DNA of 64,000 bases from Promethearchaeia archaeon (GCA_029856145.1 JAHQWK010000025.1:1-64000); one strand, 5' to 3'. Positions 1 through 64,000 are shown, counted from the stretch's first letter. Numbers and translations are program-made. Notes: generated by a model not told the origin, from the sequence alone.

Positions 1-2
1 CA

Positions 3-686
3 GATCCTTCCCCAATGCATCCTCTTGGGACAACAGAATTAGGAAGAGATGTGTTAGCAAGGTTAATATTTGGAGCATATTCTTCTTTATCAGTTGCATT
101 ACCCGCGATTATGTTGAGTGTTGTCGGAGGGATATTAATTGGTGTTATCGCAGCGTATTATAGAGGATGGATTGATTCAGTTCTGATGAGAATCTGTGAT
201 ATCTTATTAGCCTTTCCAGGCCTGATTCTTGCGTTAGTAGTGATTTCAATTGTTGGGCAACAAATTCACATTATAATGATTGTCTGGGGGGTTTTAGGGA
301 TACCCTTTTATGCACGATTAATCAGAGGAAATGTACTGCAAGCTAGAGAATTACCCTATATTCACGCAGCGAAAGTGTCTGGAGCAGGAAATGGAAGAAT
401 AATGTTTCGACATATATTACCAAATGTTATTCAACCAATCATCATTTCGGTTACCTTTAATGTTGGCGCATGGATTTTAGGGTTAGCGGCTCTTTCATAT
501 TTGGGTTTTAGCGATCCCACCATGATAGAGTGGGGAAACGACATCAATTTTGCGAGAGCAAATCTCTACTCAGCACCATGGGCTTCTCTGTGGCCTGGAT
601 TTATGATATTAATTACGGTTTTGGGTTTCATGCTCCTCGGTGATGGGTTAAGAGATGCGTTAGATCCAAGATTAAAAAACCTATAA
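3..686 (+). CDS. dppC: Peptide/nickel ABC transporter permease (DppC/OppC family), 5'-truncated by the window edge
   Basis: HPLGTTELGRD N-terminal motif, EAA-like loop (YIHAAKVSGAGNGRIMFRHILPN), C-terminal GDGLRDALDP; the frame is open from position 3. Confidence 0.9.
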   Translation, partial: DPSPMHPLGTTELGRDVLARLIFGAYSSLSVALPAIMLSVVGGILIGVIAAYYRGWIDSVLMRICDILLAFPGLILALVVISIVGQQIHIIMIVWGVLGIPFYARLIRGNVLQARELPYIHAAKVSGAGNGRIMFRHILPNVIQPIIISVTFNVGAWILGLAALSYLGFSDPTMIEWGNDINFARANLYSAPWASLWPGFMILITVLGFMLLGDGLRDALDPRLKNL

Positions 687-701
687 TTTTTTTTTTTTTT
701 T
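687..701 (+). terminator. Oligo-T archaeal terminator
   Basis: Long T run immediately after the dppC stop. Confidence 0.6.
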
Positions 702-762
702 AATAGAAAGAAGCATTTTTTTCAAGAAGATCTTTAATTACTAAGAGTTCATAATATCTTTT

Positions 763-900
763 GCAATAATCTCTGGTAATTTTGGGACAGCTCAAAGTAA
801 AATTAAAGCTTTAATGGATGTTGGTGTTAATATTGCTGAAACCCCTTGGGATGTTCCTAAGTTAATTAAAGTAATCCAAAAAGCCAATTATATTATTTAA
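763..900 (+). pseudogene. sucD: 3' remnant of succinyl-CoA synthetase alpha subunit (SucD)
   Basis: Manual translation AIISGNFGTAQSKIKALMDVGVNIAETPWDVPKLIKVIQKANYII* matches the SucD C-terminus (GHAGAIISGxxGTAxxKxxAL..GV.xAETP); no start codon or upstream part. Confidence 0.75.
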
Positions 901-1087
901 AAAAAGATCTAGAAGAATTATATAATCTATTGAATGAAAAACAGAATTAATTAAAAAATTCCAAAATTTGTTCAATCAAATAACAAAGAAATGATCATAA
1001 CTATAATAATTGTCTAGGAGTAAGATTCTTTCTCTTTCTATTGGTGTTTTATTTTCCAAATCATAATTTTGTTCAAATTATTCATTG

Positions 1088-1117
1088 AAAAGTTTTATAA
1101 CTGGGAAGGTTTTCCCA
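1088..1117 (+). promoter_or_regulatory. BRE/TATA (AAAAG-TTTTATAA) followed by the palindrome TGGGAA-N4-TTCCCA, upstream of aclB
   Basis: Sequence gaaaagttttataactgggaaggttttccca. Confidence 0.5.
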
Positions 1118-1216
1118 TATTACTAAGGTGCGAAAAATTTATTAGAAAAACGATTCTACCTAAATTATCAGTTTTAATGAAATTTTTGTAAAAAAAAATA
1201 AAAGAGTTAGAAAATT

Positions 1217-2512
1217 TTGGCTCAGAAAAATATTTATGAATATGACGCAAAAAAGCTTCTAGCAAGTGAATTGCCTAAATATTATCCAAATTTTAACTAT
1301 CATGATAAATTAGCCATCGCCGAAAGTGGTACTGATTTAGAGCAATTAATTAAGGAAAATCCCTGGATTGAAACAGAAAGAGTTGTTATCAAGCCCGATC
1401 AACTATTTGGAAAAAGAGGAAAAGCTAATTTACTTTTACTCGATGCTAATCTTGATAAAATGAAACAGTTTTGTATGACTAATTTAGATCGAGTTTTTGA
1501 AATTGGTAATATTAGAGGACAATTAAAACGCCTACTTATTGAACCTTTTATTCCTCATGAGAAAGAATATTATATTTCTATTACTTCTGACAGAGAAAAT
1601 GATATTATCCACTTTAGCTTCGAAGGAGGTATATTTATCGAGGAAAATTGGGACAAAGTACATCATATCCCGGTCCCTCTTGGAACTGATATTAATACGT
1701 TTGATTTAGCAAATAATTTACCGGGTTTAGGTGAACTAAAGGATGTTTTGATACCTTTTATTAAAAGCTTATTTCAAGTTTATGTTGATCAAGATTTTGC
1801 ATTTCTTGAAATCAATCCATTTGCTATCACAGAAGATAAGAAAATTGTTCCTTTAGATGTAAAAGCTCGGTTAGATGACACAGCGGCTTTTCTTCACCAA
1901 GATACGTGGGGAAATCCAGAAAATCCAATCGAATTTCCAGCAGCATTTGGACAAAAAATGTCTAGTGAAGAAGCTTATATAAGAGAATTGGATGAGAAAA
2001 CTGGCGCATCTCTAAAGTTGAAAGTTTTAAATAAAGATGGAAGAGTTTGGACAATGGTTGCTGGAGGAGGTGCATCTGTAATTTATACTGATACTATAGT
2101 AGATTTAGGTTATGGGAGCGAATTAGGGAATTATGGTGAATACTCCGGAAACCCATCAAAAGAACATACTGAAATTTATGCCCAAACTATTATTAATCTC
2201 ATTACTGAAAATCCAGATCCAGAAGGAAAACCAAAATATTTGATAATTGGAGGAGGTATTGCTAATTTTACTGATGTAAAAGCAACATTTACAGGAATTG
2301 TAAGCGCAATTAGAAATTCTGTTGATAAATTGAAGAAAGCAAATGTACAAATATATGTAAGGAGAGGGGGACCTAACGAAAAACAAGGTTTAGAACTTAT
2401 GAAACAAGTTGGAAAAGAGACAGGAGTTCCAATAGAAGTATATGATAGATATACTCATATGACTAGAGTTGTAGAATTAATAAAAAAAGCTGAAATCGTT
2501 GGAGGGAATTAA
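1217..2512 (+). CDS. aclB: ATP-citrate lyase, ATP-grasp/citrate-binding subunit
   Basis: KPDQLFGKRGK, LEINPF, WTMVAGGGASVIY, GEYSGNP, GGGIANFT and RRGGPN motifs. Confidence 0.95.
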   Translation: MAQKNIYEYDAKKLLASELPKYYPNFNYHDKLAIAESGTDLEQLIKENPWIETERVVIKPDQLFGKRGKANLLLLDANLDKMKQFCMTNLDRVFEIGNIRGQLKRLLIEPFIPHEKEYYISITSDRENDIIHFSFEGGIFIEENWDKVHHIPVPLGTDINTFDLANNLPGLGELKDVLIPFIKSLFQVYVDQDFAFLEINPFAITEDKKIVPLDVKARLDDTAAFLHQDTWGNPENPIEFPAAFGQKMSSEEAYIRELDEKTGASLKLKVLNKDGRVWTMVAGGGASVIYTDTIVDLGYGSELGNYGEYSGNPSKEHTEIYAQTIINLITENPDPEGKPKYLIIGGGIANFTDVKATFTGIVSAIRNSVDKLKKANVQIYVRRGGPNEKQGLELMKQVGKETGVPIEVYDRYTHMTRVVELIKKAEIVGGN

Positions 2513-2514
2513 AA

Positions 2515-4350
2515 ATGGAAGATTATGAACTATTTAATAGAAATACTCAAGCAATTATTTATGGTTTTCAAAGAAACCCCATTCAGAGGATGCTTGATTT
2601 TGACTTTGTAAGTAGAAGAGAAAAACCCTCTGTTGCTGCAATTATTAGACCTACTCAAACAGCAGCAATTAGTTACCATAAAGTTTTTTGGGGAAATAAA
2701 GAAATTGTCATACCCATCTATAAAACACTTAGCTTGGCAATGAAAAATCATATTAATGCTGAAGTTATGATTAACTTTGCTTCTTTTAGATCGTCTTATG
2801 AAACTAGTAAAGAAGCTCTTGAATCTGATACAATACGTACAGTAGTTATTATTGCAGAAGGGATTCCTGAAAGACAAAGTCGTGAACTAATTAAAATTGC
2901 AGATGAGAGTAATAAAAACATAATTGGTCCGGCAACAGTCGGGGGAATTAGAGCCGGTGCCTTTAAGATTGGAAATACGGCAGGAACCTTAGAGAATATC
3001 AAATTATCTAAACTATACCGTCCTGGGTCAGTTGGATTTGTATCGAAATCAGGTGGTTTAAGTAATGAAATGAATTTCATGATTTCACAAACAACAGACG
3101 GAATTTTTGAAGGGATTGCGATAGGTGGAGATCGATATCCTGGATCTCGGTTAATCGATCATCTTTTACGATATGAAGCGAACCCCAAAATCAAAATGTT
3201 AGTAGTTCTAGGAGAAATTGGTGGTGTTGATGAATATGCTATTGTGGATGCTTTAAAAAGTGGGAAAATAAAGAAACCAATTGTTATTTGGGTTACAGGA
3301 ACAGCCGCAAAGATATTACCTCAAGGCCTGCAATTCGGTCACGCCGGTGCTATGGCAGATAGTGCAAAAGAAACTGCAGATGCTAAAAATCGTGCCTTAC
3401 GAGAAGCTGGTGCTATTGTCCCAGATTCATATGAAGATTTAGATAAAGAAATTAGAAAAACATTTGAAAATTTAAAAAAGGAAGGTAAAATAGATCCAAT
3501 CGAAGAATTTGAACCACCAGAGGTTCCATTAGATTATAATACTGCTATTCGTTTAGGGAAAGTACGAAGACCTACTGATGTAGTTGTCACAATATCAGAT
3601 GATAGGGGTGATGTTCCCACATTTGCGGGTATTGGATTAGATACAATAATCAGAGATAAAAAATCTATAGGGTATGTTATTGGTCTTTTATGGTTTAAAA
3701 AAGAATTACCAGAGTTTGCCCAACAATTTATTGAAATGGTAATTAAACTAACGGCAGATCATGGACCTGCTGTAAGTGGAGCTCATAATGCGATTATTAC
3801 AGCACGAGCAGGCAAAGATTTAATGTCATCGGTTGCTTCAGGTATTCTCACAATTGGTCCACGATTCGGTGGAGCAATCTCGGATGCAGCTAAATATTTT
3901 AGAGAAGCTTTGCAAAAAGGAATGAAACCTGTTGAATTTATGAATTATATGAAAACTGTCATGAAAATTAACATCCCAGGAATTGGCCATAGAATTAAAT
4001 CAGTTCAAAATCCTGACGTACGAGTCCAATTATTAAAAGAATTTGTATTTAAAAATTTTAAGAAACATCCACATCTAGATTATGCGCTCGAAGTTGAGAA
4101 ACTTACAACGTCTAAAAGAAATAATCTGATTTTGAACGTTGACGGATGTATTGGCATAACCTTCTTGGATCTCTTGGAAAATTTAGATTTCACGAAAGAA
4201 GAAATAGAAGATGTCATTTATAGTGAAGCTTTAAATGGTATATTTGTGCTTGGTCGTTCAATAGGAATGATGGGACACGTTTTTGATCAAAAACGTCAAC
4301 GAGCTGGTCTCTTTAGGCAACCTTGGGATGAAATATTATTTACAGAATAA
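2515..4350 (+). CDS. aclA: ATP-citrate lyase, CoA-binding/citryl-CoA lyase subunit
   Basis: QRMLDFD, NFASFRS, GPATVGG, phospho-His motif QFGHAGA, DHGPAVSGAHN, GIGHRIKS, LNVDG. Confidence 0.95.
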   Translation: MEDYELFNRNTQAIIYGFQRNPIQRMLDFDFVSRREKPSVAAIIRPTQTAAISYHKVFWGNKEIVIPIYKTLSLAMKNHINAEVMINFASFRSSYETSKEALESDTIRTVVIIAEGIPERQSRELIKIADESNKNIIGPATVGGIRAGAFKIGNTAGTLENIKLSKLYRPGSVGFVSKSGGLSNEMNFMISQTTDGIFEGIAIGGDRYPGSRLIDHLLRYEANPKIKMLVVLGEIGGVDEYAIVDALKSGKIKKPIVIWVTGTAAKILPQGLQFGHAGAMADSAKETADAKNRALREAGAIVPDSYEDLDKEIRKTFENLKKEGKIDPIEEFEPPEVPLDYNTAIRLGKVRRPTDVVVTISDDRGDVPTFAGIGLDTIIRDKKSIGYVIGLLWFKKELPEFAQQFIEMVIKLTADHGPAVSGAHNAIITARAGKDLMSSVASGILTIGPRFGGAISDAAKYFREALQKGMKPVEFMNYMKTVMKINIPGIGHRIKSVQNPDVRVQLLKEFVFKNFKKHPHLDYALEVEKLTTSKRNNLILNVDGCIGITFLDLLENLDFTKEEIEDVIYSEALNGIFVLGRSIGMMGHVFDQKRQRAGLFRQPWDEILFTE

Positions 4351-4431
4351 AAAATTCAAAATTAAATAAAAAGTAATTAAAAATAAATAAAAAATCAATT
4401 AGAAATAATAACAAATTGGAGGCATATAAAA

Positions 4432-5622
4432 TTGAATGAAATGATTGATAAAGCAAAGGATCATTTTGCTAAACTCGTAGAAGAACAATTGGAAAGAGTA
4501 GAACGCATGAAAAAAGCGGGTGATTGGACCGATTACTCTGCACTAAAACCTATTATCATTGGATTTGTAGGTGGTGACGGTATTGGTCCTTATATTGCTA
4601 AACATGCCCAAGCAATTACGGAATTCTTATTAAAAGATGAACTTGAAAGTGGTAAAGTAGAATTTCGTGTAATTGAGGGATTAACAATAGAAAATAGAGC
4701 AAAAGTAATGAAAGCAATCCCCGATGACGTGTTAGAAGAGATTAAAAAGTGCCATGTATTATTAAAAGGTCCAACAACAACACCAAGAAAGGGAGATAAA
4801 TGGCCTAATATCGAAAGTGCAAACGTAACAATGCGTCGTGAATTGGATTTATTCGCAAATGTTCGACCTGTGAAAGTTCCCGAGAAAAATATTGATTGGA
4901 TGTTTTTCAGAGAGAACACAGAAGGGGCATATGTTTTAGGTTCGAGGGGAATAAATGTTTCAGATGATCTTGCCATTGATTTTAAAGTTATAACTACACA
5001 AGGAGCGGAGAGGATAATTAGATTAGCATTTGATTACGCAAAAAAGAACAATATTAATAGAGTCACTGTGGTCACTAAAGCTAATGTAGTAAAAGCTTCG
5101 GATGGTAAATTTTTAGCTATGGCAGAAGAAGTTGCAAAAGAATACCCTCAAGTTGAATGGGATGATTGGTATATTGATATAATGACAGCAAAATTAGTTG
5201 ATCCCGCTCGTCAAAGCCAGTTTAGAGTGTTTGTTGCTCCTAACTTATATGGAGATATTATTACAGATGAAGCTGCTCAAATCCAAGGGGGTGTTGGAAC
5301 TGCTGGAAGTGCAAATATTGGAAAACAATACTCTATGTTTGAAGCTATTCATGGATCAGCTCCGCGAATGGTTGAGGAAGGTCGTGCACAATATGCTGAT
5401 CCTTCAAGCATAATTAAAGCAGCAGCACTACTCATGAACCATATAGGTTTCACAGAAAAGGCTAATAAACTTGAAATGGCTCTTGATATTTGTGCTACTT
5501 ATGAAAAGAAGGTGGTTTTAACTGGTCGAGATACTGGGGCAACTGGAGAAGAATATGCAAAATATATAATGGAGACACTCCAAGATCCTAATCTTGAGCA
5601 AAAATGGAAAGGGTATCAATAA
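4432..5622 (+). CDS. icd: Isocitrate/isopropylmalate dehydrogenase family, probably isocitrate dehydrogenase
   Basis: GDGIGP, KGPTTTP, SANVTMRRELDLFANVRP, RENTEGAY, NLYGDIITDEAA, EAIHGSAP; directly follows aclBA. Confidence 0.8.
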   Translation: MNEMIDKAKDHFAKLVEEQLERVERMKKAGDWTDYSALKPIIIGFVGGDGIGPYIAKHAQAITEFLLKDELESGKVEFRVIEGLTIENRAKVMKAIPDDVLEEIKKCHVLLKGPTTTPRKGDKWPNIESANVTMRRELDLFANVRPVKVPEKNIDWMFFRENTEGAYVLGSRGINVSDDLAIDFKVITTQGAERIIRLAFDYAKKNNINRVTVVTKANVVKASDGKFLAMAEEVAKEYPQVEWDDWYIDIMTAKLVDPARQSQFRVFVAPNLYGDIITDEAAQIQGGVGTAGSANIGKQYSMFEAIHGSAPRMVEEGRAQYADPSSIIKAAALLMNHIGFTEKANKLEMALDICATYEKKVVLTGRDTGATGEEYAKYIMETLQDPNLEQKWKGYQ

Positions 5623-5799
5623 ATACCTCAGAAATTTTAAAGAATTTTTTTAATTATAATTTTTTTCATTTATTTCAATATATATTCAAGATTTGATTTC
5701 TTCATATTAAAAAAACAAATTTAAATAATAAAAAAGTATTTCATATCTAGACATGTAAATATTCGACATATATTGAAAAATCCTCAAACCTAGTGTATA

Positions 5800-6345
5800 A
5801 TGAGTACAGAAAAATTAGTTGAACTTATTGAACATTCAATGAAGAGTGGTTATATTAGTATGCTTATTTTATTAGCTCTTGAAAAAGAACCAGCTAATGG
5901 TTATAAACTAATGAAAAAGATTTCTGAGGAAACATTTGGAGAATGGCGACCAACTAATTCAACAATGTATCCCTATCTTTCCAATCTTACAAATAGGGGA
6001 TTAATTCAATATGAAAAGAGGAAAACAGGGCAAAGAGAAAGCAAAGAATATTACCTCACGATGAAAGGTAAAAAAGTTTTAAAGATGTTGGTAGAAAAAC
6101 AGCAAGAAATGAACTTATCTTTATTAAGTATGATTTCAACCGTCTTGGATGTCAACAGCCTCCCGAGTAATCTTCTGGATTTTTTTAGCCAATCTTATCA
6201 TGAACGTATTCTAATTGGTAAGACAAGCGAAGAAAAAATTAGCATTCTCAGCAGACGAATTGAAATTATAAATTTAATCTTAGAAATCATTGGAAAGAAT
6301 AAAATTGAAATGGAAAAAGAATTAGAAAAACTTAAAGGTAATTAA
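5800..6345 (+). CDS. PadR-family transcriptional regulator
   Basis: wHTH pattern: LLALEKEPANGYKL..TMYPYL..L...GLI....KEYYLTMKG. Confidence 0.85.
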   Translation: MSTEKLVELIEHSMKSGYISMLILLALEKEPANGYKLMKKISEETFGEWRPTNSTMYPYLSNLTNRGLIQYEKRKTGQRESKEYYLTMKGKKVLKMLVEKQQEMNLSLLSMISTVLDVNSLPSNLLDFFSQSYHERILIGKTSEEKISILSRRIEIINLILEIIGKNKIEMEKELEKLKGN

Positions 6346-6452
6346 AATAAAGTTTCTCCAAATTGCAATTAAGATTATTATAGAAATAAATTAGAGAGGT
6401 ACAACCTCGTTTATATTAATAAAATAAAACAAAAAAATGAGTAAATAAGAAT

Positions 6453-9400
6453 ATGGGTGTAATACTAAAACTTGCTTTTCGTAATATGAAAAGACGTAAA
6501 GTTCGCTATATTTTAACAATAATAACACTTGTCATTAGTGTCGCTTTGTTTGGCGGAGTTTTAATCGTATCTGATTCATTCAATGTAATGATGTTAAAAA
6601 CTATAGATGAGCAGTTAGGTACTGCAGATATTTTAATTAGATCTGCTAATAGTACTGACGGTTGGTTTGAACCTGATGAAATTAATAGTGAATTAGAAGA
6701 TGTAAGACACGTTGAATCAATAGCTTACCGGATTTCAGGTTTCAATGTTTATATTAGTGCAACTAATAGTGGAAACCAAGTAGAAAATAGCACAAGAACA
6801 GGGATATACGGTATTGATCATCAAGATGTGGATGAACGAGAATTAGGTGGGAAACCCTTTATATTAGATTCAGTGAGTAATGAGGATACAATCGAAAAAC
6901 TTCTTGAGTATACCCACGAGGATACTGGAGATAAAGTAATAGTTATTTCAGAATCACTAAAAATTCAATTAGGAAAAAATCTTAAAGCAAATGATAGTGT
7001 TTGGGTTCTTCCAAATGACGGAGAGTTTCTGGGTTATGACCCTCTAAATACAGGAACATGGCTTGAATATTCTGTTGTTGCTATAATACGGGATATCGGT
7101 GAAGGGAAAGATTTCGATCCAGAAAACCCTTCAGAGTCTGCAATGACTATGATTGGAGTTGGTGGAGGAGGACCAGGTATTTTTGTAAATATCAATAATG
7201 CTCATGAACTAGTGGATGGTACAGAAAATCATACTGGTGAATATAATCTAGGTGTTGTAGGAGTTGATAATATATACAGTGTATCTTCCGTAGTCGAGAA
7301 TATTGAAAATAATTTAGAAGATCTTAATGATGGAAGAGATTGGAAAGTTAATGACTTAAAATCAAGTAATTTAGAAATGATAAATACTACAATGAGTATA
7401 TTAGAGACTGTCTTTCTAATTTTTGGTTTAGTCGCATTAATCCTCTCAATTATCCTAATGATGAATATTTTTAATATTATTAAAAAAGAACAAGAATATG
7501 AGACAGGTATGTTCCAAGCAATAGGAGCATCTAAATCTGAAACTTTTAAACTGTTTTTAACCCAAGGTACAGTAATGGGAATAATTGGAACAACATTAGG
7601 AACAATATCTTCCTATTTCATATCGTATGTAATTTTTTCAGTTACATTACAAACAATCCAAAGTATTACAGCACAATTTGGAGGGCTTTCAATTTCAAAT
7701 TTTGAAATTGTTTTATATCCTGCAACTCTAATTACAACATTTATAGTTGGGTTAGTTTCTAGTATTTTTGCTTCACTTTACCCTAGTTGGAAAGCAAGTC
7801 GTAAACCTATCATTGAATGCTTAAATCCAATCGAAGAAAAGTCTAAAAGGGAGAAAAAACATTATTGGAAAAGAATAATACTCTTCATTTCAGGGAGTTT
7901 ACTTATCTCTTCTGGGGTATTGCTTATGATTTTTACACCTGAAGCTACAACTGCATTTATGCCATCCGCACAATCAATGCCAGGGATGGATCAAGGAATG
8001 GTGGTTACGATGTTTGCTCCTATTTTAGTCTTATTTGGGATTATTTGGTTAATTGTACTTAGCATAAAACCGCTTAATAAAGTTTTCGTGGCTTTGTTTT
8101 CTCCATATCTACGGAAAACAAGATTATTAACTGAAAAGAATATATTAAGACATCGAAAAAGAACAAGTCTTACATTCACTATGATTGCTTTAACAACAAG
8201 TTTTCTTATAGGGATGAGTGTAATGATGGATTCAATAAGAGCAGGTATAGGTACTACCATTGATGACTTTATGGGTGCTGATATACGACTATACACTTTC
8301 AATACTCCCAGATCTTTCGAAGAAGGCCTCCTTAATCAATCAGGAGTAGATGATGTAATGGGAGTAAGTCATCAAAATGCACAAATTCAAATAAATAATG
8401 ATTGGATTGGACATAGCTTACTTGATCGAGAATATAATACTACTATTATGGTAAATGTTTTGGACACAGAAAAAGCTAAAGAACATCTGACTAAAACTAC
8501 CATAATTTCCCCTACAACAATGACTCTTATTGAAATGATGGAAGAAATTAAAATGGGTAATAATATCATAATTGATGAAAATTTTGCTGATGATTATAAT
8601 TTGAATGTTGGTAGAAATTTATCTGTAAGATTTTCACTAGGAACAACTTATGCAAATCTAACTGCAATACTTGATACAGATGATTATAATGCACATGAAG
8701 ATACTTTTATAGTAAATATGACAATTACAGCAATTATTCGAAGCATTCAGGGGTTTTCATCACTAGATCTCTTGGGAGTTCAAGGTGAAGGAAAATCTTA
8801 TAATACGTTTATCTCTTGGGAAATCTACGAAGAAATTGCTAATAAAAATCTACCTGGTGGAGGTACTGATCTGGTTTTCAGACAATTAACTCAAACTGGA
8901 AACCCTATGTTTGATCTAGTTCAACCTAATTGGTTCGCCTTTTCTACTGTGGAATCAATTCTAAATGGTATTAGTGGAATCGAATATTATACCACAAGAA
9001 TGGACTATTATACGCCAGTATCTTATAACGGTTCAGTAATAGATTATGCAAGTTCGGTTGCGGGTATTCATACAAATTCTTCTGGAAACCTTAGATCTGA
9101 TTTATACTTTGGAAATAATAATCTTGTAAGCCAAAAGCTTGGATATGTTGGATCTACAATGGAAGAACTACTCAATACGACAGAAAATATATGTGTAGTG
9201 GATGAAATTTTCATAAAAAACAATCCTACTATAGGAATTGGTGATAATATAACTATTTTTCCACATCAATTCAATTTAGAAACTATTTCTGCAGGAGGTT
9301 TTCCATATATCACTACAGCTATCCCTTATATAAATAATTATACATCAGTATCAGGAACTACTACAGATTTAATTTTTTCTGATGACGTATACTTATCATA

Positions 9401-10646
9401 TGTAAGTAATAGAGAGTGGCTTGCTTTAAATATTACAGTGAATTTACTGCCTACTAACTTATATAAAGCTATAAATGTTACCATAGAGACTTCAGTAAAC
9501 ACCACTGTCGATTCTCTAGAATTGGAAGTTCTTAATATTTATACTAACACATTTGAAAACCTAGGACCTATCAATAATATTATAGAGAATAATAACACTT
9601 TTAATTTCAATTTAAACCATTATTATGTTGATCCAATTGGAGATCTCAAACTAAGAATTATTGGTCGTAACTCCACATATAATGGTAACTATAATTTAAC
9701 TATTGATAGCCTAAAGCTTGGAGTAGCTAAGTCAATTTATTCAACAATAACTCCAGATTTTTGGCCAAAATTTGAAATTATAGGAATTATTGAGGCACCT
9801 ACTTTGTATAATACCGAAAAATACAATTGGTATGCTGGTTTTGAATTGGGTTATGATATTAGTGGAAATTCAATATTTATAAATTACGAAAAAGCAAGAA
9901 ATGTTATATATTCTGACTATAGAGGATCTGATTATTCTAATGATATGGTAACTTCAGTGTTAGTTCACTGTGATCACCCAGAAAATATAACAACTTATAA
10001 AAATTTGTTGTTACAAAATCTACATTTCATAGCAGGGGGTTATTGGTCAATAATTGACCTTAAAAGTTTGACTCTTTCAATTAGGACCAATGTTTATGAC
10101 TGGTTTACGTGGGTGGAAGTCGGAGTGCACGATGAAGATGTTTTAGAAGAACAAATTAATTACATAGAAGATCGAGGTTATCTTATAATATTTGCTTTTA
10201 CAAAATCATTTATGAGTTCTACTTTTAGGACGATGATTAATTTAATCGTTTTCATTACGAATGGTCTACTTATCTTTGCTATAATAATTGCAATGATTGG
10301 GTTAACTCTTCATAGTCTTCTTACAACCATGGCACGTAGAAGGGAAATAGGTATGCTTAGATCAATAGGATTAAGTAAAAAAGGGGTAATTCGTTCAATA
10401 TCAGGAGAGACATTAATTTTAGCACTTTTGGGTGTATTTACGGGTATATTTGCAGGTATAATTCAAGGATCTTTGATGGTGGAAGCTATGCCCTCCGGTG
10501 GATTTCTCGCAGTTACTTGGACAATTCCTTGGTTAACTATTGGCATTTTGGTATTGACTGTTTTAATAACTGTAATTTTGAGTTCAAGATATCCTGCAAA
10601 ATGGGCAGCAAACTTGAATATCATAGACGCGGTGAGAACAAGATGA
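6453..10646 (+). CDS. Large FtsX/MacB-type ABC permease (two FtsX domains, large extracellular loops)
   Basis: KLAFRNMKRRKVRYILT N-terminus, ETGMFQAIGAS and RRREIGMLRSIG motifs, terminal YPAKWAANLNIIDAVR. Confidence 0.9.
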   Translation: MGVILKLAFRNMKRRKVRYILTIITLVISVALFGGVLIVSDSFNVMMLKTIDEQLGTADILIRSANSTDGWFEPDEINSELEDVRHVESIAYRISGFNVYISATNSGNQVENSTRTGIYGIDHQDVDERELGGKPFILDSVSNEDTIEKLLEYTHEDTGDKVIVISESLKIQLGKNLKANDSVWVLPNDGEFLGYDPLNTGTWLEYSVVAIIRDIGEGKDFDPENPSESAMTMIGVGGGGPGIFVNINNAHELVDGTENHTGEYNLGVVGVDNIYSVSSVVENIENNLEDLNDGRDWKVNDLKSSNLEMINTTMSILETVFLIFGLVALILSIILMMNIFNIIKKEQEYETGMFQAIGASKSETFKLFLTQGTVMGIIGTTLGTISSYFISYVIFSVTLQTIQSITAQFGGLSISNFEIVLYPATLITTFIVGLVSSIFASLYPSWKASRKPIIECLNPIEEKSKREKKHYWKRIILFISGSLLISSGVLLMIFTPEATTAFMPSAQSMPGMDQGMVVTMFAPILVLFGIIWLIVLSIKPLNKVFVALFSPYLRKTRLLTEKNILRHRKRTSLTFTMIALTTSFLIGMSVMMDSIRAGIGTTIDDFMGADIRLYTFNTPRSFEEGLLNQSGVDDVMGVSHQNAQIQINNDWIGHSLLDREYNTTIMVNVLDTEKAKEHLTKTTIISPTTMTLIEMMEEIKMGNNIIIDENFADDYNLNVGRNLSVRFSLGTTYANLTAILDTDDYNAHEDTFIVNMTITAIIRSIQGFSSLDLLGVQGEGKSYNTFISWEIYEEIANKNLPGGGTDLVFRQLTQTGNPMFDLVQPNWFAFSTVESILNGISGIEYYTTRMDYYTPVSYNGSVIDYASSVAGIHTNSSGNLRSDLYFGNNNLVSQKLGYVGSTMEELLNTTENICVVDEIFIKNNPTIGIGDNITIFPHQFNLETISAGGFPYITTAIPYINNYTSVSGTTTDLIFSDDVYLSYVSNREWLALNITVNLLPTNLYKAINVTIETSVNTTVDSLELEVLNIYTNTFENLGPINNIIENNNTFNFNLNHYYVDPIGDLKLRIIGRNSTYNGNYNLTIDSLKLGVAKSIYSTITPDFWPKFEIIGIIEAPTLYNTEKYNWYAGFELGYDISGNSIFINYEKARNVIYSDYRGSDYSNDMVTSVLVHCDHPENITTYKNLLLQNLHFIAGGYWSIIDLKSLTLSIRTNVYDWFTWVEVGVHDEDVLEEQINYIEDRGYLIIFAFTKSFMSSTFRTMINLIVFITNGLLIFAIIIAMIGLTLHSLLTTMARRREIGMLRSIGLSKKGVIRSISGETLILALLGVFTGIFAGIIQGSLMVEAMPSGGFLAVTWTIPWLTIGILVLTVLITVILSSRYPAKWAANLNIIDAVRTR

Positions 10647-10713
10647 TTGATTGAAACAAATTAAAAAAATGAGGTTTAGAAAATGTCAATTAAAAAGAAA
10701 AAAGTGAGGAAAA

Positions 10714-11496
10714 GTGAGGATGAATAAAGAAAGAAGAGCAACGGCAAAAATGATTAAAATTGATCCAAGCATAGTTCTTACTGTACAAGATCTCACTAAA
10801 ACGTACACTATAGGTAATTCCACAATCACAGCTTTGAACAAAGTTAATCTAACAATTAGAAAAGGTGAATTTATTGCTATCGTAGGTCCATCTGGTTCAG
10901 GGAAAACAACTTTGATAAATTGCCTAGGTGCTCTTGATTTCCCAGATTCAGGTAAGATTATTTATAATGTTGATGCTAAAGGAATGGGACTTGATATAAT
11001 GCTAATGACCAATAAACAACACAAAAAAATGCGATTGAGAAAGATTGGCTTAATTTTCCAATTTTACAATCTTTTTCCTATCCTTACAGCTTACGAGAAT
11101 GTAGAGCTTCCGATGGTAATTGATAAGAAAGATCCAAAATTACGAAAAGAAAAGGTTAAAAATCTGTTAAAAAGGATTGGATTAGAGGAACGAATGGAGC
11201 ATCTACCTACTCAGCTGTCTGGTGGGGAACAACAAAGAGTCACGATAGCTAGGGCTTTGGTTAACGATCCTCTTATTATTCTTGCTGATGAACCTACAGG
11301 TGAGCTCGATACGGAGACAACTACAAATATTATGAAAATTTTCCTTGATTTAAAGAACGCTGGAGAATCAATTTTAATGGTTACCCATAATAGAAGAATA
11401 GCAGAAGTAGCAGATAGGATTATAACTCTTACTGATGGAGAATTTATTAGTGAAAAAAATGGAGGAAAACCAATTAAAGAAATCTATAAATTCTGA
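10714..11496 (+). CDS. ABC transporter ATP-binding protein (LolD/MacB-like)
   Basis: GPSGSGKT, LSGGEQQR, LADEPTGELD; the start region carries a 10-bp tandem duplication. Confidence 0.9.
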   Translation: MRMNKERRATAKMIKIDPSIVLTVQDLTKTYTIGNSTITALNKVNLTIRKGEFIAIVGPSGSGKTTLINCLGALDFPDSGKIIYNVDAKGMGLDIMLMTNKQHKKMRLRKIGLIFQFYNLFPILTAYENVELPMVIDKKDPKLRKEKVKNLLKRIGLEERMEHLPTQLSGGEQQRVTIARALVNDPLIILADEPTGELDTETTTNIMKIFLDLKNAGESILMVTHNRRIAEVADRIITLTDGEFISEKNGGKPIKEIYKF

Positions 11497-11512
11497 ATTG
11501 GAGGTATAAAAA

Positions 11513-12292
11513 ATGAAGAAAGCTAAAAAGAAGAGGGAAATTCAGTTTATAAAATCAGTACTTCATGATGTTAAAGATTACGAATTAATAAGCCCTGCTA
11601 CAATGATCCAAACTTTTAATTTAACTAAAGTTTATAATATTACGGAAGGAATTGAAATTAGAGCATTGAATGGTGTTAGCATAGATATTAAGAAAGGTGA
11701 ATTTGTTTCAGTTATGGGACCGTCAGGTTCTGGAAAAACTACCCTTTTAAATATGATTGGTGCTCTTGATAATCCTACAAGTGGGGTTGTATACATCAAT
11801 AGAACAAATATAGCTCATATGAATGATATACAACGCACAAATTTAAGACTTAAAGAAATTGGCTTCATTTTTCAGTTTTATAATCTAGTACCAGTTCTTT
11901 CAGCTTATGAAAATGTGGAACTTCCGATGCTTTTTGCAGGTAGAACCAAACGAGAAATTGAAAGAAATGTTAATAAATTTCTTGATCTTGTAGGCCTAAG
12001 TGAGAAGAAAGATCATCTCCCTTCAGAGCTTTCAGGTGGAGAGCAACAAAGAGTTGCAATTGCACGAGCATTGTGTAATGAACCTTCCATCTTAATAGCT
12101 GATGAGCCTACAGGTGAACTTGATAGTAAAATGGGTATGGAAATAATTAAATTACTACGAGAGCTTAATTTAGAGCTTAATCAAACTATCTTAATGGTCA
12201 CTCACGATCCTATGGTTGGTGCTCTTGCTGAAAGAATGTTAAAAATGCGAGATGGAAAAATTATCGAAACTGTAATTACTAATAATAAATAA
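11513..12292 (+). CDS. ABC transporter ATP-binding protein (LolD/MacB-like)
   Basis: GPSGSGKT, LSGGEQQR, IADEPTGELD. Confidence 0.92.
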   Translation: MKKAKKKREIQFIKSVLHDVKDYELISPATMIQTFNLTKVYNITEGIEIRALNGVSIDIKKGEFVSVMGPSGSGKTTLLNMIGALDNPTSGVVYINRTNIAHMNDIQRTNLRLKEIGFIFQFYNLVPVLSAYENVELPMLFAGRTKREIERNVNKFLDLVGLSEKKDHLPSELSGGEQQRVAIARALCNEPSILIADEPTGELDSKMGMEIIKLLRELNLELNQTILMVTHDPMVGALAERMLKMRDGKIIETVITNNK

Positions 12293-12341
12293 TTTTTTAA
12301 TTTAGTTTTATCCAAACTTAAAAATGACTGGTCGAGATACT

Positions 12342-13475
12342 TTAAAAGGATTTTTTTACTTTCTTATTTCTCATCATTCTATATAAAAGAAATATATATA
12401 CAATAGTCAAGCTACAACAAATCAATAAAGGATGAATAGGGATTGCATTAGTAATTATTCCTGTAGTTAAAATTCGTACTCCGCCTTCAAGAGTAGCTAA
12501 ATAGACTCTATCATCTTTCACAGCAACTCTCAGAGTTCTCCATTGGTGATGGTAAAATCCAATCTTGATAGGATTTTTGGGATCAAGACAATTAATGACT
12601 TTAAGACCTTCACCGTCATCTGCTATAAATGCTATTTCATTATCAATAAGTTTAACATCATTTATTGATCCTCCATCAAAATATGTCCCTAAAACGTTTA
12701 TGTTCAAGGGATCAGAGAAATTCAATATTTTCAATCCATTAGTATAATCATTAAAATAAACTAAATCTTGATAATGAGCTTTGGGTGCACCACCATCATA
12801 TCCTTCACCAGTATCAACAGTGCTTAGATGTGTGATATTTTTTGGATCACTAATATCTAATAATTTTAAATCAATAGCAGTAGGAGGGCCAATAATATTG
12901 GGAATTCTTGTACCAACAAAAGCAAAATCATCTAAAACATAAACAGGACCCACATGACCAACGCCATCAACCCAATTATCTATCATAATTGGATTATTTG
13001 GATCAGTTACATTGACAATTTGTAGACCATGATTCTCAGCACCAACAAATAATAATTCTCCTTTCAGTTGAATGTATGTTGAAGTTGTATAATTTAGGTA
13101 GACTGAAAGCAATTCTAATTGGTTTGGATTACTAAAATTAAATATGTTTACGCCTGTTGAAGCAGTAATAAATACTAATTTTCTTTCAAGATCAAGTTCA
13201 ATATCATGCACAATGGGTAGAGAATAATAATCTAATTCAAAACAATTAGTAGGATCTGTTATATTGTAAATTGTTAAGCCTCGATTAATTTCCGCAAGGA
13301 AAGCCAAATCATTCTCGATAAATCGCATATTAATAATGCCAGTCCCAGGTGCTATCGAGCCAATTTCGGTAAAAGTGGAAGTATATTCTATGCCCCTTAT
13401 TGAGATAGGATTAATAAATAATGAACAAAAAATAATAAAGACAAACAACTTGATTATTTTCTTTTGCATAAACAT
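12342..13475 (-). CDS. LVIVD-repeat beta-propeller protein, secreted or membrane-anchored
   Basis: Signal peptide, repeated GL.I.N/D.TDP.NP motifs, C-terminal TM helix plus basic tail. Confidence 0.8.
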   Translation of the reverse strand: MFMQKKIIKLFVFIIFCSLFINPISIRGIEYTSTFTEIGSIAPGTGIINMRFIENDLAFLAEINRGLTIYNITDPTNCFELDYYSLPIVHDIELDLERKLVFITASTGVNIFNFSNPNQLELLSVYLNYTTSTYIQLKGELLFVGAENHGLQIVNVTDPNNPIMIDNWVDGVGHVGPVYVLDDFAFVGTRIPNIIGPPTAIDLKLLDISDPKNITHLSTVDTGEGYDGGAPKAHYQDLVYFNDYTNGLKILNFSDPLNINVLGTYFDGGSINDVKLIDNEIAFIADDGEGLKVINCLDPKNPIKIGFYHHQWRTLRVAVKDDRVYLATLEGGVRILTTGIITNAIPIHPLLICCSLTIVYIFLLYRMMRNKKVKKSF

Positions 13476-13613
13476 AACTCTCTCTTAATTAAAATGTATT
13501 ATATAAAATATACATAAAAAAGATCTTATTAAAAAACACTTGATTCAGAATATCTTAAGAAGTTAAGTTGAGAGAGTTAAGCTTAATGATAGGAAAACTT
13601 TATAATAAGAAAA

Positions 13614-13724
13614 ATGAAAATACTTACAATAATAGGAAGCCCACGGAAACGTAATACTTATAAAGTTACCCAACAAATTGAAGAAAGAATGAAAGAGTTA
13701 GGAAACATAGAGTTTTGTCAATAG
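13614..13724 (+). pseudogene. N-terminal stub of a flavodoxin-like NADPH-dependent FMN reductase
   Basis: Manual translation MKILTIIGSPRKRNTYKVTQQIEERMKELGNIEFCQ*; GSPRKxNT FMN-phosphate loop; TATA-like TTTATAA upstream. Confidence 0.7.
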
Positions 13725-13821
13725 ATCAATAAGAAATCATGAATTAAAAATTTATTAATCAAATAGAATTTGCAGCTATTAAACTTGAACAAGAGAAAAA
13801 AAAAATGGAATTTACTAGTTT

Positions 13822-14595
13822 TTAACCTTTTGAATTTTTTTTGAGAAGTTCTGCTACCTTGGCTATATCTTCATCCATGTTAGGACCTTTCTTGACTATC
13901 ACGGTAACATTCATATTAGAAACTTGTGGTTTCCCTTTTTTACCCGTGAAAGGAACGTCTACCTTGTACTTGATCACACCTTTTTTTATCTTCTTCTCTA
14001 CTATGTCATAATTGTCCTTAAATGGATATATATGACCATAATTCAAGATACTGGAAGCCTCCATGTCAGTCGCTATAGATTTTGCTATGGAATCTGATAC
14101 AGACTTGTGGACGGCATATGATCCGAGCCGGATGAATTCCAGCCCCATTCCACTTAGTCTCGCTTGCTTGATTTCCTTCTTTCCAGAAGCAATAATTCTG
14201 TAATTCGATACATAAAGCATCCCAGTGATTTCGGAATTGTCATCTTGGAGCCATCCCTCGGCAACTACTATGAATTCCTCGCCAGGAAGCTTGCAAAAGT
14301 TCTCAATGAAATGTTTTTCGAAATCTACCAGTTTAGCGCCATATCTAGCAGATGCCATGAACATAAAGCCTTTATAGATCTTTTCATTGAATTGTTCCAA
14401 ATCTGCTTGGATGATAGCCTTAAAGATTTCACCCATAGCATCGTAATCGGATGGTTCTAGCTTCTTGAATCCCCCTAGTAGCTTCTTTACAACATTTCCG
14501 TGCTTTTTATTAGCAATAAGATCTAAAATTTCACCTTTAAGTGCTGTAAAATCAGTTGGTGCCATTATATTCGCCTTACTTAAATTAGTTTTCAT
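13822..14595 (-). CDS. Hypothetical protein (likely start MAPTDF at 14565)
   Basis: 257-aa ORF, visibly more GC-rich than its neighbours; no recognised family. Confidence 0.7.
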   Translation of the reverse strand: MKTNLSKANIMAPTDFTALKGEILDLIANKKHGNVVKKLLGGFKKLEPSDYDAMGEIFKAIIQADLEQFNEKIYKGFMFMASARYGAKLVDFEKHFIENFCKLPGEEFIVVAEGWLQDDNSEITGMLYVSNYRIIASGKKEIKQARLSGMGLEFIRLGSYAVHKSVSDSIAKSIATDMEASSILNYGHIYPFKDNYDIVEKKIKKGVIKYKVDVPFTGKKGKPQVSNMNVTVIVKKGPNMDEDIAKVAELLKKNSKG

Positions 14596-14753
14596 AAGAA
14601 AGTGAAAAATCCTTGAAAGAATCTTCTATCGTGAATTCATATCCACGATAAGAGTATGATCCATCTCTTCGCTTTTTTCACTCTTATTTTTTTTAGTTTT
14701 TAATTACTAATACCATGATAACTTTTATGTTTAAATGTTTGCTTTAATCATAT

Positions 14754-14939
14754 CATATTGGATTTGTAGAGAAAGCTAAAAAACTAGAGATGGCTTTTTT
14801 GGAGATATGTGCAATTTATGAGAGAAAATTAAAAGTAACAGGAAGAGATAATAGTACTACTATAGATAGTTTTGCAAACTACATTATGTAAACAATTCAA
14901 AATCCTAATCTTGAGCAAAAATGGAAAGTGTATCAGTAA
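14754..14939 (+). pseudogene. icd: Displaced, diverged 3' end of icd
   Basis: HIGFVEKAKKLEMAFLEICAIYERKLKVTGRDNSTTIDSFANYIM*TIQNPNLEQKWKVYQ* against the last 60 aa of 4432-5622 gives 40/60 identical by hand; internal TAA at 14889-14891. Confidence 0.92.
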
Positions 14940-14997
14940 ATACCTCAGTAAATTTAAATAATTTTTTTAATTCATAATTTTTTTTATTTAATTCAAT
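14898..14997 (+). repeat. Direct repeat of 5581-5680 (icd tail plus T-rich terminator)
   Basis: 14898-14948 vs 5581-5631 is 48/51 nt identical, and similarity continues through the noncoding T-rich tract. Confidence 0.9.
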
Positions 14998-15058
14998 TCT
15001 GTACTAAAACAGTTCCCTAGATAGATTTTAAGTAGCCAGATTTACCGCTAACTTAATT

Positions 15059-15802
15059 TTATTTAAAATAACATACTAATCCTCCAAATTGGTCTACAAT
15101 AGCACCTGCCTCGGATGCTTGGCTAACGATTTTAGTTTTAATCCCAAGATTTTTTGCGATTTGTAAAATTCGATGTGCTTTATTTCTATTTTTTGGATTT
15201 TTTAGAAATTCTTCAGTTAGGATAATATAATTTGGCTTAGGTAAATTAGGATTTTGTTTTACAAGTCTTAGTTCATGATCAATTTCTCTCCAAGTATAAA
15301 GAATCTTTGAGAACTTTTCATTTTTGTTAATTGTTTCTGTCAGTTCTTCTAATATCAACAACCCCTCTTGATTTGAGGTTTCATCAACGATATCTTTAAA
15401 AGATTCTTGTGTTTTTAGGTAATATACATCCTTTTGAGTTTTCGCCTGATTACCTATGATCTTAGAAAAAACGACTTGTTTATCACCTTTTTTTAATAGC
15501 CATGAATGATGTTTATTAACGTGATTAAGAAACTCATCTGAATATTCTTCTTTCGGTGGTGAGAGCAGTATTACACTTCTAATACCTTCTTTAATTATAG
15601 GTCTTAATGTATTAATGATTTCCTCATGAAAATGATATAATTGCTTTTTATTTTGATTTCTTCTCTTCCTTCCACGATTTATTTTGAAGTGTAGCCTAAT
15701 GGTCTCACTAAATATTCTCCAAAATACAGCATCATTATTATGCAGACCAATAAGAATTGCTATTGGATGACCACGTTTTACACGTTTTTTTCTTTTAGCC
15801 AT
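15059..15802 (-). CDS. Pelota/aeRF1-like protein (domains 2 and 3 only)
   Basis: C-terminal KTKIVSQASEAGAIVDQFGGLVCY resembles the eRF1_3/pelota end; VILLSP..EFLNHV resembles domain 2; no N-terminal Sm-like domain. Confidence 0.6.
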   Translation of the reverse strand: MAKRKKRVKRGHPIAILIGLHNNDAVFWRIFSETIRLHFKINRGRKRRNQNKKQLYHFHEEIINTLRPIIKEGIRSVILLSPPKEEYSDEFLNHVNKHHSWLLKKGDKQVVFSKIIGNQAKTQKDVYYLKTQESFKDIVDETSNQEGLLILEELTETINKNEKFSKILYTWREIDHELRLVKQNPNLPKPNYIILTEEFLKNPKNRNKAHRILQIAKNLGIKTKIVSQASEAGAIVDQFGGLVCYFK

Positions 15803-15868
15803 GATAAAATAGAAAATTTAAAAAGATAAAATGAAATTTAAATACGTTTCAATTAATGACGGAAGAGA

Positions 15869-15943
15869 TTATAATTCTAAGAAATTTTTCAAGATTTGCA
15901 TTCCATGGAGCTTCATTTTGATGGATTCGGGATGGAACTGAAT
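15869..15943 (-). pseudogene. 3' remnant of a class I glutamine amidotransferase (TrpG/PabA-like), copy 1
   Basis: Reverse strand reads IQFHPESIKMKLHGMQILKNFLEL*, the canonical QFHPES...G..ILKNFL terminus. Confidence 0.8.
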
Positions 15944-15961
15944 ACTCCTATTATAAAGTTA

Positions 15962-16369
15962 CTAATATTTTATGATATCTATACCTTCAATTCTTTCAAA
16001 GTGGTTTACATTTCTGGTGATTATTTCCTTAATCCCATTTGTTAACATGATACCCGCAATAAGAATGTCATTATCAGCAATTCTTTCACCTTGAGATTCT
16101 AGGAAATCATAAATCTTGGCTGCCCTTTCAGCTTCTTTATATCCTAAAGGAAAGATCTCCATACTATTTATAAATTCTAGCCAAGGTTTGTAAAGTTGCT
16201 TATATCTTTTCTCAGAAATTTTACGTCTGGTCCTTTCAAACCCTATATTCATTTCATAGACGGTTATAGAAGTAATGTGGATCAGATCTTCGTGATCTTC
16301 AATTGCTTTTTTGAGTTCTTTATTTCCAATTAAATAATCGACGCATGCAGAAGTATCTAGAAGAATCAT
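15962..16369 (-). CDS. vapC: VapC PIN-domain toxin
   Basis: ILLDTS, E38-equivalent (TVYEM), NDILIAG, ITRNVNHFERI. Confidence 0.92.
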   Translation of the reverse strand: MILLDTSACVDYLIGNKELKKAIEDHEDLIHITSITVYEMNIGFERTRRKISEKRYKQLYKPWLEFINSMEIFPLGYKEAERAAKIYDFLESQGERIADNDILIAGIMLTNGIKEIITRNVNHFERIEGIDIIKY

Positions 16370-16623
16370 TTTAAATCCTCTAAAGTTGATTTATTCCAAT
16401 TTCTTTCATTACGAGTTGATATTCCTACCCAAATCTCTTTCTTTTCCTCCTCTGAAAGGTCCCATGCTCCAAAAGATTTTTCAAGTGTATTTTTCTGTAT
16501 TTTTAAGAGCCTTAAGAATAGCTCTGAAAAACTTTCATTGTCGTGCTTAATTTTAAGTAGTTTATTATAAACATCCTCAGTAATACTAATATTCTTAGAA
16601 GTCATATGTATACACATATACAT
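16366..16623 (-). CDS. vapB: VapB antitoxin (archaeal DUF217-type)
   Basis: KNISITEDVYNKLLKIKHDNESFSEL; overlaps the vapC start by 4 nt. Confidence 0.88.
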   Translation of the reverse strand: MYMCIHMTSKNISITEDVYNKLLKIKHDNESFSELFLRLLKIQKNTLEKSFGAWDLSEEEKKEIWVGISTRNERNWNKSTLEDLK

Positions 16624-16644
16624 ACATATATTTATAACTATCTT

Positions 16645-16703
16645 TGATTTTTAGGATATTCAATTCTCGGCTTCATTTTGATGGAATCTGGATGGAGTTA
16701 AAT
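16645..16703 (-). pseudogene. Second, more decayed copy of the TrpG/PabA-like 3' remnant
   Basis: 16670-16703 vs 15910-15943 is 29/34 nt identical; reads I*LHPDSIKMKP. Confidence 0.7.
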
Positions 16704-16796
16704 TAACAAGGACAAGAAGTAAAATAAATTTCGAGGAAGCGAGGAATAAATTTAAGGACCAAAAGAATGTTTAATTAAAAAGAAATGTATAATTTG

Positions 16797-17432
16797 TCAT
16801 TCATCCTTTAATTGCTTGAAAAAATCATCTGGATCATCTACTCCAGATTTTAATAATGCATATTCTCGTTGTATTTCAAGTTCCTTGCTAGTTAATCCTA
16901 AATATTCCTTGTCTAGTTCATCTTGATAACGTAACCAACAACCCAATGCATCAGTATAATCTTGCCAACCTCCAAATACAAGTTTACTTAAAATATAGTC
17001 CTCTTTCGAGGCAACCCAACACTCTAATCCTCCAAAATTGATTCTGACCCTTCGCTTTAGACCAAGTGGTCCAATTTTTTTATATTTACTATAACTTTTT
17101 CGATAAATGATATAATTATCAAATTTAATCACTTGTTGCTTATCTAAAAACTGTAACAACTGGAGTTCTTTAGCTGTTTTTGATGTTGAAATCCAGTCTT
17201 GTATTGGATAAAATTCATTTTTTTTTAACAGTTCAATATATGTATCAATATTATGATTAACTGAATAAATATCAACAACAAAATCAATATCTTGGGTTGA
17301 TCTCGTCTCAGAATAAATACTAACTAAAATTCCCCCAACTAAATAATATTTAATACCAAATTCTCTCTCAATTTTTTCTAAAAAAGTAATTATTTGGAAA
17401 AATGCTTTTTCATACCTGACTTCCATAATCAA
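16797..17432 (-). CDS. Nucleotidyltransferase-family protein (DUF6036-like), putative TA component
   Basis: YYLVGG..S.Y...RSTQDIDFVV, VASKEDYILSKL....QDYTD. Confidence 0.75.
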   Translation of the reverse strand: MIMEVRYEKAFFQIITFLEKIEREFGIKYYLVGGILVSIYSETRSTQDIDFVVDIYSVNHNIDTYIELLKKNEFYPIQDWISTSKTAKELQLLQFLDKQQVIKFDNYIIYRKSYSKYKKIGPLGLKRRVRINFGGLECWVASKEDYILSKLVFGGWQDYTDALGCWLRYQDELDKEYLGLTSKELEIQREYALLKSGVDDPDDFFKQLKDE

Positions 17433-17663
17433 TTACATCCTTTTTATTTTTTTATTGAACTTATACATACTCATCATGATTTCTTTAATGGATTTACTCG
17501 GATATCTCTGTTTTTCAGTTTTAATGTAATTATTTAAATTAAAATTGCATAGTTCGAAAAATAGAGATATTGAAGTTTCAATTGGTATTTTTTTCATTAA
17601 TTCTATTCTTCCTTTAAAATCTCTTGCCAGTTTCCTAAAATTAATATTTAATTCGCTTTCCAT
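17433..17663 (-). CDS. Small partner protein of the nucleotidyltransferase
   Basis: 76 aa, abuts the NTase gene; typical two-gene arrangement. Confidence 0.6.
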   Translation of the reverse strand: MESELNINFRKLARDFKGRIELMKKIPIETSISLFFELCNFNLNNYIKTEKQRYPSKSIKEIMMSMYKFNKKIKRM

Positions 17664-17902
17664 TTAAATTCTTAAATTAATAATATTGGCCCCTTTAAAT
17701 ATAATAATAGGAAAACGGTTTAATAATATTTTAGAATCAATCATATTCAAAAAATAATTAAACATAATATATGTAATTCTTATTAATCCATTCTTTAGGT
17801 ATGTGGGTTGTCATTCCCATATTATTATCAATAACTATTATTACAAATCCCAAATTAATTATTATAATAAATTAAAGAAAGTAAGAAGAATGGTCAATTT
17901 CT

Positions 17903-19243
17903 ATGAAGAAAAAAAAAGTCGTTATTATCGGAGCACTTGGAAATGACTACCATGTGTTCAATCTCGTATTTCGAGATAATGAAGAGTATGATGTAGTTGC
18001 ATTTACAATCGCTGGAGAGCAAAACGTAGGGACGATTGAAGGCGCTGAAAGATTTTATCCTGCAGAACTTGCAGGAAAACTCTATCCAAATGGAATTCCT
18101 ATGATTTCCGAGGAACAATTGGAAGAAATAATAAAAGAGAAGAATATAGATGAAGTTGTTTTTTCATATTCAGATGTCTCTCATGAAGAGGTTATGCATA
18201 AAGCTTCAAGAGTTCTTGCTGCTGGAGCAAATTATCGTTTAATTTCAGGAAAATTTACACAAATAAAAGCTAATAAACCTGTAGTTGCTATATGTGCAGT
18301 AAGAACTGGTTGCGGAAAAAGCCAAGTTTCTCGAGCCACATATAGATATTTAAAAAGTAAGGGATATCGCGTTGTAGCTATACGAGAACCAATGCCCTAT
18401 GGTGATTTAATTAAACAGAATGTCATGCGTTTCGAAAAGTATGAAGATTTAGATAAATATGATTGCACTATTGAGGAACGTGAAGAATATGAACCTTATA
18501 TTGAACAAGGGTTAGTTATTTATTCTGGAGTAGATTATGAGAAAATTATTAGAGAAGCAGAAAAAGAAGCAGATGTGATAATTTTCGATGGCGGAAATAA
18601 TGAAATATCTTTTTATATTACAGATTTATTGTTCATAGTCGTCGATCCATTAAGACCCGGTCATGAATTACGATATCATCCCGGAGAAGTGAATGCTAGA
18701 TCCGCTGATGCCTTTGTCATTAATAAAATGAATAGTGCGAAACCAGAAGATGTTAAGATAGTCGAAGATAATTTAAATAAATTAAATCCTAAAGCAATTC
18801 GAATCTATACTAATTCTGTTGTATCTATCGAAGGAAATCAGGATATAAGCGGAAAGCGAGCTCTAATTGTCGAGGATGGTCCAACACTTACACACGGAAA
18901 TATGGCATACGGAGCAGGGTATATTGCTGCTAAAAATAATGGAGCAATAATTGTTGATCCTCGGCCTTACCTTACAGGAACAATGAAGAATGTATTTGAA
19001 GAGTTTCCTCAAATAACTGACATCGTACCAGCAATGGGTTATAATGACCAACAAATTAAGGATATGGAAGAAACACTGAATAATGCGGAAGCGGAAATTA
19101 TCATTGATGGAAGTCCAATAGATCTTGAAAAATTAATAAATAGTAATAAACCGATTGTCAGAGTTAGCTACGATATCGAAGCTATAAAAAGTCCAACAAT
19201 AGAAGAAGTACTGGATAAATTTATTGAGAAAAATCTGAAGTAA
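17903..19243 (+). CDS. arcE: Arginine synthetase (ArcE)-like P-loop protein (often annotated as GTPase or cDPG synthetase-like)
   Basis: YPAELAGKLYPNGIP, YSDVSHEEVMH, AVRTGCGKSQ, CTIEEREEYEP, DGGNN, EDGPTLTHG, PAMGY; matches the Thermococcus ArcE family as recalled. Confidence 0.8.
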   Translation: MKKKKVVIIGALGNDYHVFNLVFRDNEEYDVVAFTIAGEQNVGTIEGAERFYPAELAGKLYPNGIPMISEEQLEEIIKEKNIDEVVFSYSDVSHEEVMHKASRVLAAGANYRLISGKFTQIKANKPVVAICAVRTGCGKSQVSRATYRYLKSKGYRVVAIREPMPYGDLIKQNVMRFEKYEDLDKYDCTIEEREEYEPYIEQGLVIYSGVDYEKIIREAEKEADVIIFDGGNNEISFYITDLLFIVVDPLRPGHELRYHPGEVNARSADAFVINKMNSAKPEDVKIVEDNLNKLNPKAIRIYTNSVVSIEGNQDISGKRALIVEDGPTLTHGNMAYGAGYIAAKNNGAIIVDPRPYLTGTMKNVFEEFPQITDIVPAMGYNDQQIKDMEETLNNAEAEIIIDGSPIDLEKLINSNKPIVRVSYDIEAIKSPTIEEVLDKFIEKNLK

Positions 19244-19590
19244 TAATTTATTATATTAATTTAAAAGGCAATTCAATGTCATTAAATGTGCCTCTTCATT
19301 ATTATTTGATCATCATTTATTTCTTTTCACATAATTTATGGGTATGAAAAACATTTTATTCCTAGGAATCATGTATATCTTAATCCTTTGTAACTAATTG
19401 GTTGTTCTCCCAATAGTAATTTGTAAGTCCTGCTTTTCCATAAGCAAATAAAGTTAACTTTCTGAAAAGAAATGTTGAAATAATTTTTCTAATTTGATCC
19501 AAGAATCTCTATCAGATAACTTGGATTTCTCTCCGTCTTGTTTGAATAAATTGAATTTTAAATTTAATATCTATTTCTCTGACCATAAGA

Positions 19591-19656
19591 TTTATATAGT
19601 AAAACTTACTGATAGTAAGTGACTTACTGACGGTAAGATAATTACTATTAGTAAAC
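19591..19656 (+). promoter_or_regulatory. TATA box followed by three tandem TTACT-N3-AGTAA palindromes (putative TetR operators)
   Basis: TTTATATA at 19591-19598; ACTTACTgatAGTAAGT at 19604-19620; ACTTACTgacGGTAAGA at 19622-19638; TTACTattAGTAA at 19642-19654. Confidence 0.8.
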
Positions 19657-19715
19657 TTAATAAATGACTTGTACTAACATGAAAGGAATAATTAAGTTGA
19701 AAGTGGTGAATAAAG

Positions 19716-20387
19716 ATTTCCAAATTATCTAGAAGAGAACGCGAAAAATTACAGCGTCATAACGATATACTCAAAGCCGCTGAAAATAGATTCTTTAAAA
19801 AAGGCTATGATGAGGTTTCCATGGATGATATCGCTGGGGATTTAGAGCTTTCTAAAACGACGCTCTATTTGTATTTTAAAAATAAACCATCATTGTTTTT
19901 TGCTGTAGTAATAAAAGGCGTGGTTATGCTAAGGGATACATTTAAAAATGCTGAAAAAAGTGAGACTACTGGATTAGGAAAATTAATGAGTATAATTCGA
20001 GCTTACTTTAATTATTCACAAATTCACTCAGATTATTATCGTCTTAACCTTTCAACTAGAGCCCCTCGTTTTATGAAAATGCTTCAAAACGACGAGGATC
20101 ATGATGCAGAAATTGAAAATGCCGAAGAATATATCCAACTAAAAGAAGAATTACTTAGTATGTTAACGGACGCTGTCAATTTGGGAATTAAGGATGGTAC
20201 AATAAGAAAGGACTTAGATCCAATACAGACAGTAATGTTCTTGGGTTCTGCCATTGAGGCTATAGTACATCTATCTCCCGTAAATCAATTACTCTTAGAG
20301 ACGTATGGTATCACCGCTGAGGGATATCTTCAATACTCGATTGACGTGTTATTACAAGGTATTGCTGGAGAAAAAAAAAATTTGTAA
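19716..20387 (+). CDS. TetR/AcrR regulator; the true N-terminus extends upstream of the ORF call to an ATT codon
   Basis: In-frame ISKLSRREREKLQRHNDILKAAENRFFKKGYDEVS precedes MDDIA..ELSKTTLYLYF; GGTGA SD at 19705-19709. Confidence 0.85.
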   Translation: MSKLSRREREKLQRHNDILKAAENRFFKKGYDEVSMDDIAGDLELSKTTLYLYFKNKPSLFFAVVIKGVVMLRDTFKNAEKSETTGLGKLMSIIRAYFNYSQIHSDYYRLNLSTRAPRFMKMLQNDEDHDAEIENAEEYIQLKEELLSMLTDAVNLGIKDGTIRKDLDPIQTVMFLGSAIEAIVHLSPVNQLLLETYGITAEGYLQYSIDVLLQGIAGEKKNL

Positions 20388-20402
20388 AAAGATGGAAAAA
20401 AT

Positions 20403-20996
20403 ATGGAAAAAATACAAGTATTAATTGCTTATGGTACTCGTTATGGAGCAACGACGAGTACCGCTGAAGAAATTGCTAAAGTTCTTCAAGATGAAGGACT
20501 TGAGGTAAGAGTTGTCAATCTCAAAAAAGAGAAGATCAAAGATATAACAAACTATGAACTTGTTATAATTGGGAGTGGAATGAAAATGGAAATGTGGACG
20601 AGTAAAGCTAAAGCATTTTTAAACAAGTTTAGCAGTGAGCTCAAGAAAAAGAAAGTGGCAATCTTCGTGTCTTCAGGAGCGCGAGCACTCATGGAATATA
20701 AAGGAGAACATGATGAAATTATTAGAATTACTAAAAAATATCTTGAAGATAAAGCTTCTAAATATAATTTGAATCCAATCTCTATGACCATGTTTGGAGG
20801 TATCTGGGATTATAATCAGATGGGTAAAATTTATAGAAAATTTTTAGACGCAGAAAAAGAAAATTTCATCCCGGCGGGAATTAAAGAAACAGAGCCAGGA
20901 GTTTACGATTCAAGAAATTGGGATGAGATTCGTAAATGGGCTAACGAGTTAGCTAGAATGATTTATGACAACTCTATTAAGATTAAAGCAACTTAA
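20403..20996 (+). CDS. Flavodoxin-domain protein (HemG/Flavodoxin_5-like)
   Basis: IAYGTRYGATTSTAEEIA, VIIGS, DSRNWDEIRKWA. Confidence 0.85.
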   Translation: MEKIQVLIAYGTRYGATTSTAEEIAKVLQDEGLEVRVVNLKKEKIKDITNYELVIIGSGMKMEMWTSKAKAFLNKFSSELKKKKVAIFVSSGARALMEYKGEHDEIIRITKKYLEDKASKYNLNPISMTMFGGIWDYNQMGKIYRKFLDAEKENFIPAGIKETEPGVYDSRNWDEIRKWANELARMIYDNSIKIKAT

Positions 20997-21133
20997 GAAC
21001 ATTTTAAATTTTTTTTTAAATTTCTATTTTAAATCCATTTAAATAATATTTAATTCTAAAGTCTCATTAAATCATCCATAGTTCGAAATAATGATTTTAA
21101 TTTAATAATCAGAACTTAATAGAGTGAAAATCT

Positions 21134-23314
21134 ATGATTTTAGCGGAAAAGAAATATGAAATCCAAGACGTCCAAAAAGGCTATGCAAATCGGACTTTAT
21201 ACATCAATCTTTCTATAAATGAGATTACTATTAGGTCTGTCTCTGATGAGATGAAAGAGAAATTTATTGGGGGAAAGGGTTTTGATTTAAAGTTAATGTG
21301 GGATTCTATCCCAAAAGATCGCATAGTTAAATGGGATGATCCTGAGAATGAAATTTGCATTTCTTCAGGGCCATTAGGTGGGAGTATATTTTATCCTGGC
21401 TCTGGAAAATCAATTGTTACCTCGATATCGCCTTTAACAGGAATTATTATGGATTCTAATGTCGGAGGTTATTTCGGACCATACCTTAAATTTTCGGGAT
21501 TTGATGCATTAGAAATACAAGGAAAAGCAAAAAATGACGTAATTATTTATATTGATGGTATAGAAGGATTAGTTCAAATTAAAGAAGTAGAAGATTCTGA
21601 AGGATTGTCTGAATATTCCCATGAACTCACTCAACAATTGACAGAAAAATATGCTAAAGATGATGCTGAAAAACCACGTGTTTCAGTAGTAAGTTCTGGA
21701 CCTGCGGCAAAGCATTCTAATTGGGGCATGTTAAACTTCTCTTGGTTTATTCCTGGGCGGAAATGGGCGTCGTACAAACAAGCTGGGAGGGGTGGAATTG
21801 GTACTGTTTTTGCAGATAAGAAAATAAAGGCTTTAGTGTGTCATTCTCCAAAGGTTACTGTCAAATCAAATAACCCGGCAGATTTAGAAGAGGCTAGAAA
21901 AATTGGAAGAATGTATAACCAAGAAATAATTAAACTTGACCCAATACAAAACGAAATGCGTAGAGTTGGAACAGGGCATCTTCCCGACATCATGAATGTT
22001 ACTGACCTTTTACCAACAGAAAATTATCGCTTCGGAAGACACAAAGAAATTAGTGGAAAAGATATCCCGTATAGTAGAGAGATAATGAGAGAGATATATT
22101 CTGGAAAAGAAGGAGGGGATGGATGTTGGATTGGATGCACAGTTAGCTGTTCTCATTACTCAGAAGGCCACGAAGTTTTAACCGGTCCATTCAAAGGTCA
22201 AAAATTGATTGTTGACGGCCCAGAATACGAAACAATAGCTGGATGTGGGTCAAATTGGGGCGTTTGGGACCCAAAATGGGTTCTAGAAGTAAATTTTTAC
22301 TGCGATACATACGGTTTAGATACAATTTCGGTAGGGACAGGAATAGCTTTTGTAATGGAATGTTTCGAAGCGGGTATCTTAAATAAAGAAAGGACTGGAG
22401 GATTGGAATTAAATTTCGGAGATGTAGAAGCTGCAGTTGAGTTAATTCACCACATGGCTAAAGGTAAAGGATTTGGAGTTATAGTTGGAAAGGGTATTAA
22501 ATATATGAAAAAATATTTTGTTGAAAACTTTGGAGCGAACCCTCAATTTGTACAAGATATTGGTATGGAACATAAAGGTTTAGAGTTTTCTGAGTATGTC
22601 ACTAAAGAATCCTTGGCGCAACAAGGTGGATATGGATTAACAAATAAAGGACCGCAACATGATGAAGCTTGGCTTATTTTTGATGATGCGATTAGAAATT
22701 CAATTCCGACTTTCGAAGATAAAGCTAAAGCTCTGCGTTACTTCCCTTATTGGAGGACCTGGTTTTCGCTAAATGGACTCTGTAAGCTCCCCTGGAACGA
22801 TATCCAACCATTAAGCCAAAGAGAATACCCAATTAAAGATCCTAAAACGGGAGAGTTAGTTCGCGCGAAAATTCCTGATCATGTGAAATTGTATGCTAAA
22901 TATTTCTCAGCTGTTATAGGAAGGAATTCTACTCCAGATGATCTGATTACCATGTCAGAAAGAGTTTACAACTTCCAAAGAATTTTTAATATACGACTAG
23001 GACAAGGATTACGTGAGGGAGATTCTAATCTACCTTATAGAGCAATGGGACCTGTGACACCATTAGAATATGAAAGCCGTCTAGAAAGATATGATAATCA
23101 ACTTAAAGAATTAGGATTTGATATCTCTGATAAAACTACAGAGGATAAGATAAAAATTCTAAGAAAGTAACGTGAGGAACAATATTCAAAACTTCAAGAT
23201 GCTGTATATAAAGAAAGGGGATGGAATCAAAATGGTTGTCCTACAATAGAAAAAGTGAGAGAATTAAGAATTGACTTTGATGATCTTATTAAAATTATAC
23301 AACCCCACCAGTAA
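21134..23314 (+). pseudogene. aor: Tungsten-dependent aldehyde:ferredoxin oxidoreductase family gene with an in-frame TAA at 23168-23170
   Basis: SPLTG..DSNVGG, AGRGGIG, CxxxCxxxC, DGPEYET, GLDTISVG; the frame continues past the stop as REEQYSKLQDAVYKERGWNQNGCPT...PHQ* to 23314. Confidence 0.8.
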
Positions 23315-23466
23315 TTTCAATACACTAATTTTCTAAATTAATTTTCAAATCTTAATCTTATATCCAATTTTCTTTAAAACGAATTATAAGCCAAATTAAT
23401 AAAGGTTTAATTAATTTTACTTTTTTATTCAATTAATAAGAAATTTAATATTTTGCTTGAAAGAAT

Positions 23467-24738
23467 ATGACTATTTTAGAGGATGCTTTAAAAAAAAAAG
23501 TCACAGATGATTTTAGACAGATTGCCAAGGACGAAAAAGTAAATATAAATACAATTTTAAAAGCAGTTTCAAAAGGTCAAGCTGTAATCATAAAAAGAAT
23601 AAATAACAAACCAGTGGGTATTGGTTTTCCTTTTAGGACAAAGATTAATGTTAATATAGGTACATCCACATCATTGGTTAATGTCGATACAGAATTAGAA
23701 AAAGTTAAAGTTGCTGAGAAATTTGGAACAGATACATTATCAGACTTATCGATGGGAGGTAAAATTGATTTAATTAGGAAAAAGATTTTAAATATCTCAA
23801 CTGTTCCAATAACTACTGTACCGATATATCAAGTTCTTACAGAAGCAAACTCAATTGAAGGTATAACTGACGATTTAATCTTTAAGGTTATTGAAAATCA
23901 TTTAAAGGATGGGATAAGTTCTTTAGTTATCCATTCTGGCTTTAGTCTTGAAGATTTAAATCGAATGAAAGGAAAGAGGTTAATGGGAATGGTCTCTAAA
24001 GGTGGCTCATATACAGCAGCTTATATGGTCAATAATTCAGTTGAAAACCCATTTCTAAAAAATTTTGACAAGCTCCTCGAAATTCTAAATGAATATGATG
24101 CGATATTAAATTTAGGAAATGCTATGAGAAGTGGATGTATACATGATAAAATAGATGAATTTCAATTTTCAGAAATAAAACTCAATTCAAAACTTGCGAA
24201 AAAAGCAAATAAAAAGGGAGTACAAGTAATTATTGAAAGTTTAGGAGGTCATATAATGGCTAAGGATTTAATAAAATATTTAAAACTATATAAAAAAATT
24301 ACAAATAATAGACCTTTGTTTGTATCAGGACCAATTCCAACAGATTTTGCTCCTGGTTACGATCATATTGCAGCTGCTATTGGAGGAGCCTTTGCCTCAG
24401 GTTTTGGCGCAGATTATTTATGTGCCATTACCCCCGCGGAACATCTTTGTTTACCTACCGTCGAAGATATTAAAAAGGGATTAATATCTTGTCGTATTGC
24501 TGCTCATGTTGGGGATTCTTTTAAATTTGGATTAAATTATTTATTTAATGATGACCTTCATCTTTCTAAATACCGATTTCAAAAAAATTGGAAAAAACAA
24601 TTTGAACATAGCGTTGATCCTACGGAACCTCAAAAAAAGCATCCCATTAGTGAAGATGTCTGTTCGATGTGTGGAAAATATTGTGCGTTATCAATTTCAC
24701 AAAAGCTTTTTAATAATAAGCCATCAACAAAATTTTAA
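23467..24738 (+). CDS. thiC: ThiC/BzaF-family radical SAM protein
   Basis: TKINVNIGTS, DLSMGG, TVPIYQ, YDHI..AIG, TPAEHL, C-terminal CSMCGKYC. Confidence 0.8.
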   Translation: MTILEDALKKKVTDDFRQIAKDEKVNINTILKAVSKGQAVIIKRINNKPVGIGFPFRTKINVNIGTSTSLVNVDTELEKVKVAEKFGTDTLSDLSMGGKIDLIRKKILNISTVPITTVPIYQVLTEANSIEGITDDLIFKVIENHLKDGISSLVIHSGFSLEDLNRMKGKRLMGMVSKGGSYTAAYMVNNSVENPFLKNFDKLLEILNEYDAILNLGNAMRSGCIHDKIDEFQFSEIKLNSKLAKKANKKGVQVIIESLGGHIMAKDLIKYLKLYKKITNNRPLFVSGPIPTDFAPGYDHIAAAIGGAFASGFGADYLCAITPAEHLCLPTVEDIKKGLISCRIAAHVGDSFKFGLNYLFNDDLHLSKYRFQKNWKKQFEHSVDPTEPQKKHPISEDVCSMCGKYCALSISQKLFNNKPSTKF

Positions 24739-24808
24739 TATATTACAAATCTTTAATTTAAAGCTATTGTAGTAAAAAATAAATTTATAATTAAAAAGAA
24801 GAATCTAA

Positions 24809-26893
24809 ATGGAAGATATAACAAAACATCCTATTTTAGAGATACCAGACAGAAAAAAGATTAATTTTACATTTGATGGGGAACAATTAACTGGATTTGA
24901 AGGAATGGTTATATCTTCAGCACTCTTTTTAAATAAAATTAAGATTTTTGGCCATCATGTTAAAGATAACAGTCCGCAGGGCATATTTTGTGCTAATGGT
25001 CAATGTGCTCAATGTAATGTTATTGTGAATGGAATACCCGTAAAAGCATGCATGACACCTCTTAAAGAGGGAATGTTAATAGAAAGTTGTAATGGATTAC
25101 CAGAGCTACCCCCTGAGGATAATGTTGTAACTGTAGGAGATTCTGATATTGTTGATATTGAAGTACTCGTAATTGGTGCGGGTCCAGCAGGATTATCAGC
25201 TACTAAAAGCTTGGGAGAAAATAATGTTAAAGTGATCTTAATAGATGATAAAGCTGAACTTGGAGGTAAATTAGTTCTTCAAACTCATAAATTTTTCGGC
25301 TCACAAGAAGATGTTTATGCTGGTAAACGAGGTATAGATATAGCAAAAATTTTGGGAGAATCTGTTGAAGCTTTATCGAATGTTAAAGTCTGGCTTAATA
25401 GTATTTGTTTAGCAGTATTTAGCGATGGGTTAACCGGTATTTTGAAAAATAATGATACATATGTACTAGTCAAACCTAAATACCTCTTGATTGCTACTGG
25501 CGCTCGAGAGAAAATGCTTGTATTTCCTGGAAATACATTACCAGGAGTTTATGGTGCTGGAGCTTTTCAAACTCTAGTTAACCGTGATTTAATAAAAGCG
25601 GCAGATAAGATATTCATTGTTGGAGGAGGTAATGTAGGTTTAATTGCTGGCTATCATGCAATTCAAGCAGGTATAGACGTTGTAGGTCTAATTGAAGCTT
25701 TACCCAATTGTGGAGGATATAAAGTTCATGAAGACAAACTTCGAAGGTTAGGTGTTCCAATTTATACAAGCCATACAATTGTTTCAGCTAATGGGGAAAA
25801 AGGTGTAGAATCCATAACAATTGCAGAAATCGATAAAAATTTCAATGTTATATCAGGAACTGAAAGAACATTTGCCTGTGATACCATTTTAATTGCTGTA
25901 GGACTGAATCCTGTTGATGAATTTTATTATAAAGCAAAAGAATTTGGATTTAAGTTTTGGGTAGCTGGTGATGCTCAAGAAATAGCAGAAGCTTCTGCTG
26001 CAATATTTACCGGAAAAATTGAAGCTTTAAAAATCCTTAAAGAAATTGGAATCAAAATTTCTGAAGATATTAATCAATTAGATAAATTTGCAGAAGTTAT
26101 GAAAGCCAAACCTCCTCATCCTATCGACATAGAAATTAAATTTAAAGAAGAAGGAATATATCCAGTATTCTATTGTAATCAAGAAATTCCTTGTAATCCA
26201 TGTACGACTGTATGTGATCAACAGCAAATTGAAACTATTGATAATGTAATAACGCAATTACCATATTTTAAGGGAGAGCAAGATTGTGTTGGATGTGGTA
26301 AGTGTGTTGCTGTTTGTCCAGGATTAGCAGTTGTTCTATTAGATTATCGAAAAGATAAGGATTTTCCGTTAGTAACATTTCCTTTTGAGCTTACTGAGGC
26401 GAAATTAGAAAAAGGGGAAAAAGTTATTGTTGTAAGTAATGAAAAGGAATTAGGAGCATTTGAAATTCATAGATCCCGAATATTAAAAGAATTTCCTAAA
26501 ACCCAACTAATCACTATTAGGCTACCTTCAGAAATAGCAAAACAAGCTGTAGCAATTAAGAATTATGAAACTAAATATATTGAACCAATAGATATATATC
26601 AAAAATCATTGACAGATGATGAAACAATAGTTTGCAGGTGCGAACGTGTATCAGTAGGTGAAATTCGAAACTGGATACGTTCAGGAGTCAGAGATTTCAA
26701 TGAATTGAAAGCCTTAACAAAAGTAGGGATGGGGGCTTGTGGCGGTAAAACTTGTACTCCTCTAATTGAGAGAATATTTCGAGAAGAAGGGGTATCTATT
26801 GATGATATTACTCCTGGTAAAAAACGTCCATTGTTTATAGAAATTCCAATGGGAATATTCGCCAATGCTAAAGATAAAAAGGAGGAGCTGTAG
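24809..26893 (+). CDS. Proline dehydrogenase/sarcosine oxidase alpha-like fusion (2Fe-2S + FAD + 4Fe-4S + BFD-like 2Fe-2S)
   Basis: FCANGQCAQC...KAC, GAGPAG, ATGARE, CNPCTTVC/CVGCGKCVAVCP, CRCERV...GMGACGGKTC. Confidence 0.85.
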   Translation: MEDITKHPILEIPDRKKINFTFDGEQLTGFEGMVISSALFLNKIKIFGHHVKDNSPQGIFCANGQCAQCNVIVNGIPVKACMTPLKEGMLIESCNGLPELPPEDNVVTVGDSDIVDIEVLVIGAGPAGLSATKSLGENNVKVILIDDKAELGGKLVLQTHKFFGSQEDVYAGKRGIDIAKILGESVEALSNVKVWLNSICLAVFSDGLTGILKNNDTYVLVKPKYLLIATGAREKMLVFPGNTLPGVYGAGAFQTLVNRDLIKAADKIFIVGGGNVGLIAGYHAIQAGIDVVGLIEALPNCGGYKVHEDKLRRLGVPIYTSHTIVSANGEKGVESITIAEIDKNFNVISGTERTFACDTILIAVGLNPVDEFYYKAKEFGFKFWVAGDAQEIAEASAAIFTGKIEALKILKEIGIKISEDINQLDKFAEVMKAKPPHPIDIEIKFKEEGIYPVFYCNQEIPCNPCTTVCDQQQIETIDNVITQLPYFKGEQDCVGCGKCVAVCPGLAVVLLDYRKDKDFPLVTFPFELTEAKLEKGEKVIVVSNEKELGAFEIHRSRILKEFPKTQLITIRLPSEIAKQAVAIKNYETKYIEPIDIYQKSLTDDETIVCRCERVSVGEIRNWIRSGVRDFNELKALTKVGMGACGGKTCTPLIERIFREEGVSIDDITPGKKRPLFIEIPMGIFANAKDKKEEL

Positions 26894-28060
26894 ATGGTTG
26901 AATATGATGTAATTATTATTGGTGCTGGCAGTGTTGGTGTTCCTACGGCTTTAGCAACAGCAAATGATGGACTTAAAACGCTAGTCATTGATTCTCTGCC
27001 TTCAGTTGCTCAAGCAGATAATAAACATGCTATTGGAGGTATTAGAGCTACTCATTCTCATAAAGGAAAAATCTGGTTGTGTCAAAGATCAATAGAAATT
27101 TTTTCTAGTTGGGAAGAAAAATATGGAGATGATATTTGGTGGGATCAAGGAGGTTATACTTTTCTAGCATATTCCGAAGAACATGAACAATTACTAAAAG
27201 AAACAGTAAAACTTCAAAGAAGTTATAATTTGAATATTAATTATGTTGATAAGGAAAAGATAAAGGAAATAATTCCCGGTATTAATGAAGATGGATTATT
27301 AGGAGGAACTTATAGCCTTGAAGACGGGAATGCATCACCTTTGTTATCACTACATTCCTTTTATAGATATTCCAAAAATTTGGGAACAGAATATCACTTT
27401 GATGAAAATGTTATTGATATTCTTACCAAAAATAATAAAATAATTGGTGTTAAGACCACAAAAGGAAAATACCAAACTAAATCAATTATTAATAGTGCTG
27501 GAGCTCAAGCAAAAGATATTGGTAAATTAATTGGAATCGACATTCCTGTAGAACCAGATTCACATGAAGCAGGAATAACAGAACCAGTAAAAAAATTCTT
27601 TTCACCAATGGTTGTAGATATTAGACCATGCTCTGATCCAAAATGTGGAGACTCAAAAAATTATTATTTCTACCAAAATAAAGAAGGTAAAATTATTTTT
27701 TGTTTAACTCCTAGTCCAAGCATTCTAGGTATGGATCGTAGGGAAACAAGCTCATTCTTACCACAAATCTCAAAGAGAATGATAAAACTTCTCCCACGTT
27801 TAAGGAACATAAAAATAAGGCGGACTTGGCGTGGCTTATACCCTATGACACTAGATGGAAACCCTATTGTCGGAAAAATTAGTGAAATTGAAGGATATAT
27901 TAATGCTGTTGGAATGTGTGGGCAGGGATTTATGTTGGGCCCTGGATTAGGAGAACTTCTAAGTCGTGTCTTAACAGAAAAAACTACTTCAAGAGATAAT
28001 GAGATCTTAGATACTCTTTCTTATAAACGCGATTTTGGTGTGGAAGAAGAATTAAAATAA
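26894..28060 (+). CDS. FAD-dependent oxidoreductase, proline dehydrogenase/sarcosine oxidase beta-like
   Basis: GAGSVG, RTWRGLYPMTLDGNP, GMCGQGFMLGPG; abuts the alpha-like gene. Confidence 0.85.
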   Translation: MVEYDVIIIGAGSVGVPTALATANDGLKTLVIDSLPSVAQADNKHAIGGIRATHSHKGKIWLCQRSIEIFSSWEEKYGDDIWWDQGGYTFLAYSEEHEQLLKETVKLQRSYNLNINYVDKEKIKEIIPGINEDGLLGGTYSLEDGNASPLLSLHSFYRYSKNLGTEYHFDENVIDILTKNNKIIGVKTTKGKYQTKSIINSAGAQAKDIGKLIGIDIPVEPDSHEAGITEPVKKFFSPMVVDIRPCSDPKCGDSKNYYFYQNKEGKIIFCLTPSPSILGMDRRETSSFLPQISKRMIKLLPRLRNIKIRRTWRGLYPMTLDGNPIVGKISEIEGYINAVGMCGQGFMLGPGLGELLSRVLTEKTTSRDNEILDTLSYKRDFGVEEELK

Positions 28061-28143
28061 AATCGAATAAGCACATATCTTGATTTAAATCTAATCTTTC
28101 TTTTTTATACTCAATTGGAATTAAAAATTTTAAAATACTAAAA

Positions 28144-29076
28144 ATGGTTCGACATCTTTTAAAAGTATCAGATTTTTCAAAAGAAGAATGTGAGAAGGTT
28201 ATTGATAAATCAATTGAGATCAAGAAAAATACTGAAAAATATAGTTCTGCTTTAGAAGGGGAAACCTTACTGATGCTGTTTGAAAAACCTTCCTTAAGAA
28301 CTCGAATATCTTTTGAGACAGGCATGCAACAATTAGGAGGACATGCTATTTTTTACTCAATAAAAGATTCTCCTTTAGGTAAAAAGGAAAATATTTCCGA
28401 TACAGCAAAAGTCGCTTCTCGATTTGTTAATATAATAGCTGCTCGTGTTTTCAAAAGACAAGATATTTGGGATTTAGCTAAATATGCTGATGTACCGGTT
28501 ATTAATATGCTTGATGATTTTGCGCATCCCTGTCAAATTCTTGGTGATTTTCAAACCATTAAAGAGAAAAAAACTCATTTAGAGAAAATGAAATTATCCT
28601 ACTTTGGTGATGCTTATAATAATGTTACTTATGATTTAATGCGAATGTGTGCATTATTCGGCTGGAGAATGGATGTAGCTTGCCCTAATTCTCCAGAATA
28701 TTCACCCGAACAAACTGTACTAGATGAAGTTTCTCAGATCTCTAAAGAAACCGGCGCTGAGGTAAAAGTTGTTCATGATACTATAGAAGCTGCTCGAGAT
28801 TCTGATGTTATATATACTGACAGCTGGATGAGTTATGGAATACCACAGGAACAAGAAGAAAAGCGGAAAAAAGCTTTTATGCATTATCAAGTTACATTAT
28901 CAGTTATGGAAGTAGCAAAAACAGATGCAATTTTTATGAATTGTTTACCCGCTATGAGGGAATATGAACAAACAACTGATGTAATTGATGGTCCTCAATC
29001 TATTGTTTTTGATCAGGCAGAAAATAGATTACATATTCAAAAAGCAATAATGCTCTTTCTACGAGATAAATTTTAG
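28144..29076 (+). CDS. argF: Ornithine carbamoyltransferase
   Basis: FEKPSLRTR, HPCQ, DVIYTDSWMS, NCLPA, DQAENR. Confidence 0.95.
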   Translation: MVRHLLKVSDFSKEECEKVIDKSIEIKKNTEKYSSALEGETLLMLFEKPSLRTRISFETGMQQLGGHAIFYSIKDSPLGKKENISDTAKVASRFVNIIAARVFKRQDIWDLAKYADVPVINMLDDFAHPCQILGDFQTIKEKKTHLEKMKLSYFGDAYNNVTYDLMRMCALFGWRMDVACPNSPEYSPEQTVLDEVSQISKETGAEVKVVHDTIEAARDSDVIYTDSWMSYGIPQEQEEKRKKAFMHYQVTLSVMEVAKTDAIFMNCLPAMREYEQTTDVIDGPQSIVFDQAENRLHIQKAIMLFLRDKF

Positions 29077-29187
29077 CTTTAAATTCAATTTAAAAGATTT
29101 ATATAGATCAATATTTTAAGTATTTTGAAATAATTGAAGGTATTGAAATTATTCAATATTAATTTAAGGTACATAATAAAAAAATAG

Positions 29188-30018
29188 GTGAACCAATTGA
29201 GCTTCATAATAACTAAAGGAATCAAAAATAAAGTTAAAAGAGGAAAATTGTCTTTAAAGAATATGGGCATCACCAATATGTTTGAGATTCAGGGGCTTGG
29301 TAATCTTACAAATCTAAGGAAATTAGATCTAAAAAAAAATGCTATAACAAAAATTGAAAACTTAGATTGGTTGATAAGTCTAGAGAAGTTAAAACTTAAA
29401 AAGAATAATATTCTAGAGATTGAAGGACTTGATAAATTACAGAATTTAATTAATTTAAATTTAAGTTGTAATCAAATACGAGAAATTAAAGGTCTTGAAA
29501 ACTTGACTAATTTAAAGCGTCTAAATTTAAGAGAAAACCAAATTACAGACATAAAGGGGCTTGAGAGTCTTAAGAACCTAAAATATTTAAGTCTAGGTTT
29601 AAATCAAATAACAAAAGTAAGCGGTCTTGATACACTTGAAAATTTAGAAGGCTTAGATCTTTCAAATAATCAAATCTCTAAAATTGAAGGGCTTGAAAAC
29701 TTAACTAATTTAAAAACTTTATATCTTACAAAAAATAATTTCACTGTTATAGAAGGTTTACAAAACTTACGAAATCTAAGACAAATTACTATTGGATTTA
29801 AAAGAGTAATCGGGGGGGTAGAGCTTAATGGAAAAAAATTCCCTACAAATGAAAGAAAAAAAATGGGTGTTAAATTTGAACCAGAATATGGTATGCGAAT
29901 AAATGCAAGAAAAATAGTTCTATACTGTCAATTTCCAAGAGAGACGGAAATTTTTGATATCCCTACTTCTGGTATATCTGATTCACAAAAAGATTGGAAG
30001 AAAAGAATAAAAAAGTGA
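29188..30018 (+). CDS. Leucine-rich repeat protein (SDS22-like)
   Basis: About 8 repeats of LxxLxLxxNxIxxIxGLxxL. Confidence 0.9.
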   Translation: MNQLSFIITKGIKNKVKRGKLSLKNMGITNMFEIQGLGNLTNLRKLDLKKNAITKIENLDWLISLEKLKLKKNNILEIEGLDKLQNLINLNLSCNQIREIKGLENLTNLKRLNLRENQITDIKGLESLKNLKYLSLGLNQITKVSGLDTLENLEGLDLSNNQISKIEGLENLTNLKTLYLTKNNFTVIEGLQNLRNLRQITIGFKRVIGGVELNGKKFPTNERKKMGVKFEPEYGMRINARKIVLYCQFPRETEIFDIPTSGISDSQKDWKKRIKK

Positions 30019-30126
30019 ATAGCATCTTTGAATCCACTATTCGAGAATAATCTTGGTGTATGAAAAAAATTTTAAATAAAAAGCAAGATAATCTTATTTT
30101 TCTATTAAATGTGTGATTGATTTTCT

Positions 30127-30261
30127 ATGAAAACTCTGATTGTTGCACTTGGTGGGAATGCATTAATTAAATTTGGAGAAGAAGGTACCACAGAAGAGCA
30201 ATTTCGAAATTTGAGAGTTCCTATAAGTCAAATTGCGAAATTAGCAAGAGACTATAAATAA
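30127..30261 (+). pseudogene. arcC: Displaced 5' end of a carbamate kinase gene
   Basis: MKTLIVALGGNALIKFGEEGTTEEQFRNLRVPISQIAKLARDYK* is 30/44 aa identical to the N-terminus of 33211-34128. Confidence 0.92.
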
Positions 30262-30553
30262 AGGAGAAATCTCTGTCTCATACAAATTGCGTTTTGCAGA
30301 TATTGATGAATTTGTCGAGGAATACGTGGAAAATATTGAAGTAGCAACGCTTTTAGGTAATGGGAATGCAAAGATTAGCAAATTAGATGAAAAAGTAGAG
30401 AAGTTAGAACAGCAAAACGATGCACTAAACAAGGTTCTTGAAGAATTTATTGAAGATAAAAAGAAAATGGAAAAGCAATTGAGCAAAGAAATTAAGAAAA
30501 ACACAGAATTGATTACTAAACTTGCTGAAAAAATCAAAAATCAAGATAAATAA
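30260..30553 (+). pseudogene. 5'-truncated ORF with coiled-coil tail; possible C-terminal remnant of a tyrosine recombinase
   Basis: The frame reads KGEISVSYKLRFADIDEFVEEY.. starting at the arcC-stub junction, followed by a coiled coil; the recombinase identity is tentative. Confidence 0.35.
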
Positions 30554-30662
30554 AAATTTTTTAAACTCCTTTTTTTTCAAATCTAATCAAAGAGATTTAT
30601 AAATCTTGGTATTAAATTAAAACATGAACTATTTTAACAATAAAAATGTGATTGATTAAAAA

Positions 30663-32183
30663 ATGGTTAAAAAAAAAATAATTTTATTTTTATTAGTACC
30701 CCTCATAATTGTAAGTTCTATTGTTGCTGTTTTTTTATTTTTCCCAAAAGGAACTTCAGATAATCCAATTGAGTACAATTTTAGAACAAAATGGGACACG
30801 TCACGAATAAGTTTGGGTTCGAGTACTCCCAATCAAATCAAATTACCATTGGAATCAGGAGGAACCTATGATTTTACGGTCAATTGGGGTGATGAAACTA
30901 ACGACACGATAACGAGCTGGAACCAAGCAGAAAAAACGCATACATATTCTTCAGAAGGTGTTTACACGATTAGAATAAACGGAACAATTACTGGTTGGAG
31001 TTTTAATAATGGTGGAGATAGATTAAAACTACTTGAAATTCAAGAATGGCATGTTTTACGACTTGGAAATGCAGGATCCTATTTTTATGGATGTTCTAAT
31101 CTGAAGATTACAGCCAGTGATGTTTTAAATTTAACAGGAACATCTAATTTTTATAGTGCTTTTAGAGGTTGCAGTTCTATTAATAAAGTAAAAAGAATGA
31201 ATGAATGGGACACATCAAAGGTTATAAATATGAGCTACATGTTCTATAGTGCTAATCACTTCATCCAAGATATTGGCAACTGGAATGTTTCAAGCGTTAC
31301 AGACATGAGCTCTATGTTCCGAAATATTTTTTACTTCAACCAAGACATTAGTTCCTGGAATGTTTCAAGGGTTACAAATATGCAATATATGTTCTATGAG
31401 GTTTTTTCCTTTAACCAAGACATTGGCAACTGGAATGTTTCTAGGGTTACAAATATGCAGTTCATGTTCAGGGATGCTACTTCCTTCAACCAAGACATTG
31501 GTTCCTGGAATGTTTCTAGGGTTACAAATATGCAGTACATGTTCGCTAGTGCTACTTCCTTCAACCAAGACATTGGTTCCTGGAATGTTTCAAGCGTTAC
31601 AAATATGCAGTCAATGTTCGCTAGTGCTACTTCCTTCAACCAAGACATTGGTTCCTGGAATGTTTCAAGCGTTACAAATATGCAGTACATGTTCGCTAGT
31701 GCTACTTCCTTCAACCAAGACATTGGTTCCTGGAATGTTTCTAGGGTTACAAATATGCAGTACATGTTCGCTGCTACTTCCTTCAACCAAGACATTGGTT
31801 CCTGGAATGTTTCTAGGGTTACAAATATGCAGTTAATGTTCGCTAGTGCTATTTTCTTCAACCAAGACATTGGTTCCTGGAATGTTTCAAGCGTTACAAA
31901 TATGCAGTTAATGTTCGCTAGTGCTACTTCCTTCAACCAAGACATTGGTTCCTGGAATGTTTCAAGCGTTACAGAAATGGATTCAATGTTCCAAGGTGTA
32001 ACATTATCGACACTTAATTATGATAATTTATTGATTGGATGGTCGGCGTTAACCTTGCAAAATGGAGTCTCATTTAATGGAGGTAATTCTCAATATAGTA
32101 AGAGTCCAAGTCTCGCTGCTACAGCAAGAGCGAATATTATTAGTAGTTTTAATTGGTCGATTATAGATGGTGGACCGGTCTAG
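30663..32183 (+). CDS. Membrane-anchored surface protein with PKD-like domain and DUF285/BspA-type repeats
   Basis: N-terminal TM helix, [16 protein letters not shown], [16 protein letters not shown].xMF repeats, [10 protein letters not shown] and IIDGG ending. Confidence 0.92.
31260..31992 (+). repeat. Ten tandem coding repeats of 75 bp (one of 72 bp)
   Basis: Units start at 31260, 31335, 31410, 31485, 31560, 31635, 31710, 31782, 31857 and 31932 and are near-identical in DNA. Confidence 0.95.
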
Positions 32184-32321
32184 AAAAACTAAAACATTTT
32201 TCTTTTAATAATCCAACCACATTTTTCGAATATTTTTGATTAAATTAGTGTTATGATTAAAAAAAAAGCTTAATCCTCCCTACGTTTTCCATTGCAACCA
32301 GCTTTATCAATAGTGATTAAA

Positions 32322-33086
32322 TTACACAATTTTTATATATTTAATTAATCTTAAATTACATAAAATTAGGTTGGAATTATCATCTAAATATAATTTTTCT
32401 AGATCTCTAAATTGTGAAATTAACGATGGGAATTCTTTTAAGTTATTAAATCTTAAATCAAGTCCTGATAATGTTTTCTTTTTAAAAACTAATGAATACT
32501 GAGGTGATAACGGTTGATCAAAAAATCTACTTCCTTCCACGATTCTTGGTTCTCTATTAATAAGTTTTCCTATTCCTTTTAGAGCGTCAATTTCATTCAT
32601 ACTTAGAAATGAATCTAATAATTCTTCTTTTAAATATTCTTTTATATACCCTTCACTTATTAGATACTTAATAACAGATGGATGTCCACTTTCAAACCGT
32701 TTTATTATTTCCTCTTTTAGAGTAATTTCAGCATAGGAATCTCCTAATTCCACTAATTTTTTAAGTAATGGAAAAGCAATTGTTCTATGAAGCAATCGAG
32801 TATCGTAATCATTCTCTGCCCATGCTTGCAAGTTGGAGCAGTGAGCCCAGAATTCTTGGTCTGGAGTAATATTAAATGATGATAGTGAACTCTCTTTAAG
32901 TGAAATATCTAAGATTTCTTCTGCTTCATCTATCGAATTTAAACTCTTGATATAACCAAGGTTTTCTTTGGGGATATGTATTAATAAATATTTGCATTGT
33001 CGGAATAATTCATTATTAACATAAATATTTGTCTTTCCATCTTCCAACCTTAATTTGATATACTTATTAAGTATAAACTCTCGCAT
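32322..33086 (-). CDS. Lokiarchaeal 'FWxHCSNLQAW' domain plus LRR protein, apparently C-terminally truncated
   Basis: EFILNKYIKLRLEDGKTNIYV..FRQCKYLL, EFWAHCSNLQAWAENDYDTRLLH..IAFPLLKKL; the LRR array stops after about 2 units and runs into AT-rich sequence. Confidence 0.75.
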   Translation of the reverse strand: MREFILNKYIKLRLEDGKTNIYVNNELFRQCKYLLIHIPKENLGYIKSLNSIDEAEEILDISLKESSLSSFNITPDQEFWAHCSNLQAWAENDYDTRLLHRTIAFPLLKKLVELGDSYAEITLKEEIIKRFESGHPSVIKYLISEGYIKEYLKEELLDSFLSMNEIDALKGIGKLINREPRIVEGSRFFDQPLSPQYSLVFKKKTLSGLDLRFNNLKEFPSLISQFRDLEKLYLDDNSNLILCNLRLIKYIKIV

Positions 33087-33210
33087 AAATCAAGTAAAGA
33101 TTTTAAGATTTGAATCTAATCATGAAAATAATCGTTAATAAAATTTTTAAATGTTTACTGTCTAAAAGATTTATTAAATTATAAAATTTATATCTTGAGA
33201 CACAATCTTT

Positions 33211-34128
33211 ATGAAGACTCTAATTATAGCTCTTGGTGGGAATGCCCTTATCAGACCAGGTGAAGAGGGAACTGTCAAGCAAATGCTGAATAATCTAAGA
33301 GCTCCAATTGGGCAGATTGCGGAGCTCTCTCGAGATTATCAGATCATCATCACACATGGTAATGGGCCCATGGTGGGCTCACTCCTCCTACAACAAGAAG
33401 CCGCTCTCCATGTTATTAAGATGCCTTTACAAATATTAGTAGCAGAAACTCAAGGCCAGATTGGTTTCATGATTGAGAGTACATTGGATGAAGAGCTTAT
33501 GAAAATAGAACTCGATGAAGAAAAGCTTTTCATCACAGTTTTAACTTATGTAAAAGTTGATTCTAAAGATCCTGCTTTTAAGAATCCTACTAAACCAATT
33601 GGTCCTGCGTACCCTGTTCGTACAAAACAAGGTCAAGTGAAGACAGCTAAAGGATGGCGTCAGGTTGTTCCTTCCCCTAAACCAATAAAAATTTATCAAT
33701 GGCGTGAAATAAAGAAGTTAATGGAATTAGGAAGTTGGATTGTAATAGCGTGTGGTGGAGGAGGTATACCTGTAATAAAAGAAGCAAAAAGGTTGTATGG
33801 TGTCGAAGCAGTAATAGATAAAGACCTTGCTAGTTCAAAATTAGCTGAACAAGTAGGCGCAGAGATTCTTCTTATTGCTACTGATGTTGAGAAAGTTGCT
33901 CTTAATTATGGAACTCCTAATCAGAAAGATCTAGAAAAACTGTCTGTATCTGAAGCTAAAAAATATTTGGAAGAAAATCAATTCCCTGCTGGAAGTATGG
34001 GCCCAAAAATTCAAGCAGTAATTAATTTTATGGAAGCAGGGGGAGAAAAAGCAATTATTACTTCAATAGATAAAATTAAAGATGCTTTAGAAGGAAAAGC
34101 TGGAACTCATATTCTTTTAGATAATTAA
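33211..34128 (+). CDS. arcC: Carbamate kinase
   Basis: ALGGNA, THGNGP.VG, DPAFKNPTKPIG, VVPSPKP, GGGGIPV, VIDKD, GSMGPK. Confidence 0.95.
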   Translation: MKTLIIALGGNALIRPGEEGTVKQMLNNLRAPIGQIAELSRDYQIIITHGNGPMVGSLLLQQEAALHVIKMPLQILVAETQGQIGFMIESTLDEELMKIELDEEKLFITVLTYVKVDSKDPAFKNPTKPIGPAYPVRTKQGQVKTAKGWRQVVPSPKPIKIYQWREIKKLMELGSWIVIACGGGGIPVIKEAKRLYGVEAVIDKDLASSKLAEQVGAEILLIATDVEKVALNYGTPNQKDLEKLSVSEAKKYLEENQFPAGSMGPKIQAVINFMEAGGEKAIITSIDKIKDALEGKAGTHILLDN

Positions 34129-34131
34129 TTT

Positions 34132-35394
34132 TTATTGCTTTACAAATACTTTTTCAATAATACCAATTGCCCAATCAATATCATCTTTTGTAATAACCAG
34201 GGGAGGGGCAAATCGAATTGTTGTTGAATGTGTATCTTTTGCTAAAATTCCATTATCCTTAAGTTCTTCGACAATTTGTCTAGCATCTTCGGTAAATTCA
34301 ACAGCGATTAATAAACCTTTTCCTCTTATTTCTTTAATTGGAATTTTAGTTTGTTTTTCAGCAACTTCTTTTAATCTTTTTATAAAATAAGCCCCCATTT
34401 CTTTAGCTCGTTCAGCAAGATTCTCGCGTAAGTGGATATCTATTGATTTCATTCCAATAGCGGCAGCTAAAGGATTTCCACCAAAGGTGCTACCATGAGT
34501 ACCTGGAGTTATAACATCTGGACCGATAATTTCTTTTGTACTAACACACGCAGACACAGGATATACCCCACCTCCTAGAGCTTTTCCTAGCAATAACATG
34601 TCTGGTTTCACATCTTCATGATCACAAGCAAAAAATTCTCCAGTTCTGCCAAATCCGGTTTGAATTTCATCTAAAACCATCAATACATTGTATTTTGTAC
34701 AAATTTCTCTTACCTTTCTTAGATATCCTTCTGGAGGAATTTTTACGCCAGCTTCTCCTTGAATTGGTTCAACTAAAAAAGCAGCTACTTTTTCAGGTCC
34801 CGTTTCTAATATTATATTTTCTAATTCTTCAGCATCTCCATAAGGTATAATAATAAAACCCGGTGTATAAGGCCCAAAATTACCATAGTAACGTGATGCA
34901 GAAATATCAGAACTAAAACCTACAATTGTAATAGTTCTCCCATGAAAGTTATCTCTACAGACAATTATTTTGGCTTCATTTTTAGGGATTTTTTTCTTTA
35001 TATACCCCCACGCTCTTGCCACTTTCAAACCGGTTGAGACCGCTTCTGTTCCAGTATTCATAGGAAGAGACATTATCCCCGAATTTGTAGGATCATTAAT
35101 GTGTGGTCCAATAACATCGGCTAACATCTTTAAAAATGGCCCCATCATGTTATTATGAAACGCACGAGAAGTTAATGTAACTATACTTGCTTGCTCCTTT
35201 AGAGTTGCTACAATTTCTGGATGACAGTGACCCGCATTATGACTTGAATATGCTGATAAACAATCCAAATACTTTTTACCTTCTGGATCGTAAACCCAAA
35301 CTCCTTCAGCTCTAGAAATTACCACTGGAATCGGGTGGTAATTATGAGCCGCATATTTGTTATCCATTTCAATGAATTCTTTTGAAGTTGGCAT
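34132..35394 (-). CDS. rocD: Ornithine--oxo-acid aminotransferase
   Basis: AHNYHPIP, LSAYS..NAGHCHP, LTSRAF, PMNTG.EA, FHGRT, EPIQGEAG, DEIQTG, GKALGGG, HGSTFGGNP. Confidence 0.92.
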   Translation of the reverse strand: MPTSKEFIEMDNKYAAHNYHPIPVVISRAEGVWVYDPEGKKYLDCLSAYSSHNAGHCHPEIVATLKEQASIVTLTSRAFHNNMMGPFLKMLADVIGPHINDPTNSGIMSLPMNTGTEAVSTGLKVARAWGYIKKKIPKNEAKIIVCRDNFHGRTITIVGFSSDISASRYYGNFGPYTPGFIIIPYGDAEELENIILETGPEKVAAFLVEPIQGEAGVKIPPEGYLRKVREICTKYNVLMVLDEIQTGFGRTGEFFACDHEDVKPDMLLLGKALGGGVYPVSACVSTKEIIGPDVITPGTHGSTFGGNPLAAAIGMKSIDIHLRENLAERAKEMGAYFIKRLKEVAEKQTKIPIKEIRGKGLLIAVEFTEDARQIVEELKDNGILAKDTHSTTIRFAPPLVITKDDIDWAIGIIEKVFVKQ

Positions 35395-35744
35395 ATAATT
35401 TCACATTTCTTTCTTTACTTTAATTACTACTTAATTATATGAACATATTAATTAAAAGTTTAGAGGTTCTCTTTCTAAATTTGGGAAGAAAATGGGAAAT
35501 CTACCATTAACCTAGCATTCAAAGAAAATTAACAAGGACTAAAAATTTTGGGGCAGTAGTACTAAGTTCTTTCATTATAATACAAATATTTTTTTCAGCG
35601 GTTATTTTCAATGCATTAGGACTTGGTTCTGCCATATTTTCATTTGTTAAACTATAATTAGATAATCAAATTTAAAATAGATTGCTTTCTATGATACATA
35701 TTCATTAAAAGTAAATTGCTTATTCAAAAACACTAACTGAAATT

Positions 35745-37064
35745 ATGAAAAACAAAATGATTATTAACATAATTTTGGCAAATTTACTTTGGGGTTTTAT
35801 TCCCGTTATTGTAGAAGATTTATTTTTGGAAGTATCAATAATTATGGTAATTTTTTTAAGGTTTTTGATTTCTGGATTTGTATTGTTAATTATAGCTGTC
35901 ATTCTTGTATTAATTAATAATAGATTAACTCATAATGAATCCATATCACTTAGATTTCTATTTAAAAATCTATTACATAAAAATAGGAGATTTTTCAATA
36001 TGAAAAATATCTCATATTACCTATATTTGGGTTTTTTTGGTATAATACTTAATATTATTTTTTTCTTTTTAACGTTAAAAACTACATCAATAACATTTAC
36101 AATGGTTGGGTTTCTTTTAAGTGTAATTTTTATTGCTTTTTATGAAAAGGGTGTGAATTTTGAGAAATTTGATATTTTTAAGGTACTTTATATTATACTT
36201 TTATTTTTTACAATCATAATTTTGATATTTGTAGGAAGTACAGGAGCAGCATTAGAGGGTAGACCTGTAATGCTAAATGGGATAATCTATTTGTTAATTT
36301 TTAGCATAGCAATTTCATTTCTGTATATAGTTATCAACAGAGATGCATATTCATCTGAAGAAATGAAAATTGTTAACCAAAATAGGAATTATAAAATACC
36401 TCGATTTCTCATTAAAATGTCATTTTCTTTTTTAATAGGGATAGTTTGTATGATTCCACTTATCTTAATCATTTACATCTTACCAGTGGAAACTGATTTA
36501 ACCTATGAGATATCAACTTTTTTTGCTCAGTTTAGTAGTATTTTTTTGATTTTAGGGAGATGGGAGATGATTTTTTTAATGATTTTTTCAACAATTATCC
36601 CATATCTCTTAATTTTTATAGCAAATGTTAATTGGAAATCCGAGAATTTAACTTATAGTCAATGGAGTAGTATTTTAAATTTAATCGATCCTATGGGTTC
36701 GATTATTTTTTCAGTGATTTTTGTAAATGAGTATTTTCCTTACGAATTATTAATTATTATTATCTTTTTACTAGTCTTTACCTTCGTGATTCGATATTCT
36801 CATGAAGTAAAGAATTTAGTTCATGCAGTCCTTCTATTAAAATTGAAAAAAGGTTCAATTAATAGAATTTCTTTACGTATTTTTAAATATCATGGGATAA
36901 CTTCTACATATGCGTTAGTTGGAACTCATGATTTGTTGTTAAATGTAAAAATAAGTTCTATAAAAGATTTTTATAATCTCATAAATATAAGATTAAAACC
37001 TTTAAATGAAATTGAAGATATTGAAATTTTATTTATTAATAAAATTGTTAAAACACCAATTTAA
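35745..37064 (+). CDS. EamA/DMT-like membrane transporter with a C-terminal Lrp/AsnC ligand-binding (RAM) domain
   Basis: LLWGFIP...FLRFLIS EamA start, about 10 TM helices, tail TYALVGTHDLLLNVKI..IKDF. Confidence 0.7.
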   Translation: MKNKMIINIILANLLWGFIPVIVEDLFLEVSIIMVIFLRFLISGFVLLIIAVILVLINNRLTHNESISLRFLFKNLLHKNRRFFNMKNISYYLYLGFFGIILNIIFFFLTLKTTSITFTMVGFLLSVIFIAFYEKGVNFEKFDIFKVLYIILLFFTIIILIFVGSTGAALEGRPVMLNGIIYLLIFSIAISFLYIVINRDAYSSEEMKIVNQNRNYKIPRFLIKMSFSFLIGIVCMIPLILIIYILPVETDLTYEISTFFAQFSSIFLILGRWEMIFLMIFSTIIPYLLIFIANVNWKSENLTYSQWSSILNLIDPMGSIIFSVIFVNEYFPYELLIIIIFLLVFTFVIRYSHEVKNLVHAVLLLKLKKGSINRISLRIFKYHGITSTYALVGTHDLLLNVKISSIKDFYNLINIRLKPLNEIEDIEILFINKIVKTPI

Positions 37065-37086
37065 TAAATGGGAGATGGTATAATAT

Positions 37087-37332
37087 ATGACAATCAAAGC
37101 AGTTATTTTATGTAAATTAGGGATTAGTGTAATAAAACCTGTAATTGAAGAATTGAAAAAAATTCCCCAAATAACAAAAGTGATGTCTTTAACAGGGGTT
37201 TATGATGCTTTAGCGGAAGTTATAGTAGAAACACCTGAGGAATTATATGAAATATTTGCAAATAAAATAGATATGATTGATGGAATCACAGCGTCTAATA
37301 CTCATATGGTAATGAAAGAATTTACTAAATAA
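37087..37332 (+). CDS. Stand-alone Lrp/AsnC ligand-binding domain protein
   Basis: LTGVYDALAEV...EELYE....IDMIDGITASNT; no HTH. Confidence 0.85.
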   Translation: MTIKAVILCKLGISVIKPVIEELKKIPQITKVMSLTGVYDALAEVIVETPEELYEIFANKIDMIDGITASNTHMVMKEFTK

Positions 37333-37379
37333 TTTTTAATTAAGCAATATCTTTAATATATCTCTGAAAAATTGATTAA

Positions 37380-38168
37380 TTATACAAGCTTTCTGTTTAC
37401 GATTTCCCTTATAAAAAAGGAGGCTACAATTTCAGCATAGGTACCAGGCCCAAATCCGGCATCAAATCCTAATTCTTTCGCCAATTCATTACTTATTCTA
37501 GCACCACCACAAATTAAAATAACTCGATCTCTAATTCCTTCAGCTTCCAATAGGTCAACTAATTCTGTTAAGTTTTTCACATGAATGTCTTTCTGAGTGA
37601 CTGTCTGTGAAACAAGTAGAATATCAGCTTTAAGTTCTATTGCCTTTTTAACAAATTCTTCATTAGAAACTTGGCTACCTAAGTTATATGCGTTTATCAT
37701 TTCATATTGTTCAAGGCCATAATGGCCAGCAAAGCCTTTCATATTTATAATTGCATCAATGCCAACTGTATGTGCATCTGTTCCTGTAGATGCTCCAAGT
37801 ATGACTATCTTACGCCTTATCTTTTCTTTTATATAATCATTTATTTCTTCTTTAGACATAACATCTATTTCTACAGTTTCTACTTGAATTTCAGTATAAT
37901 TAATTGTGTGAATCAGTTGTCCATAGAGTACAAAAAAAGTGAATCCTTTATCTAATCCAGTATGATAAGCAACCTCTGGGTCCTTTAAACCCATTTTTTT
38001 TGCAAGTTCTTTAGCAGCTTCAATTGCTTTTTCATCATGCTCTACCGGAAGTGTAAAACTCAATTGTACCTTCCCATCATTCATTGTATCTCCATATGGT
38101 TTAATCCTTGTTAAATCAAGTGTTTTATCAAAATCCTCTTTTGTAGTAGAATATAATCCTCCTCCCAT
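37380..38168 (-). CDS. kamE: Lysine 5,6-aminomutase beta subunit (B12-binding)
   Basis: KPYGDTMNDGKVQLSFTLP, GTDAHTVGIDAI.NMKG, VSQTVTQ, DAGFGPG. Confidence 0.95.
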   Translation of the reverse strand: MGGGLYSTTKEDFDKTLDLTRIKPYGDTMNDGKVQLSFTLPVEHDEKAIEAAKELAKKMGLKDPEVAYHTGLDKGFTFFVLYGQLIHTINYTEIQVETVEIDVMSKEEINDYIKEKIRRKIVILGASTGTDAHTVGIDAIINMKGFAGHYGLEQYEMINAYNLGSQVSNEEFVKKAIELKADILLVSQTVTQKDIHVKNLTELVDLLEAEGIRDRVILICGGARISNELAKELGFDAGFGPGTYAEIVASFFIREIVNRKLV

Positions 38169-38169
38169 T

Positions 38170-39768
38170 TTAATTTCCTCCTTTAGTTAATTCTTTAATC
38201 ATAAGTTCTATAAATGGATTAAAATATTCTTTTTCTTTCATAATCACTCCTTCTAATCCCTTTCCCCCATCTATTGGTCTTTTAATGCTTGCAAAGATTC
38301 CTTTCTCAATTGTTTTAAACAATCCTTCCTTATCAATTTCTTTTAATAAATCGTAAGCTTTATTGAGTACTCCATTCACTCTCTTTTCCATTATTCCTCC
38401 TTCTTTAAAACTTATCTCATCACTAAAAGCTCTCATATTCTTGAAAATATAGCGTGCATTTTCTATTGATAAAGCTCTATCTGACATGAATGGAGTATGA
38501 ATTGCTTCTGTTAACATACCAAGTAGATGGATTCTTTGATTAGTCATTATTGTAATAATATTAAATAAAGCATCCTGAATATGCCCTTTGAATATATTTC
38601 CAGTCATATACTTTGTAGGCGGCATATATTTAAGAGGCGCATCAGGAAATATCTCTCGTGCCATTTGAGCTTGAGCAAGTTCATATAAAAATCCATTTTC
38701 TAAGTTGGGATCCATTTCAAACGCATGTCCTAAGCCCATTTGCTCTTCTCTAAGGCCTGCAACTAGAGCAAATTGTTCATTAATAAATTGTGATGCTAGT
38801 ACTGTATGGGCAGCTTTATAAGCTTCAGCAGTAGTTAGATAATTATCCTCTCCAGTATTAATTATCACACCTGCATAAGCGTTTATCATTCTTGAAAAAT
38901 ACTGATCAATAATAGTCCTTTTCATATTGATATCCCGAAATAAAATACCATAAAGGGCATCATTGAGCATTACATCAAGTCTTTCAAAAGCCCCCATAGC
39001 AGCAATTTCGGGCATACATAAACCAGAACAATAATTTGTTAATCGTATGTATCGTCCTAATTCTTCACTTACTTTATCTAAAGCCTTTCTCATAAGACGA
39101 AAATTTTCTTGAGTAGCATAAGTCCCCCCATATCCTTCAGTTGTTGCACCATATGGTACATAATCAAGCAAGCTTTGTACAGTGGATCTTATAACTGCAA
39201 TTATATCGGCACCTTGTCGAGCAGCTGCTTGAGCTTGAATAATATCTTCATAAATATTACCTGTAGCGACGATAACATAAATTAAAGGTCCTTCTTTGTC
39301 ACCATATTTATTAAGAAATTCACCTCTCTTCTTTTTATTTTGAGAGATTTTTACTAAGCTTTCTTGAGCAATGATATTTACTGTTGCTTTAATTTCAGAA
39401 AGATCTTTTAAGGGCAATTCTGTTAAATTTAATTCATCTTTAGCGACTTTTTCTGCGATTTCTTGAGGTGAAAGACTAGTGTGTAATATAGCATTGCCAA
39501 TATAAATAGCAGCTCCAATTCCAAGCCCATTACCCTTATTTATATTATCTATAACAATGTTAGGTAATGGAACTTCAAATTCATTCACTCCATCTATCCC
39601 TAATAATCTACAAACAGTTCTTTCAATTGTAGTTGTTGTATTTTTATCAATAAAATTTTGAGTCTCTATTGCAATATTCTTTGCTGTTTTCCTAGCCTTC
39701 TCTACTAGAGAAAAATCTATATTTAATTTACTTTTTAATTTTTTTTCGCTTGTCATCAAAATATTCAC
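38170..39768 (-). CDS. kamD: Lysine 5,6-aminomutase alpha subunit
   Basis: YVIVATGNIYED, QSLLDYVPYGAT, NYCSGLCMPEIA, KYMPPTK, GMLTEAIHTP. Confidence 0.95.
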   Translation of the reverse strand: MNILMTSEKKLKSKLNIDFSLVEKARKTAKNIAIETQNFIDKNTTTTIERTVCRLLGIDGVNEFEVPLPNIVIDNINKGNGLGIGAAIYIGNAILHTSLSPQEIAEKVAKDELNLTELPLKDLSEIKATVNIIAQESLVKISQNKKKRGEFLNKYGDKEGPLIYVIVATGNIYEDIIQAQAAARQGADIIAVIRSTVQSLLDYVPYGATTEGYGGTYATQENFRLMRKALDKVSEELGRYIRLTNYCSGLCMPEIAAMGAFERLDVMLNDALYGILFRDINMKRTIIDQYFSRMINAYAGVIINTGEDNYLTTAEAYKAAHTVLASQFINEQFALVAGLREEQMGLGHAFEMDPNLENGFLYELAQAQMAREIFPDAPLKYMPPTKYMTGNIFKGHIQDALFNIITIMTNQRIHLLGMLTEAIHTPFMSDRALSIENARYIFKNMRAFSDEISFKEGGIMEKRVNGVLNKAYDLLKEIDKEGLFKTIEKGIFASIKRPIDGGKGLEGVIMKEKEYFNPFIELMIKELTKGGN

Positions 39769-39803
39769 TTAGCTTATTAAAAATTTGAACGATTTTAATT
39801 TTT

Positions 39804-40829
39804 TTAGTTATTAACTCCAAGATCATAAATTGGAATCTTGATTTCTTGTTTTAATAAATTTAGAAATTTATCCTTATTAAATTCATATCCATAAGGCGAT
39901 GTTGGATTTATTGATACAGCAATTATTTTGATGGGGTTTATTACCTTTAAAATTCCTCCTTTTTTCTGGAATTTCTTCATAATCATCTCGCTTAGAAATA
40001 GTTTTGTTCCATCTTCAACCAAAAATATAATTCCTCTATATTTATCAGTGGTTCTCATTAAATCAGTTAAAAATTTATCTGTCAATGCTCCATTTATTAC
40101 AACGTATTTAGTTTCGTGATCTAACGCTTGGGCAATTTCTTCAGCGGAATCCAACGATGTTAATACATCTAATGTTTTAACAGAATTATCTGAATTGATT
40201 ATTCCTACTTTTGCTTTTTTTAATATTTTTTTAATTATCGTTAAAATTTCGTTATTTTCTTCATTTTCTAACGTCATTAAATTAATTGTATGACGTGTCA
40301 AATCGACCACTTCTTTTATATTTCTTGATACAGAAGCACCAGTCGAAAGTATAGTTGCTTCTGATATTAAAGGAGTGGCATATGCACGTCTATCAAACGC
40401 ACCGTCTATTAATATAATCTTGCATCCTAGTTGTTTCAAATCTAAACAGATTTGATACAAATATGTATTAATAGAGGGTCCAGCCAATTCAATTAATCCA
40501 TTGCCTAAAGCTTCTAAGATTAAAACTTCTCCTAAAGGTGTGTTTATTCCTGTATTTTTAATAATTTGCATTGGAATTGTGCTTTTTTTATAACATTCTT
40601 CGGCAGTTGCAATAATTGTTCCTTTTTCTATAAATATCCTTGGTTTTGGTAATTCAGTTATGACATCATATTTCTCTCCATCTCGCCCTATGGAGGTAAG
40701 ACCAAGTTTAACTTTCCCTTTTAAATTTTTAATTAAATAATTTAAGGTAGTAGTTTTGCTAACATTTTTAGCTAAACCAATAATTGTGATTATCTTAAAA
40801 TTAAGAATATTATTTATGATATCAGACAT
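39804..40829 (-). CDS. kamB: KamB-like accessory protein (P-loop-like)
   Basis: GLAKNVSKTT, LTSIGRDGE, IDGAFDR, STGA, INPTSP; lies between kamA and kamD. Confidence 0.75.
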   Translation of the reverse strand: MSDIINNILNFKIITIIGLAKNVSKTTTLNYLIKNLKGKVKLGLTSIGRDGEKYDVITELPKPRIFIEKGTIIATAEECYKKSTIPMQIIKNTGINTPLGEVLILEALGNGLIELAGPSINTYLYQICLDLKQLGCKIILIDGAFDRRAYATPLISEATILSTGASVSRNIKEVVDLTRHTINLMTLENEENNEILTIIKKILKKAKVGIINSDNSVKTLDVLTSLDSAEEIAQALDHETKYVVINGALTDKFLTDLMRTTDKYRGIIFLVEDGTKLFLSEMIMKKFQKKGGILKVINPIKIIAVSINPTSPYGYEFNKDKFLNLLKQEIKIPIYDLGVNN

Positions 40830-40859
40830 AACTCGTATTAAAAATGAATCTTTGAGTTC

Positions 40860-42110
40860 TTATTTGCTGAGTTTATGTTTCCTCTGATTTCTTTCTAAAT
40901 CTCCTGGTTCTATAGTAACTTTTTGTCCTGCTAAGAGACTTGCTACTCCAATCAATTTATCTTCTTCCTTGCAGTGGCATTCTGGAATGTAATCTACTGG
41001 TTCTTCATATGTCGTTATAACCCCCTCATAATTTCTAAGTACTACTCGGTGGTGTCCTTGAGAGATTGTGTAATCAGGCATAACAGGAATTTTCCCTCCC
41101 CCTCCTGGTGCATCAACGACATAGATAGGAACACATAATCCTGATGTATGCCCTCTTAATCCTTCTATAATCTGAATTCCTTGAGCTATGGTTGTTCTAA
41201 AGTGTTCTAGACCTAATGAAAGATCACATTGATAGATATAATAAGGTCTAACCCTTATTTTGACAAGTTCTTGAACTAGATTTTTCATTATATGAATACA
41301 GTCATTTACACCACGTAATAGAACAGATTGATTACCAAGGGGGATTCCCGCATCAGCTAACATTTCACAAGCTCTTTTTGAATCCTCTGTAATTTCATTT
41401 GGGTGATTAAATTGTGTGTTAAACCATATTGGATGATATTTCTTAAGCATGTCACACAACTCTGGAGTTATTCTTTGAGGCATTACGCATGGAGTTCTTG
41501 ACCCTATCCGAATAATTTCTACATGAGGTATTTCTCTAATTTTTTTTATGATGTATTCTAGTTTTTCATTTGACATTAACAAAGCATCTCCTCCAGAGAG
41601 TAGAACATCTCTTATTGCTGGTGTATTCGCTATGTAATTTATTGCTGTATCAATATGATCTTGCGGAGGAGCTTTATCATGATGACCTGCGAATCGCCTT
41701 CTTGTACAATGCCTGCAATACATCGAACATTTCTCAGTTATTAAGAATAATACGCGATCGGGGTATCTATGGGTTAAACCTGGAACTGGAGAATCAACAT
41801 CTTCATGAAGTGGATCAATTAAATCTGAAGTAGCTCTATGTAACTCATAATAAGTAGGTATTGCTTGCTTCCGAATCCCATCATAAGGATCATCTGGATC
41901 AATTAGAGATAAATAATAAGGAGTAATTGCCATACGATATTCCTTTAGGATTCTTGAATCATCTTCTTTTTCAGTTAAATCAATATATTTTTTAAGTTCC
42001 TCTAATGTTGTTATCCTATTTCTAACTTGCCAACGCCAATCATTCCAATCAATATCTTTTATATGACCAAATAATTCGTTTCGCCTATTGACTTTCATAC
42101 TTAAACTCAA
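40860..42110 (-). CDS. kamA: Lysine 2,3-aminomutase (radical SAM, PLP)
   Basis: WNDWRWQ, HRYPDRVL, CSMYCRHCTRRR, NQSVLLRGVND, DAPGGGGKIP. Confidence 0.97.
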   Translation of the reverse strand: MSLSMKVNRRNELFGHIKDIDWNDWRWQVRNRITTLEELKKYIDLTEKEDDSRILKEYRMAITPYYLSLIDPDDPYDGIRKQAIPTYYELHRATSDLIDPLHEDVDSPVPGLTHRYPDRVLFLITEKCSMYCRHCTRRRFAGHHDKAPPQDHIDTAINYIANTPAIRDVLLSGGDALLMSNEKLEYIIKKIREIPHVEIIRIGSRTPCVMPQRITPELCDMLKKYHPIWFNTQFNHPNEITEDSKRACEMLADAGIPLGNQSVLLRGVNDCIHIMKNLVQELVKIRVRPYYIYQCDLSLGLEHFRTTIAQGIQIIEGLRGHTSGLCVPIYVVDAPGGGGKIPVMPDYTISQGHHRVVLRNYEGVITTYEEPVDYIPECHCKEEDKLIGVASLLAGQKVTIEPGDLERNQRKHKLSK

Positions 42111-42330
42111 TGTTATTTATAATTTTTACTTTAACTCAACAATTGATTAAAAATGCGTTTCTTCAAATATTTTATGTAATTTTTCAGACTTTTATAATTA
42201 TCAAAGCAGAGAAGAACATTAGAAAAGGATCATAGAAAATTAATCTTCTTAATTATTGTCTATTTTTAAAAATTGGAAGGAATTAAAATATCATATCATC
42301 TAAATTTTAAATAACTTTAACTTAAATTAA

Positions 42331-42391
42331 GCAAAAGTTTAAATAATATAATTTACGATTATTCGTAAATAATTTTCGATCATTCGTAAAT
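42331..42391 (+). promoter_or_regulatory. BRE/TATA plus two tandem 20-bp palindromic operators upstream of the ZIP-DtxR pair
   Basis: ATTTACGA-ttat-TCGTAAAT at 42351-42370 and ATTTTCGA-tcat-TCGTAAAT at 42372-42391, just after TTTAAATA. Confidence 0.8.
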
Positions 42392-42424
42392 CTTAAGAAA
42401 ATAATCATAGAGGTATATATTTGA

Positions 42425-43183
42425 ATGTTATTTTGGGTTATCTTATTTAGTATTTTAGGAAGTGTAGGTGCAATATTAGCTGCTTCAATTTTTATTCTAA
42501 TAGGTGAAAGGATTCAAAAAAAATTAGTTACAGCATTACTTTCTTTTGCAACAGGAACTTTACTGACAGCTGCATTGATGGGATTGATTCCTGAAGCTAT
42601 TGAGTATGCTGGAGAACCTCATCTAGTAACTATAGTAATTTTAGGAGGGTTAATCTTTTTCTTCTTCTTAGAAAAGTTTCTAATATGGAGAAACTGTCAA
42701 GTCAATGATTGTGAAGTCCATGCTCATGCCCCGGGACCTTTAATATTAGTCGGAGATGCTTTTCATAATTTTACTGATGGAATTGTAATAGCAGCAGCTT
42801 TTCTTACTAATAATTTTGGTATTGGTTTAGCAGTAGGGATTACAATAATCATGCACGAGATTCCTCAGGAAACAGGAGATTTTGCAATATTACTGCATGA
42901 TGGGATGTCAAAGAAAAGAGCACTTCTATATAATTTATTATCAAGTTCAACAACAATCCCCGCTGCCATCATTAGTTATTTTGTTTTGGATGTTTTTGAA
43001 ACAACAATTCCGATATTTTTAGCAATTTCAGCAGCAAGCTTTCTTTATATTGCATTATCAGATCTAACACCTCAACTTCATGAGAAAACAGAAACAAAAG
43101 AAATAATTAAACAATTAGTTTTAGTTGTTATTGGAATACTCGTAATGGTTATTGTTCTATCTATAGGAGGCCATAGTCATTAA
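42425..43183 (+). CDS. ZIP-family metal transporter
   Basis: HNFTDG, HEIPQE.GD, His/Cys loop CQVNDCEVHAH. Confidence 0.92.
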   Translation: MLFWVILFSILGSVGAILAASIFILIGERIQKKLVTALLSFATGTLLTAALMGLIPEAIEYAGEPHLVTIVILGGLIFFFFLEKFLIWRNCQVNDCEVHAHAPGPLILVGDAFHNFTDGIVIAAAFLTNNFGIGLAVGITIIMHEIPQETGDFAILLHDGMSKKRALLYNLLSSSTTIPAAIISYFVLDVFETTIPIFLAISAASFLYIALSDLTPQLHEKTETKEIIKQLVLVVIGILVMVIVLSIGGHSH

Positions 43184-43202
43184 TAATTAACTGCTCTTAA
43201 TC

Positions 43203-43634
43203 ATGTTGGATATAGATTATCAAATTTTGAAGATTATTTATAGAACTAATGGTAAAGCAAGGTTAAAACATATTCAAGAAGAGATTAAAGCAACTAAGGG
43301 TATTAAAATTCCATTATCAACGATTAATAGTTGTATTGAGAGACTTGAGAAAAAAGAATTTGTTGAGTGGGTTAGATATTCTCCCCTCAAATTGACAGAA
43401 CAGGGTTCGGATTTAGCAAAAGAATTAATACGCCATGCGCAATTGCTTGAAGTATTACTATATAATGAATTAGAATTAAGCGCTGAGGAAGCTCACGTAG
43501 AAAGTGAAAAATTTAACTTACTATTCTCCTGTAATACTATCAATAAAATTTGTGAAAAATATAAACACCCATCAGAATGCCCATGTGGAGACACAATCTT
43601 AAGCTCTAACAACTGTTATTGTGAAAATGAGTAA
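43203..43634 (+). CDS. DtxR/MntR-family metal-dependent regulator
   Basis: LTEQG..LA..LIRHAQLLEVLL..EL...EEAH.E, HPSECPCG. Confidence 0.85.
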   Translation: MLDIDYQILKIIYRTNGKARLKHIQEEIKATKGIKIPLSTINSCIERLEKKEFVEWVRYSPLKLTEQGSDLAKELIRHAQLLEVLLYNELELSAEEAHVESEKFNLLFSCNTINKICEKYKHPSECPCGDTILSSNNCYCENE

Positions 43635-43659
43635 AAAAAACCCTAATAGATATTCATTT

Positions 43660-44700
43660 TTATTTGAGATATTTTTCATTGAATATGTTCCGCAATGTTT
43701 CTGATTCTCTTACTAAATCTAAGGCAATTTGAGCATGGTTCTTAGCATACCCACAACCAATTAACATTTTAACATCTTTCCCTATTCCTTCTGCTCCTAA
43801 GGCTGCTTTTGTAAAACTAGTTGCCATAGAAAAGAAATACACGATCCCTTCATTTTTAACTGGAAGTATACTGGACATTTCTGTGCTAGGAATACTCAAA
43901 CAATTTATTGAAATATCCACTTCCTTTCCATCATTCACCATATATACTTTATCTAAAACTTCTACAGGGTTTAATACATTAGTAATAATTATTTCATCAC
44001 AAAATTGAGTACTTTTAAGGAATTTTGCTCGTTTTTCATTTCTTGCTTGTCCGATAACTTTTCCATCCTTTCCAGCCATTTTTTTAGCCATTAATGAACA
44101 CATCAATCCTGATTTTCCTGTAGCCCCTAAAATTAATACACTATTTCCTGGTTTTACTAAATTCTTTACTTGAGCTGGAGCACCTGCTACATCAAGAATG
44201 GCCAATGCCAGAGTGTCCTCCATATCTTCAGGAAGTTTAGCATAAATTCCACTTTCAAAAAGAATTGCTTTTCCCGCAATTTCAACCCTATCAATATCAG
44301 GTTGAATTTTTAGAATTTTATCTATTCTAAGTGGTGTGAGGGAAAGTGAAACAAGTGTTGCGATTTTATCACCAACGGTTAAGTCAATTTTACCTTTTAA
44401 TGCATCACCAATTTCTTCTACATTTCCTATTAGCATTCCACCAGAGCCAGTCACCGGATTTTGCATTTTACCTTTTTCATTAACAATTTGCAGTATTTTT
44501 TCTTTAATTTTTTCAATATCGCCTTTAGCCTCTTCTTTTAGTTGTGTAAAACTGGCTGAATCAATATTTAAATAATCTACATCAATCAAGATTTCATTAT
44601 CATAAAGAGTCATATCGTTTGAAATCTTTATTGCAGGTTGAGGTAAAGCTCCCTTTGGTTCAATAACTCTATGTGTTCCATATCTATTTCCTTTCTTCAT
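43660..44700 (-). CDS. kdd: L-erythro-3,5-diaminohexanoate dehydrogenase
   Basis: YGTHRVIEPKG.LPQPA, NIDSASF, GKMQNPVTGSGGM, TLVSLSLTPL, LDVAGAPAQ, FFSMATSF. Confidence 0.95.
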   Translation of the reverse strand: MKKGNRYGTHRVIEPKGALPQPAIKISNDMTLYDNEILIDVDYLNIDSASFTQLKEEAKGDIEKIKEKILQIVNEKGKMQNPVTGSGGMLIGNVEEIGDALKGKIDLTVGDKIATLVSLSLTPLRIDKILKIQPDIDRVEIAGKAILFESGIYAKLPEDMEDTLALAILDVAGAPAQVKNLVKPGNSVLILGATGKSGLMCSLMAKKMAGKDGKVIGQARNEKRAKFLKSTQFCDEIIITNVLNPVEVLDKVYMVNDGKEVDISINCLSIPSTEMSSILPVKNEGIVYFFSMATSFTKAALGAEGIGKDVKMLIGCGYAKNHAQIALDLVRESETLRNIFNEKYLK

Positions 44701-44708
44701 ATTACATC

Positions 44709-45551
44709 TTATTCATTAATTTTTAGTCCTAGTATATTTCTTGCTTCATGAGGAGAAGCAATTTCTCTTCCTAATTCTTTAGCAATTCTAACTGCTTTTT
44801 CCACTAATTCTCCATTAGATTTTGCTAACACTCCTTTTGATAGATACACGTTATCTTCAAACCCTACTCTCGCATGCCCCCCCATTATAATAGCTAATGT
44901 AACCATTGGAAATTCATACTTTCCAATCGCACCAACACAAAATGTCGAATTTTCAGGAATACTGTTCACTAAAAAATTTAAATCTCTTGTTGAAGCATTT
45001 ATACCACCAATTACTCCTAACATAAAATTAAAGTGCATTGGATCCTTGATATACGCCATATTCCGTAATTTTAAAGCCATATCAACCATTCCCTTATCAA
45101 AACATTCTAACTCATATTTAATTCCACGTTTATTCATTTCCTCAGCAAAATAAATTATTGTATTTTCTGTATTTACAAAAATATCATTACCTCCAAAATT
45201 CATAGTTCCACAATCAAGTGTTGCCATTTCTGGAGGTGGATCTAAATAAATGGGCTGGAGTCTTTCTTCATTAGTCATTCCTACAGCTCCACCAGTTGAA
45301 GGTAATATAATTACATCAGGACATCTTTTTCTAATTTCCCCAATGCAAACTTGAAATCTTTCTTTGTTTTGAGTAGGGGTTCCATCATCTTCTCGGACAT
45401 GTAAATGGATTATGCTAGCTCCCGATTTATAAGCTGATTCTGCTTCTCTTCCTATTTCCTCCACTGTATAAGGAATATTTGGGTTACTTTCTTTTGTAAC
45501 TTCTGCCCCACATATAGCAGCAGTAATAATCAATTTTTCCATTAATTTCAC
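44709..45551 (-). CDS. kce: 3-keto-5-aminohexanoate cleavage enzyme
   Basis: IITAAICGAE, IIHLHVR, STGGAVGM, ATLDCGTMNF, HARVGFEDN. Confidence 0.93.
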   Translation of the reverse strand: MKLMEKLIITAAICGAEVTKESNPNIPYTVEEIGREAESAYKSGASIIHLHVREDDGTPTQNKERFQVCIGEIRKRCPDVIILPSTGGAVGMTNEERLQPIYLDPPPEMATLDCGTMNFGGNDIFVNTENTIIYFAEEMNKRGIKYELECFDKGMVDMALKLRNMAYIKDPMHFNFMLGVIGGINASTRDLNFLVNSIPENSTFCVGAIGKYEFPMVTLAIIMGGHARVGFEDNVYLSKGVLAKSNGELVEKAVRIAKELGREIASPHEARNILGLKINE

Positions 45552-45585
45552 ACAGTATTGTTTATAAAAATAAAACGTGAAAAAA

Positions 45586-46839
45586 TTATAATAACTTCTT
45601 AGCTTTTTTTAAAGCCTCATTTATCATATTTGCTGCAAAATCTAAATCTTCTTCTGAGTGACGATAACAAATATAACCATGATGGTAAGGTTGAAGGAAT
45701 ATTTTTCTTCGAATCAGTTGTCTATAGAATTCGTCTCTAAGTTTCCTATATAGAAAGTCTTTATCCGGAATAAAGGTTATATATGGCATCCAAGGTTCTC
45801 CAGAATAAATACATGGGACACCACTATCTTCAATATACTCTTTAATTCGCTTTGCAAATTGCTTCCCTTTTTGATGTATATTATCTAAAACTTTTTCGCG
45901 TTCTAGTATTTCAATCGTTTTAAGAGATGCGATCTGAGTCAGACTATTAGGGAAAAAGGTTGAACTTAAAAAGACTTTTTCTAATAAAACATCCATAAAT
46001 TCTGCTTTACCAACAAGAGTGCTTATCGGGTATCCATTTCCCATAGCCTTACCAAACGCTGCAAGATCAGGAACAACACCAAACATTTTTTGTGCTCCAC
46101 CCATATCTACTCTAAAACCTGTTCTTATCTCATCATATATTAATAAAGCATTATTATCACTTGCTAATTCACGAAGACCTTCTAGATATCCTGGTTTTGG
46201 CATCTCAACCTCTCGACCGCCAGGAGTATGTATAGGATTTACAATAATAGCAGCAATTTCATCCTTATTTTTTTTAAATAAGATTTCAACTTCTTCTAGA
46301 TTATTAAACTCAAATTCATAAAAATCCTCATATAATTTCTTAGGTATTCCCGCTTCGATTCCATGAACCTCACTGAAGGCGTCATACCAACCATGGTATC
46401 CACAACTAAGAATCTTTATTTTTTTTGTGTATGCTCTAGCAACTCTTATTGCTGCTGTTGTTGCATCCGTTCCCATCTTCATTAATACCATCTTTTCACA
46501 GCAAGGTATCAAATCTCTTATTTTTTTTGCTAGTTTATTTTGAACTTGTTGAGTTAGAGACATACAGAACCCCTTATTACGTATTTGCTCAATAACAGCG
46601 TTATCTATTTCTTCTTCCCTGTGACCAATGATAATTGGGCCGTAAGCGCACAACATATCAATATATTCATTACCATCTACATCAATTACTTTTCCACCTT
46701 TTGCAGATTCAAAGAATATAGGATATTCTCCCTCAACAAAATTATATGGACGTCTTATACCTAAAATTGCTCCTGGAATTACATTCAATGCCTCTTCATA
46801 TAATTTGAACGTATTATTAAGATTTAATTTATCAGACAA
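45586..46839 (-). CDS. kat: 3-aminobutyryl-CoA aminotransferase (class III PLP)
   Basis: GIRRPYNFVEGEYPIF, LCAYGPIIIG, VFLSSTFFPNS and QPYHHGYICYRH, as I recall them from Cloacamonas Kat; directly upstream of kce. Confidence 0.85.
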   Translation of the reverse strand: MSDKLNLNNTFKLYEEALNVIPGAILGIRRPYNFVEGEYPIFFESAKGGKVIDVDGNEYIDMLCAYGPIIIGHREEEIDNAVIEQIRNKGFCMSLTQQVQNKLAKKIRDLIPCCEKMVLMKMGTDATTAAIRVARAYTKKIKILSCGYHGWYDAFSEVHGIEAGIPKKLYEDFYEFEFNNLEEVEILFKKNKDEIAAIIVNPIHTPGGREVEMPKPGYLEGLRELASDNNALLIYDEIRTGFRVDMGGAQKMFGVVPDLAAFGKAMGNGYPISTLVGKAEFMDVLLEKVFLSSTFFPNSLTQIASLKTIEILEREKVLDNIHQKGKQFAKRIKEYIEDSGVPCIYSGEPWMPYITFIPDKDFLYRKLRDEFYRQLIRRKIFLQPYHHGYICYRHSEEDLDFAANMINEALKKAKKLL

Positions 46840-47070
46840 TTTCTCTCTCCATTTTTTCTAATATTATAGCAATTAATTATTAAACATAATTATTGAAGAT
46901 TACTAAACAAAATTTTGTCTTAATTTAATATTCCACAAGATTAAAGTTAGTTTTACTTTTTCTATGAAAACAGATATATTACTCTAATTATAATCCATAA
47001 GAGATTCATTTTTGTTTTAATAATATTTTGGTGTCAATAAGAAAAGTAAATCGTAAAGTGTTGGAAAAAA

Positions 47071-47244
47071 ATGTCAAATAAACTAGTATGTAGTATATGT
47101 GGCTCTGAAAAAGAGGTTCCCGTTTGTTGTGAGAAATCAATGATGGTGAATGATGGATATTTACTTTGCTGCTGTTCAAAAGAATGCGGATACCAACCTA
47201 TTCCTGAATGTTGTGGAAAAAAAATGGAATATATGAAATATTAG
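47071..47244 (+). CDS. Small Cys-rich protein with tandem desulforedoxin-like motifs (missed by the ORF track)
   Basis: MSNKLVCSICGSEKEVPVCCEKSMMVNDGYLLCCCSKECGYQPIPECCGKKMEYMKY*: 57 aa, 10 Cys. Confidence 0.8.
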   Translation: MSNKLVCSICGSEKEVPVCCEKSMMVNDGYLLCCCSKECGYQPIPECCGKKMEYMKY

Positions 47245-47284
47245 ATAAATAATAAAAAAGAAATAAGGATAAAAATAAGTGATT

Positions 47285-48907
47285 CTACCAAACTAAGTTC
47301 GATATAATATCTTTTGCCGTATCAGCTTGTTTCTTACTTAAAATTTTACGAATCCTTAGATCATTAATAGCATCTTCAAGACGTGTATCTAAGTTTTTTG
47401 TTTCCATCAAATTATTTTTATCGGATTGTGTTTCAACTAATTCAATCATTGCATTGTCTTTATTCATTAAATCTCGTAATTTTTGTCTGAATCCCGCTTT
47501 AACTTTCGTTTCTACTTTTTTCCCTTTGTCAATTAATATGGGTAGTACAGGAGCTCTTTCAGTGGTTCTCTTTGTATTAAGATCGGTAAAGAAGAATATA
47601 TATATCGGGATACCTACAATGACATTTTGAGTCTTGATCTCAAGAGTGTAGTTATTAAAGAAGTTTTGAACATCAGTCATCTCTCTATCTTTAATAGATT
47701 CAATATTGTCCAAACTAGATTGTTTTTCTGTTTTTATTTGAGCAATTGTACCTTCAGCAGAAGTTAAATCTTTACTAAGTCCACTATGCTTTGCTTCAAT
47801 TTGTTTTTCAACCTCTGCTTTTTTCCGTTCTAACTCTCTTAACTTCTGTTGTTTTGTTTTTTCGAGATCAGAGATTTCACGTTGAACATTTTTTCTTAGT
47901 TGAGCAATTTCATTATTATATCTACTGATAGAATTTCCTAATTCTCTATATTTTACATTAATATCCTTTAAACCTTCTTCTACTAAGAATAGATCACGGT
48001 TATTAATTGCATTTTTCAAGCCATCAACACTATTTTTAATTGAGCTAAGATTATTATTCAATTCTCCTGTTTTATCATTTATTTTATATTTTCCTAGTTT
48101 TACTAATTCTTCTGGAGATTTTTCAATTTCTCGTTCTTTTTCTGCTTGTATTTCCTTATTTAATATTGCGAGTTGTTTCTCTTCTTCACCTGTATCTACC
48201 TTAGTATCTCTAATTTTGTCTACTTCTTGCCCTCCTTTTTGTATCCATCTCTCACATAATTTTATAATAGCATCTCCAAACGTATCAAGCATTTTAACAT
48301 CTTTCTGTGAAACATATACTGGGATTTCTGTTGCTATTTTTGTCTGATTAACACTTTTAGTAATAGGTCCTCCTTCTAGTATAAAATAAGGAGTAGAATG
48401 AGAACTTAAACCATATTGGTTAAGGAAAAAATTCTGAAAAAAACCTACTTCATTGGTATTAAATAAAGCCTCTTGTATAACAGTGCCCCTTTTAAAGTTT
48501 TTTGAACGTCTTAGATATGTATTATTATAAGTCTGTAATGAATTTAAAAAAGATACAGGATCTGCTCCTTTAATAACATTTTCAGGTCTAGGTGGCATTT
48601 GAGCAAACTCTCCTACACTTAACTTCTCTTGTTTATTTAAGAGATAACTACAGACACAAGCTCTTGTATCACTTAATGGTATTAAACGAACTGGCCAGAA
48701 TGCTGTTGAAATTTTTGATATTTTTCCTAATTTTTTAAGACTTTTACCATATATACTAATACAATCAATTAAACCCATCGCTAATTCATTTAATAGAGCC
48801 GCTTGGCTACGTGCAGGATTCACTTCGCCCATATTAATTAAATAAGGTACTACTTTATCAACCATATTTGATTCACTTGATATTTCTATATTTATTTTTA
48901 ATATCAA
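47285..48907 (-). CDS. Hypothetical protein with a long central coiled coil
   Basis: 540-aa ORF; heptad-rich E/K/Q/L segment at about aa 230-420. Confidence 0.8.
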   Translation of the reverse strand: MILKINIEISSESNMVDKVVPYLINMGEVNPARSQAALLNELAMGLIDCISIYGKSLKKLGKISKISTAFWPVRLIPLSDTRACVCSYLLNKQEKLSVGEFAQMPPRPENVIKGADPVSFLNSLQTYNNTYLRRSKNFKRGTVIQEALFNTNEVGFFQNFFLNQYGLSSHSTPYFILEGGPITKSVNQTKIATEIPVYVSQKDVKMLDTFGDAIIKLCERWIQKGGQEVDKIRDTKVDTGEEEKQLAILNKEIQAEKEREIEKSPEELVKLGKYKINDKTGELNNNLSSIKNSVDGLKNAINNRDLFLVEEGLKDINVKYRELGNSISRYNNEIAQLRKNVQREISDLEKTKQQKLRELERKKAEVEKQIEAKHSGLSKDLTSAEGTIAQIKTEKQSSLDNIESIKDREMTDVQNFFNNYTLEIKTQNVIVGIPIYIFFFTDLNTKRTTERAPVLPILIDKGKKVETKVKAGFRQKLRDLMNKDNAMIELVETQSDKNNLMETKNLDTRLEDAINDLRIRKILSKKQADTAKDIISNLVW

Positions 48908-49032
48908 GATAATAATTAAAGTTATGCTTTTGAGTTAATTAAATAACATCTCAATTAAAATTTTAAATAATGTAAGAGAAAATTAATATCATGGAATAAA
49001 GATAATTTCTGAAAATCATAAGTGTTGAAATA

Positions 49033-49842
49033 ATGATAGATAAATTTCTGGACGGAAAGGGTGCTCTAATCACAGGAGGAGCTTCTGGTTTTGGTAGAGG
49101 TTTTGCGTTCGCTTATGCACAAAGAGGAGCAGATTTAGTATTAGTAGATATTAATGGAGAATTATTAGAAGAAACTGCTAAAAAAGTCAAGCAAGAAACA
49201 GGTCAAAACGTAATTCCAATTGTATGCGACGTAACAAAATCAGATCATGTTCAAAATATGGCAAAACAAGCTTTCAATGAATTGGATAACATCTATATTT
49301 TAAATAACAATGTAGGTGGAGGATTTGGTTTTTTTGATTTATTAAGAGTTAGAGAAGATATTTTTGACAAAACTATAGCTCTTAATCTAAAGGGACAATG
49401 GTTAATCGCAAAAGAAGTATGTAAAAGAATGAAGAAACAAAAATTTGAACCACTGGCGGGAAAAGTTATTCATACCGCTTCAATAGCAGGTGTTAAAGTA
49501 GATGGAGGAACTCCCGTATATTCTATAAGTAAAGCGGGTATTATTGCAATGATGCAATTGCTTGCTCAAAGCTTAGCTCCAAAAATAACTGTTAATGCTA
49601 TCTCTCCTGGATACCATTTAACAGGAGCATATAAAGACAAATTAGATGTAATGAAAATGACAATGGATGAGGGTCATGTAAAGACTCCCTTAAATAGATA
49701 TGGTACAGTTGAAGATGTTGTCAATGTTTCTGTTTTCTTAGCTTCTCCAGATTCAAATTTCATCACAGGGCATAACTTCATCGTAGATGGAGGAATCGCA
49801 GAAGTTGGTGTTCAAGCATATTATTTTAAATCAGAAATTTAA
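49033..49842 (+). CDS. SDR-family oxidoreductase
   Basis: TGGASGFG, YSISK, VNAISPG, DGG. Confidence 0.92.
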   Translation: MIDKFLDGKGALITGGASGFGRGFAFAYAQRGADLVLVDINGELLEETAKKVKQETGQNVIPIVCDVTKSDHVQNMAKQAFNELDNIYILNNNVGGGFGFFDLLRVREDIFDKTIALNLKGQWLIAKEVCKRMKKQKFEPLAGKVIHTASIAGVKVDGGTPVYSISKAGIIAMMQLLAQSLAPKITVNAISPGYHLTGAYKDKLDVMKMTMDEGHVKTPLNRYGTVEDVVNVSVFLASPDSNFITGHNFIVDGGIAEVGVQAYYFKSEI

Positions 49843-49856
49843 ATTTTTAAATAGAG

Positions 49857-50276
49857 GTGAAAAATTTGTTAAATATAATAATAGCAATATTTCAGATAAT
49901 ATGGATATTGCTCTTTGTAGGTTTTTGGGTTGTTTTTTATTTTACAGAGTATAAAAAAGGTAAGATGTCAGAGGTTTTATACAAGCATGAAATTTCCTTC
50001 CCATTTCCAGAGCTAGTATGGATTGTGCCAAATCTTATTGTAGCTGCTATAGGTATACTAATAGAACAAAGTTTTGGGTTTTTTTTTTCTGCTTTAGCAG
50101 GTAGTGGGATGGTCTTCATAGGAATTATAGATATAGCGTTTGATATACAAAATAAGCTATTTAATAGAGAAAAATATGGTTTTGATGCACTTGTGAGTAT
50201 AGGGATCATCGTTCTAACCTTAATATTTGGTCCAATTTTTATTATATATGGAGCATTTGGTCTTGGTATTATCTAA
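49857..50276 (+). CDS. Four-TM membrane protein
   Basis: Hydrophobic helices; HEISFPFPE motif. Confidence 0.7.
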   Translation: MKNLLNIIIAIFQIIWILLFVGFWVVFYFTEYKKGKMSEVLYKHEISFPFPELVWIVPNLIVAAIGILIEQSFGFFFSALAGSGMVFIGIIDIAFDIQNKLFNREKYGFDALVSIGIIVLTLIFGPIFIIYGAFGLGII

Positions 50277-50296
50277 TTGGAAATAGGGGAAAAATT

Positions 50297-51148
50297 ATGG
50301 CAAAAGAAAAGTTGATAAAAAAACAACCTTTTAAAGGTAAAGTCGCATTTCTTATTGGTGCTTCAACTGGAATGGGAAGAGCTATTGCAAAAGATTTTGT
50401 ACAACTAGGTGGTAGTGTACTAATAATTGCTAGACGTCAGAATGTCTTAGAAGAAACTGCTAAAGAGATCCAGCAAAAAATTTCAGATAAATCTCAATTT
50501 GTAGAATCTATATCGTGCGATGCTACAGACATGGAGAAATTGAAACCATTGCTAGAAGATTTTATTAAAAATCATGGATTACCAGATTATTTATTCAATC
50601 TAGTAGGCCGTGCTATCCCTGGTTATATTGAACAATACACTCTTGAAGATTTTAAAGAAAACATGAATATGAATTATTTTGGTCAATTAATACCTACTCT
50701 TATTCTTCTCCCATATTTTATGAGAGAGAAGAAAGGACATCTAATCTACTTTTCATCTATTTTAGGGTATTTGGGAATGATGGGATTTTGTGCATATGTC
50801 CCTACCAAATTTGCTATTGTAGGATTGGCAGAAGCTCTACGCAATGAATTAAGACCATATAACATTAAATGTTCAATAGTATATCCTCCCGATACAAATA
50901 CACCAGGACTTAAAACAGAAAATGAGGGTAAAACACCAGAATGTGTGATGATGTCGGAAACTGGAGGTCTACTAGAGCCCAAGGAAGTCGCAGAATATGT
51001 TATCGAAAAAACTTTGAAAAATAAATTCCATATTTCTCCGGGTATGGCAAAAACGTTTCGTTACCTTCATAGAATTTTTCCTAAAGTTGTTAGATGGTAT
51101 TTAGATCGAGACTACAAAAAAGCACGAAAAAAGTTGGGTAAAATATAG
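50297..51148 (+). CDS. SDR-family oxidoreductase, KDSR (3-ketodihydrosphingosine reductase)-like
   Basis: GASTGMG, IIARR, YVPTKFA, YPPDTNTPGLKTEN. Confidence 0.8.
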   Translation: MAKEKLIKKQPFKGKVAFLIGASTGMGRAIAKDFVQLGGSVLIIARRQNVLEETAKEIQQKISDKSQFVESISCDATDMEKLKPLLEDFIKNHGLPDYLFNLVGRAIPGYIEQYTLEDFKENMNMNYFGQLIPTLILLPYFMREKKGHLIYFSSILGYLGMMGFCAYVPTKFAIVGLAEALRNELRPYNIKCSIVYPPDTNTPGLKTENEGKTPECVMMSETGGLLEPKEVAEYVIEKTLKNKFHISPGMAKTFRYLHRIFPKVVRWYLDRDYKKARKKLGKI

Positions 51149-51166
51149 TTAAATCTAGTTTTTTTA

Positions 51167-51790
51167 TTATTTTTTTGCAAAGATATATCTAAATTTGTGA
51201 GTATGTAGACCAAGATCACCATGATTCTCTTTCTCTTCAATAATATTTGTTTCAATCACAGAAAATGCATTGAAATGTTTCAATATATCTTCTTTTGTAA
51301 AATAATGTGTAGGTCGATATGGCTTACTTTCGAAAGTGTTCTCTTCAATTTTAGTGCCTTTTCCAAAACGTTCTTCTTGTTCAGAAAATACTGAGAAAAA
51401 TATAAAACCATTATCTCTTAGTTGGCTATAACATTTTTCTATAAACAAGGCTCGTTCATTTTTTAGTAATAAGTGTAATAGGTTATAGCAAAATATAGCA
51501 TCATACATTTCATCATTGAAGGGCATATCTAACACAGAACCTAACATTAGTTTAGATTTTGAATCTAATTCTTTGGCTATATTTAAGCCTATTTCAGAAA
51601 TTTCAATACCTGTCACTTCATAATTATTTAATGAAAAGAATTTTGTGTGTCTTCCGTAACCACTCCCGGGAATTAAAATTTTTTTAATATCATAGTTTTT
51701 GAATAATTTAAGGGCATAAATTGCAGTTTTACTAGGTTCAATTCCCCAAATTTTTCCTTTACCTGAGAACCTCTTGTTCCAATATTCCAT
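51167..51790 (-). CDS. Class I SAM-dependent methyltransferase
   Basis: ILIPGSGYGRH, GIEIS, YDAIFC. Confidence 0.88.
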   Translation of the reverse strand: MEYWNKRFSGKGKIWGIEPSKTAIYALKLFKNYDIKKILIPGSGYGRHTKFFSLNNYEVTGIEISEIGLNIAKELDSKSKLMLGSVLDMPFNDEMYDAIFCYNLLHLLLKNERALFIEKCYSQLRDNGFIFFSVFSEQEERFGKGTKIEENTFESKPYRPTHYFTKEDILKHFNAFSVIETNIIEEKENHGDLGLHTHKFRYIFAKK

Positions 51791-51909
51791 AGATGCTTAA
51801 AAGTTATTAAATTAGAAGATTTATTTATTCAAAATAAAAATATATTAATAAATATTAAAATTTCTATTTAATTGATTCAATGTTAAAATATAAGGAATGA
51901 AACCAGAAA

Positions 51910-53037
51910 TTGAAAAACATCCATAACAAAGTAAAAAAAATCGGTTTAATTGTAAATCCTATTTCCGGAATGGGTGGCAGTGTAGGACTTAAAGGCACTG
52001 ATGGTGATATTTACAAAAAAGCTATAGAAATGGGTGCTACTCCTATTGCACCAGACAGAGTAAGTGAATTATTATCTCAAATTAAACGAAAAAATGAAAT
52101 TTTTTTTCTTGTAGCACCGGGCATAATGGGGGCAGATTATATCAAGGATCAAGGATATAATTTCGATATCATAGGAGAAATTAGTGATCCTTCAGGTCCA
52201 CAAGATACTAAAAGGATAGCAAAAAAAATGATCGATTCTACAATTGAATTATTAGTATTTTGCGGAGGAGATGGAACCGCAAGAGATATTTATGACGCTA
52301 TTGGATTACAAAAGCCTGTGGTTGCAATCCCTGCGGGAGTAAAAATGTTTAGCTCTGTTTTTGCGCTTAATCCTAAAGCTGCGGCTCAAATTATAGATAA
52401 ATTTATAGAAGAGTTTGTTGAGACACAAGAAAAAGAAGTATTAGATATTAATGAAGAACTTGTACGGAAGGATAAATTGGAATCAAAATTATATGGATAT
52501 TTGAAAGTGCCAAAAATCTTGAGTTTAATACAATCCAGTAAAGTTGGTTCAAAATTTGGAAAAACAGTGGAGCAAAATAAACAAGAAATCGCGCAATTCA
52601 TAGTTGAGAATATGACAAGTGATGTTTTATATTTATTAGGTCCAGGAACAACAGTAAAAACAATTGCAGATTATTTAAAATCGCCAAAAACTCTCCTCGG
52701 AATTGATGCGATATACAATAAAAAGATAATCGGAAATGACTTAAATGAAATAGGTATACTTGAATTGCTAAAAGAGCATAAAATAGCCCAGATTATTATA
52801 TCGCCCATAGGAGGTCAAGGTTTTATCTTTGGAAGAGGAAATAAGCAAATTACTCCACAAATTCTTAGAATAATAGGGAAAAATAACGTAAAAATTATAG
52901 CAACAGAAGAAAAACTGAAAGAACTCGAATGTTTAAGAATTGATACAGGTGATAATGAAGTTGACGATATATTTAAAGGCTTTACTAAAGTGATTATTGG
53001 ATATAAAGAAGAATTAATAATAGAAATAAAATGTTAG
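51910..53037 (+). CDS. ATP-NAD kinase-family protein
   Basis: NPISGMGGSVGLKGTDG, GGDGTARD, IPAGVKMFS, GGQGFIFGRGN. Confidence 0.88.
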   Translation: MKNIHNKVKKIGLIVNPISGMGGSVGLKGTDGDIYKKAIEMGATPIAPDRVSELLSQIKRKNEIFFLVAPGIMGADYIKDQGYNFDIIGEISDPSGPQDTKRIAKKMIDSTIELLVFCGGDGTARDIYDAIGLQKPVVAIPAGVKMFSSVFALNPKAAAQIIDKFIEEFVETQEKEVLDINEELVRKDKLESKLYGYLKVPKILSLIQSSKVGSKFGKTVEQNKQEIAQFIVENMTSDVLYLLGPGTTVKTIADYLKSPKTLLGIDAIYNKKIIGNDLNEIGILELLKEHKIAQIIISPIGGQGFIFGRGNKQITPQILRIIGKNNVKIIATEEKLKELECLRIDTGDNEVDDIFKGFTKVIIGYKEELIIEIKC

Positions 53038-53050
53038 TAAAATATTAATT

Positions 53051-54931
53051 TTAAATGATGTTAAGTTCCTTTAATTTTTTTTCAGAGGGTTTTCCGGTTT
53101 CCCAGTCCCATTCTCGCTGTTTATAATAGGTTCTTAAATTTTCTTCTAATTCTAATTTTACATGAACAGTTTTACCAGTTTTTAATTCTTGTTTTAGTAT
53201 ATTTGGTAATTTGTCGTCTTCCCTTGTAGTTCCTAGGCTACAATTTAATAATCTTTTTAAGTTATTTATTCGTTCTCCAACTTTTAAAATTGATTTTTTG
53301 TCATAATTAAAACCAGTTGCAGAGTTTATGTGTCCTATAATATGATCTAAACTGAGACTGACAAAACTACAATTAATAGCAGAATCATCTATGGCTCTGA
53401 TATCTTGTAAAGCAATAACTCCTTTTTCTCTCCCTTTGATTGACGATCTACTTTTGCCAATTTTTACACGTAATTCTGGATAAGAAGCAGTTGTTATTTC
53501 TACGCTATACCAATCACACTTTTGATGATTTGCTCCCACACAACTTGTAATATAACTTAAAGCTTGCCCCGCAAACGCTCTTGGATCATGCATAGGCATT
53601 TCTAAGCCTTTCACATGAGCAGCTAATTCTGGATCAATTCCTAGTTCTTCAGCAATTAATCGGACACCTTCAGCTAGCAAGTTTCCTATCCCTTCCCGAC
53701 GTGAAATCTTTTTAACCAAGTTTAATATTAATTTTCCATTGCCCCATTTTATCTCTTCGAGTTTGATATCATCTAAGAGTTTTTTTATTTCTACAATATT
53801 AAGATTATTTTCAACTAAATATATCAGAAAGGCAATACAGACCCCAGTTGATATTGTATCAATTCCATATAAGTTACATAAATGGTTAGCTAAAATTACA
53901 TCTTTAGAGTCAAATACACCACATAAAGGCCCAAATGCGGCTACGGTTTCATATTCAGGACCATCAACTTTTATTTCTTCACCATTGTCTACAATAATCG
54001 TTTGCTTGCCACATTTCATAGTGCAACCAGCACACCCATAGTCTAATACGGGATATTCCTCTCTCAAAGTTTTTCCTGTTAACTTTTCAGCCGGAAATTC
54101 TGTTTCTGTAAAATAATATGCAGGAGTATCTCCAAGAGCCATTCCAATATCGAGATAACAGTTTGTTCCATATAAAGTATATAAAAGCGGTGTTGTCGAC
54201 TGAAGAAGATTACCTATTTTTGCTTTCTCTGCTTTTTTTATTAATTCTTTACCTATATTTGGATCACTAATTTTGATTTTTACAGTTCCATGAATAGCAA
54301 TTGCTTTCAATTTCTTTGAACCCATTATTGTTCCCAACCCACATCTTCCAATAGCTCTCCCTTCATCATTTATAATCCCTGCGTATTTTACCAGATTTTC
54401 TCCAGCAATTCCTATAGTAGCAATCCTAACTTTATCATTTTTTAGCTCATTTTTAATTATTGATTGAGTTTCATAAGTATCTTTACCCCATAATTTACTT
54501 GCATCTTTAAATTCAATTTTTTCATCATGAATATATAAATAGATAGGATCTTTAGATTTTCCAACAATAACTAGAGCATCAAACCCACTATTCCTTAGTG
54601 AGATACAAAAAAATCCCCCCGATGTTCCTTCTCCCCAAATTCTTGTGAGGGGGGATATGCCAGTTACAGAATATCTCCCTGAAGAAGGTCTTATTGTTCC
54701 TGTTACAGGTCCAGTAGCGAAGATAAGTGGATTTTTTTCTGAAATGGGGTTATTTTTTAAAATTTCATAATCTTCATCTTTTAACCAATCATATGTTAAT
54801 TTAGCACTTAACCCGGTACCACCTAGATAAGCTTTTGCTATTTGAGTATTTAAGTCTTTAAGCTCAACCTTTTGATTATTTAAATTAATATATGCAATTT
54901 TCCCATTATAACCAAACAATTGTTTGCTCAT
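53051..54931 (-). CDS. aor: Aldehyde:ferredoxin oxidoreductase
   Basis: SPLT, IGIAGENLV, GRCGLG.IMGSKKLKA, CAGCTMKC, GPEYET, HDPR, YYKQREWD. Confidence 0.92.
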   Translation of the reverse strand: MSKQLFGYNGKIAYINLNNQKVELKDLNTQIAKAYLGGTGLSAKLTYDWLKDEDYEILKNNPISEKNPLIFATGPVTGTIRPSSGRYSVTGISPLTRIWGEGTSGGFFCISLRNSGFDALVIVGKSKDPIYLYIHDEKIEFKDASKLWGKDTYETQSIIKNELKNDKVRIATIGIAGENLVKYAGIINDEGRAIGRCGLGTIMGSKKLKAIAIHGTVKIKISDPNIGKELIKKAEKAKIGNLLQSTTPLLYTLYGTNCYLDIGMALGDTPAYYFTETEFPAEKLTGKTLREEYPVLDYGCAGCTMKCGKQTIIVDNGEEIKVDGPEYETVAAFGPLCGVFDSKDVILANHLCNLYGIDTISTGVCIAFLIYLVENNLNIVEIKKLLDDIKLEEIKWGNGKLILNLVKKISRREGIGNLLAEGVRLIAEELGIDPELAAHVKGLEMPMHDPRAFAGQALSYITSCVGANHQKCDWYSVEITTASYPELRVKIGKSRSSIKGREKGVIALQDIRAIDDSAINCSFVSLSLDHIIGHINSATGFNYDKKSILKVGERINNLKRLLNCSLGTTREDDKLPNILKQELKTGKTVHVKLELEENLRTYYKQREWDWETGKPSEKKLKELNII

Positions 54932-54952
54932 TTTTTAACCTCTGGTTTTTAA

Positions 54953-56239
54953 TTAAAAATCAATGATTCTTCCATCCCACGCAAATTCGAAAATTTTTCT
55001 GTATAGGTCTTCATTAATAGGACGATATGTTGTTAAAGTTACAGCATCATTAAGAGCGTAATCAGCTAACTTATCAATTTTTCCAAAATATTGTTCTTTT
55101 TGTATTTTTGGATCTTTAATGTCCTTAACACAAGTAGACCCATCAACTGAATGTATAAAATCTTTAATTGATTGAATAAGCTCATTTAATAAACTTTCTC
55201 TCTTTTTATTTTCAGTTTCGATACCGAAAATAGGACATAATTGGATCCATTTATCAGTAATTTTCGCCTTAAAAGCAATTCCATATGGTAAAAACATACT
55301 AACAGCAATACCATGATGAACCCCAAATATCTTACCAAAGCTATGACCTAAAGCATGATTTATTCCAGGAGCTTGGTTTCCATATGAACCAAATGCAGCT
55401 AATGTTGAAGCAATTTGCATATGGCTTCGCGCTTCTATATCTCTTCCACCATACTTATAAGACCGAGGGAGATATTTTATAATTTCTTCAATAGTTGTTT
55501 TATTTGTTGCATCAAAGTAGGGGTTACCCCAATTTGTTGTAAAAGACCCCATAGCATGTGCTAATGCATCTAAACCAGTAGCCATTGTTAAAAAAGGTGG
55601 CAAATCTTTTACAAATTCTGGATCTAATATAGTAATATCTGCTAATAATTCATCATGGACAACTTCTATTTTTTTTGGAGGATCTCTGGTGGTATCAGTA
55701 ATTAAAGCTGCCGTGGCAATTTCAGATCCAGTTCCTGCTGTAGTAGGTATAGCAATCAGATATTTAATCTTCTTACGTAATCCAAGGGCTGCGCCAATGC
55801 TAGGCAAAATCATGAAAAGATTTTGTTTAGGTTTTTCATACTTTACTAAAACCATTTTAGCAGTATCGATAACACTCCCACCCCCAATTGCAATGAGAAT
55901 TTTGGGATGATATTGTTCGCAAATTTTAGCTCCTTCATCTATAGTTAATACTGGAACTTCTGGTAAAACACCAGACCATACTTTATAATCCATATCAATT
56001 AATTTAAGGTAATCCTCTATATTTTTAACAAATTTTTGAGTAAATGAATCTGTAATGATTAAAGCTTTTCTTTCCTCCTTTTCAATAACTGCTTCTAAAT
56101 ATCTTGCTACTCTGAGTAGTGATGATTTACCTGTATATATTCTTGACAAGAAAAAATTTGTTTCTAATCCTCTTACCGCTCTAGCACCCAATATTGGCAT
56201 CAGATCTTTAATTATTTTAGATTCATACCAAGTAGGCAT
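54953..56239 (-). CDS. Iron-containing alcohol dehydrogenase
   Basis: GGGSVIDTAK, PTTAGTGSE, DALAHA, HALGH, HG. Confidence 0.92.
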   Translation of the reverse strand: MPTWYESKIIKDLMPILGARAVRGLETNFFLSRIYTGKSSLLRVARYLEAVIEKEERKALIITDSFTQKFVKNIEDYLKLIDMDYKVWSGVLPEVPVLTIDEGAKICEQYHPKILIAIGGGSVIDTAKMVLVKYEKPKQNLFMILPSIGAALGLRKKIKYLIAIPTTAGTGSEIATAALITDTTRDPPKKIEVVHDELLADITILDPEFVKDLPPFLTMATGLDALAHAMGSFTTNWGNPYFDATNKTTIEEIIKYLPRSYKYGGRDIEARSHMQIASTLAAFGSYGNQAPGINHALGHSFGKIFGVHHGIAVSMFLPYGIAFKAKITDKWIQLCPIFGIETENKKRESLLNELIQSIKDFIHSVDGSTCVKDIKDPKIQKEQYFGKIDKLADYALNDAVTLTTYRPINEDLYRKIFEFAWDGRIIDF

Positions 56240-56395
56240 CTTAACATATCCCCTTTATTATCTTAACAAAATTTTTTTTTGAGTAATAGATATTAAAGAC
56301 AGATTCAATAAAAAAACATTTTTAATTCAAGCTGCGATACTATCTTAATTAGAAAAAGATGATTAGTTTAATTTACAAATTTTTGGTTTCGAAAT

Positions 56396-57379
56396 ATGAA
56401 GATTAGATTAAATATGAATGAAATGTACAAACTTCCTCCAAAAGAGGTAATAAATCCTGTAAAAGATTCTATCAATGAAATCAATAGATATACTCCTCAA
56501 AAGGAAGTAGATATTTTAATTGAAAGCTTATCCCGTTATGTAAATATCCCACAAGAATCAATTTTTTTAAGTTCAGGCTCAGACTTGATCATAAAAGAAT
56601 TCATTTTTCTATTTTCGAATAAGAGACAAATAGTAATTGCCGAACCAACCTTTGTTATTATCAATAATTCAGCTCAGAATGCTGAAAGCTCTTTGATAAA
56701 AATCAGGTTAAAAGAACCAGATTTTAAAGTGTCTTTAGAACCTCTACTTGAAGAATTTAAAAAACCATCATTAGTAGTTTTTGATAACCCAAATAATCCA
56801 ACCGGAAGCTTACTACTTACTCAAAGTGATGTTGAGACTATTTTGCAGTATGAAAATGTTATTTTATTAATTGATGAGGCATATTTTGAATTCTCAAAAG
56901 TAAGCTTTGTTGAATTAATAAATGATTACCCCAATCTCGCGATCTTAAGAACATTAAGTAAATCTTTTGGATTAGCAGGATCAGGAATTGGATATCTGAT
57001 TGCGGGAGATCTGATACGAAAAAAATTCCAAGGATTAGAGATAATGTTACCTTACCCAAGTGTAATTGCTGGGAGTAAAGCTCTAGAAAACCAGACTTAC
57101 ATGTTTGATTATACTAAGGAAGTAGAGAATGAAAAAAGAAGAATAATGAATTTTGCTGTAAAGTTAGGGATAACGGTTTATCCAAGTTATACCAATTTTC
57201 TACTAATGAAAACGAACTTACATAACATCTCAGAAAAATTAGTAGAACGAGGAGTTTTAGTACATGATGCATCGAATCAATTAGGATCAGAATTTTTCAG
57301 AGTCACCATAGGTTCTAAAAAAGAAAATGATTACTTTTTAGATTCTCTCAAAAATATTATTATCTACAACAAGGATTGA
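56396..57379 (+). CDS. Histidinol-phosphate aminotransferase/CobD-like PLP enzyme
   Basis: RLNMNE, NPNNPTG, IDEAY.EF, RTLSKSFGLAG, RVTIG. Confidence 0.8.
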   Translation: MKIRLNMNEMYKLPPKEVINPVKDSINEINRYTPQKEVDILIESLSRYVNIPQESIFLSSGSDLIIKEFIFLFSNKRQIVIAEPTFVIINNSAQNAESSLIKIRLKEPDFKVSLEPLLEEFKKPSLVVFDNPNNPTGSLLLTQSDVETILQYENVILLIDEAYFEFSKVSFVELINDYPNLAILRTLSKSFGLAGSGIGYLIAGDLIRKKFQGLEIMLPYPSVIAGSKALENQTYMFDYTKEVENEKRRIMNFAVKLGITVYPSYTNFLLMKTNLHNISEKLVERGVLVHDASNQLGSEFFRVTIGSKKENDYFLDSLKNIIIYNKD

Positions 57380-57466
57380 TTAAAAATGTATTAAATTTAA
57401 CAATATATCTTTTCTAATGTAATAATTAAATTATAAATAATTAAAATTTGAGTTAAACGTGATTAT

Positions 57467-58309
57467 ATGAGCGAAAAAATTACTACTATTTCTGTAATTG
57501 GAGCAGGATATATGGGTCGACAAATTATTGAGAAATCTGCCTTATACGGATATAATATACATGTATTTGATGTAAGTCCTGAAGGATTAGAGGAATTTAT
57601 TAGTGAAGTTAAAAAGAAAACTGAACGGAAAAAGATCAAAATTGATATAAAACTCTTTACTAGTATTTCTGAGGCAGTGAGAAATACAGATTTAATCATT
57701 GAGACAATTCCAGAGAAAATAGATTTAAAAAGAGAAATTTTTTCTCAGATTGATAAATTAGCTCCAACCAATGCTATAATAGCAACTAATAGTTCTTCCA
57801 TTCCGATTTCAAAATTAGAAGAGGTTGTTGAACGGAAAGATAAAGTATTAAATATTCACTTCTACAACCTATTCACCATGCCGATGGCAGATATCATGCG
57901 GGGAACTAAAACTAGTCATGAGACTTTCCAGAAAGGGAAAGCTTGGTTAGAGAGTATTGAAATCCTTCCTCTTGAAGTAAAAAAAGAGTGTTATGGGTTT
58001 GTTCTTAATAGAATATGGAGAGCAATTAAAAAGGATTGTCTAAAGATTTGGGCAGGTGGATATGCTGACATTGAAACCGTAGATAAAGCGTGGAGTATCT
58101 TTTGTCAATATTTTATTAAAAATGATTATGGTCCATTTCAATTTATGGATCGAATTGGATTGGATGTAATTTATGATATAGAAATGTCTTATTTCAAAAA
58201 TAGTGGATTCCCAGATGATAAACCACCGGATGCGCTTAAAGAAATGGTTGAAAGAGGGGAATTGGGGATTAAAACGGAGAAGGGATTCTATAATTATAAG
58301 ACCAAATAA
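57467..58309 (+). CDS. 3-hydroxyacyl-CoA dehydrogenase family
   Basis: GAGYMG, IETIPEK..LK, ATNSSS, HFYN, GFVLNR, GPFQFMDRIGLD. Confidence 0.9.
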   Translation: MSEKITTISVIGAGYMGRQIIEKSALYGYNIHVFDVSPEGLEEFISEVKKKTERKKIKIDIKLFTSISEAVRNTDLIIETIPEKIDLKREIFSQIDKLAPTNAIIATNSSSIPISKLEEVVERKDKVLNIHFYNLFTMPMADIMRGTKTSHETFQKGKAWLESIEILPLEVKKECYGFVLNRIWRAIKKDCLKIWAGGYADIETVDKAWSIFCQYFIKNDYGPFQFMDRIGLDVIYDIEMSYFKNSGFPDDKPPDALKEMVERGELGIKTEKGFYNYKTK

Positions 58310-58374
58310 TTTTTTTTGAAATTTTAATTTAAAAAAGTAATTCTTATAGTCTTAATTTTTATTTAATATTAGAT

Positions 58375-59091
58375 ATGTCAGAAAAGAGAAAACAAGAAAT
58401 TCATAGGATTAAAGAACTTGAAAGTATCAATTTGGCTACAGAAGATATTAGAGAATTTGTGATAGAGACCAAAAAAGAAGTTGAAAAAGATAATGAGCTA
58501 TTAGCAAATCAGATAAACAATAAGCTCAAAAATAATGGTATAAAATCTATTGATATAGTTGGAGCGATAGGTGCTGGAAAAACAGCAATTTTAGAAAAAA
58601 TAGCGGAAAAAATATCAGAAAAATATAGAATCTTAGTCATCTGTGGTGATATTACTACTAGAGTTGATGCCGACAGAATAGAGAAACACAATGTCGATAC
58701 AGTTCAAATAAATACTGGTCGAGAATGTGCTTTGAACGCATATCACATTCATCAAGTTCTTAAGAGTAAAGACTTAAACGATTATGATTTAATTTTTGTG
58801 GAAAATGTTGGCAATCTCATTTGTCCTTCAGAGTTTAAACTAGGAACAGATAAAAGAATCACGGTTGTTTCGATTACTGAAGGTGAGTGGGTTATTGAGA
58901 AACATCCAATGCTCTTTAAAATGTCTGATATCGCTGTTATTAATAAAATTGATCTTTTAGAGAGATTGGGAACAAATCTTGATAAAATGGTAAAGGATGC
59001 TAAGAATTTTAACCCAAACATAGAAGTAATAACAATAAGTGCTAAAACTGGCAAAAATATTGATTTGTTAATTGAAGCCTTAGAGCTATAG
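58375..59091 (+). CDS. hypB: Hydrogenase nickel incorporation GTPase HypB
   Basis: GAIGAGKT, INTGRECAL, ENVGNLICP, SITEG, NKIDL. Confidence 0.9.
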   Translation: MSEKRKQEIHRIKELESINLATEDIREFVIETKKEVEKDNELLANQINNKLKNNGIKSIDIVGAIGAGKTAILEKIAEKISEKYRILVICGDITTRVDADRIEKHNVDTVQINTGRECALNAYHIHQVLKSKDLNDYDLIFVENVGNLICPSEFKLGTDKRITVVSITEGEWVIEKHPMLFKMSDIAVINKIDLLERLGTNLDKMVKDAKNFNPNIEVITISAKTGKNIDLLIEALEL

Positions 59092-59111
59092 AAATTTATT
59101 AGTGAGGAAAA

Positions 59112-59546
59112 ATGAAAAAAGAACTAAAAGAAATTGAGAAAACAATTAGTAGTTTAGAGCTAAATTCTCAAACTCAGATTCAAGAATTATTGAATATATT
59201 CTTAAAAACGCATCTTAAACGAAGTAAAATTGACAACTTTATAGGTGATTATCCAACATTTATAGAACCTGTGCATCTTGAAGAGAATGTTAAAATTGGA
59301 GATGACGTACTTCTAGGACCAAATGTATTTATTGGAAAGAATTCAGAAATAAAAAATTACGTAGAAATATCAAACTCAATTATTTTTGATAATGCTATTA
59401 TTGGTGAAAACATAAAGATGGATAATTGTATTATTGGAAAAAATAGTTCACTGAGTTGTAAAAATACTCCGATAGATAATTGTGTTGTAGTCGGAAATGT
59501 GAAAACTAAAGAAGACCTTTACAAGATTATGTATAAATTTAAGTAA
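59112..59546 (+). CDS. Left-handed beta-helix (hexapeptide repeat) protein
   Basis: IEPVHLEENVKIGDDVLLGPNVFIGKNSEI..SNSIIFDNAIIG. Confidence 0.75.
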   Translation: MKKELKEIEKTISSLELNSQTQIQELLNIFLKTHLKRSKIDNFIGDYPTFIEPVHLEENVKIGDDVLLGPNVFIGKNSEIKNYVEISNSIIFDNAIIGENIKMDNCIIGKNSSLSCKNTPIDNCVVVGNVKTKEDLYKIMYKFK

Positions 59547-59587
59547 TGTAATTTATTCTTGAATTTCTATTTTAAATTAAAATTAAT

Positions 59588-60412
59588 TTGGTTATAATTT
59601 TGAATGGGGATAAATATTTTGAGACAAATTTAAGAAGATGGAATGAACTTGTAGATATTAATGCTAAAGCCAAGTCATATGATTTAGAAGGATTTAAATC
59701 TGGAAATATATCCTTATTTCCCATAGAGCTTGAAGAATTAGGAGATGTCAAGGGGAAATCGTTATTACATCTACAATGTCATTTTGGAATGGATACACTC
59801 TCCTGGGCGAAATTGGGCGCTAAAGCAACAGGTATAGACTTTTCAGAGAAGGCGATTAACTTAGCAAAAAGTTTAAGTAGAGAACTTAATATTCCTGTGA
59901 GATTTATCAATGCAAATTTATACGATATTCCGAGTATATTAAATGAACAATTTGATATTGTATTTACTTCATATGGTACTATTTGTTGGTTACCAGATAT
60001 AGTTAAATGGGCTCAAATTATTAGCAATTGCTTAAAGACCGATGGAATTTTCTATATAATTGATGGACATCCTTTTGGTTTTATAATTGATGAAAATCAG
60101 GAGCCTTTTAAAGTAGGATTCAACTATTTTTCTGAGGGAACACCAGTATTTTTCGATGAGGGCGGTGCTTATGCAGATCCTTCGGCAGATCTAAAAAATC
60201 AAGCTTCATATCAATGGGACCATCCTATGAGCGATATAATAAATGCTATATTAAATGCAGATTTAGAGATAGATTTTCTTCATGAATTTCCATTTACATT
60301 TTTTAATATACACCCTGATATGAAAATAAGAGAAGATGGATATTGGGAATTCCAAAACTTAAAATTCTCTGTTCCAATGATGTTCTCAATCAAGGCACAT
60401 AAAAAAATTTAG
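59588..60412 (+). CDS. Class I SAM-dependent methyltransferase
   Basis: LLHLQCHFGMDTLS, GIDFS, FDIVFTSYGTICWLPD. Confidence 0.9.
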   Translation: MVIILNGDKYFETNLRRWNELVDINAKAKSYDLEGFKSGNISLFPIELEELGDVKGKSLLHLQCHFGMDTLSWAKLGAKATGIDFSEKAINLAKSLSRELNIPVRFINANLYDIPSILNEQFDIVFTSYGTICWLPDIVKWAQIISNCLKTDGIFYIIDGHPFGFIIDENQEPFKVGFNYFSEGTPVFFDEGGAYADPSADLKNQASYQWDHPMSDIINAILNADLEIDFLHEFPFTFFNIHPDMKIREDGYWEFQNLKFSVPMMFSIKAHKKI

Positions 60413-60458
60413 CAGAGAGCAAAATAAAAAAAGAAAAGGTGTAAAATTAATTATAGAT

Positions 60459-61421
60459 TTAAGGCCAAGAAATTGGCAGCGAAACAGTTAAATTGATGAA
60501 AATTAATGCGTATAACGTAGAAAAGGTAATTCTAAATAATAAATTAGCAGTTTCGGTCAATAATCCTTCTATATAAGCTGTATCAATACTTACGTTAATT
60601 TCTTGATTTAAAGTTTGTGTGAATGAATGAAATGTGTTTTGATATGGAACTGGAGAACCACCTATTTTCGTATCAAAAGGAAGTAAAACAGGATCACTTG
60701 ATGTTACTGTAACAATTTCAGCATTTAAAATTACATTATGAATAGCATATAATCCGTTGTTGGTTACATCAAAAGGTATCGTAATAATAAAGGAATCATC
60801 TCCATAGACTCCTGGAGTTCCTCCGTCATCATGGACAGGAGGGGGAAAAGTATCATGAAGATTTACTCTAAGATTTAACCCACTAAAAATTATACTTCCA
60901 AAATATCCTACGATTATTAGGCTAGCAATTATTCCTAGTACTTTAAAGATTGTGCTGACTTTAAACTCTTTTTTGACCGTAACTCGGTATTCTTTCTTTT
61001 TACGTAATTCAATAGCCTCTACTAAATACCGTATTCCTCTAATTATAGTTGCCCCTAAAAGTAACCACGCTATAACTTTTAAACCTAATAGAACCTGAAT
61101 ATAAGACATGTCAATATAGTACGTTCCTAAACTCGTTCCAGGATCAAAACCTCCAAATATGTAGAAAAGGAATATTCCAGAATATACAGTTATTCCAAAT
61201 AAAATAAGACGATTCGCAGGTGTATCTTCAGGGAATGCATGTCTTAACATTGAGATAACGATCCCAATAATTCCAAAAATAATAATGGCTATTCTATATG
61301 CGTCAGTAAAAGTCATTATACCGTACAGTTCAAGAAAATAAAACAAGACAAGAGGAACAACGAGATAAAAGATAGCAGAAAGAATTCCATGTAAAATTAT
61401 TTTTCCGTATTGAATTTCCAT
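60459..61421 (-). CDS. Membrane protein (about 5 TM plus extracellular beta domain)
   Basis: Hydrophobic N-terminal half, beta-rich C-terminal domain. Confidence 0.75.
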   Translation of the reverse strand: MEIQYGKIILHGILSAIFYLVVPLVLFYFLELYGIMTFTDAYRIAIIIFGIIGIVISMLRHAFPEDTPANRLILFGITVYSGIFLFYIFGGFDPGTSLGTYYIDMSYIQVLLGLKVIAWLLLGATIIRGIRYLVEAIELRKKKEYRVTVKKEFKVSTIFKVLGIIASLIIVGYFGSIIFSGLNLRVNLHDTFPPPVHDDGGTPGVYGDDSFIITIPFDVTNNGLYAIHNVILNAEIVTVTSSDPVLLPFDTKIGGSPVPYQNTFHSFTQTLNQEINVSIDTAYIEGLLTETANLLFRITFSTLYALIFINLTVSLPISWP

Positions 61422-61545
61422 AACTCTTTAACCCATTTAAAATTTGTATATTATAATTTAGATGAAATATTATCCTAAATATCTCCTAAGTCGTATATAA
61501 ATTTTCACACGATAGAGTTATTTTTTGTTAATTATTGTATTCTTA

Positions 61546-62094
61546 TCAATAATCTAAAAGATTAGTTTCAATATTCTCCCATCCGTAAGCTTTTTCAATA
61601 TATCTATTTCCTCCAATTTCAATAGATTGTTCACCGATATAATGTCCTCCCAATTTTTCATAAAATCTACAGTAGGGATTTTCTTTTAATACCCAAATAA
61701 TCATACTTCTTACATTATTCCTCATAAAATATATAACTACTAATTTTACTAATTCTGTCCCTATCTTTTTGCCTTGAAAGTCTTTTAAAACATAAATGGC
61801 ACATAGTTCTCCAACATATCTTTCTGGTTTGATTGAAGTTATGAATGGATTATATTTTTCTAGAGTTGCTAAAGAGAATCCTACAATTTCATGGAGATCA
61901 GTCATAGCAACATAAATTTTAGCGCCATGGGTTGGATTTTCTAATCTTTGTCTCCAATTTTCTTCTTTGTCTTTATAAGATAATGTTTGAAGATATTCTT
62001 CTGATATTATCCCTCTATATGTTGTTTTCCAAGTATCTACTTTGACTTTAACGATTCCGCTTAAATCTGAAAAAGTAGCTTCTCTATAGTTCAT
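61546..62094 (-). CDS. GNAT N-acetyltransferase
   Basis: AIYVLKDFQGKKIGTEL, WVLKENP..RFYEKLGG. Confidence 0.9.
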   Translation of the reverse strand: MNYREATFSDLSGIVKVKVDTWKTTYRGIISEEYLQTLSYKDKEENWRQRLENPTHGAKIYVAMTDLHEIVGFSLATLEKYNPFITSIKPERYVGELCAIYVLKDFQGKKIGTELVKLVVIYFMRNNVRSMIIWVLKENPYCRFYEKLGGHYIGEQSIEIGGNRYIEKAYGWENIETNLLDY

Positions 62095-62398
62095 TTATTC
62101 TACTCTAGATTATCTATGTTAATGAGTTAATATAAATTCGAAATATAATTTTGAGATGCTTGAAATCAGATCTCTGTTCCATTATCATTGTAAAAAAGGG
62201 GTATTAATTACTCAAACCACATTAATCATCATTTTCGAACATCTAATTAATATAAATATTTTGAATAAAGATAAAACTTTCATTAAAATTATATTTAAAA
62301 ATTAAAAAACAAAAAGCCTATTTGAATTAATAATACCTTATTTACATCCAAAAACAATAATAAAATTTGATAGGTGAAATATAATATTCGTCAAAATA

Positions 62399-62935
62399 GT
62401 GAAGCTATTTGAAATGAAGGTCGTATCTTTCCATTCTTGGGGTGAATTCATCGGGGATCCTGAGATTAAAACACTTCAAAAATTAGAAGAATGGATAATA
62501 AAAAGGAGTCTATCGATTGATCCTTCAAGACATCAAATATTTGGATTTGATAATCCAGTTCCACAAGGTAATGAGAAAGGAGAACAATTTGCTTCCAAAG
62601 AAAATCCTTATGGATATGAAGTATGGATTACTATCCCAGAAGATTATAAGATCGAAGAAGATCTAAAAATAAAGAAGGTTGAGTCAGGATTATATGCAGT
62701 TGTTTCTGTAAAAAGCGTTATGGATATAGGCTATGGTTGGAAAAACATATTCGATTGGATAAAGAACTGTGAAAAATATGATTTCCATCCAAAATGGAAA
62801 GGAATAACAAAATATTATGAAAAAGAAACGATTGAACATGGTAAAATTGGACTTGAACACCATATCAATTATCCTGAGAAAGAAATAGATAAAATGCTTA
62901 TGGAAATATATGCCCCAATAATTGAAAAAAAATAA
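62399..62935 (+). CDS. GyrI-like/effector-binding domain protein
   Basis: FGFDNP, YGYEVWITI, GLYAV, EIYAPI. Confidence 0.8.
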   Translation: MKLFEMKVVSFHSWGEFIGDPEIKTLQKLEEWIIKRSLSIDPSRHQIFGFDNPVPQGNEKGEQFASKENPYGYEVWITIPEDYKIEEDLKIKKVESGLYAVVSVKSVMDIGYGWKNIFDWIKNCEKYDFHPKWKGITKYYEKETIEHGKIGLEHHINYPEKEIDKMLMEIYAPIIEKK

Positions 62936-63146
62936 AGCTAAATATTGTGAAATGCTTGAAGATAGTCTTAGGATTACTATCTCCAAAATTAATTATTTCT
63001 TCGTGAAACCCGTCTTTCACGATTAATCATATCATGGAATTATTCTCACCATAAGATGTAGTGTTACCGAATTAAATCAAAATTTTTAAAAAGAACCTTT
63101 AAATTATAAAACTAAATATTAATTAAACATAAAGAAATCATAAAAT

Positions 63147-63752
63147 ATGCCACCATCTAAAAAAAAAGCAATATACATTATTGTACCAACCGTATGTTTA
63201 TATATCCTTGTTTTGGTTTTATTCCTCTTAACCCCATTTGGAACTGCCTATGACTTTTTTATAAGATTTGGTGCGTTATTTGGATTTACATCTATGTTTG
63301 TAGCAACTATGATGACTCCTTTTGCTGTTCAATTATACAAAATTTTTGGGAAACCATTTGTTAAAATACATCACATTTATTCAATTACAGGTTTATTATT
63401 AATTACTCTCCATCCAGTAGTTTTTGCAATTTCAGTGTTTGATATTACTGTTTTTATACCAGATTTTACTTCATGGATCGATTTTTGGCGGTTAGGGGGT
63501 CGTTTAGCCCTCATTTTGATCTATCTTGCAGTGATCGGAGCACTTTTAAGAAAGAAATTAACAAAATATTGGAGAATTCTTCACATTTTAAATTATGCTG
63601 CACTATTCTTAGCTTACGTTCATGGAGTGCTTATAGGAACAGATTTCCAAAATATAGGGATTTTAATTATCTTTTCATGCATGATAATCGTTAGTTTTGG
63701 CATTCTAGCATTCAAAAGATATATCAGTTTTAAAAGGAAGAAAAAGGATTAA
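63147..63752 (+). CDS. Ferric reductase-like transmembrane (heme b) domain protein
   Basis: KIHHIYS..LHP, WRILHILNY..VHGVLIGTD. Confidence 0.8.
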   Translation: MPPSKKKAIYIIVPTVCLYILVLVLFLLTPFGTAYDFFIRFGALFGFTSMFVATMMTPFAVQLYKIFGKPFVKIHHIYSITGLLLITLHPVVFAISVFDITVFIPDFTSWIDFWRLGGRLALILIYLAVIGALLRKKLTKYWRILHILNYAALFLAYVHGVLIGTDFQNIGILIIFSCMIIVSFGILAFKRYISFKRKKKD

Positions 63753-63791
63753 AGATTTTGAAATTTATTTTTTTTTTAAGTTGATGAGAAA

Positions 63792-63998
63792 TTATTCACC
63801 CGTAGTTACTTTTCCTTGAAAAGAGGAAAACTGATTAAATATGGATTTAGCATCGCCTTCAATTTTAGCAAAAACGTTCACGGGACTTGCAGCAACAGGT
63901 TTATTGCCAGAACTCGCGGGAGTTGGACCCCATAAAATACAGAATCCTTGACCACTAATCCAATAACCGACATCTCCACTATCGCATTCCGTCTGAGA
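63792..63998 (-). CDS. Cyclophilin-like fold protein (TM1367/DUF369-type), 5'-truncated by the window edge
   Basis: Manual translation ..GDVGYWISGQGFCILWGPTPASSGNKPVAASPVNVFAKIEG..TGE*. Confidence 0.8.
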   Translation of the reverse strand, partial: SQTECDSGDVGYWISGQGFCILWGPTPASSGNKPVAASPVNVFAKIEGDAKSIFNQFSSFQGKVTTGE

Positions 63999-64000
63999 GT

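Follow-up and report, generated by a model that had tools for sequence, protein, structure and literature searches.

The window, a 64,000-nt stretch of DNA from a Promethearchaeia archaeon, holds an intact icd gene and an intact arcC gene, each next to a block of accessory cargo, together with six coding remnants in DNA that would otherwise be read as intergenic (Table 1). These remnants are 3′ ends of sucD, of icd and, twice, of a class-I glutamine amidotransferase (GATase) gene, and 5′ ends of an FMN reductase gene and of arcC. An initial annotation of this DNA had listed all six, and each was recovered in the place and frame assigned to it there. The source genome (G000) was binned in 32 contigs, with contamination estimated at 5.4%.

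Table 1. Features of the sucD, icd, GATase and arcC regions of the window, with assignments to native or foreign origin as judged by sequence comparison
Feature	Coordinates	Strand	Remarks
sucD 3′ remnant, 46 codons and stop	757–900	+	Intact sucCD operon of relatives absent from G000
icd, intact (Iso_dh)	4432–5622	+	~96% nt identical to G001 up to ~5570
icd-end copy A, left direct repeat	5440–5680	+	High-identity part 5575–5679
icd cargo block	5681–14753		Absent in G017
FMN reductase (NADPH-dependent, flavodoxin-like), N-terminal stub	13614–13724	+	Within icd cargo block
icd-end copy B, displaced pseudogene end	14754–14998	+	In-frame TAA, one additional codon, ~60 nt of downstream repeat
o247, conserved flank of icd hotspot	15059–15802	−	Weak eRF1_3 match
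Class-I GATase 3′ remnant, copy a	15869–15943	−	Persists as remnant in G017, G001 and G018
VapB–PIN toxin–antitoxin (VapBC) cassette	15962–16623	−	Flanked by the two GATase remnants
GATase 3′ end, degenerate copy b	16632–16703	−	75 nt, 71% identical to copy a
Native arcC promoter region and codons 1–44, displaced 5′ end	30060–30258	+	Upstream motif common to all relatives
arcC cargo	30259–33210		88-aa ORF, DUF285 protein (506 aa), LRR-like o254 (−), foreign arcC upstream region
Foreign 5′ segment of working arcC, ~nt 1–225	33211–33435	+	48–75% nt identity to G001 and G018
Native rest of arcC (AA_kinase)	33436–34128	+	88–91% nt identity to G001 and G018

At icd, the displaced 3′ end (14754–14936) is 66% identical to the C terminus of the intact gene over 61 aa (tblastn against the whole genome, E = 4e-22) and lies 9.1 kb from it in direct orientation. 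DNA similarity between the two copies extends ~60 nt beyond the stop codon: positions 5575–5679 and 14892–14997 are 90% identical and share a perfect core of 28 nt, the ~140 nt upstream are far more diverged, and the entire duplicated stretch is 75% identical. Such a core within a ~105-nt stretch at 90% would also suit an att site. We rejected the ~100-nt repeat as a dispersed element, as it is not multicopy in the genome. The allele closest to copy B is that of G014 (82% nt), and the stop codon and extra codon of copy B are missing from the 12 functional icd alleles aligned.

The DNA between the two icd ends encodes a PadR protein, a 1397-aa FtsX-type permease, two ABC ATPases, an LVIVD-like protein (− strand), the FMN reductase stub and o257 (− strand) with its upstream region. 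The PadR–FtsX–ABC block also adjoins icd in G001, G012 and G008, and the o257 module lies immediately beside icd in G119. The FtsX gene and block are 88–90% nt identical to those of G012 and G008, against ~75% for the flanking core genes of the same two genomes. G001 is 96% identical over aclA–icd, yet 82% over FtsX, with the switch at the 3′ end of icd (~5570) and the last ~12 icd codons of a different type. On these identities, the FtsX-block cargo has evidently moved between species. The corresponding empty site is found in G017, where icd is followed directly by o247 and which is collinear with window positions 14754–16658 at 90%.

The arcC remnant (30127–30258) starts at ATG, is 68% identical to the start of arcC over 44 aa (E = 1e-15) and lies 3.0 kb from the intact gene (33211–34128), again in direct orientation. 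It is 84–91% aa identical to the arcC N termini of G012, G017, G003, G018 and G001, to which the N terminus of the working gene is only 58–70% identical, and the native promoter motif remains with it. The fragment is thus the native end, the working gene having acquired a foreign promoter and foreign nt 1 to ~225. Because identity of the working gene to G001 and G018 rises at ~nt 225 and the retained fragment stops at nt 132, native nt 133–225 have been replaced, which argues for one crossover in homology and one illegitimate join and not for a precise site-specific insertion. The left junction (30258/30259) shows no extended identity and no shared core. Empty arcC sites, with OTC directly followed by arcC, occur in G018 and G002, and the OTC–arcC inserts of relatives have left no arcC fragment. 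The best matches to the foreign 5′ end are 75–77% identical and come mostly from another genus; no close donor of the cargo turned up in a search of 120 other family genomes.

The icd and arcC fragments differ from their intact counterparts predominantly at synonymous positions (pS 0.67 and pN 0.18 for icd; pS 0.93 and pN 0.21 for arcC), in agreement with the initial annotation; this bias and the low dN/dS bear out its reading of the fragments as one-time working alleles. Its description of three cases in direct orientation around a block applies to icd, arcC and the GATase pair. Its account of end replacement held in part: cargo has repeatedly been gained with a gene-end swap, but three of the six fragments (sucD, FMN_red and the GATase pair) are not of this kind.

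The sucD remnant is 63–76% identical to the C terminus of the intact 289-aa sucD present in 16 of the 45 other genus genomes searched. In G000 there is no second copy of sucD, and tblastn did not find sucCD; in G001, sucC–sucD lies 1.5 kb upstream of aclB. The sucD end is the leftover of a lost sucCD operon. With no intact copy anywhere in the genome, it also indicates that junctions are not invariably gene-sparing. The fragment initially labelled the 5′ end of a flavodoxin gene (13614–13721) matches positions 1–33 of Pfam FMN_red (E = 4e-5; 23.7 bits, just below the 24-bit cut-off), and no intact homologue was found in the 45 other genus genomes; it is a stub inside the cargo and not an end replacement. 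GATase copy a aligns with the final 22 positions of the Pfam class-I GATase profile (E = 8e-4). The ends that had been called trpG-like are therefore a class-I GATase remnant and a degenerate second copy, the label carrying only as far as GATase class I. The pair stands without an intact gene, and collinearity with G017 stops inside copy b, at ~16658. Cassettes related to the VapBC cassette lie between OTC and arcC in G001 and G004.

The same pattern extends across the genome. Of 19 nearby gene-end fragments, 17 lie on the same strand and the expected side of the intact gene (displaced-end geometry, P = 6e-9). The ~17 unrelated target genes are housekeeping or metabolic enzymes, including icd, arcC and lpd-like, HisRS-like and ThyA-like genes. 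For most pairs, dN/dS is 0.07–0.25 (dS from 0.25 to saturated), and therefore both copies diverged as working alleles; a few pairs have values of 0.43–0.54. Breakpoints at two further targets, C3 (a 515-aa gene) and C9 (a 334-aa gene), gave an uninformative or mosaic picture. There are 13 C-terminal cases genome-wide, among them a two-deep stack at the lpd-like gene; no lpd-like fragments were found in other single-contig genomes. The two stacked fragments start within 8 nt of each other, which would be unexpected for independent illegitimate joins and needs either the second step proposed below or a site-specific process.

Related genomes carry comparable scars and variable hotspots. In 800 kb of the single-contig congener G005, the same pipeline detected four displaced C-terminal ends, a similar density. 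The content of the icd|o247 and OTC|arcC intervals differs in nearly every congener examined, and insertions at these hotspots in relatives lie at other positions, mostly without fragments. The icd fragment of G010 covers aa 304–356, versus aa 337–396 in G000. A scar at the DAO/OTC junction of G002 resembles a tandem duplication.

We searched the cargo and the genomes for a recombinase. The 39 cargo ORFs at other loci encode Ras/Arf/Roc GTPases, PAS, MFS, GT2, WD40, radical SAM and similar proteins, with no integrase or transposase among the 25 of 65 Pfam families and 25 of 27 PHROG families listed; nor was there an integrase among the matches listed for the cargo of the window itself. All-against-all blastp of 48 cargo ORFs gave no common family that could be a hidden shared recombinase. 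Two proteins of ~255 aa beside the repeats, both without a Pfam family and unrelated to each other, were considered as novel integrases and set aside: o254 is LRR-like, and o257 gave only low-score Atlas leads, the best named of which is bPH-like. G000 has no match to PF00589 or PF00239. G000 also lacks the XerA-like gene that a search recovered from all 30 other genomes of the genus, which indicates an assembly gap and makes the absence of a tyrosine recombinase weak evidence. Most congeners have only the XerA-like copy; G123 has five tyrosine recombinase matches and G007 four.

We consider it probable that the fragments are displaced or orphaned ends, left when DNA of congeneric species recombined by homology anchoring and independently of a recombinase. 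Recombination of this kind with DNA of relatives, one of two routes offered in the initial annotation, fits the empty sites, the native arcC fragment and the foreign 5′ end. In a first step, for which arcC provides the evidence, incoming DNA would bring accessory genes beside a homologue of a resident gene, with a crossover inside the homologous gene on one side and an illegitimate join on the other. The outcome would be a working chimeric gene with a foreign end (at arcC, a foreign promoter too), with the native end left as a stub beyond the cargo. In a second step, suggested by icd and the lpd-like gene, duplicate gene ends around a block would allow ordinary homologous recombination within or between genomes, by which blocks could be added, swapped, stacked or deleted and the repeats partly homogenised. 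A junction without a replacement end would truncate a dispensable gene, as may have happened to sucD and the GATase gene. Housekeeping ends would appear to be targeted because the homology needed for anchoring resides in conserved genes and because events that do not spare the gene are lost. We know of no DNA-uptake route in these archaea.

A different origin would be recombinase-less cassettes mobilised by a site-specific integrase that acts in trans, its gene lying on a virus, on a plasmid or in a region absent from the assembly; they would target protein-gene ends and carry a replacement end in the manner of e14 or phage 21 at icd or of integrase-less satellite elements. The geometry is like that of e14, which sits between icd and an icdC fragment (PMC13626634), and the identical 28-nt core of the icd copies, the near-identical boundaries of the stacked lpd-like fragments and the extra tyrosine recombinases of G123 and G007 point the same way. 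We nevertheless regard this as unlikely, as the arcC fragment (to nt 132) and the foreign tract (to ~nt 225) do not end together and the junction is without a shared core, relatives have their hotspot insertions elsewhere and mostly without fragments (with a different extent of icd in G010), the target genes are many and unrelated (no common motif was sought or seen), and neither the cargo matches listed nor the two Pfam profiles in G000 yielded a candidate, most congeners having only the XerA-like copy. The breakpoint mismatch at arcC, the missing core and the lack of an integrase among the listed cargo matches likewise leave without support the other route of the initial annotation, a tyrosine recombinase acting in trans, and, together with the varying hotspot positions, the dedicated gene-targeted acquisition system it had envisaged. 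Decidedly improbable, in our estimate, is an unrecognised trans-acting machinery that moves integrase-less cassettes specifically into conserved-gene ends of Asgard archaea and supplies replacement ends. Its genes might lie on a virus or plasmid, in DNA missing from the assembly or in a protein family that lacks annotation, and the scars would then have been made by this machinery instead of arising as a side effect of general recombination.

Artefact and simple decay account less well still for these observations. Chimeric assembly of co-occurring strains or species could be suspected in a bin of 32 contigs with some contamination, given that congeners co-occur in such samples. It is, however, very improbable: no functional icd allele aligned has the stop and extra codon of copy B, the arcC fragment abuts DNA that is not homologous, the mosaic of the working arcC falls inside a single ORF, three independent assemblies share the GATase remnant next to o247, and the single-contig genome of G005 has scars of the same kind and density. 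In-situ duplication, or a pair of tandem paralogues, followed by decay of one copy is scarcely credible and already largely refuted. The few pairs at dN/dS 0.43–0.54 approach the ~0.55 that we expect with one branch neutral and the other under purifying selection, and the DAO/OTC scar of G002 has the look of a tandem duplication; yet most pairs combine low dN/dS with high dS, no relative examined has two full-length copies of icd or arcC, the orthologous arcC end is the fragment and not the working end, and random decay would not explain why, in 17 of 19 cases, it is the cargo-proximal end that remains, oriented as predicted.

Asgard genomes are large and contain many accessory families, among them the small GTPases and the LRR and WD40 proteins that figure in debates on eukaryote origins, and to our knowledge little has been established about how such genes enter and spread. 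The stray gene ends are likely to be real scars of accessory-gene gain by recombination with DNA of related species, and so would form a readable record of that gain in Asgard archaea, each displaced end being a dated footprint that could reveal the donor lineage, the breakpoints and the order in which events took place. Most gene gain here seems to come from congeners, by recombination that uses conserved genes as anchors and does without the enzymes of classical mobile elements. Annotation should take account of this: a housekeeping gene can be chimeric, its end and promoter being of foreign origin, and former gene ends can sit in 'intergenic' DNA. We found no paper on a displaced gene-end pattern in Asgard archaea.

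Phage 21 at E. coli icd is comparable to the prophage e14. At e14, the icd gene continues into the inserted DNA, on whose other side there is a C-terminal icd pseudogene, as in our window, but the prophage encodes an integrase and uses a defined att site (PMC13626634, citing Hill et al.), whereas the block here, mostly an ABC-transporter operon, is without phage or integrase genes. Independent insertions at icd do not share one point, as the icd fragments of G010 and G000 show.

A close mechanistic parallel is homology-facilitated illegitimate recombination (HFIR), known from naturally transformable bacteria and E. coli conjugation, in which incoming DNA recombines in homology at one end and joins illegitimately at the other, adding foreign genes (PMC3240628). 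The arcC locus, with its identity switch at ~nt 225, resembles this outcome, as does the switch inside the homologous anchor at icd (~5570); the joint at nt 132, with no extended identity, would fit as well. Diverged donors are indicated by dN/dS well below 1 and by relatives with cargo beside the same gene (the icd block in G001, G012 and G008; o257 in G119). HFIR has been demonstrated experimentally in bacteria only; here it is read from scars in an archaeon, and the donor sequence was not found.

An HFIR-like origin has also been proposed (PMC5361080) for the C-terminal displacement arrays of rhs, CDI and T6SS effector–immunity loci (PMC2935791; PMC5361080). There too, the body of the gene stays constant while a new 3′ end arrives with cargo, and older ends are pushed downstream as orphans that can stack and later be shuffled by homologous recombination; orphan 3′ ends in direct orientation downstream of an intact gene are what we see at icd and in the 13 C-terminal cases. 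The targets here, however, are housekeeping enzymes and not polymorphic toxins, with no variable toxin domain or immunity gene; 5′ ends with promoters are displaced too, and the new end is isofunctional instead of forming a new toxin.

Finally, gene-turnover hotspots between conserved core genes, reportedly described by Oliveira and co-workers in Nat Commun in 2017, are said to be kept by homologous recombination in their flanks. The icd|o247 and OTC|arcC intervals are similar in that their contents vary among congeners and their cargo is more alike between species than the flanks are. Flank-to-flank replacement, by contrast, leaves no duplicated ends, and the displaced ends observed here would represent rarer, additive events.

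Translating the six coding remnants noted in the initial annotation gave the reading frames described there, and tblastn against the whole 3.55-Mb source assembly (G000, in which the window is contig C25:1–64000) matched two of them to working genes of the window. The icd fragment aligns with the C-terminus of icd (66% identity over 61 residues, E = 4e-22) and the arcC fragment with the N-terminus of arcC (68% over 44 residues, E = 1e-15), and for the sucD and FMN-reductase fragments the same search gave no second copy in G000. The FMN-reductase fragment matches positions 1–33 of Pfam FMN_red (E = 4e-5) and the first 'trpG' fragment positions 166–187 of the 190 in Pfam GATase class I (E = 8e-4); both matches are weak, yet each falls at the expected gene end. 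The two pieces read as trpG-like 3′ ends both stand as GATase ends, the second as a degenerate copy of the first (71% over 75 nt), so that a copy of a GATase 3′ end lies on each side of VapBC. The duplicated icd DNA extends ~60 nt beyond the stop codon. Identity is 90% over the right part of this repeat, which includes a perfect core of 28 nt, AATCCTAATCTTGAGCAAAAATGGAAAG; the ~140 nt before this part are far more diverged, and the entire stretch is 75% identical.

Positions of features in the window and at loci cut from G000 and its relatives
Source	Position	Feature	Remarks
Window	757–900	sucD stub	46 codons
Window	4432–5622	icd	Pfam Iso_dh
Window	5575–5679; 14892–14997	Right part of icd repeat	
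Window		Block after icd (cargo, 5681–14753)	PadR, 1397-aa FtsX permease, two ABC ATPases, LVIVD-like protein (Pfam)
Window	13822–14595 (−)	o257	257 aa; no Pfam family
Window	14754–14936	icd fragment (B)	
Window	14754–16658	Collinear with G017 DNA, 90%	Starts exactly at start of fragment B
Window	15059–15802 (−)	o247	Conserved gene flanking the icd hotspot
Window	15962–16623	VapB–PIN pair	Pfam
Window	16797–17432	DUF6036 gene	Pfam
Window	23467–24738	thiC, intact	Also intact in G003
Window	29188–30018	Separate LRR gene	Between OTC and arcC fragment
Window	30127–30258	arcC fragment	
Window		Block before arcC (cargo, 30259–33210)	DUF285 protein and LRR-like ORF (Pfam)
Window	33211–34128	arcC	Pfam AA_kinase; neighbour is OTC
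G000 C7 (L034)	91295–94998	lpd-like gene with displaced ends	Pyridine-nucleotide oxidoreductase
G001 (L049)	1458–2115	VapB–PIN cassette	OTC–arcC interval
G004 (L024)	18271–18928	VapB–PIN cassette	OTC–arcC interval
G004 (L024, C7)	7703–10374	Extra C-terminal piece of o446 (aa 343–445), then inverted o247	Same hotspot; a rearrangement scar
G010 (L023, C168)	6523–6672	icd fragment, aa ~304–356 with stop	1.8 kb 3′ of icd; boundaries unlike those in G000
G002 (L020, C11)	12659–17820	OTC 5′ piece (aa 1–76), then immediately DAO 3′ piece (aa 213–388)	Between DAO and OTC; looks like a tandem-duplication junction
G017 (L046, C37)	14767–14891	Displaced N-terminal Fer2/Pyr_redox piece	1.1 kb 5′ of intact gene
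G012 (L045, C3)	11435–11545	ThiC C-terminal stub in the place of the thiC gene intact in G000 and G003	

The genus is well sampled, with icd orthologues that are 74–95% identical, and the DNA 3′ of icd differs in content in nearly every genome examined. Directly downstream lie o247–PIN–VapB in G017 and o257, convergent with icd, in G119; G003 has other DNA (2.7 kb) between icd and o247, G018 only the LVIVD gene, G004 a DUF6036 pair, and G001, G012 and G008 the FtsX–ABC block. The OTC–arcC interval is likewise variable: the two genes are adjacent in G018 and G002 and separated by a VapBC cassette in G001 and G004, and by other DNA in G012 (1.6 kb), G003 (2 kb) and G017 (4.4 kb). The synteny comparison proposed in the initial annotation finds empty sites at icd (G017) and between OTC and arcC (G018 and G002), and no relative examined carries two full-length copies at the icd or arcC site. 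Related VapB–PIN cassettes (~70% amino acid identity) occur at both hotspots: G000 and G017 carry theirs next to o247, and G001 and G004 in the OTC–arcC interval. The o257 gene travels with a ~160-nt upstream region, and its contexts differ among many congeners: it adjoins icd in G119 and lies elsewhere in G003.

The displaced ends observed in the window extend across the genome. We predicted ORFs across G000 (minimum length 90 aa) and compared all 1,946 intergenic stretches with its own proteins by blastx, which yielded 154 gene fragments, 32 of them within 30 kb of the best-matching gene (chance expectation, ~2.6). Among the 19 N- or C-terminal pieces lying 0.2–30 kb from their gene, 17 have the predicted geometry, on the same strand with C-terminal pieces downstream and N-terminal pieces upstream (binomial P = 6e-9); the pattern is non-random. 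The duplicated DNA is 70–90% identical and, in C-terminal cases, mostly ends at or near the stop codon. The targets, which include HisRS-like, ThyA-like and Rad51-like genes, an amidohydrolase, pyridine-nucleotide oxidoreductases, an acyl-CoA dehydrogenase and a pyrophosphatase, are housekeeping genes. The cargo at loci outside the window (39 ORFs) consists of ordinary accessory genes, such as Ras/Arf/Roc GTPases, PAS, MFS, GT2, WD40, radical SAM and DUF285 proteins; no family is common to these ORFs, and the matches listed for them include neither an integrase nor a transposase.

Decay in place of one copy after duplication is expected to give a dN/dS of ~0.55. Between fragment and working end, most pairs have a dN/dS of 0.07–0.25, dS ranging from 0.25 up to saturation, and the synonymous bias noted initially for icd (pS 0.67, pN 0.18) and arcC (pS 0.93, pN 0.21) is borne out. 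Because these ratios are well below ~0.55, the two copies diverged mostly within functional genes of separate lineages.

The breakpoints at arcC give the clearest indication of how such ends may be displaced. Residues 1–43 of arcC in each of the five close relatives are 84–91% identical to the G000 fragment and only 58–70% identical to the N-terminus of the working gene; in a multiple alignment, the relatives' conserved upstream motif precedes the fragment, whereas the region upstream of working arcC is unrelated. Compared with G001 and G018, working arcC is 48–75% identical over its first ~225 nt and 88–91% identical thereafter. Because the fragment ends at nt 132, where it runs into non-homologous DNA, and identity switches at ~225, foreign DNA made up of cargo, promoter and arcC nt 1–~225 replaced native nt 133–~225, with the right crossover inside homology and the left joint without extended identity. 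Judged from these alignments, the locus appears to record recombination that was homologous on one side and illegitimate on the other. Precise site-specific insertion predicts that fragment boundary and foreign tract coincide, and single-crossover insertion of a circle that the fragment is at least as long as the foreign tract; both fail unless a later deletion is invoked.

At icd, the history seems layered. G000 and G001 are ~96% identical across aclA and icd to ~5570 and diverge beyond. The FtsX gene of G000 shares 88–90% identity with its counterparts in G012 and G008, two genomes with core genes only ~75% identical, and 82% with that of G001, which indicates that the icd cargo has been exchanged between species, with a breakpoint within the final ~60 nt of icd. 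Fragment B has its closest allele in G014 (82% of nucleotides), not in G000's own clade; it contains an extra codon as well as a stop codon, and meets the o257 upstream region exactly where homology to the icd–o257 arrangement of G119 stops. This fits a block that already bore an old displaced end and that homologous recombination in the conserved icd terminus would later have moved or swapped. The lpd-like locus points the same way: it carries two stacked displaced ends of 78–79 codons lacking stop codons, and its three copies are mutual mosaics.

The other remnants differ in origin. An intact sucD (~289 aa) matching the fragment is found in 16 of 45 other genus genomes searched, and in the four with icd coordinates (G001, G002, G003 and G017) it lies 3.5–21 kb 5′ of icd on the same contig; in G001, sucC–sucD is 1.5 kb upstream of aclB. 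Retention of sucCD upstream of the ATP-citrate-lyase genes is seen in G001 and many congeners. Because these genes are intact in relatives and G000 has no sucC or sucD elsewhere, its sole remnant, the stub, is what remains of a lost operon. No intact FMN_red homologue was found in the 45 other genus genomes searched, and that stub is probably debris carried within cargo. The GATase remnant next to o247 is also a remnant in G017, G001 and G018, with no intact GATase gene beside o247 there.

We consider it fairly likely that the displaced ends reflect general, homology-anchored recombination with congeners, and this reading replaces the gene-targeted acquisition system proposed initially: the sucD junction is not gene-sparing, which counts against a gene-sparing targeted system, and no integrase is among the matches listed for the cargo blocks. 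A site-specific process acting in trans would find support in the 28-nt icd core and in the stacked lpd-like fragments, which have their downstream flank in common and whose boundaries on both sides agree to within 8 nt. The high-identity right part of the icd repeat could mark the crossover in the icd terminus or a later gene conversion; it could also be an att core. G000 has no PF00589 or PF00239 match, but this is weak evidence: one conserved XerA-like tyrosine recombinase gene (open frames ~307–329 aa) occurs in 30 of 30 other genus genomes searched, yet tblastn with the G001 protein does not find even that gene in G000, where it probably lies in an assembly gap. More telling than this absence are the cargo blocks, with no integrase among the matches listed, and the 18 of those 30 congeners in which the XerA-like gene is the only match. 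Overall, a trans-acting site-specific process seems improbable. Over the initial 800 kb of the single-contig assembly G005, of the same genus, this pipeline found four C-terminal fragments with the same geometry at a density similar to that in G000, about 5 scars per Mb, and chimeric assembly is an unlikely source of the pattern.

Several known systems resemble these loci. In E. coli, e14 lies between icd and an icdC fragment (PMC13626634), a geometry equal to that of icd here, but of the features that define e14, the window locus shows no integrase among the matches listed and no clear fixed att site. The mechanism suggested here matches homology-facilitated illegitimate recombination (HFIR; PMC3240628), and the resulting architecture matches the C-terminal displacement of rhs genes (PMC2935791) and that of T6SS effector–immunity arrays, for which a sequential displacement model and an HFIR-like origin have been proposed (PMC5361080). 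Our literature search found no description of such displaced ends in Asgard archaea. The present case differs from these systems in that the host is an archaeon, housekeeping genes serve as anchors, 5′ ends and promoters are displaced too, the replacement ends are isofunctional and the cargo consists of ordinary accessory genes.
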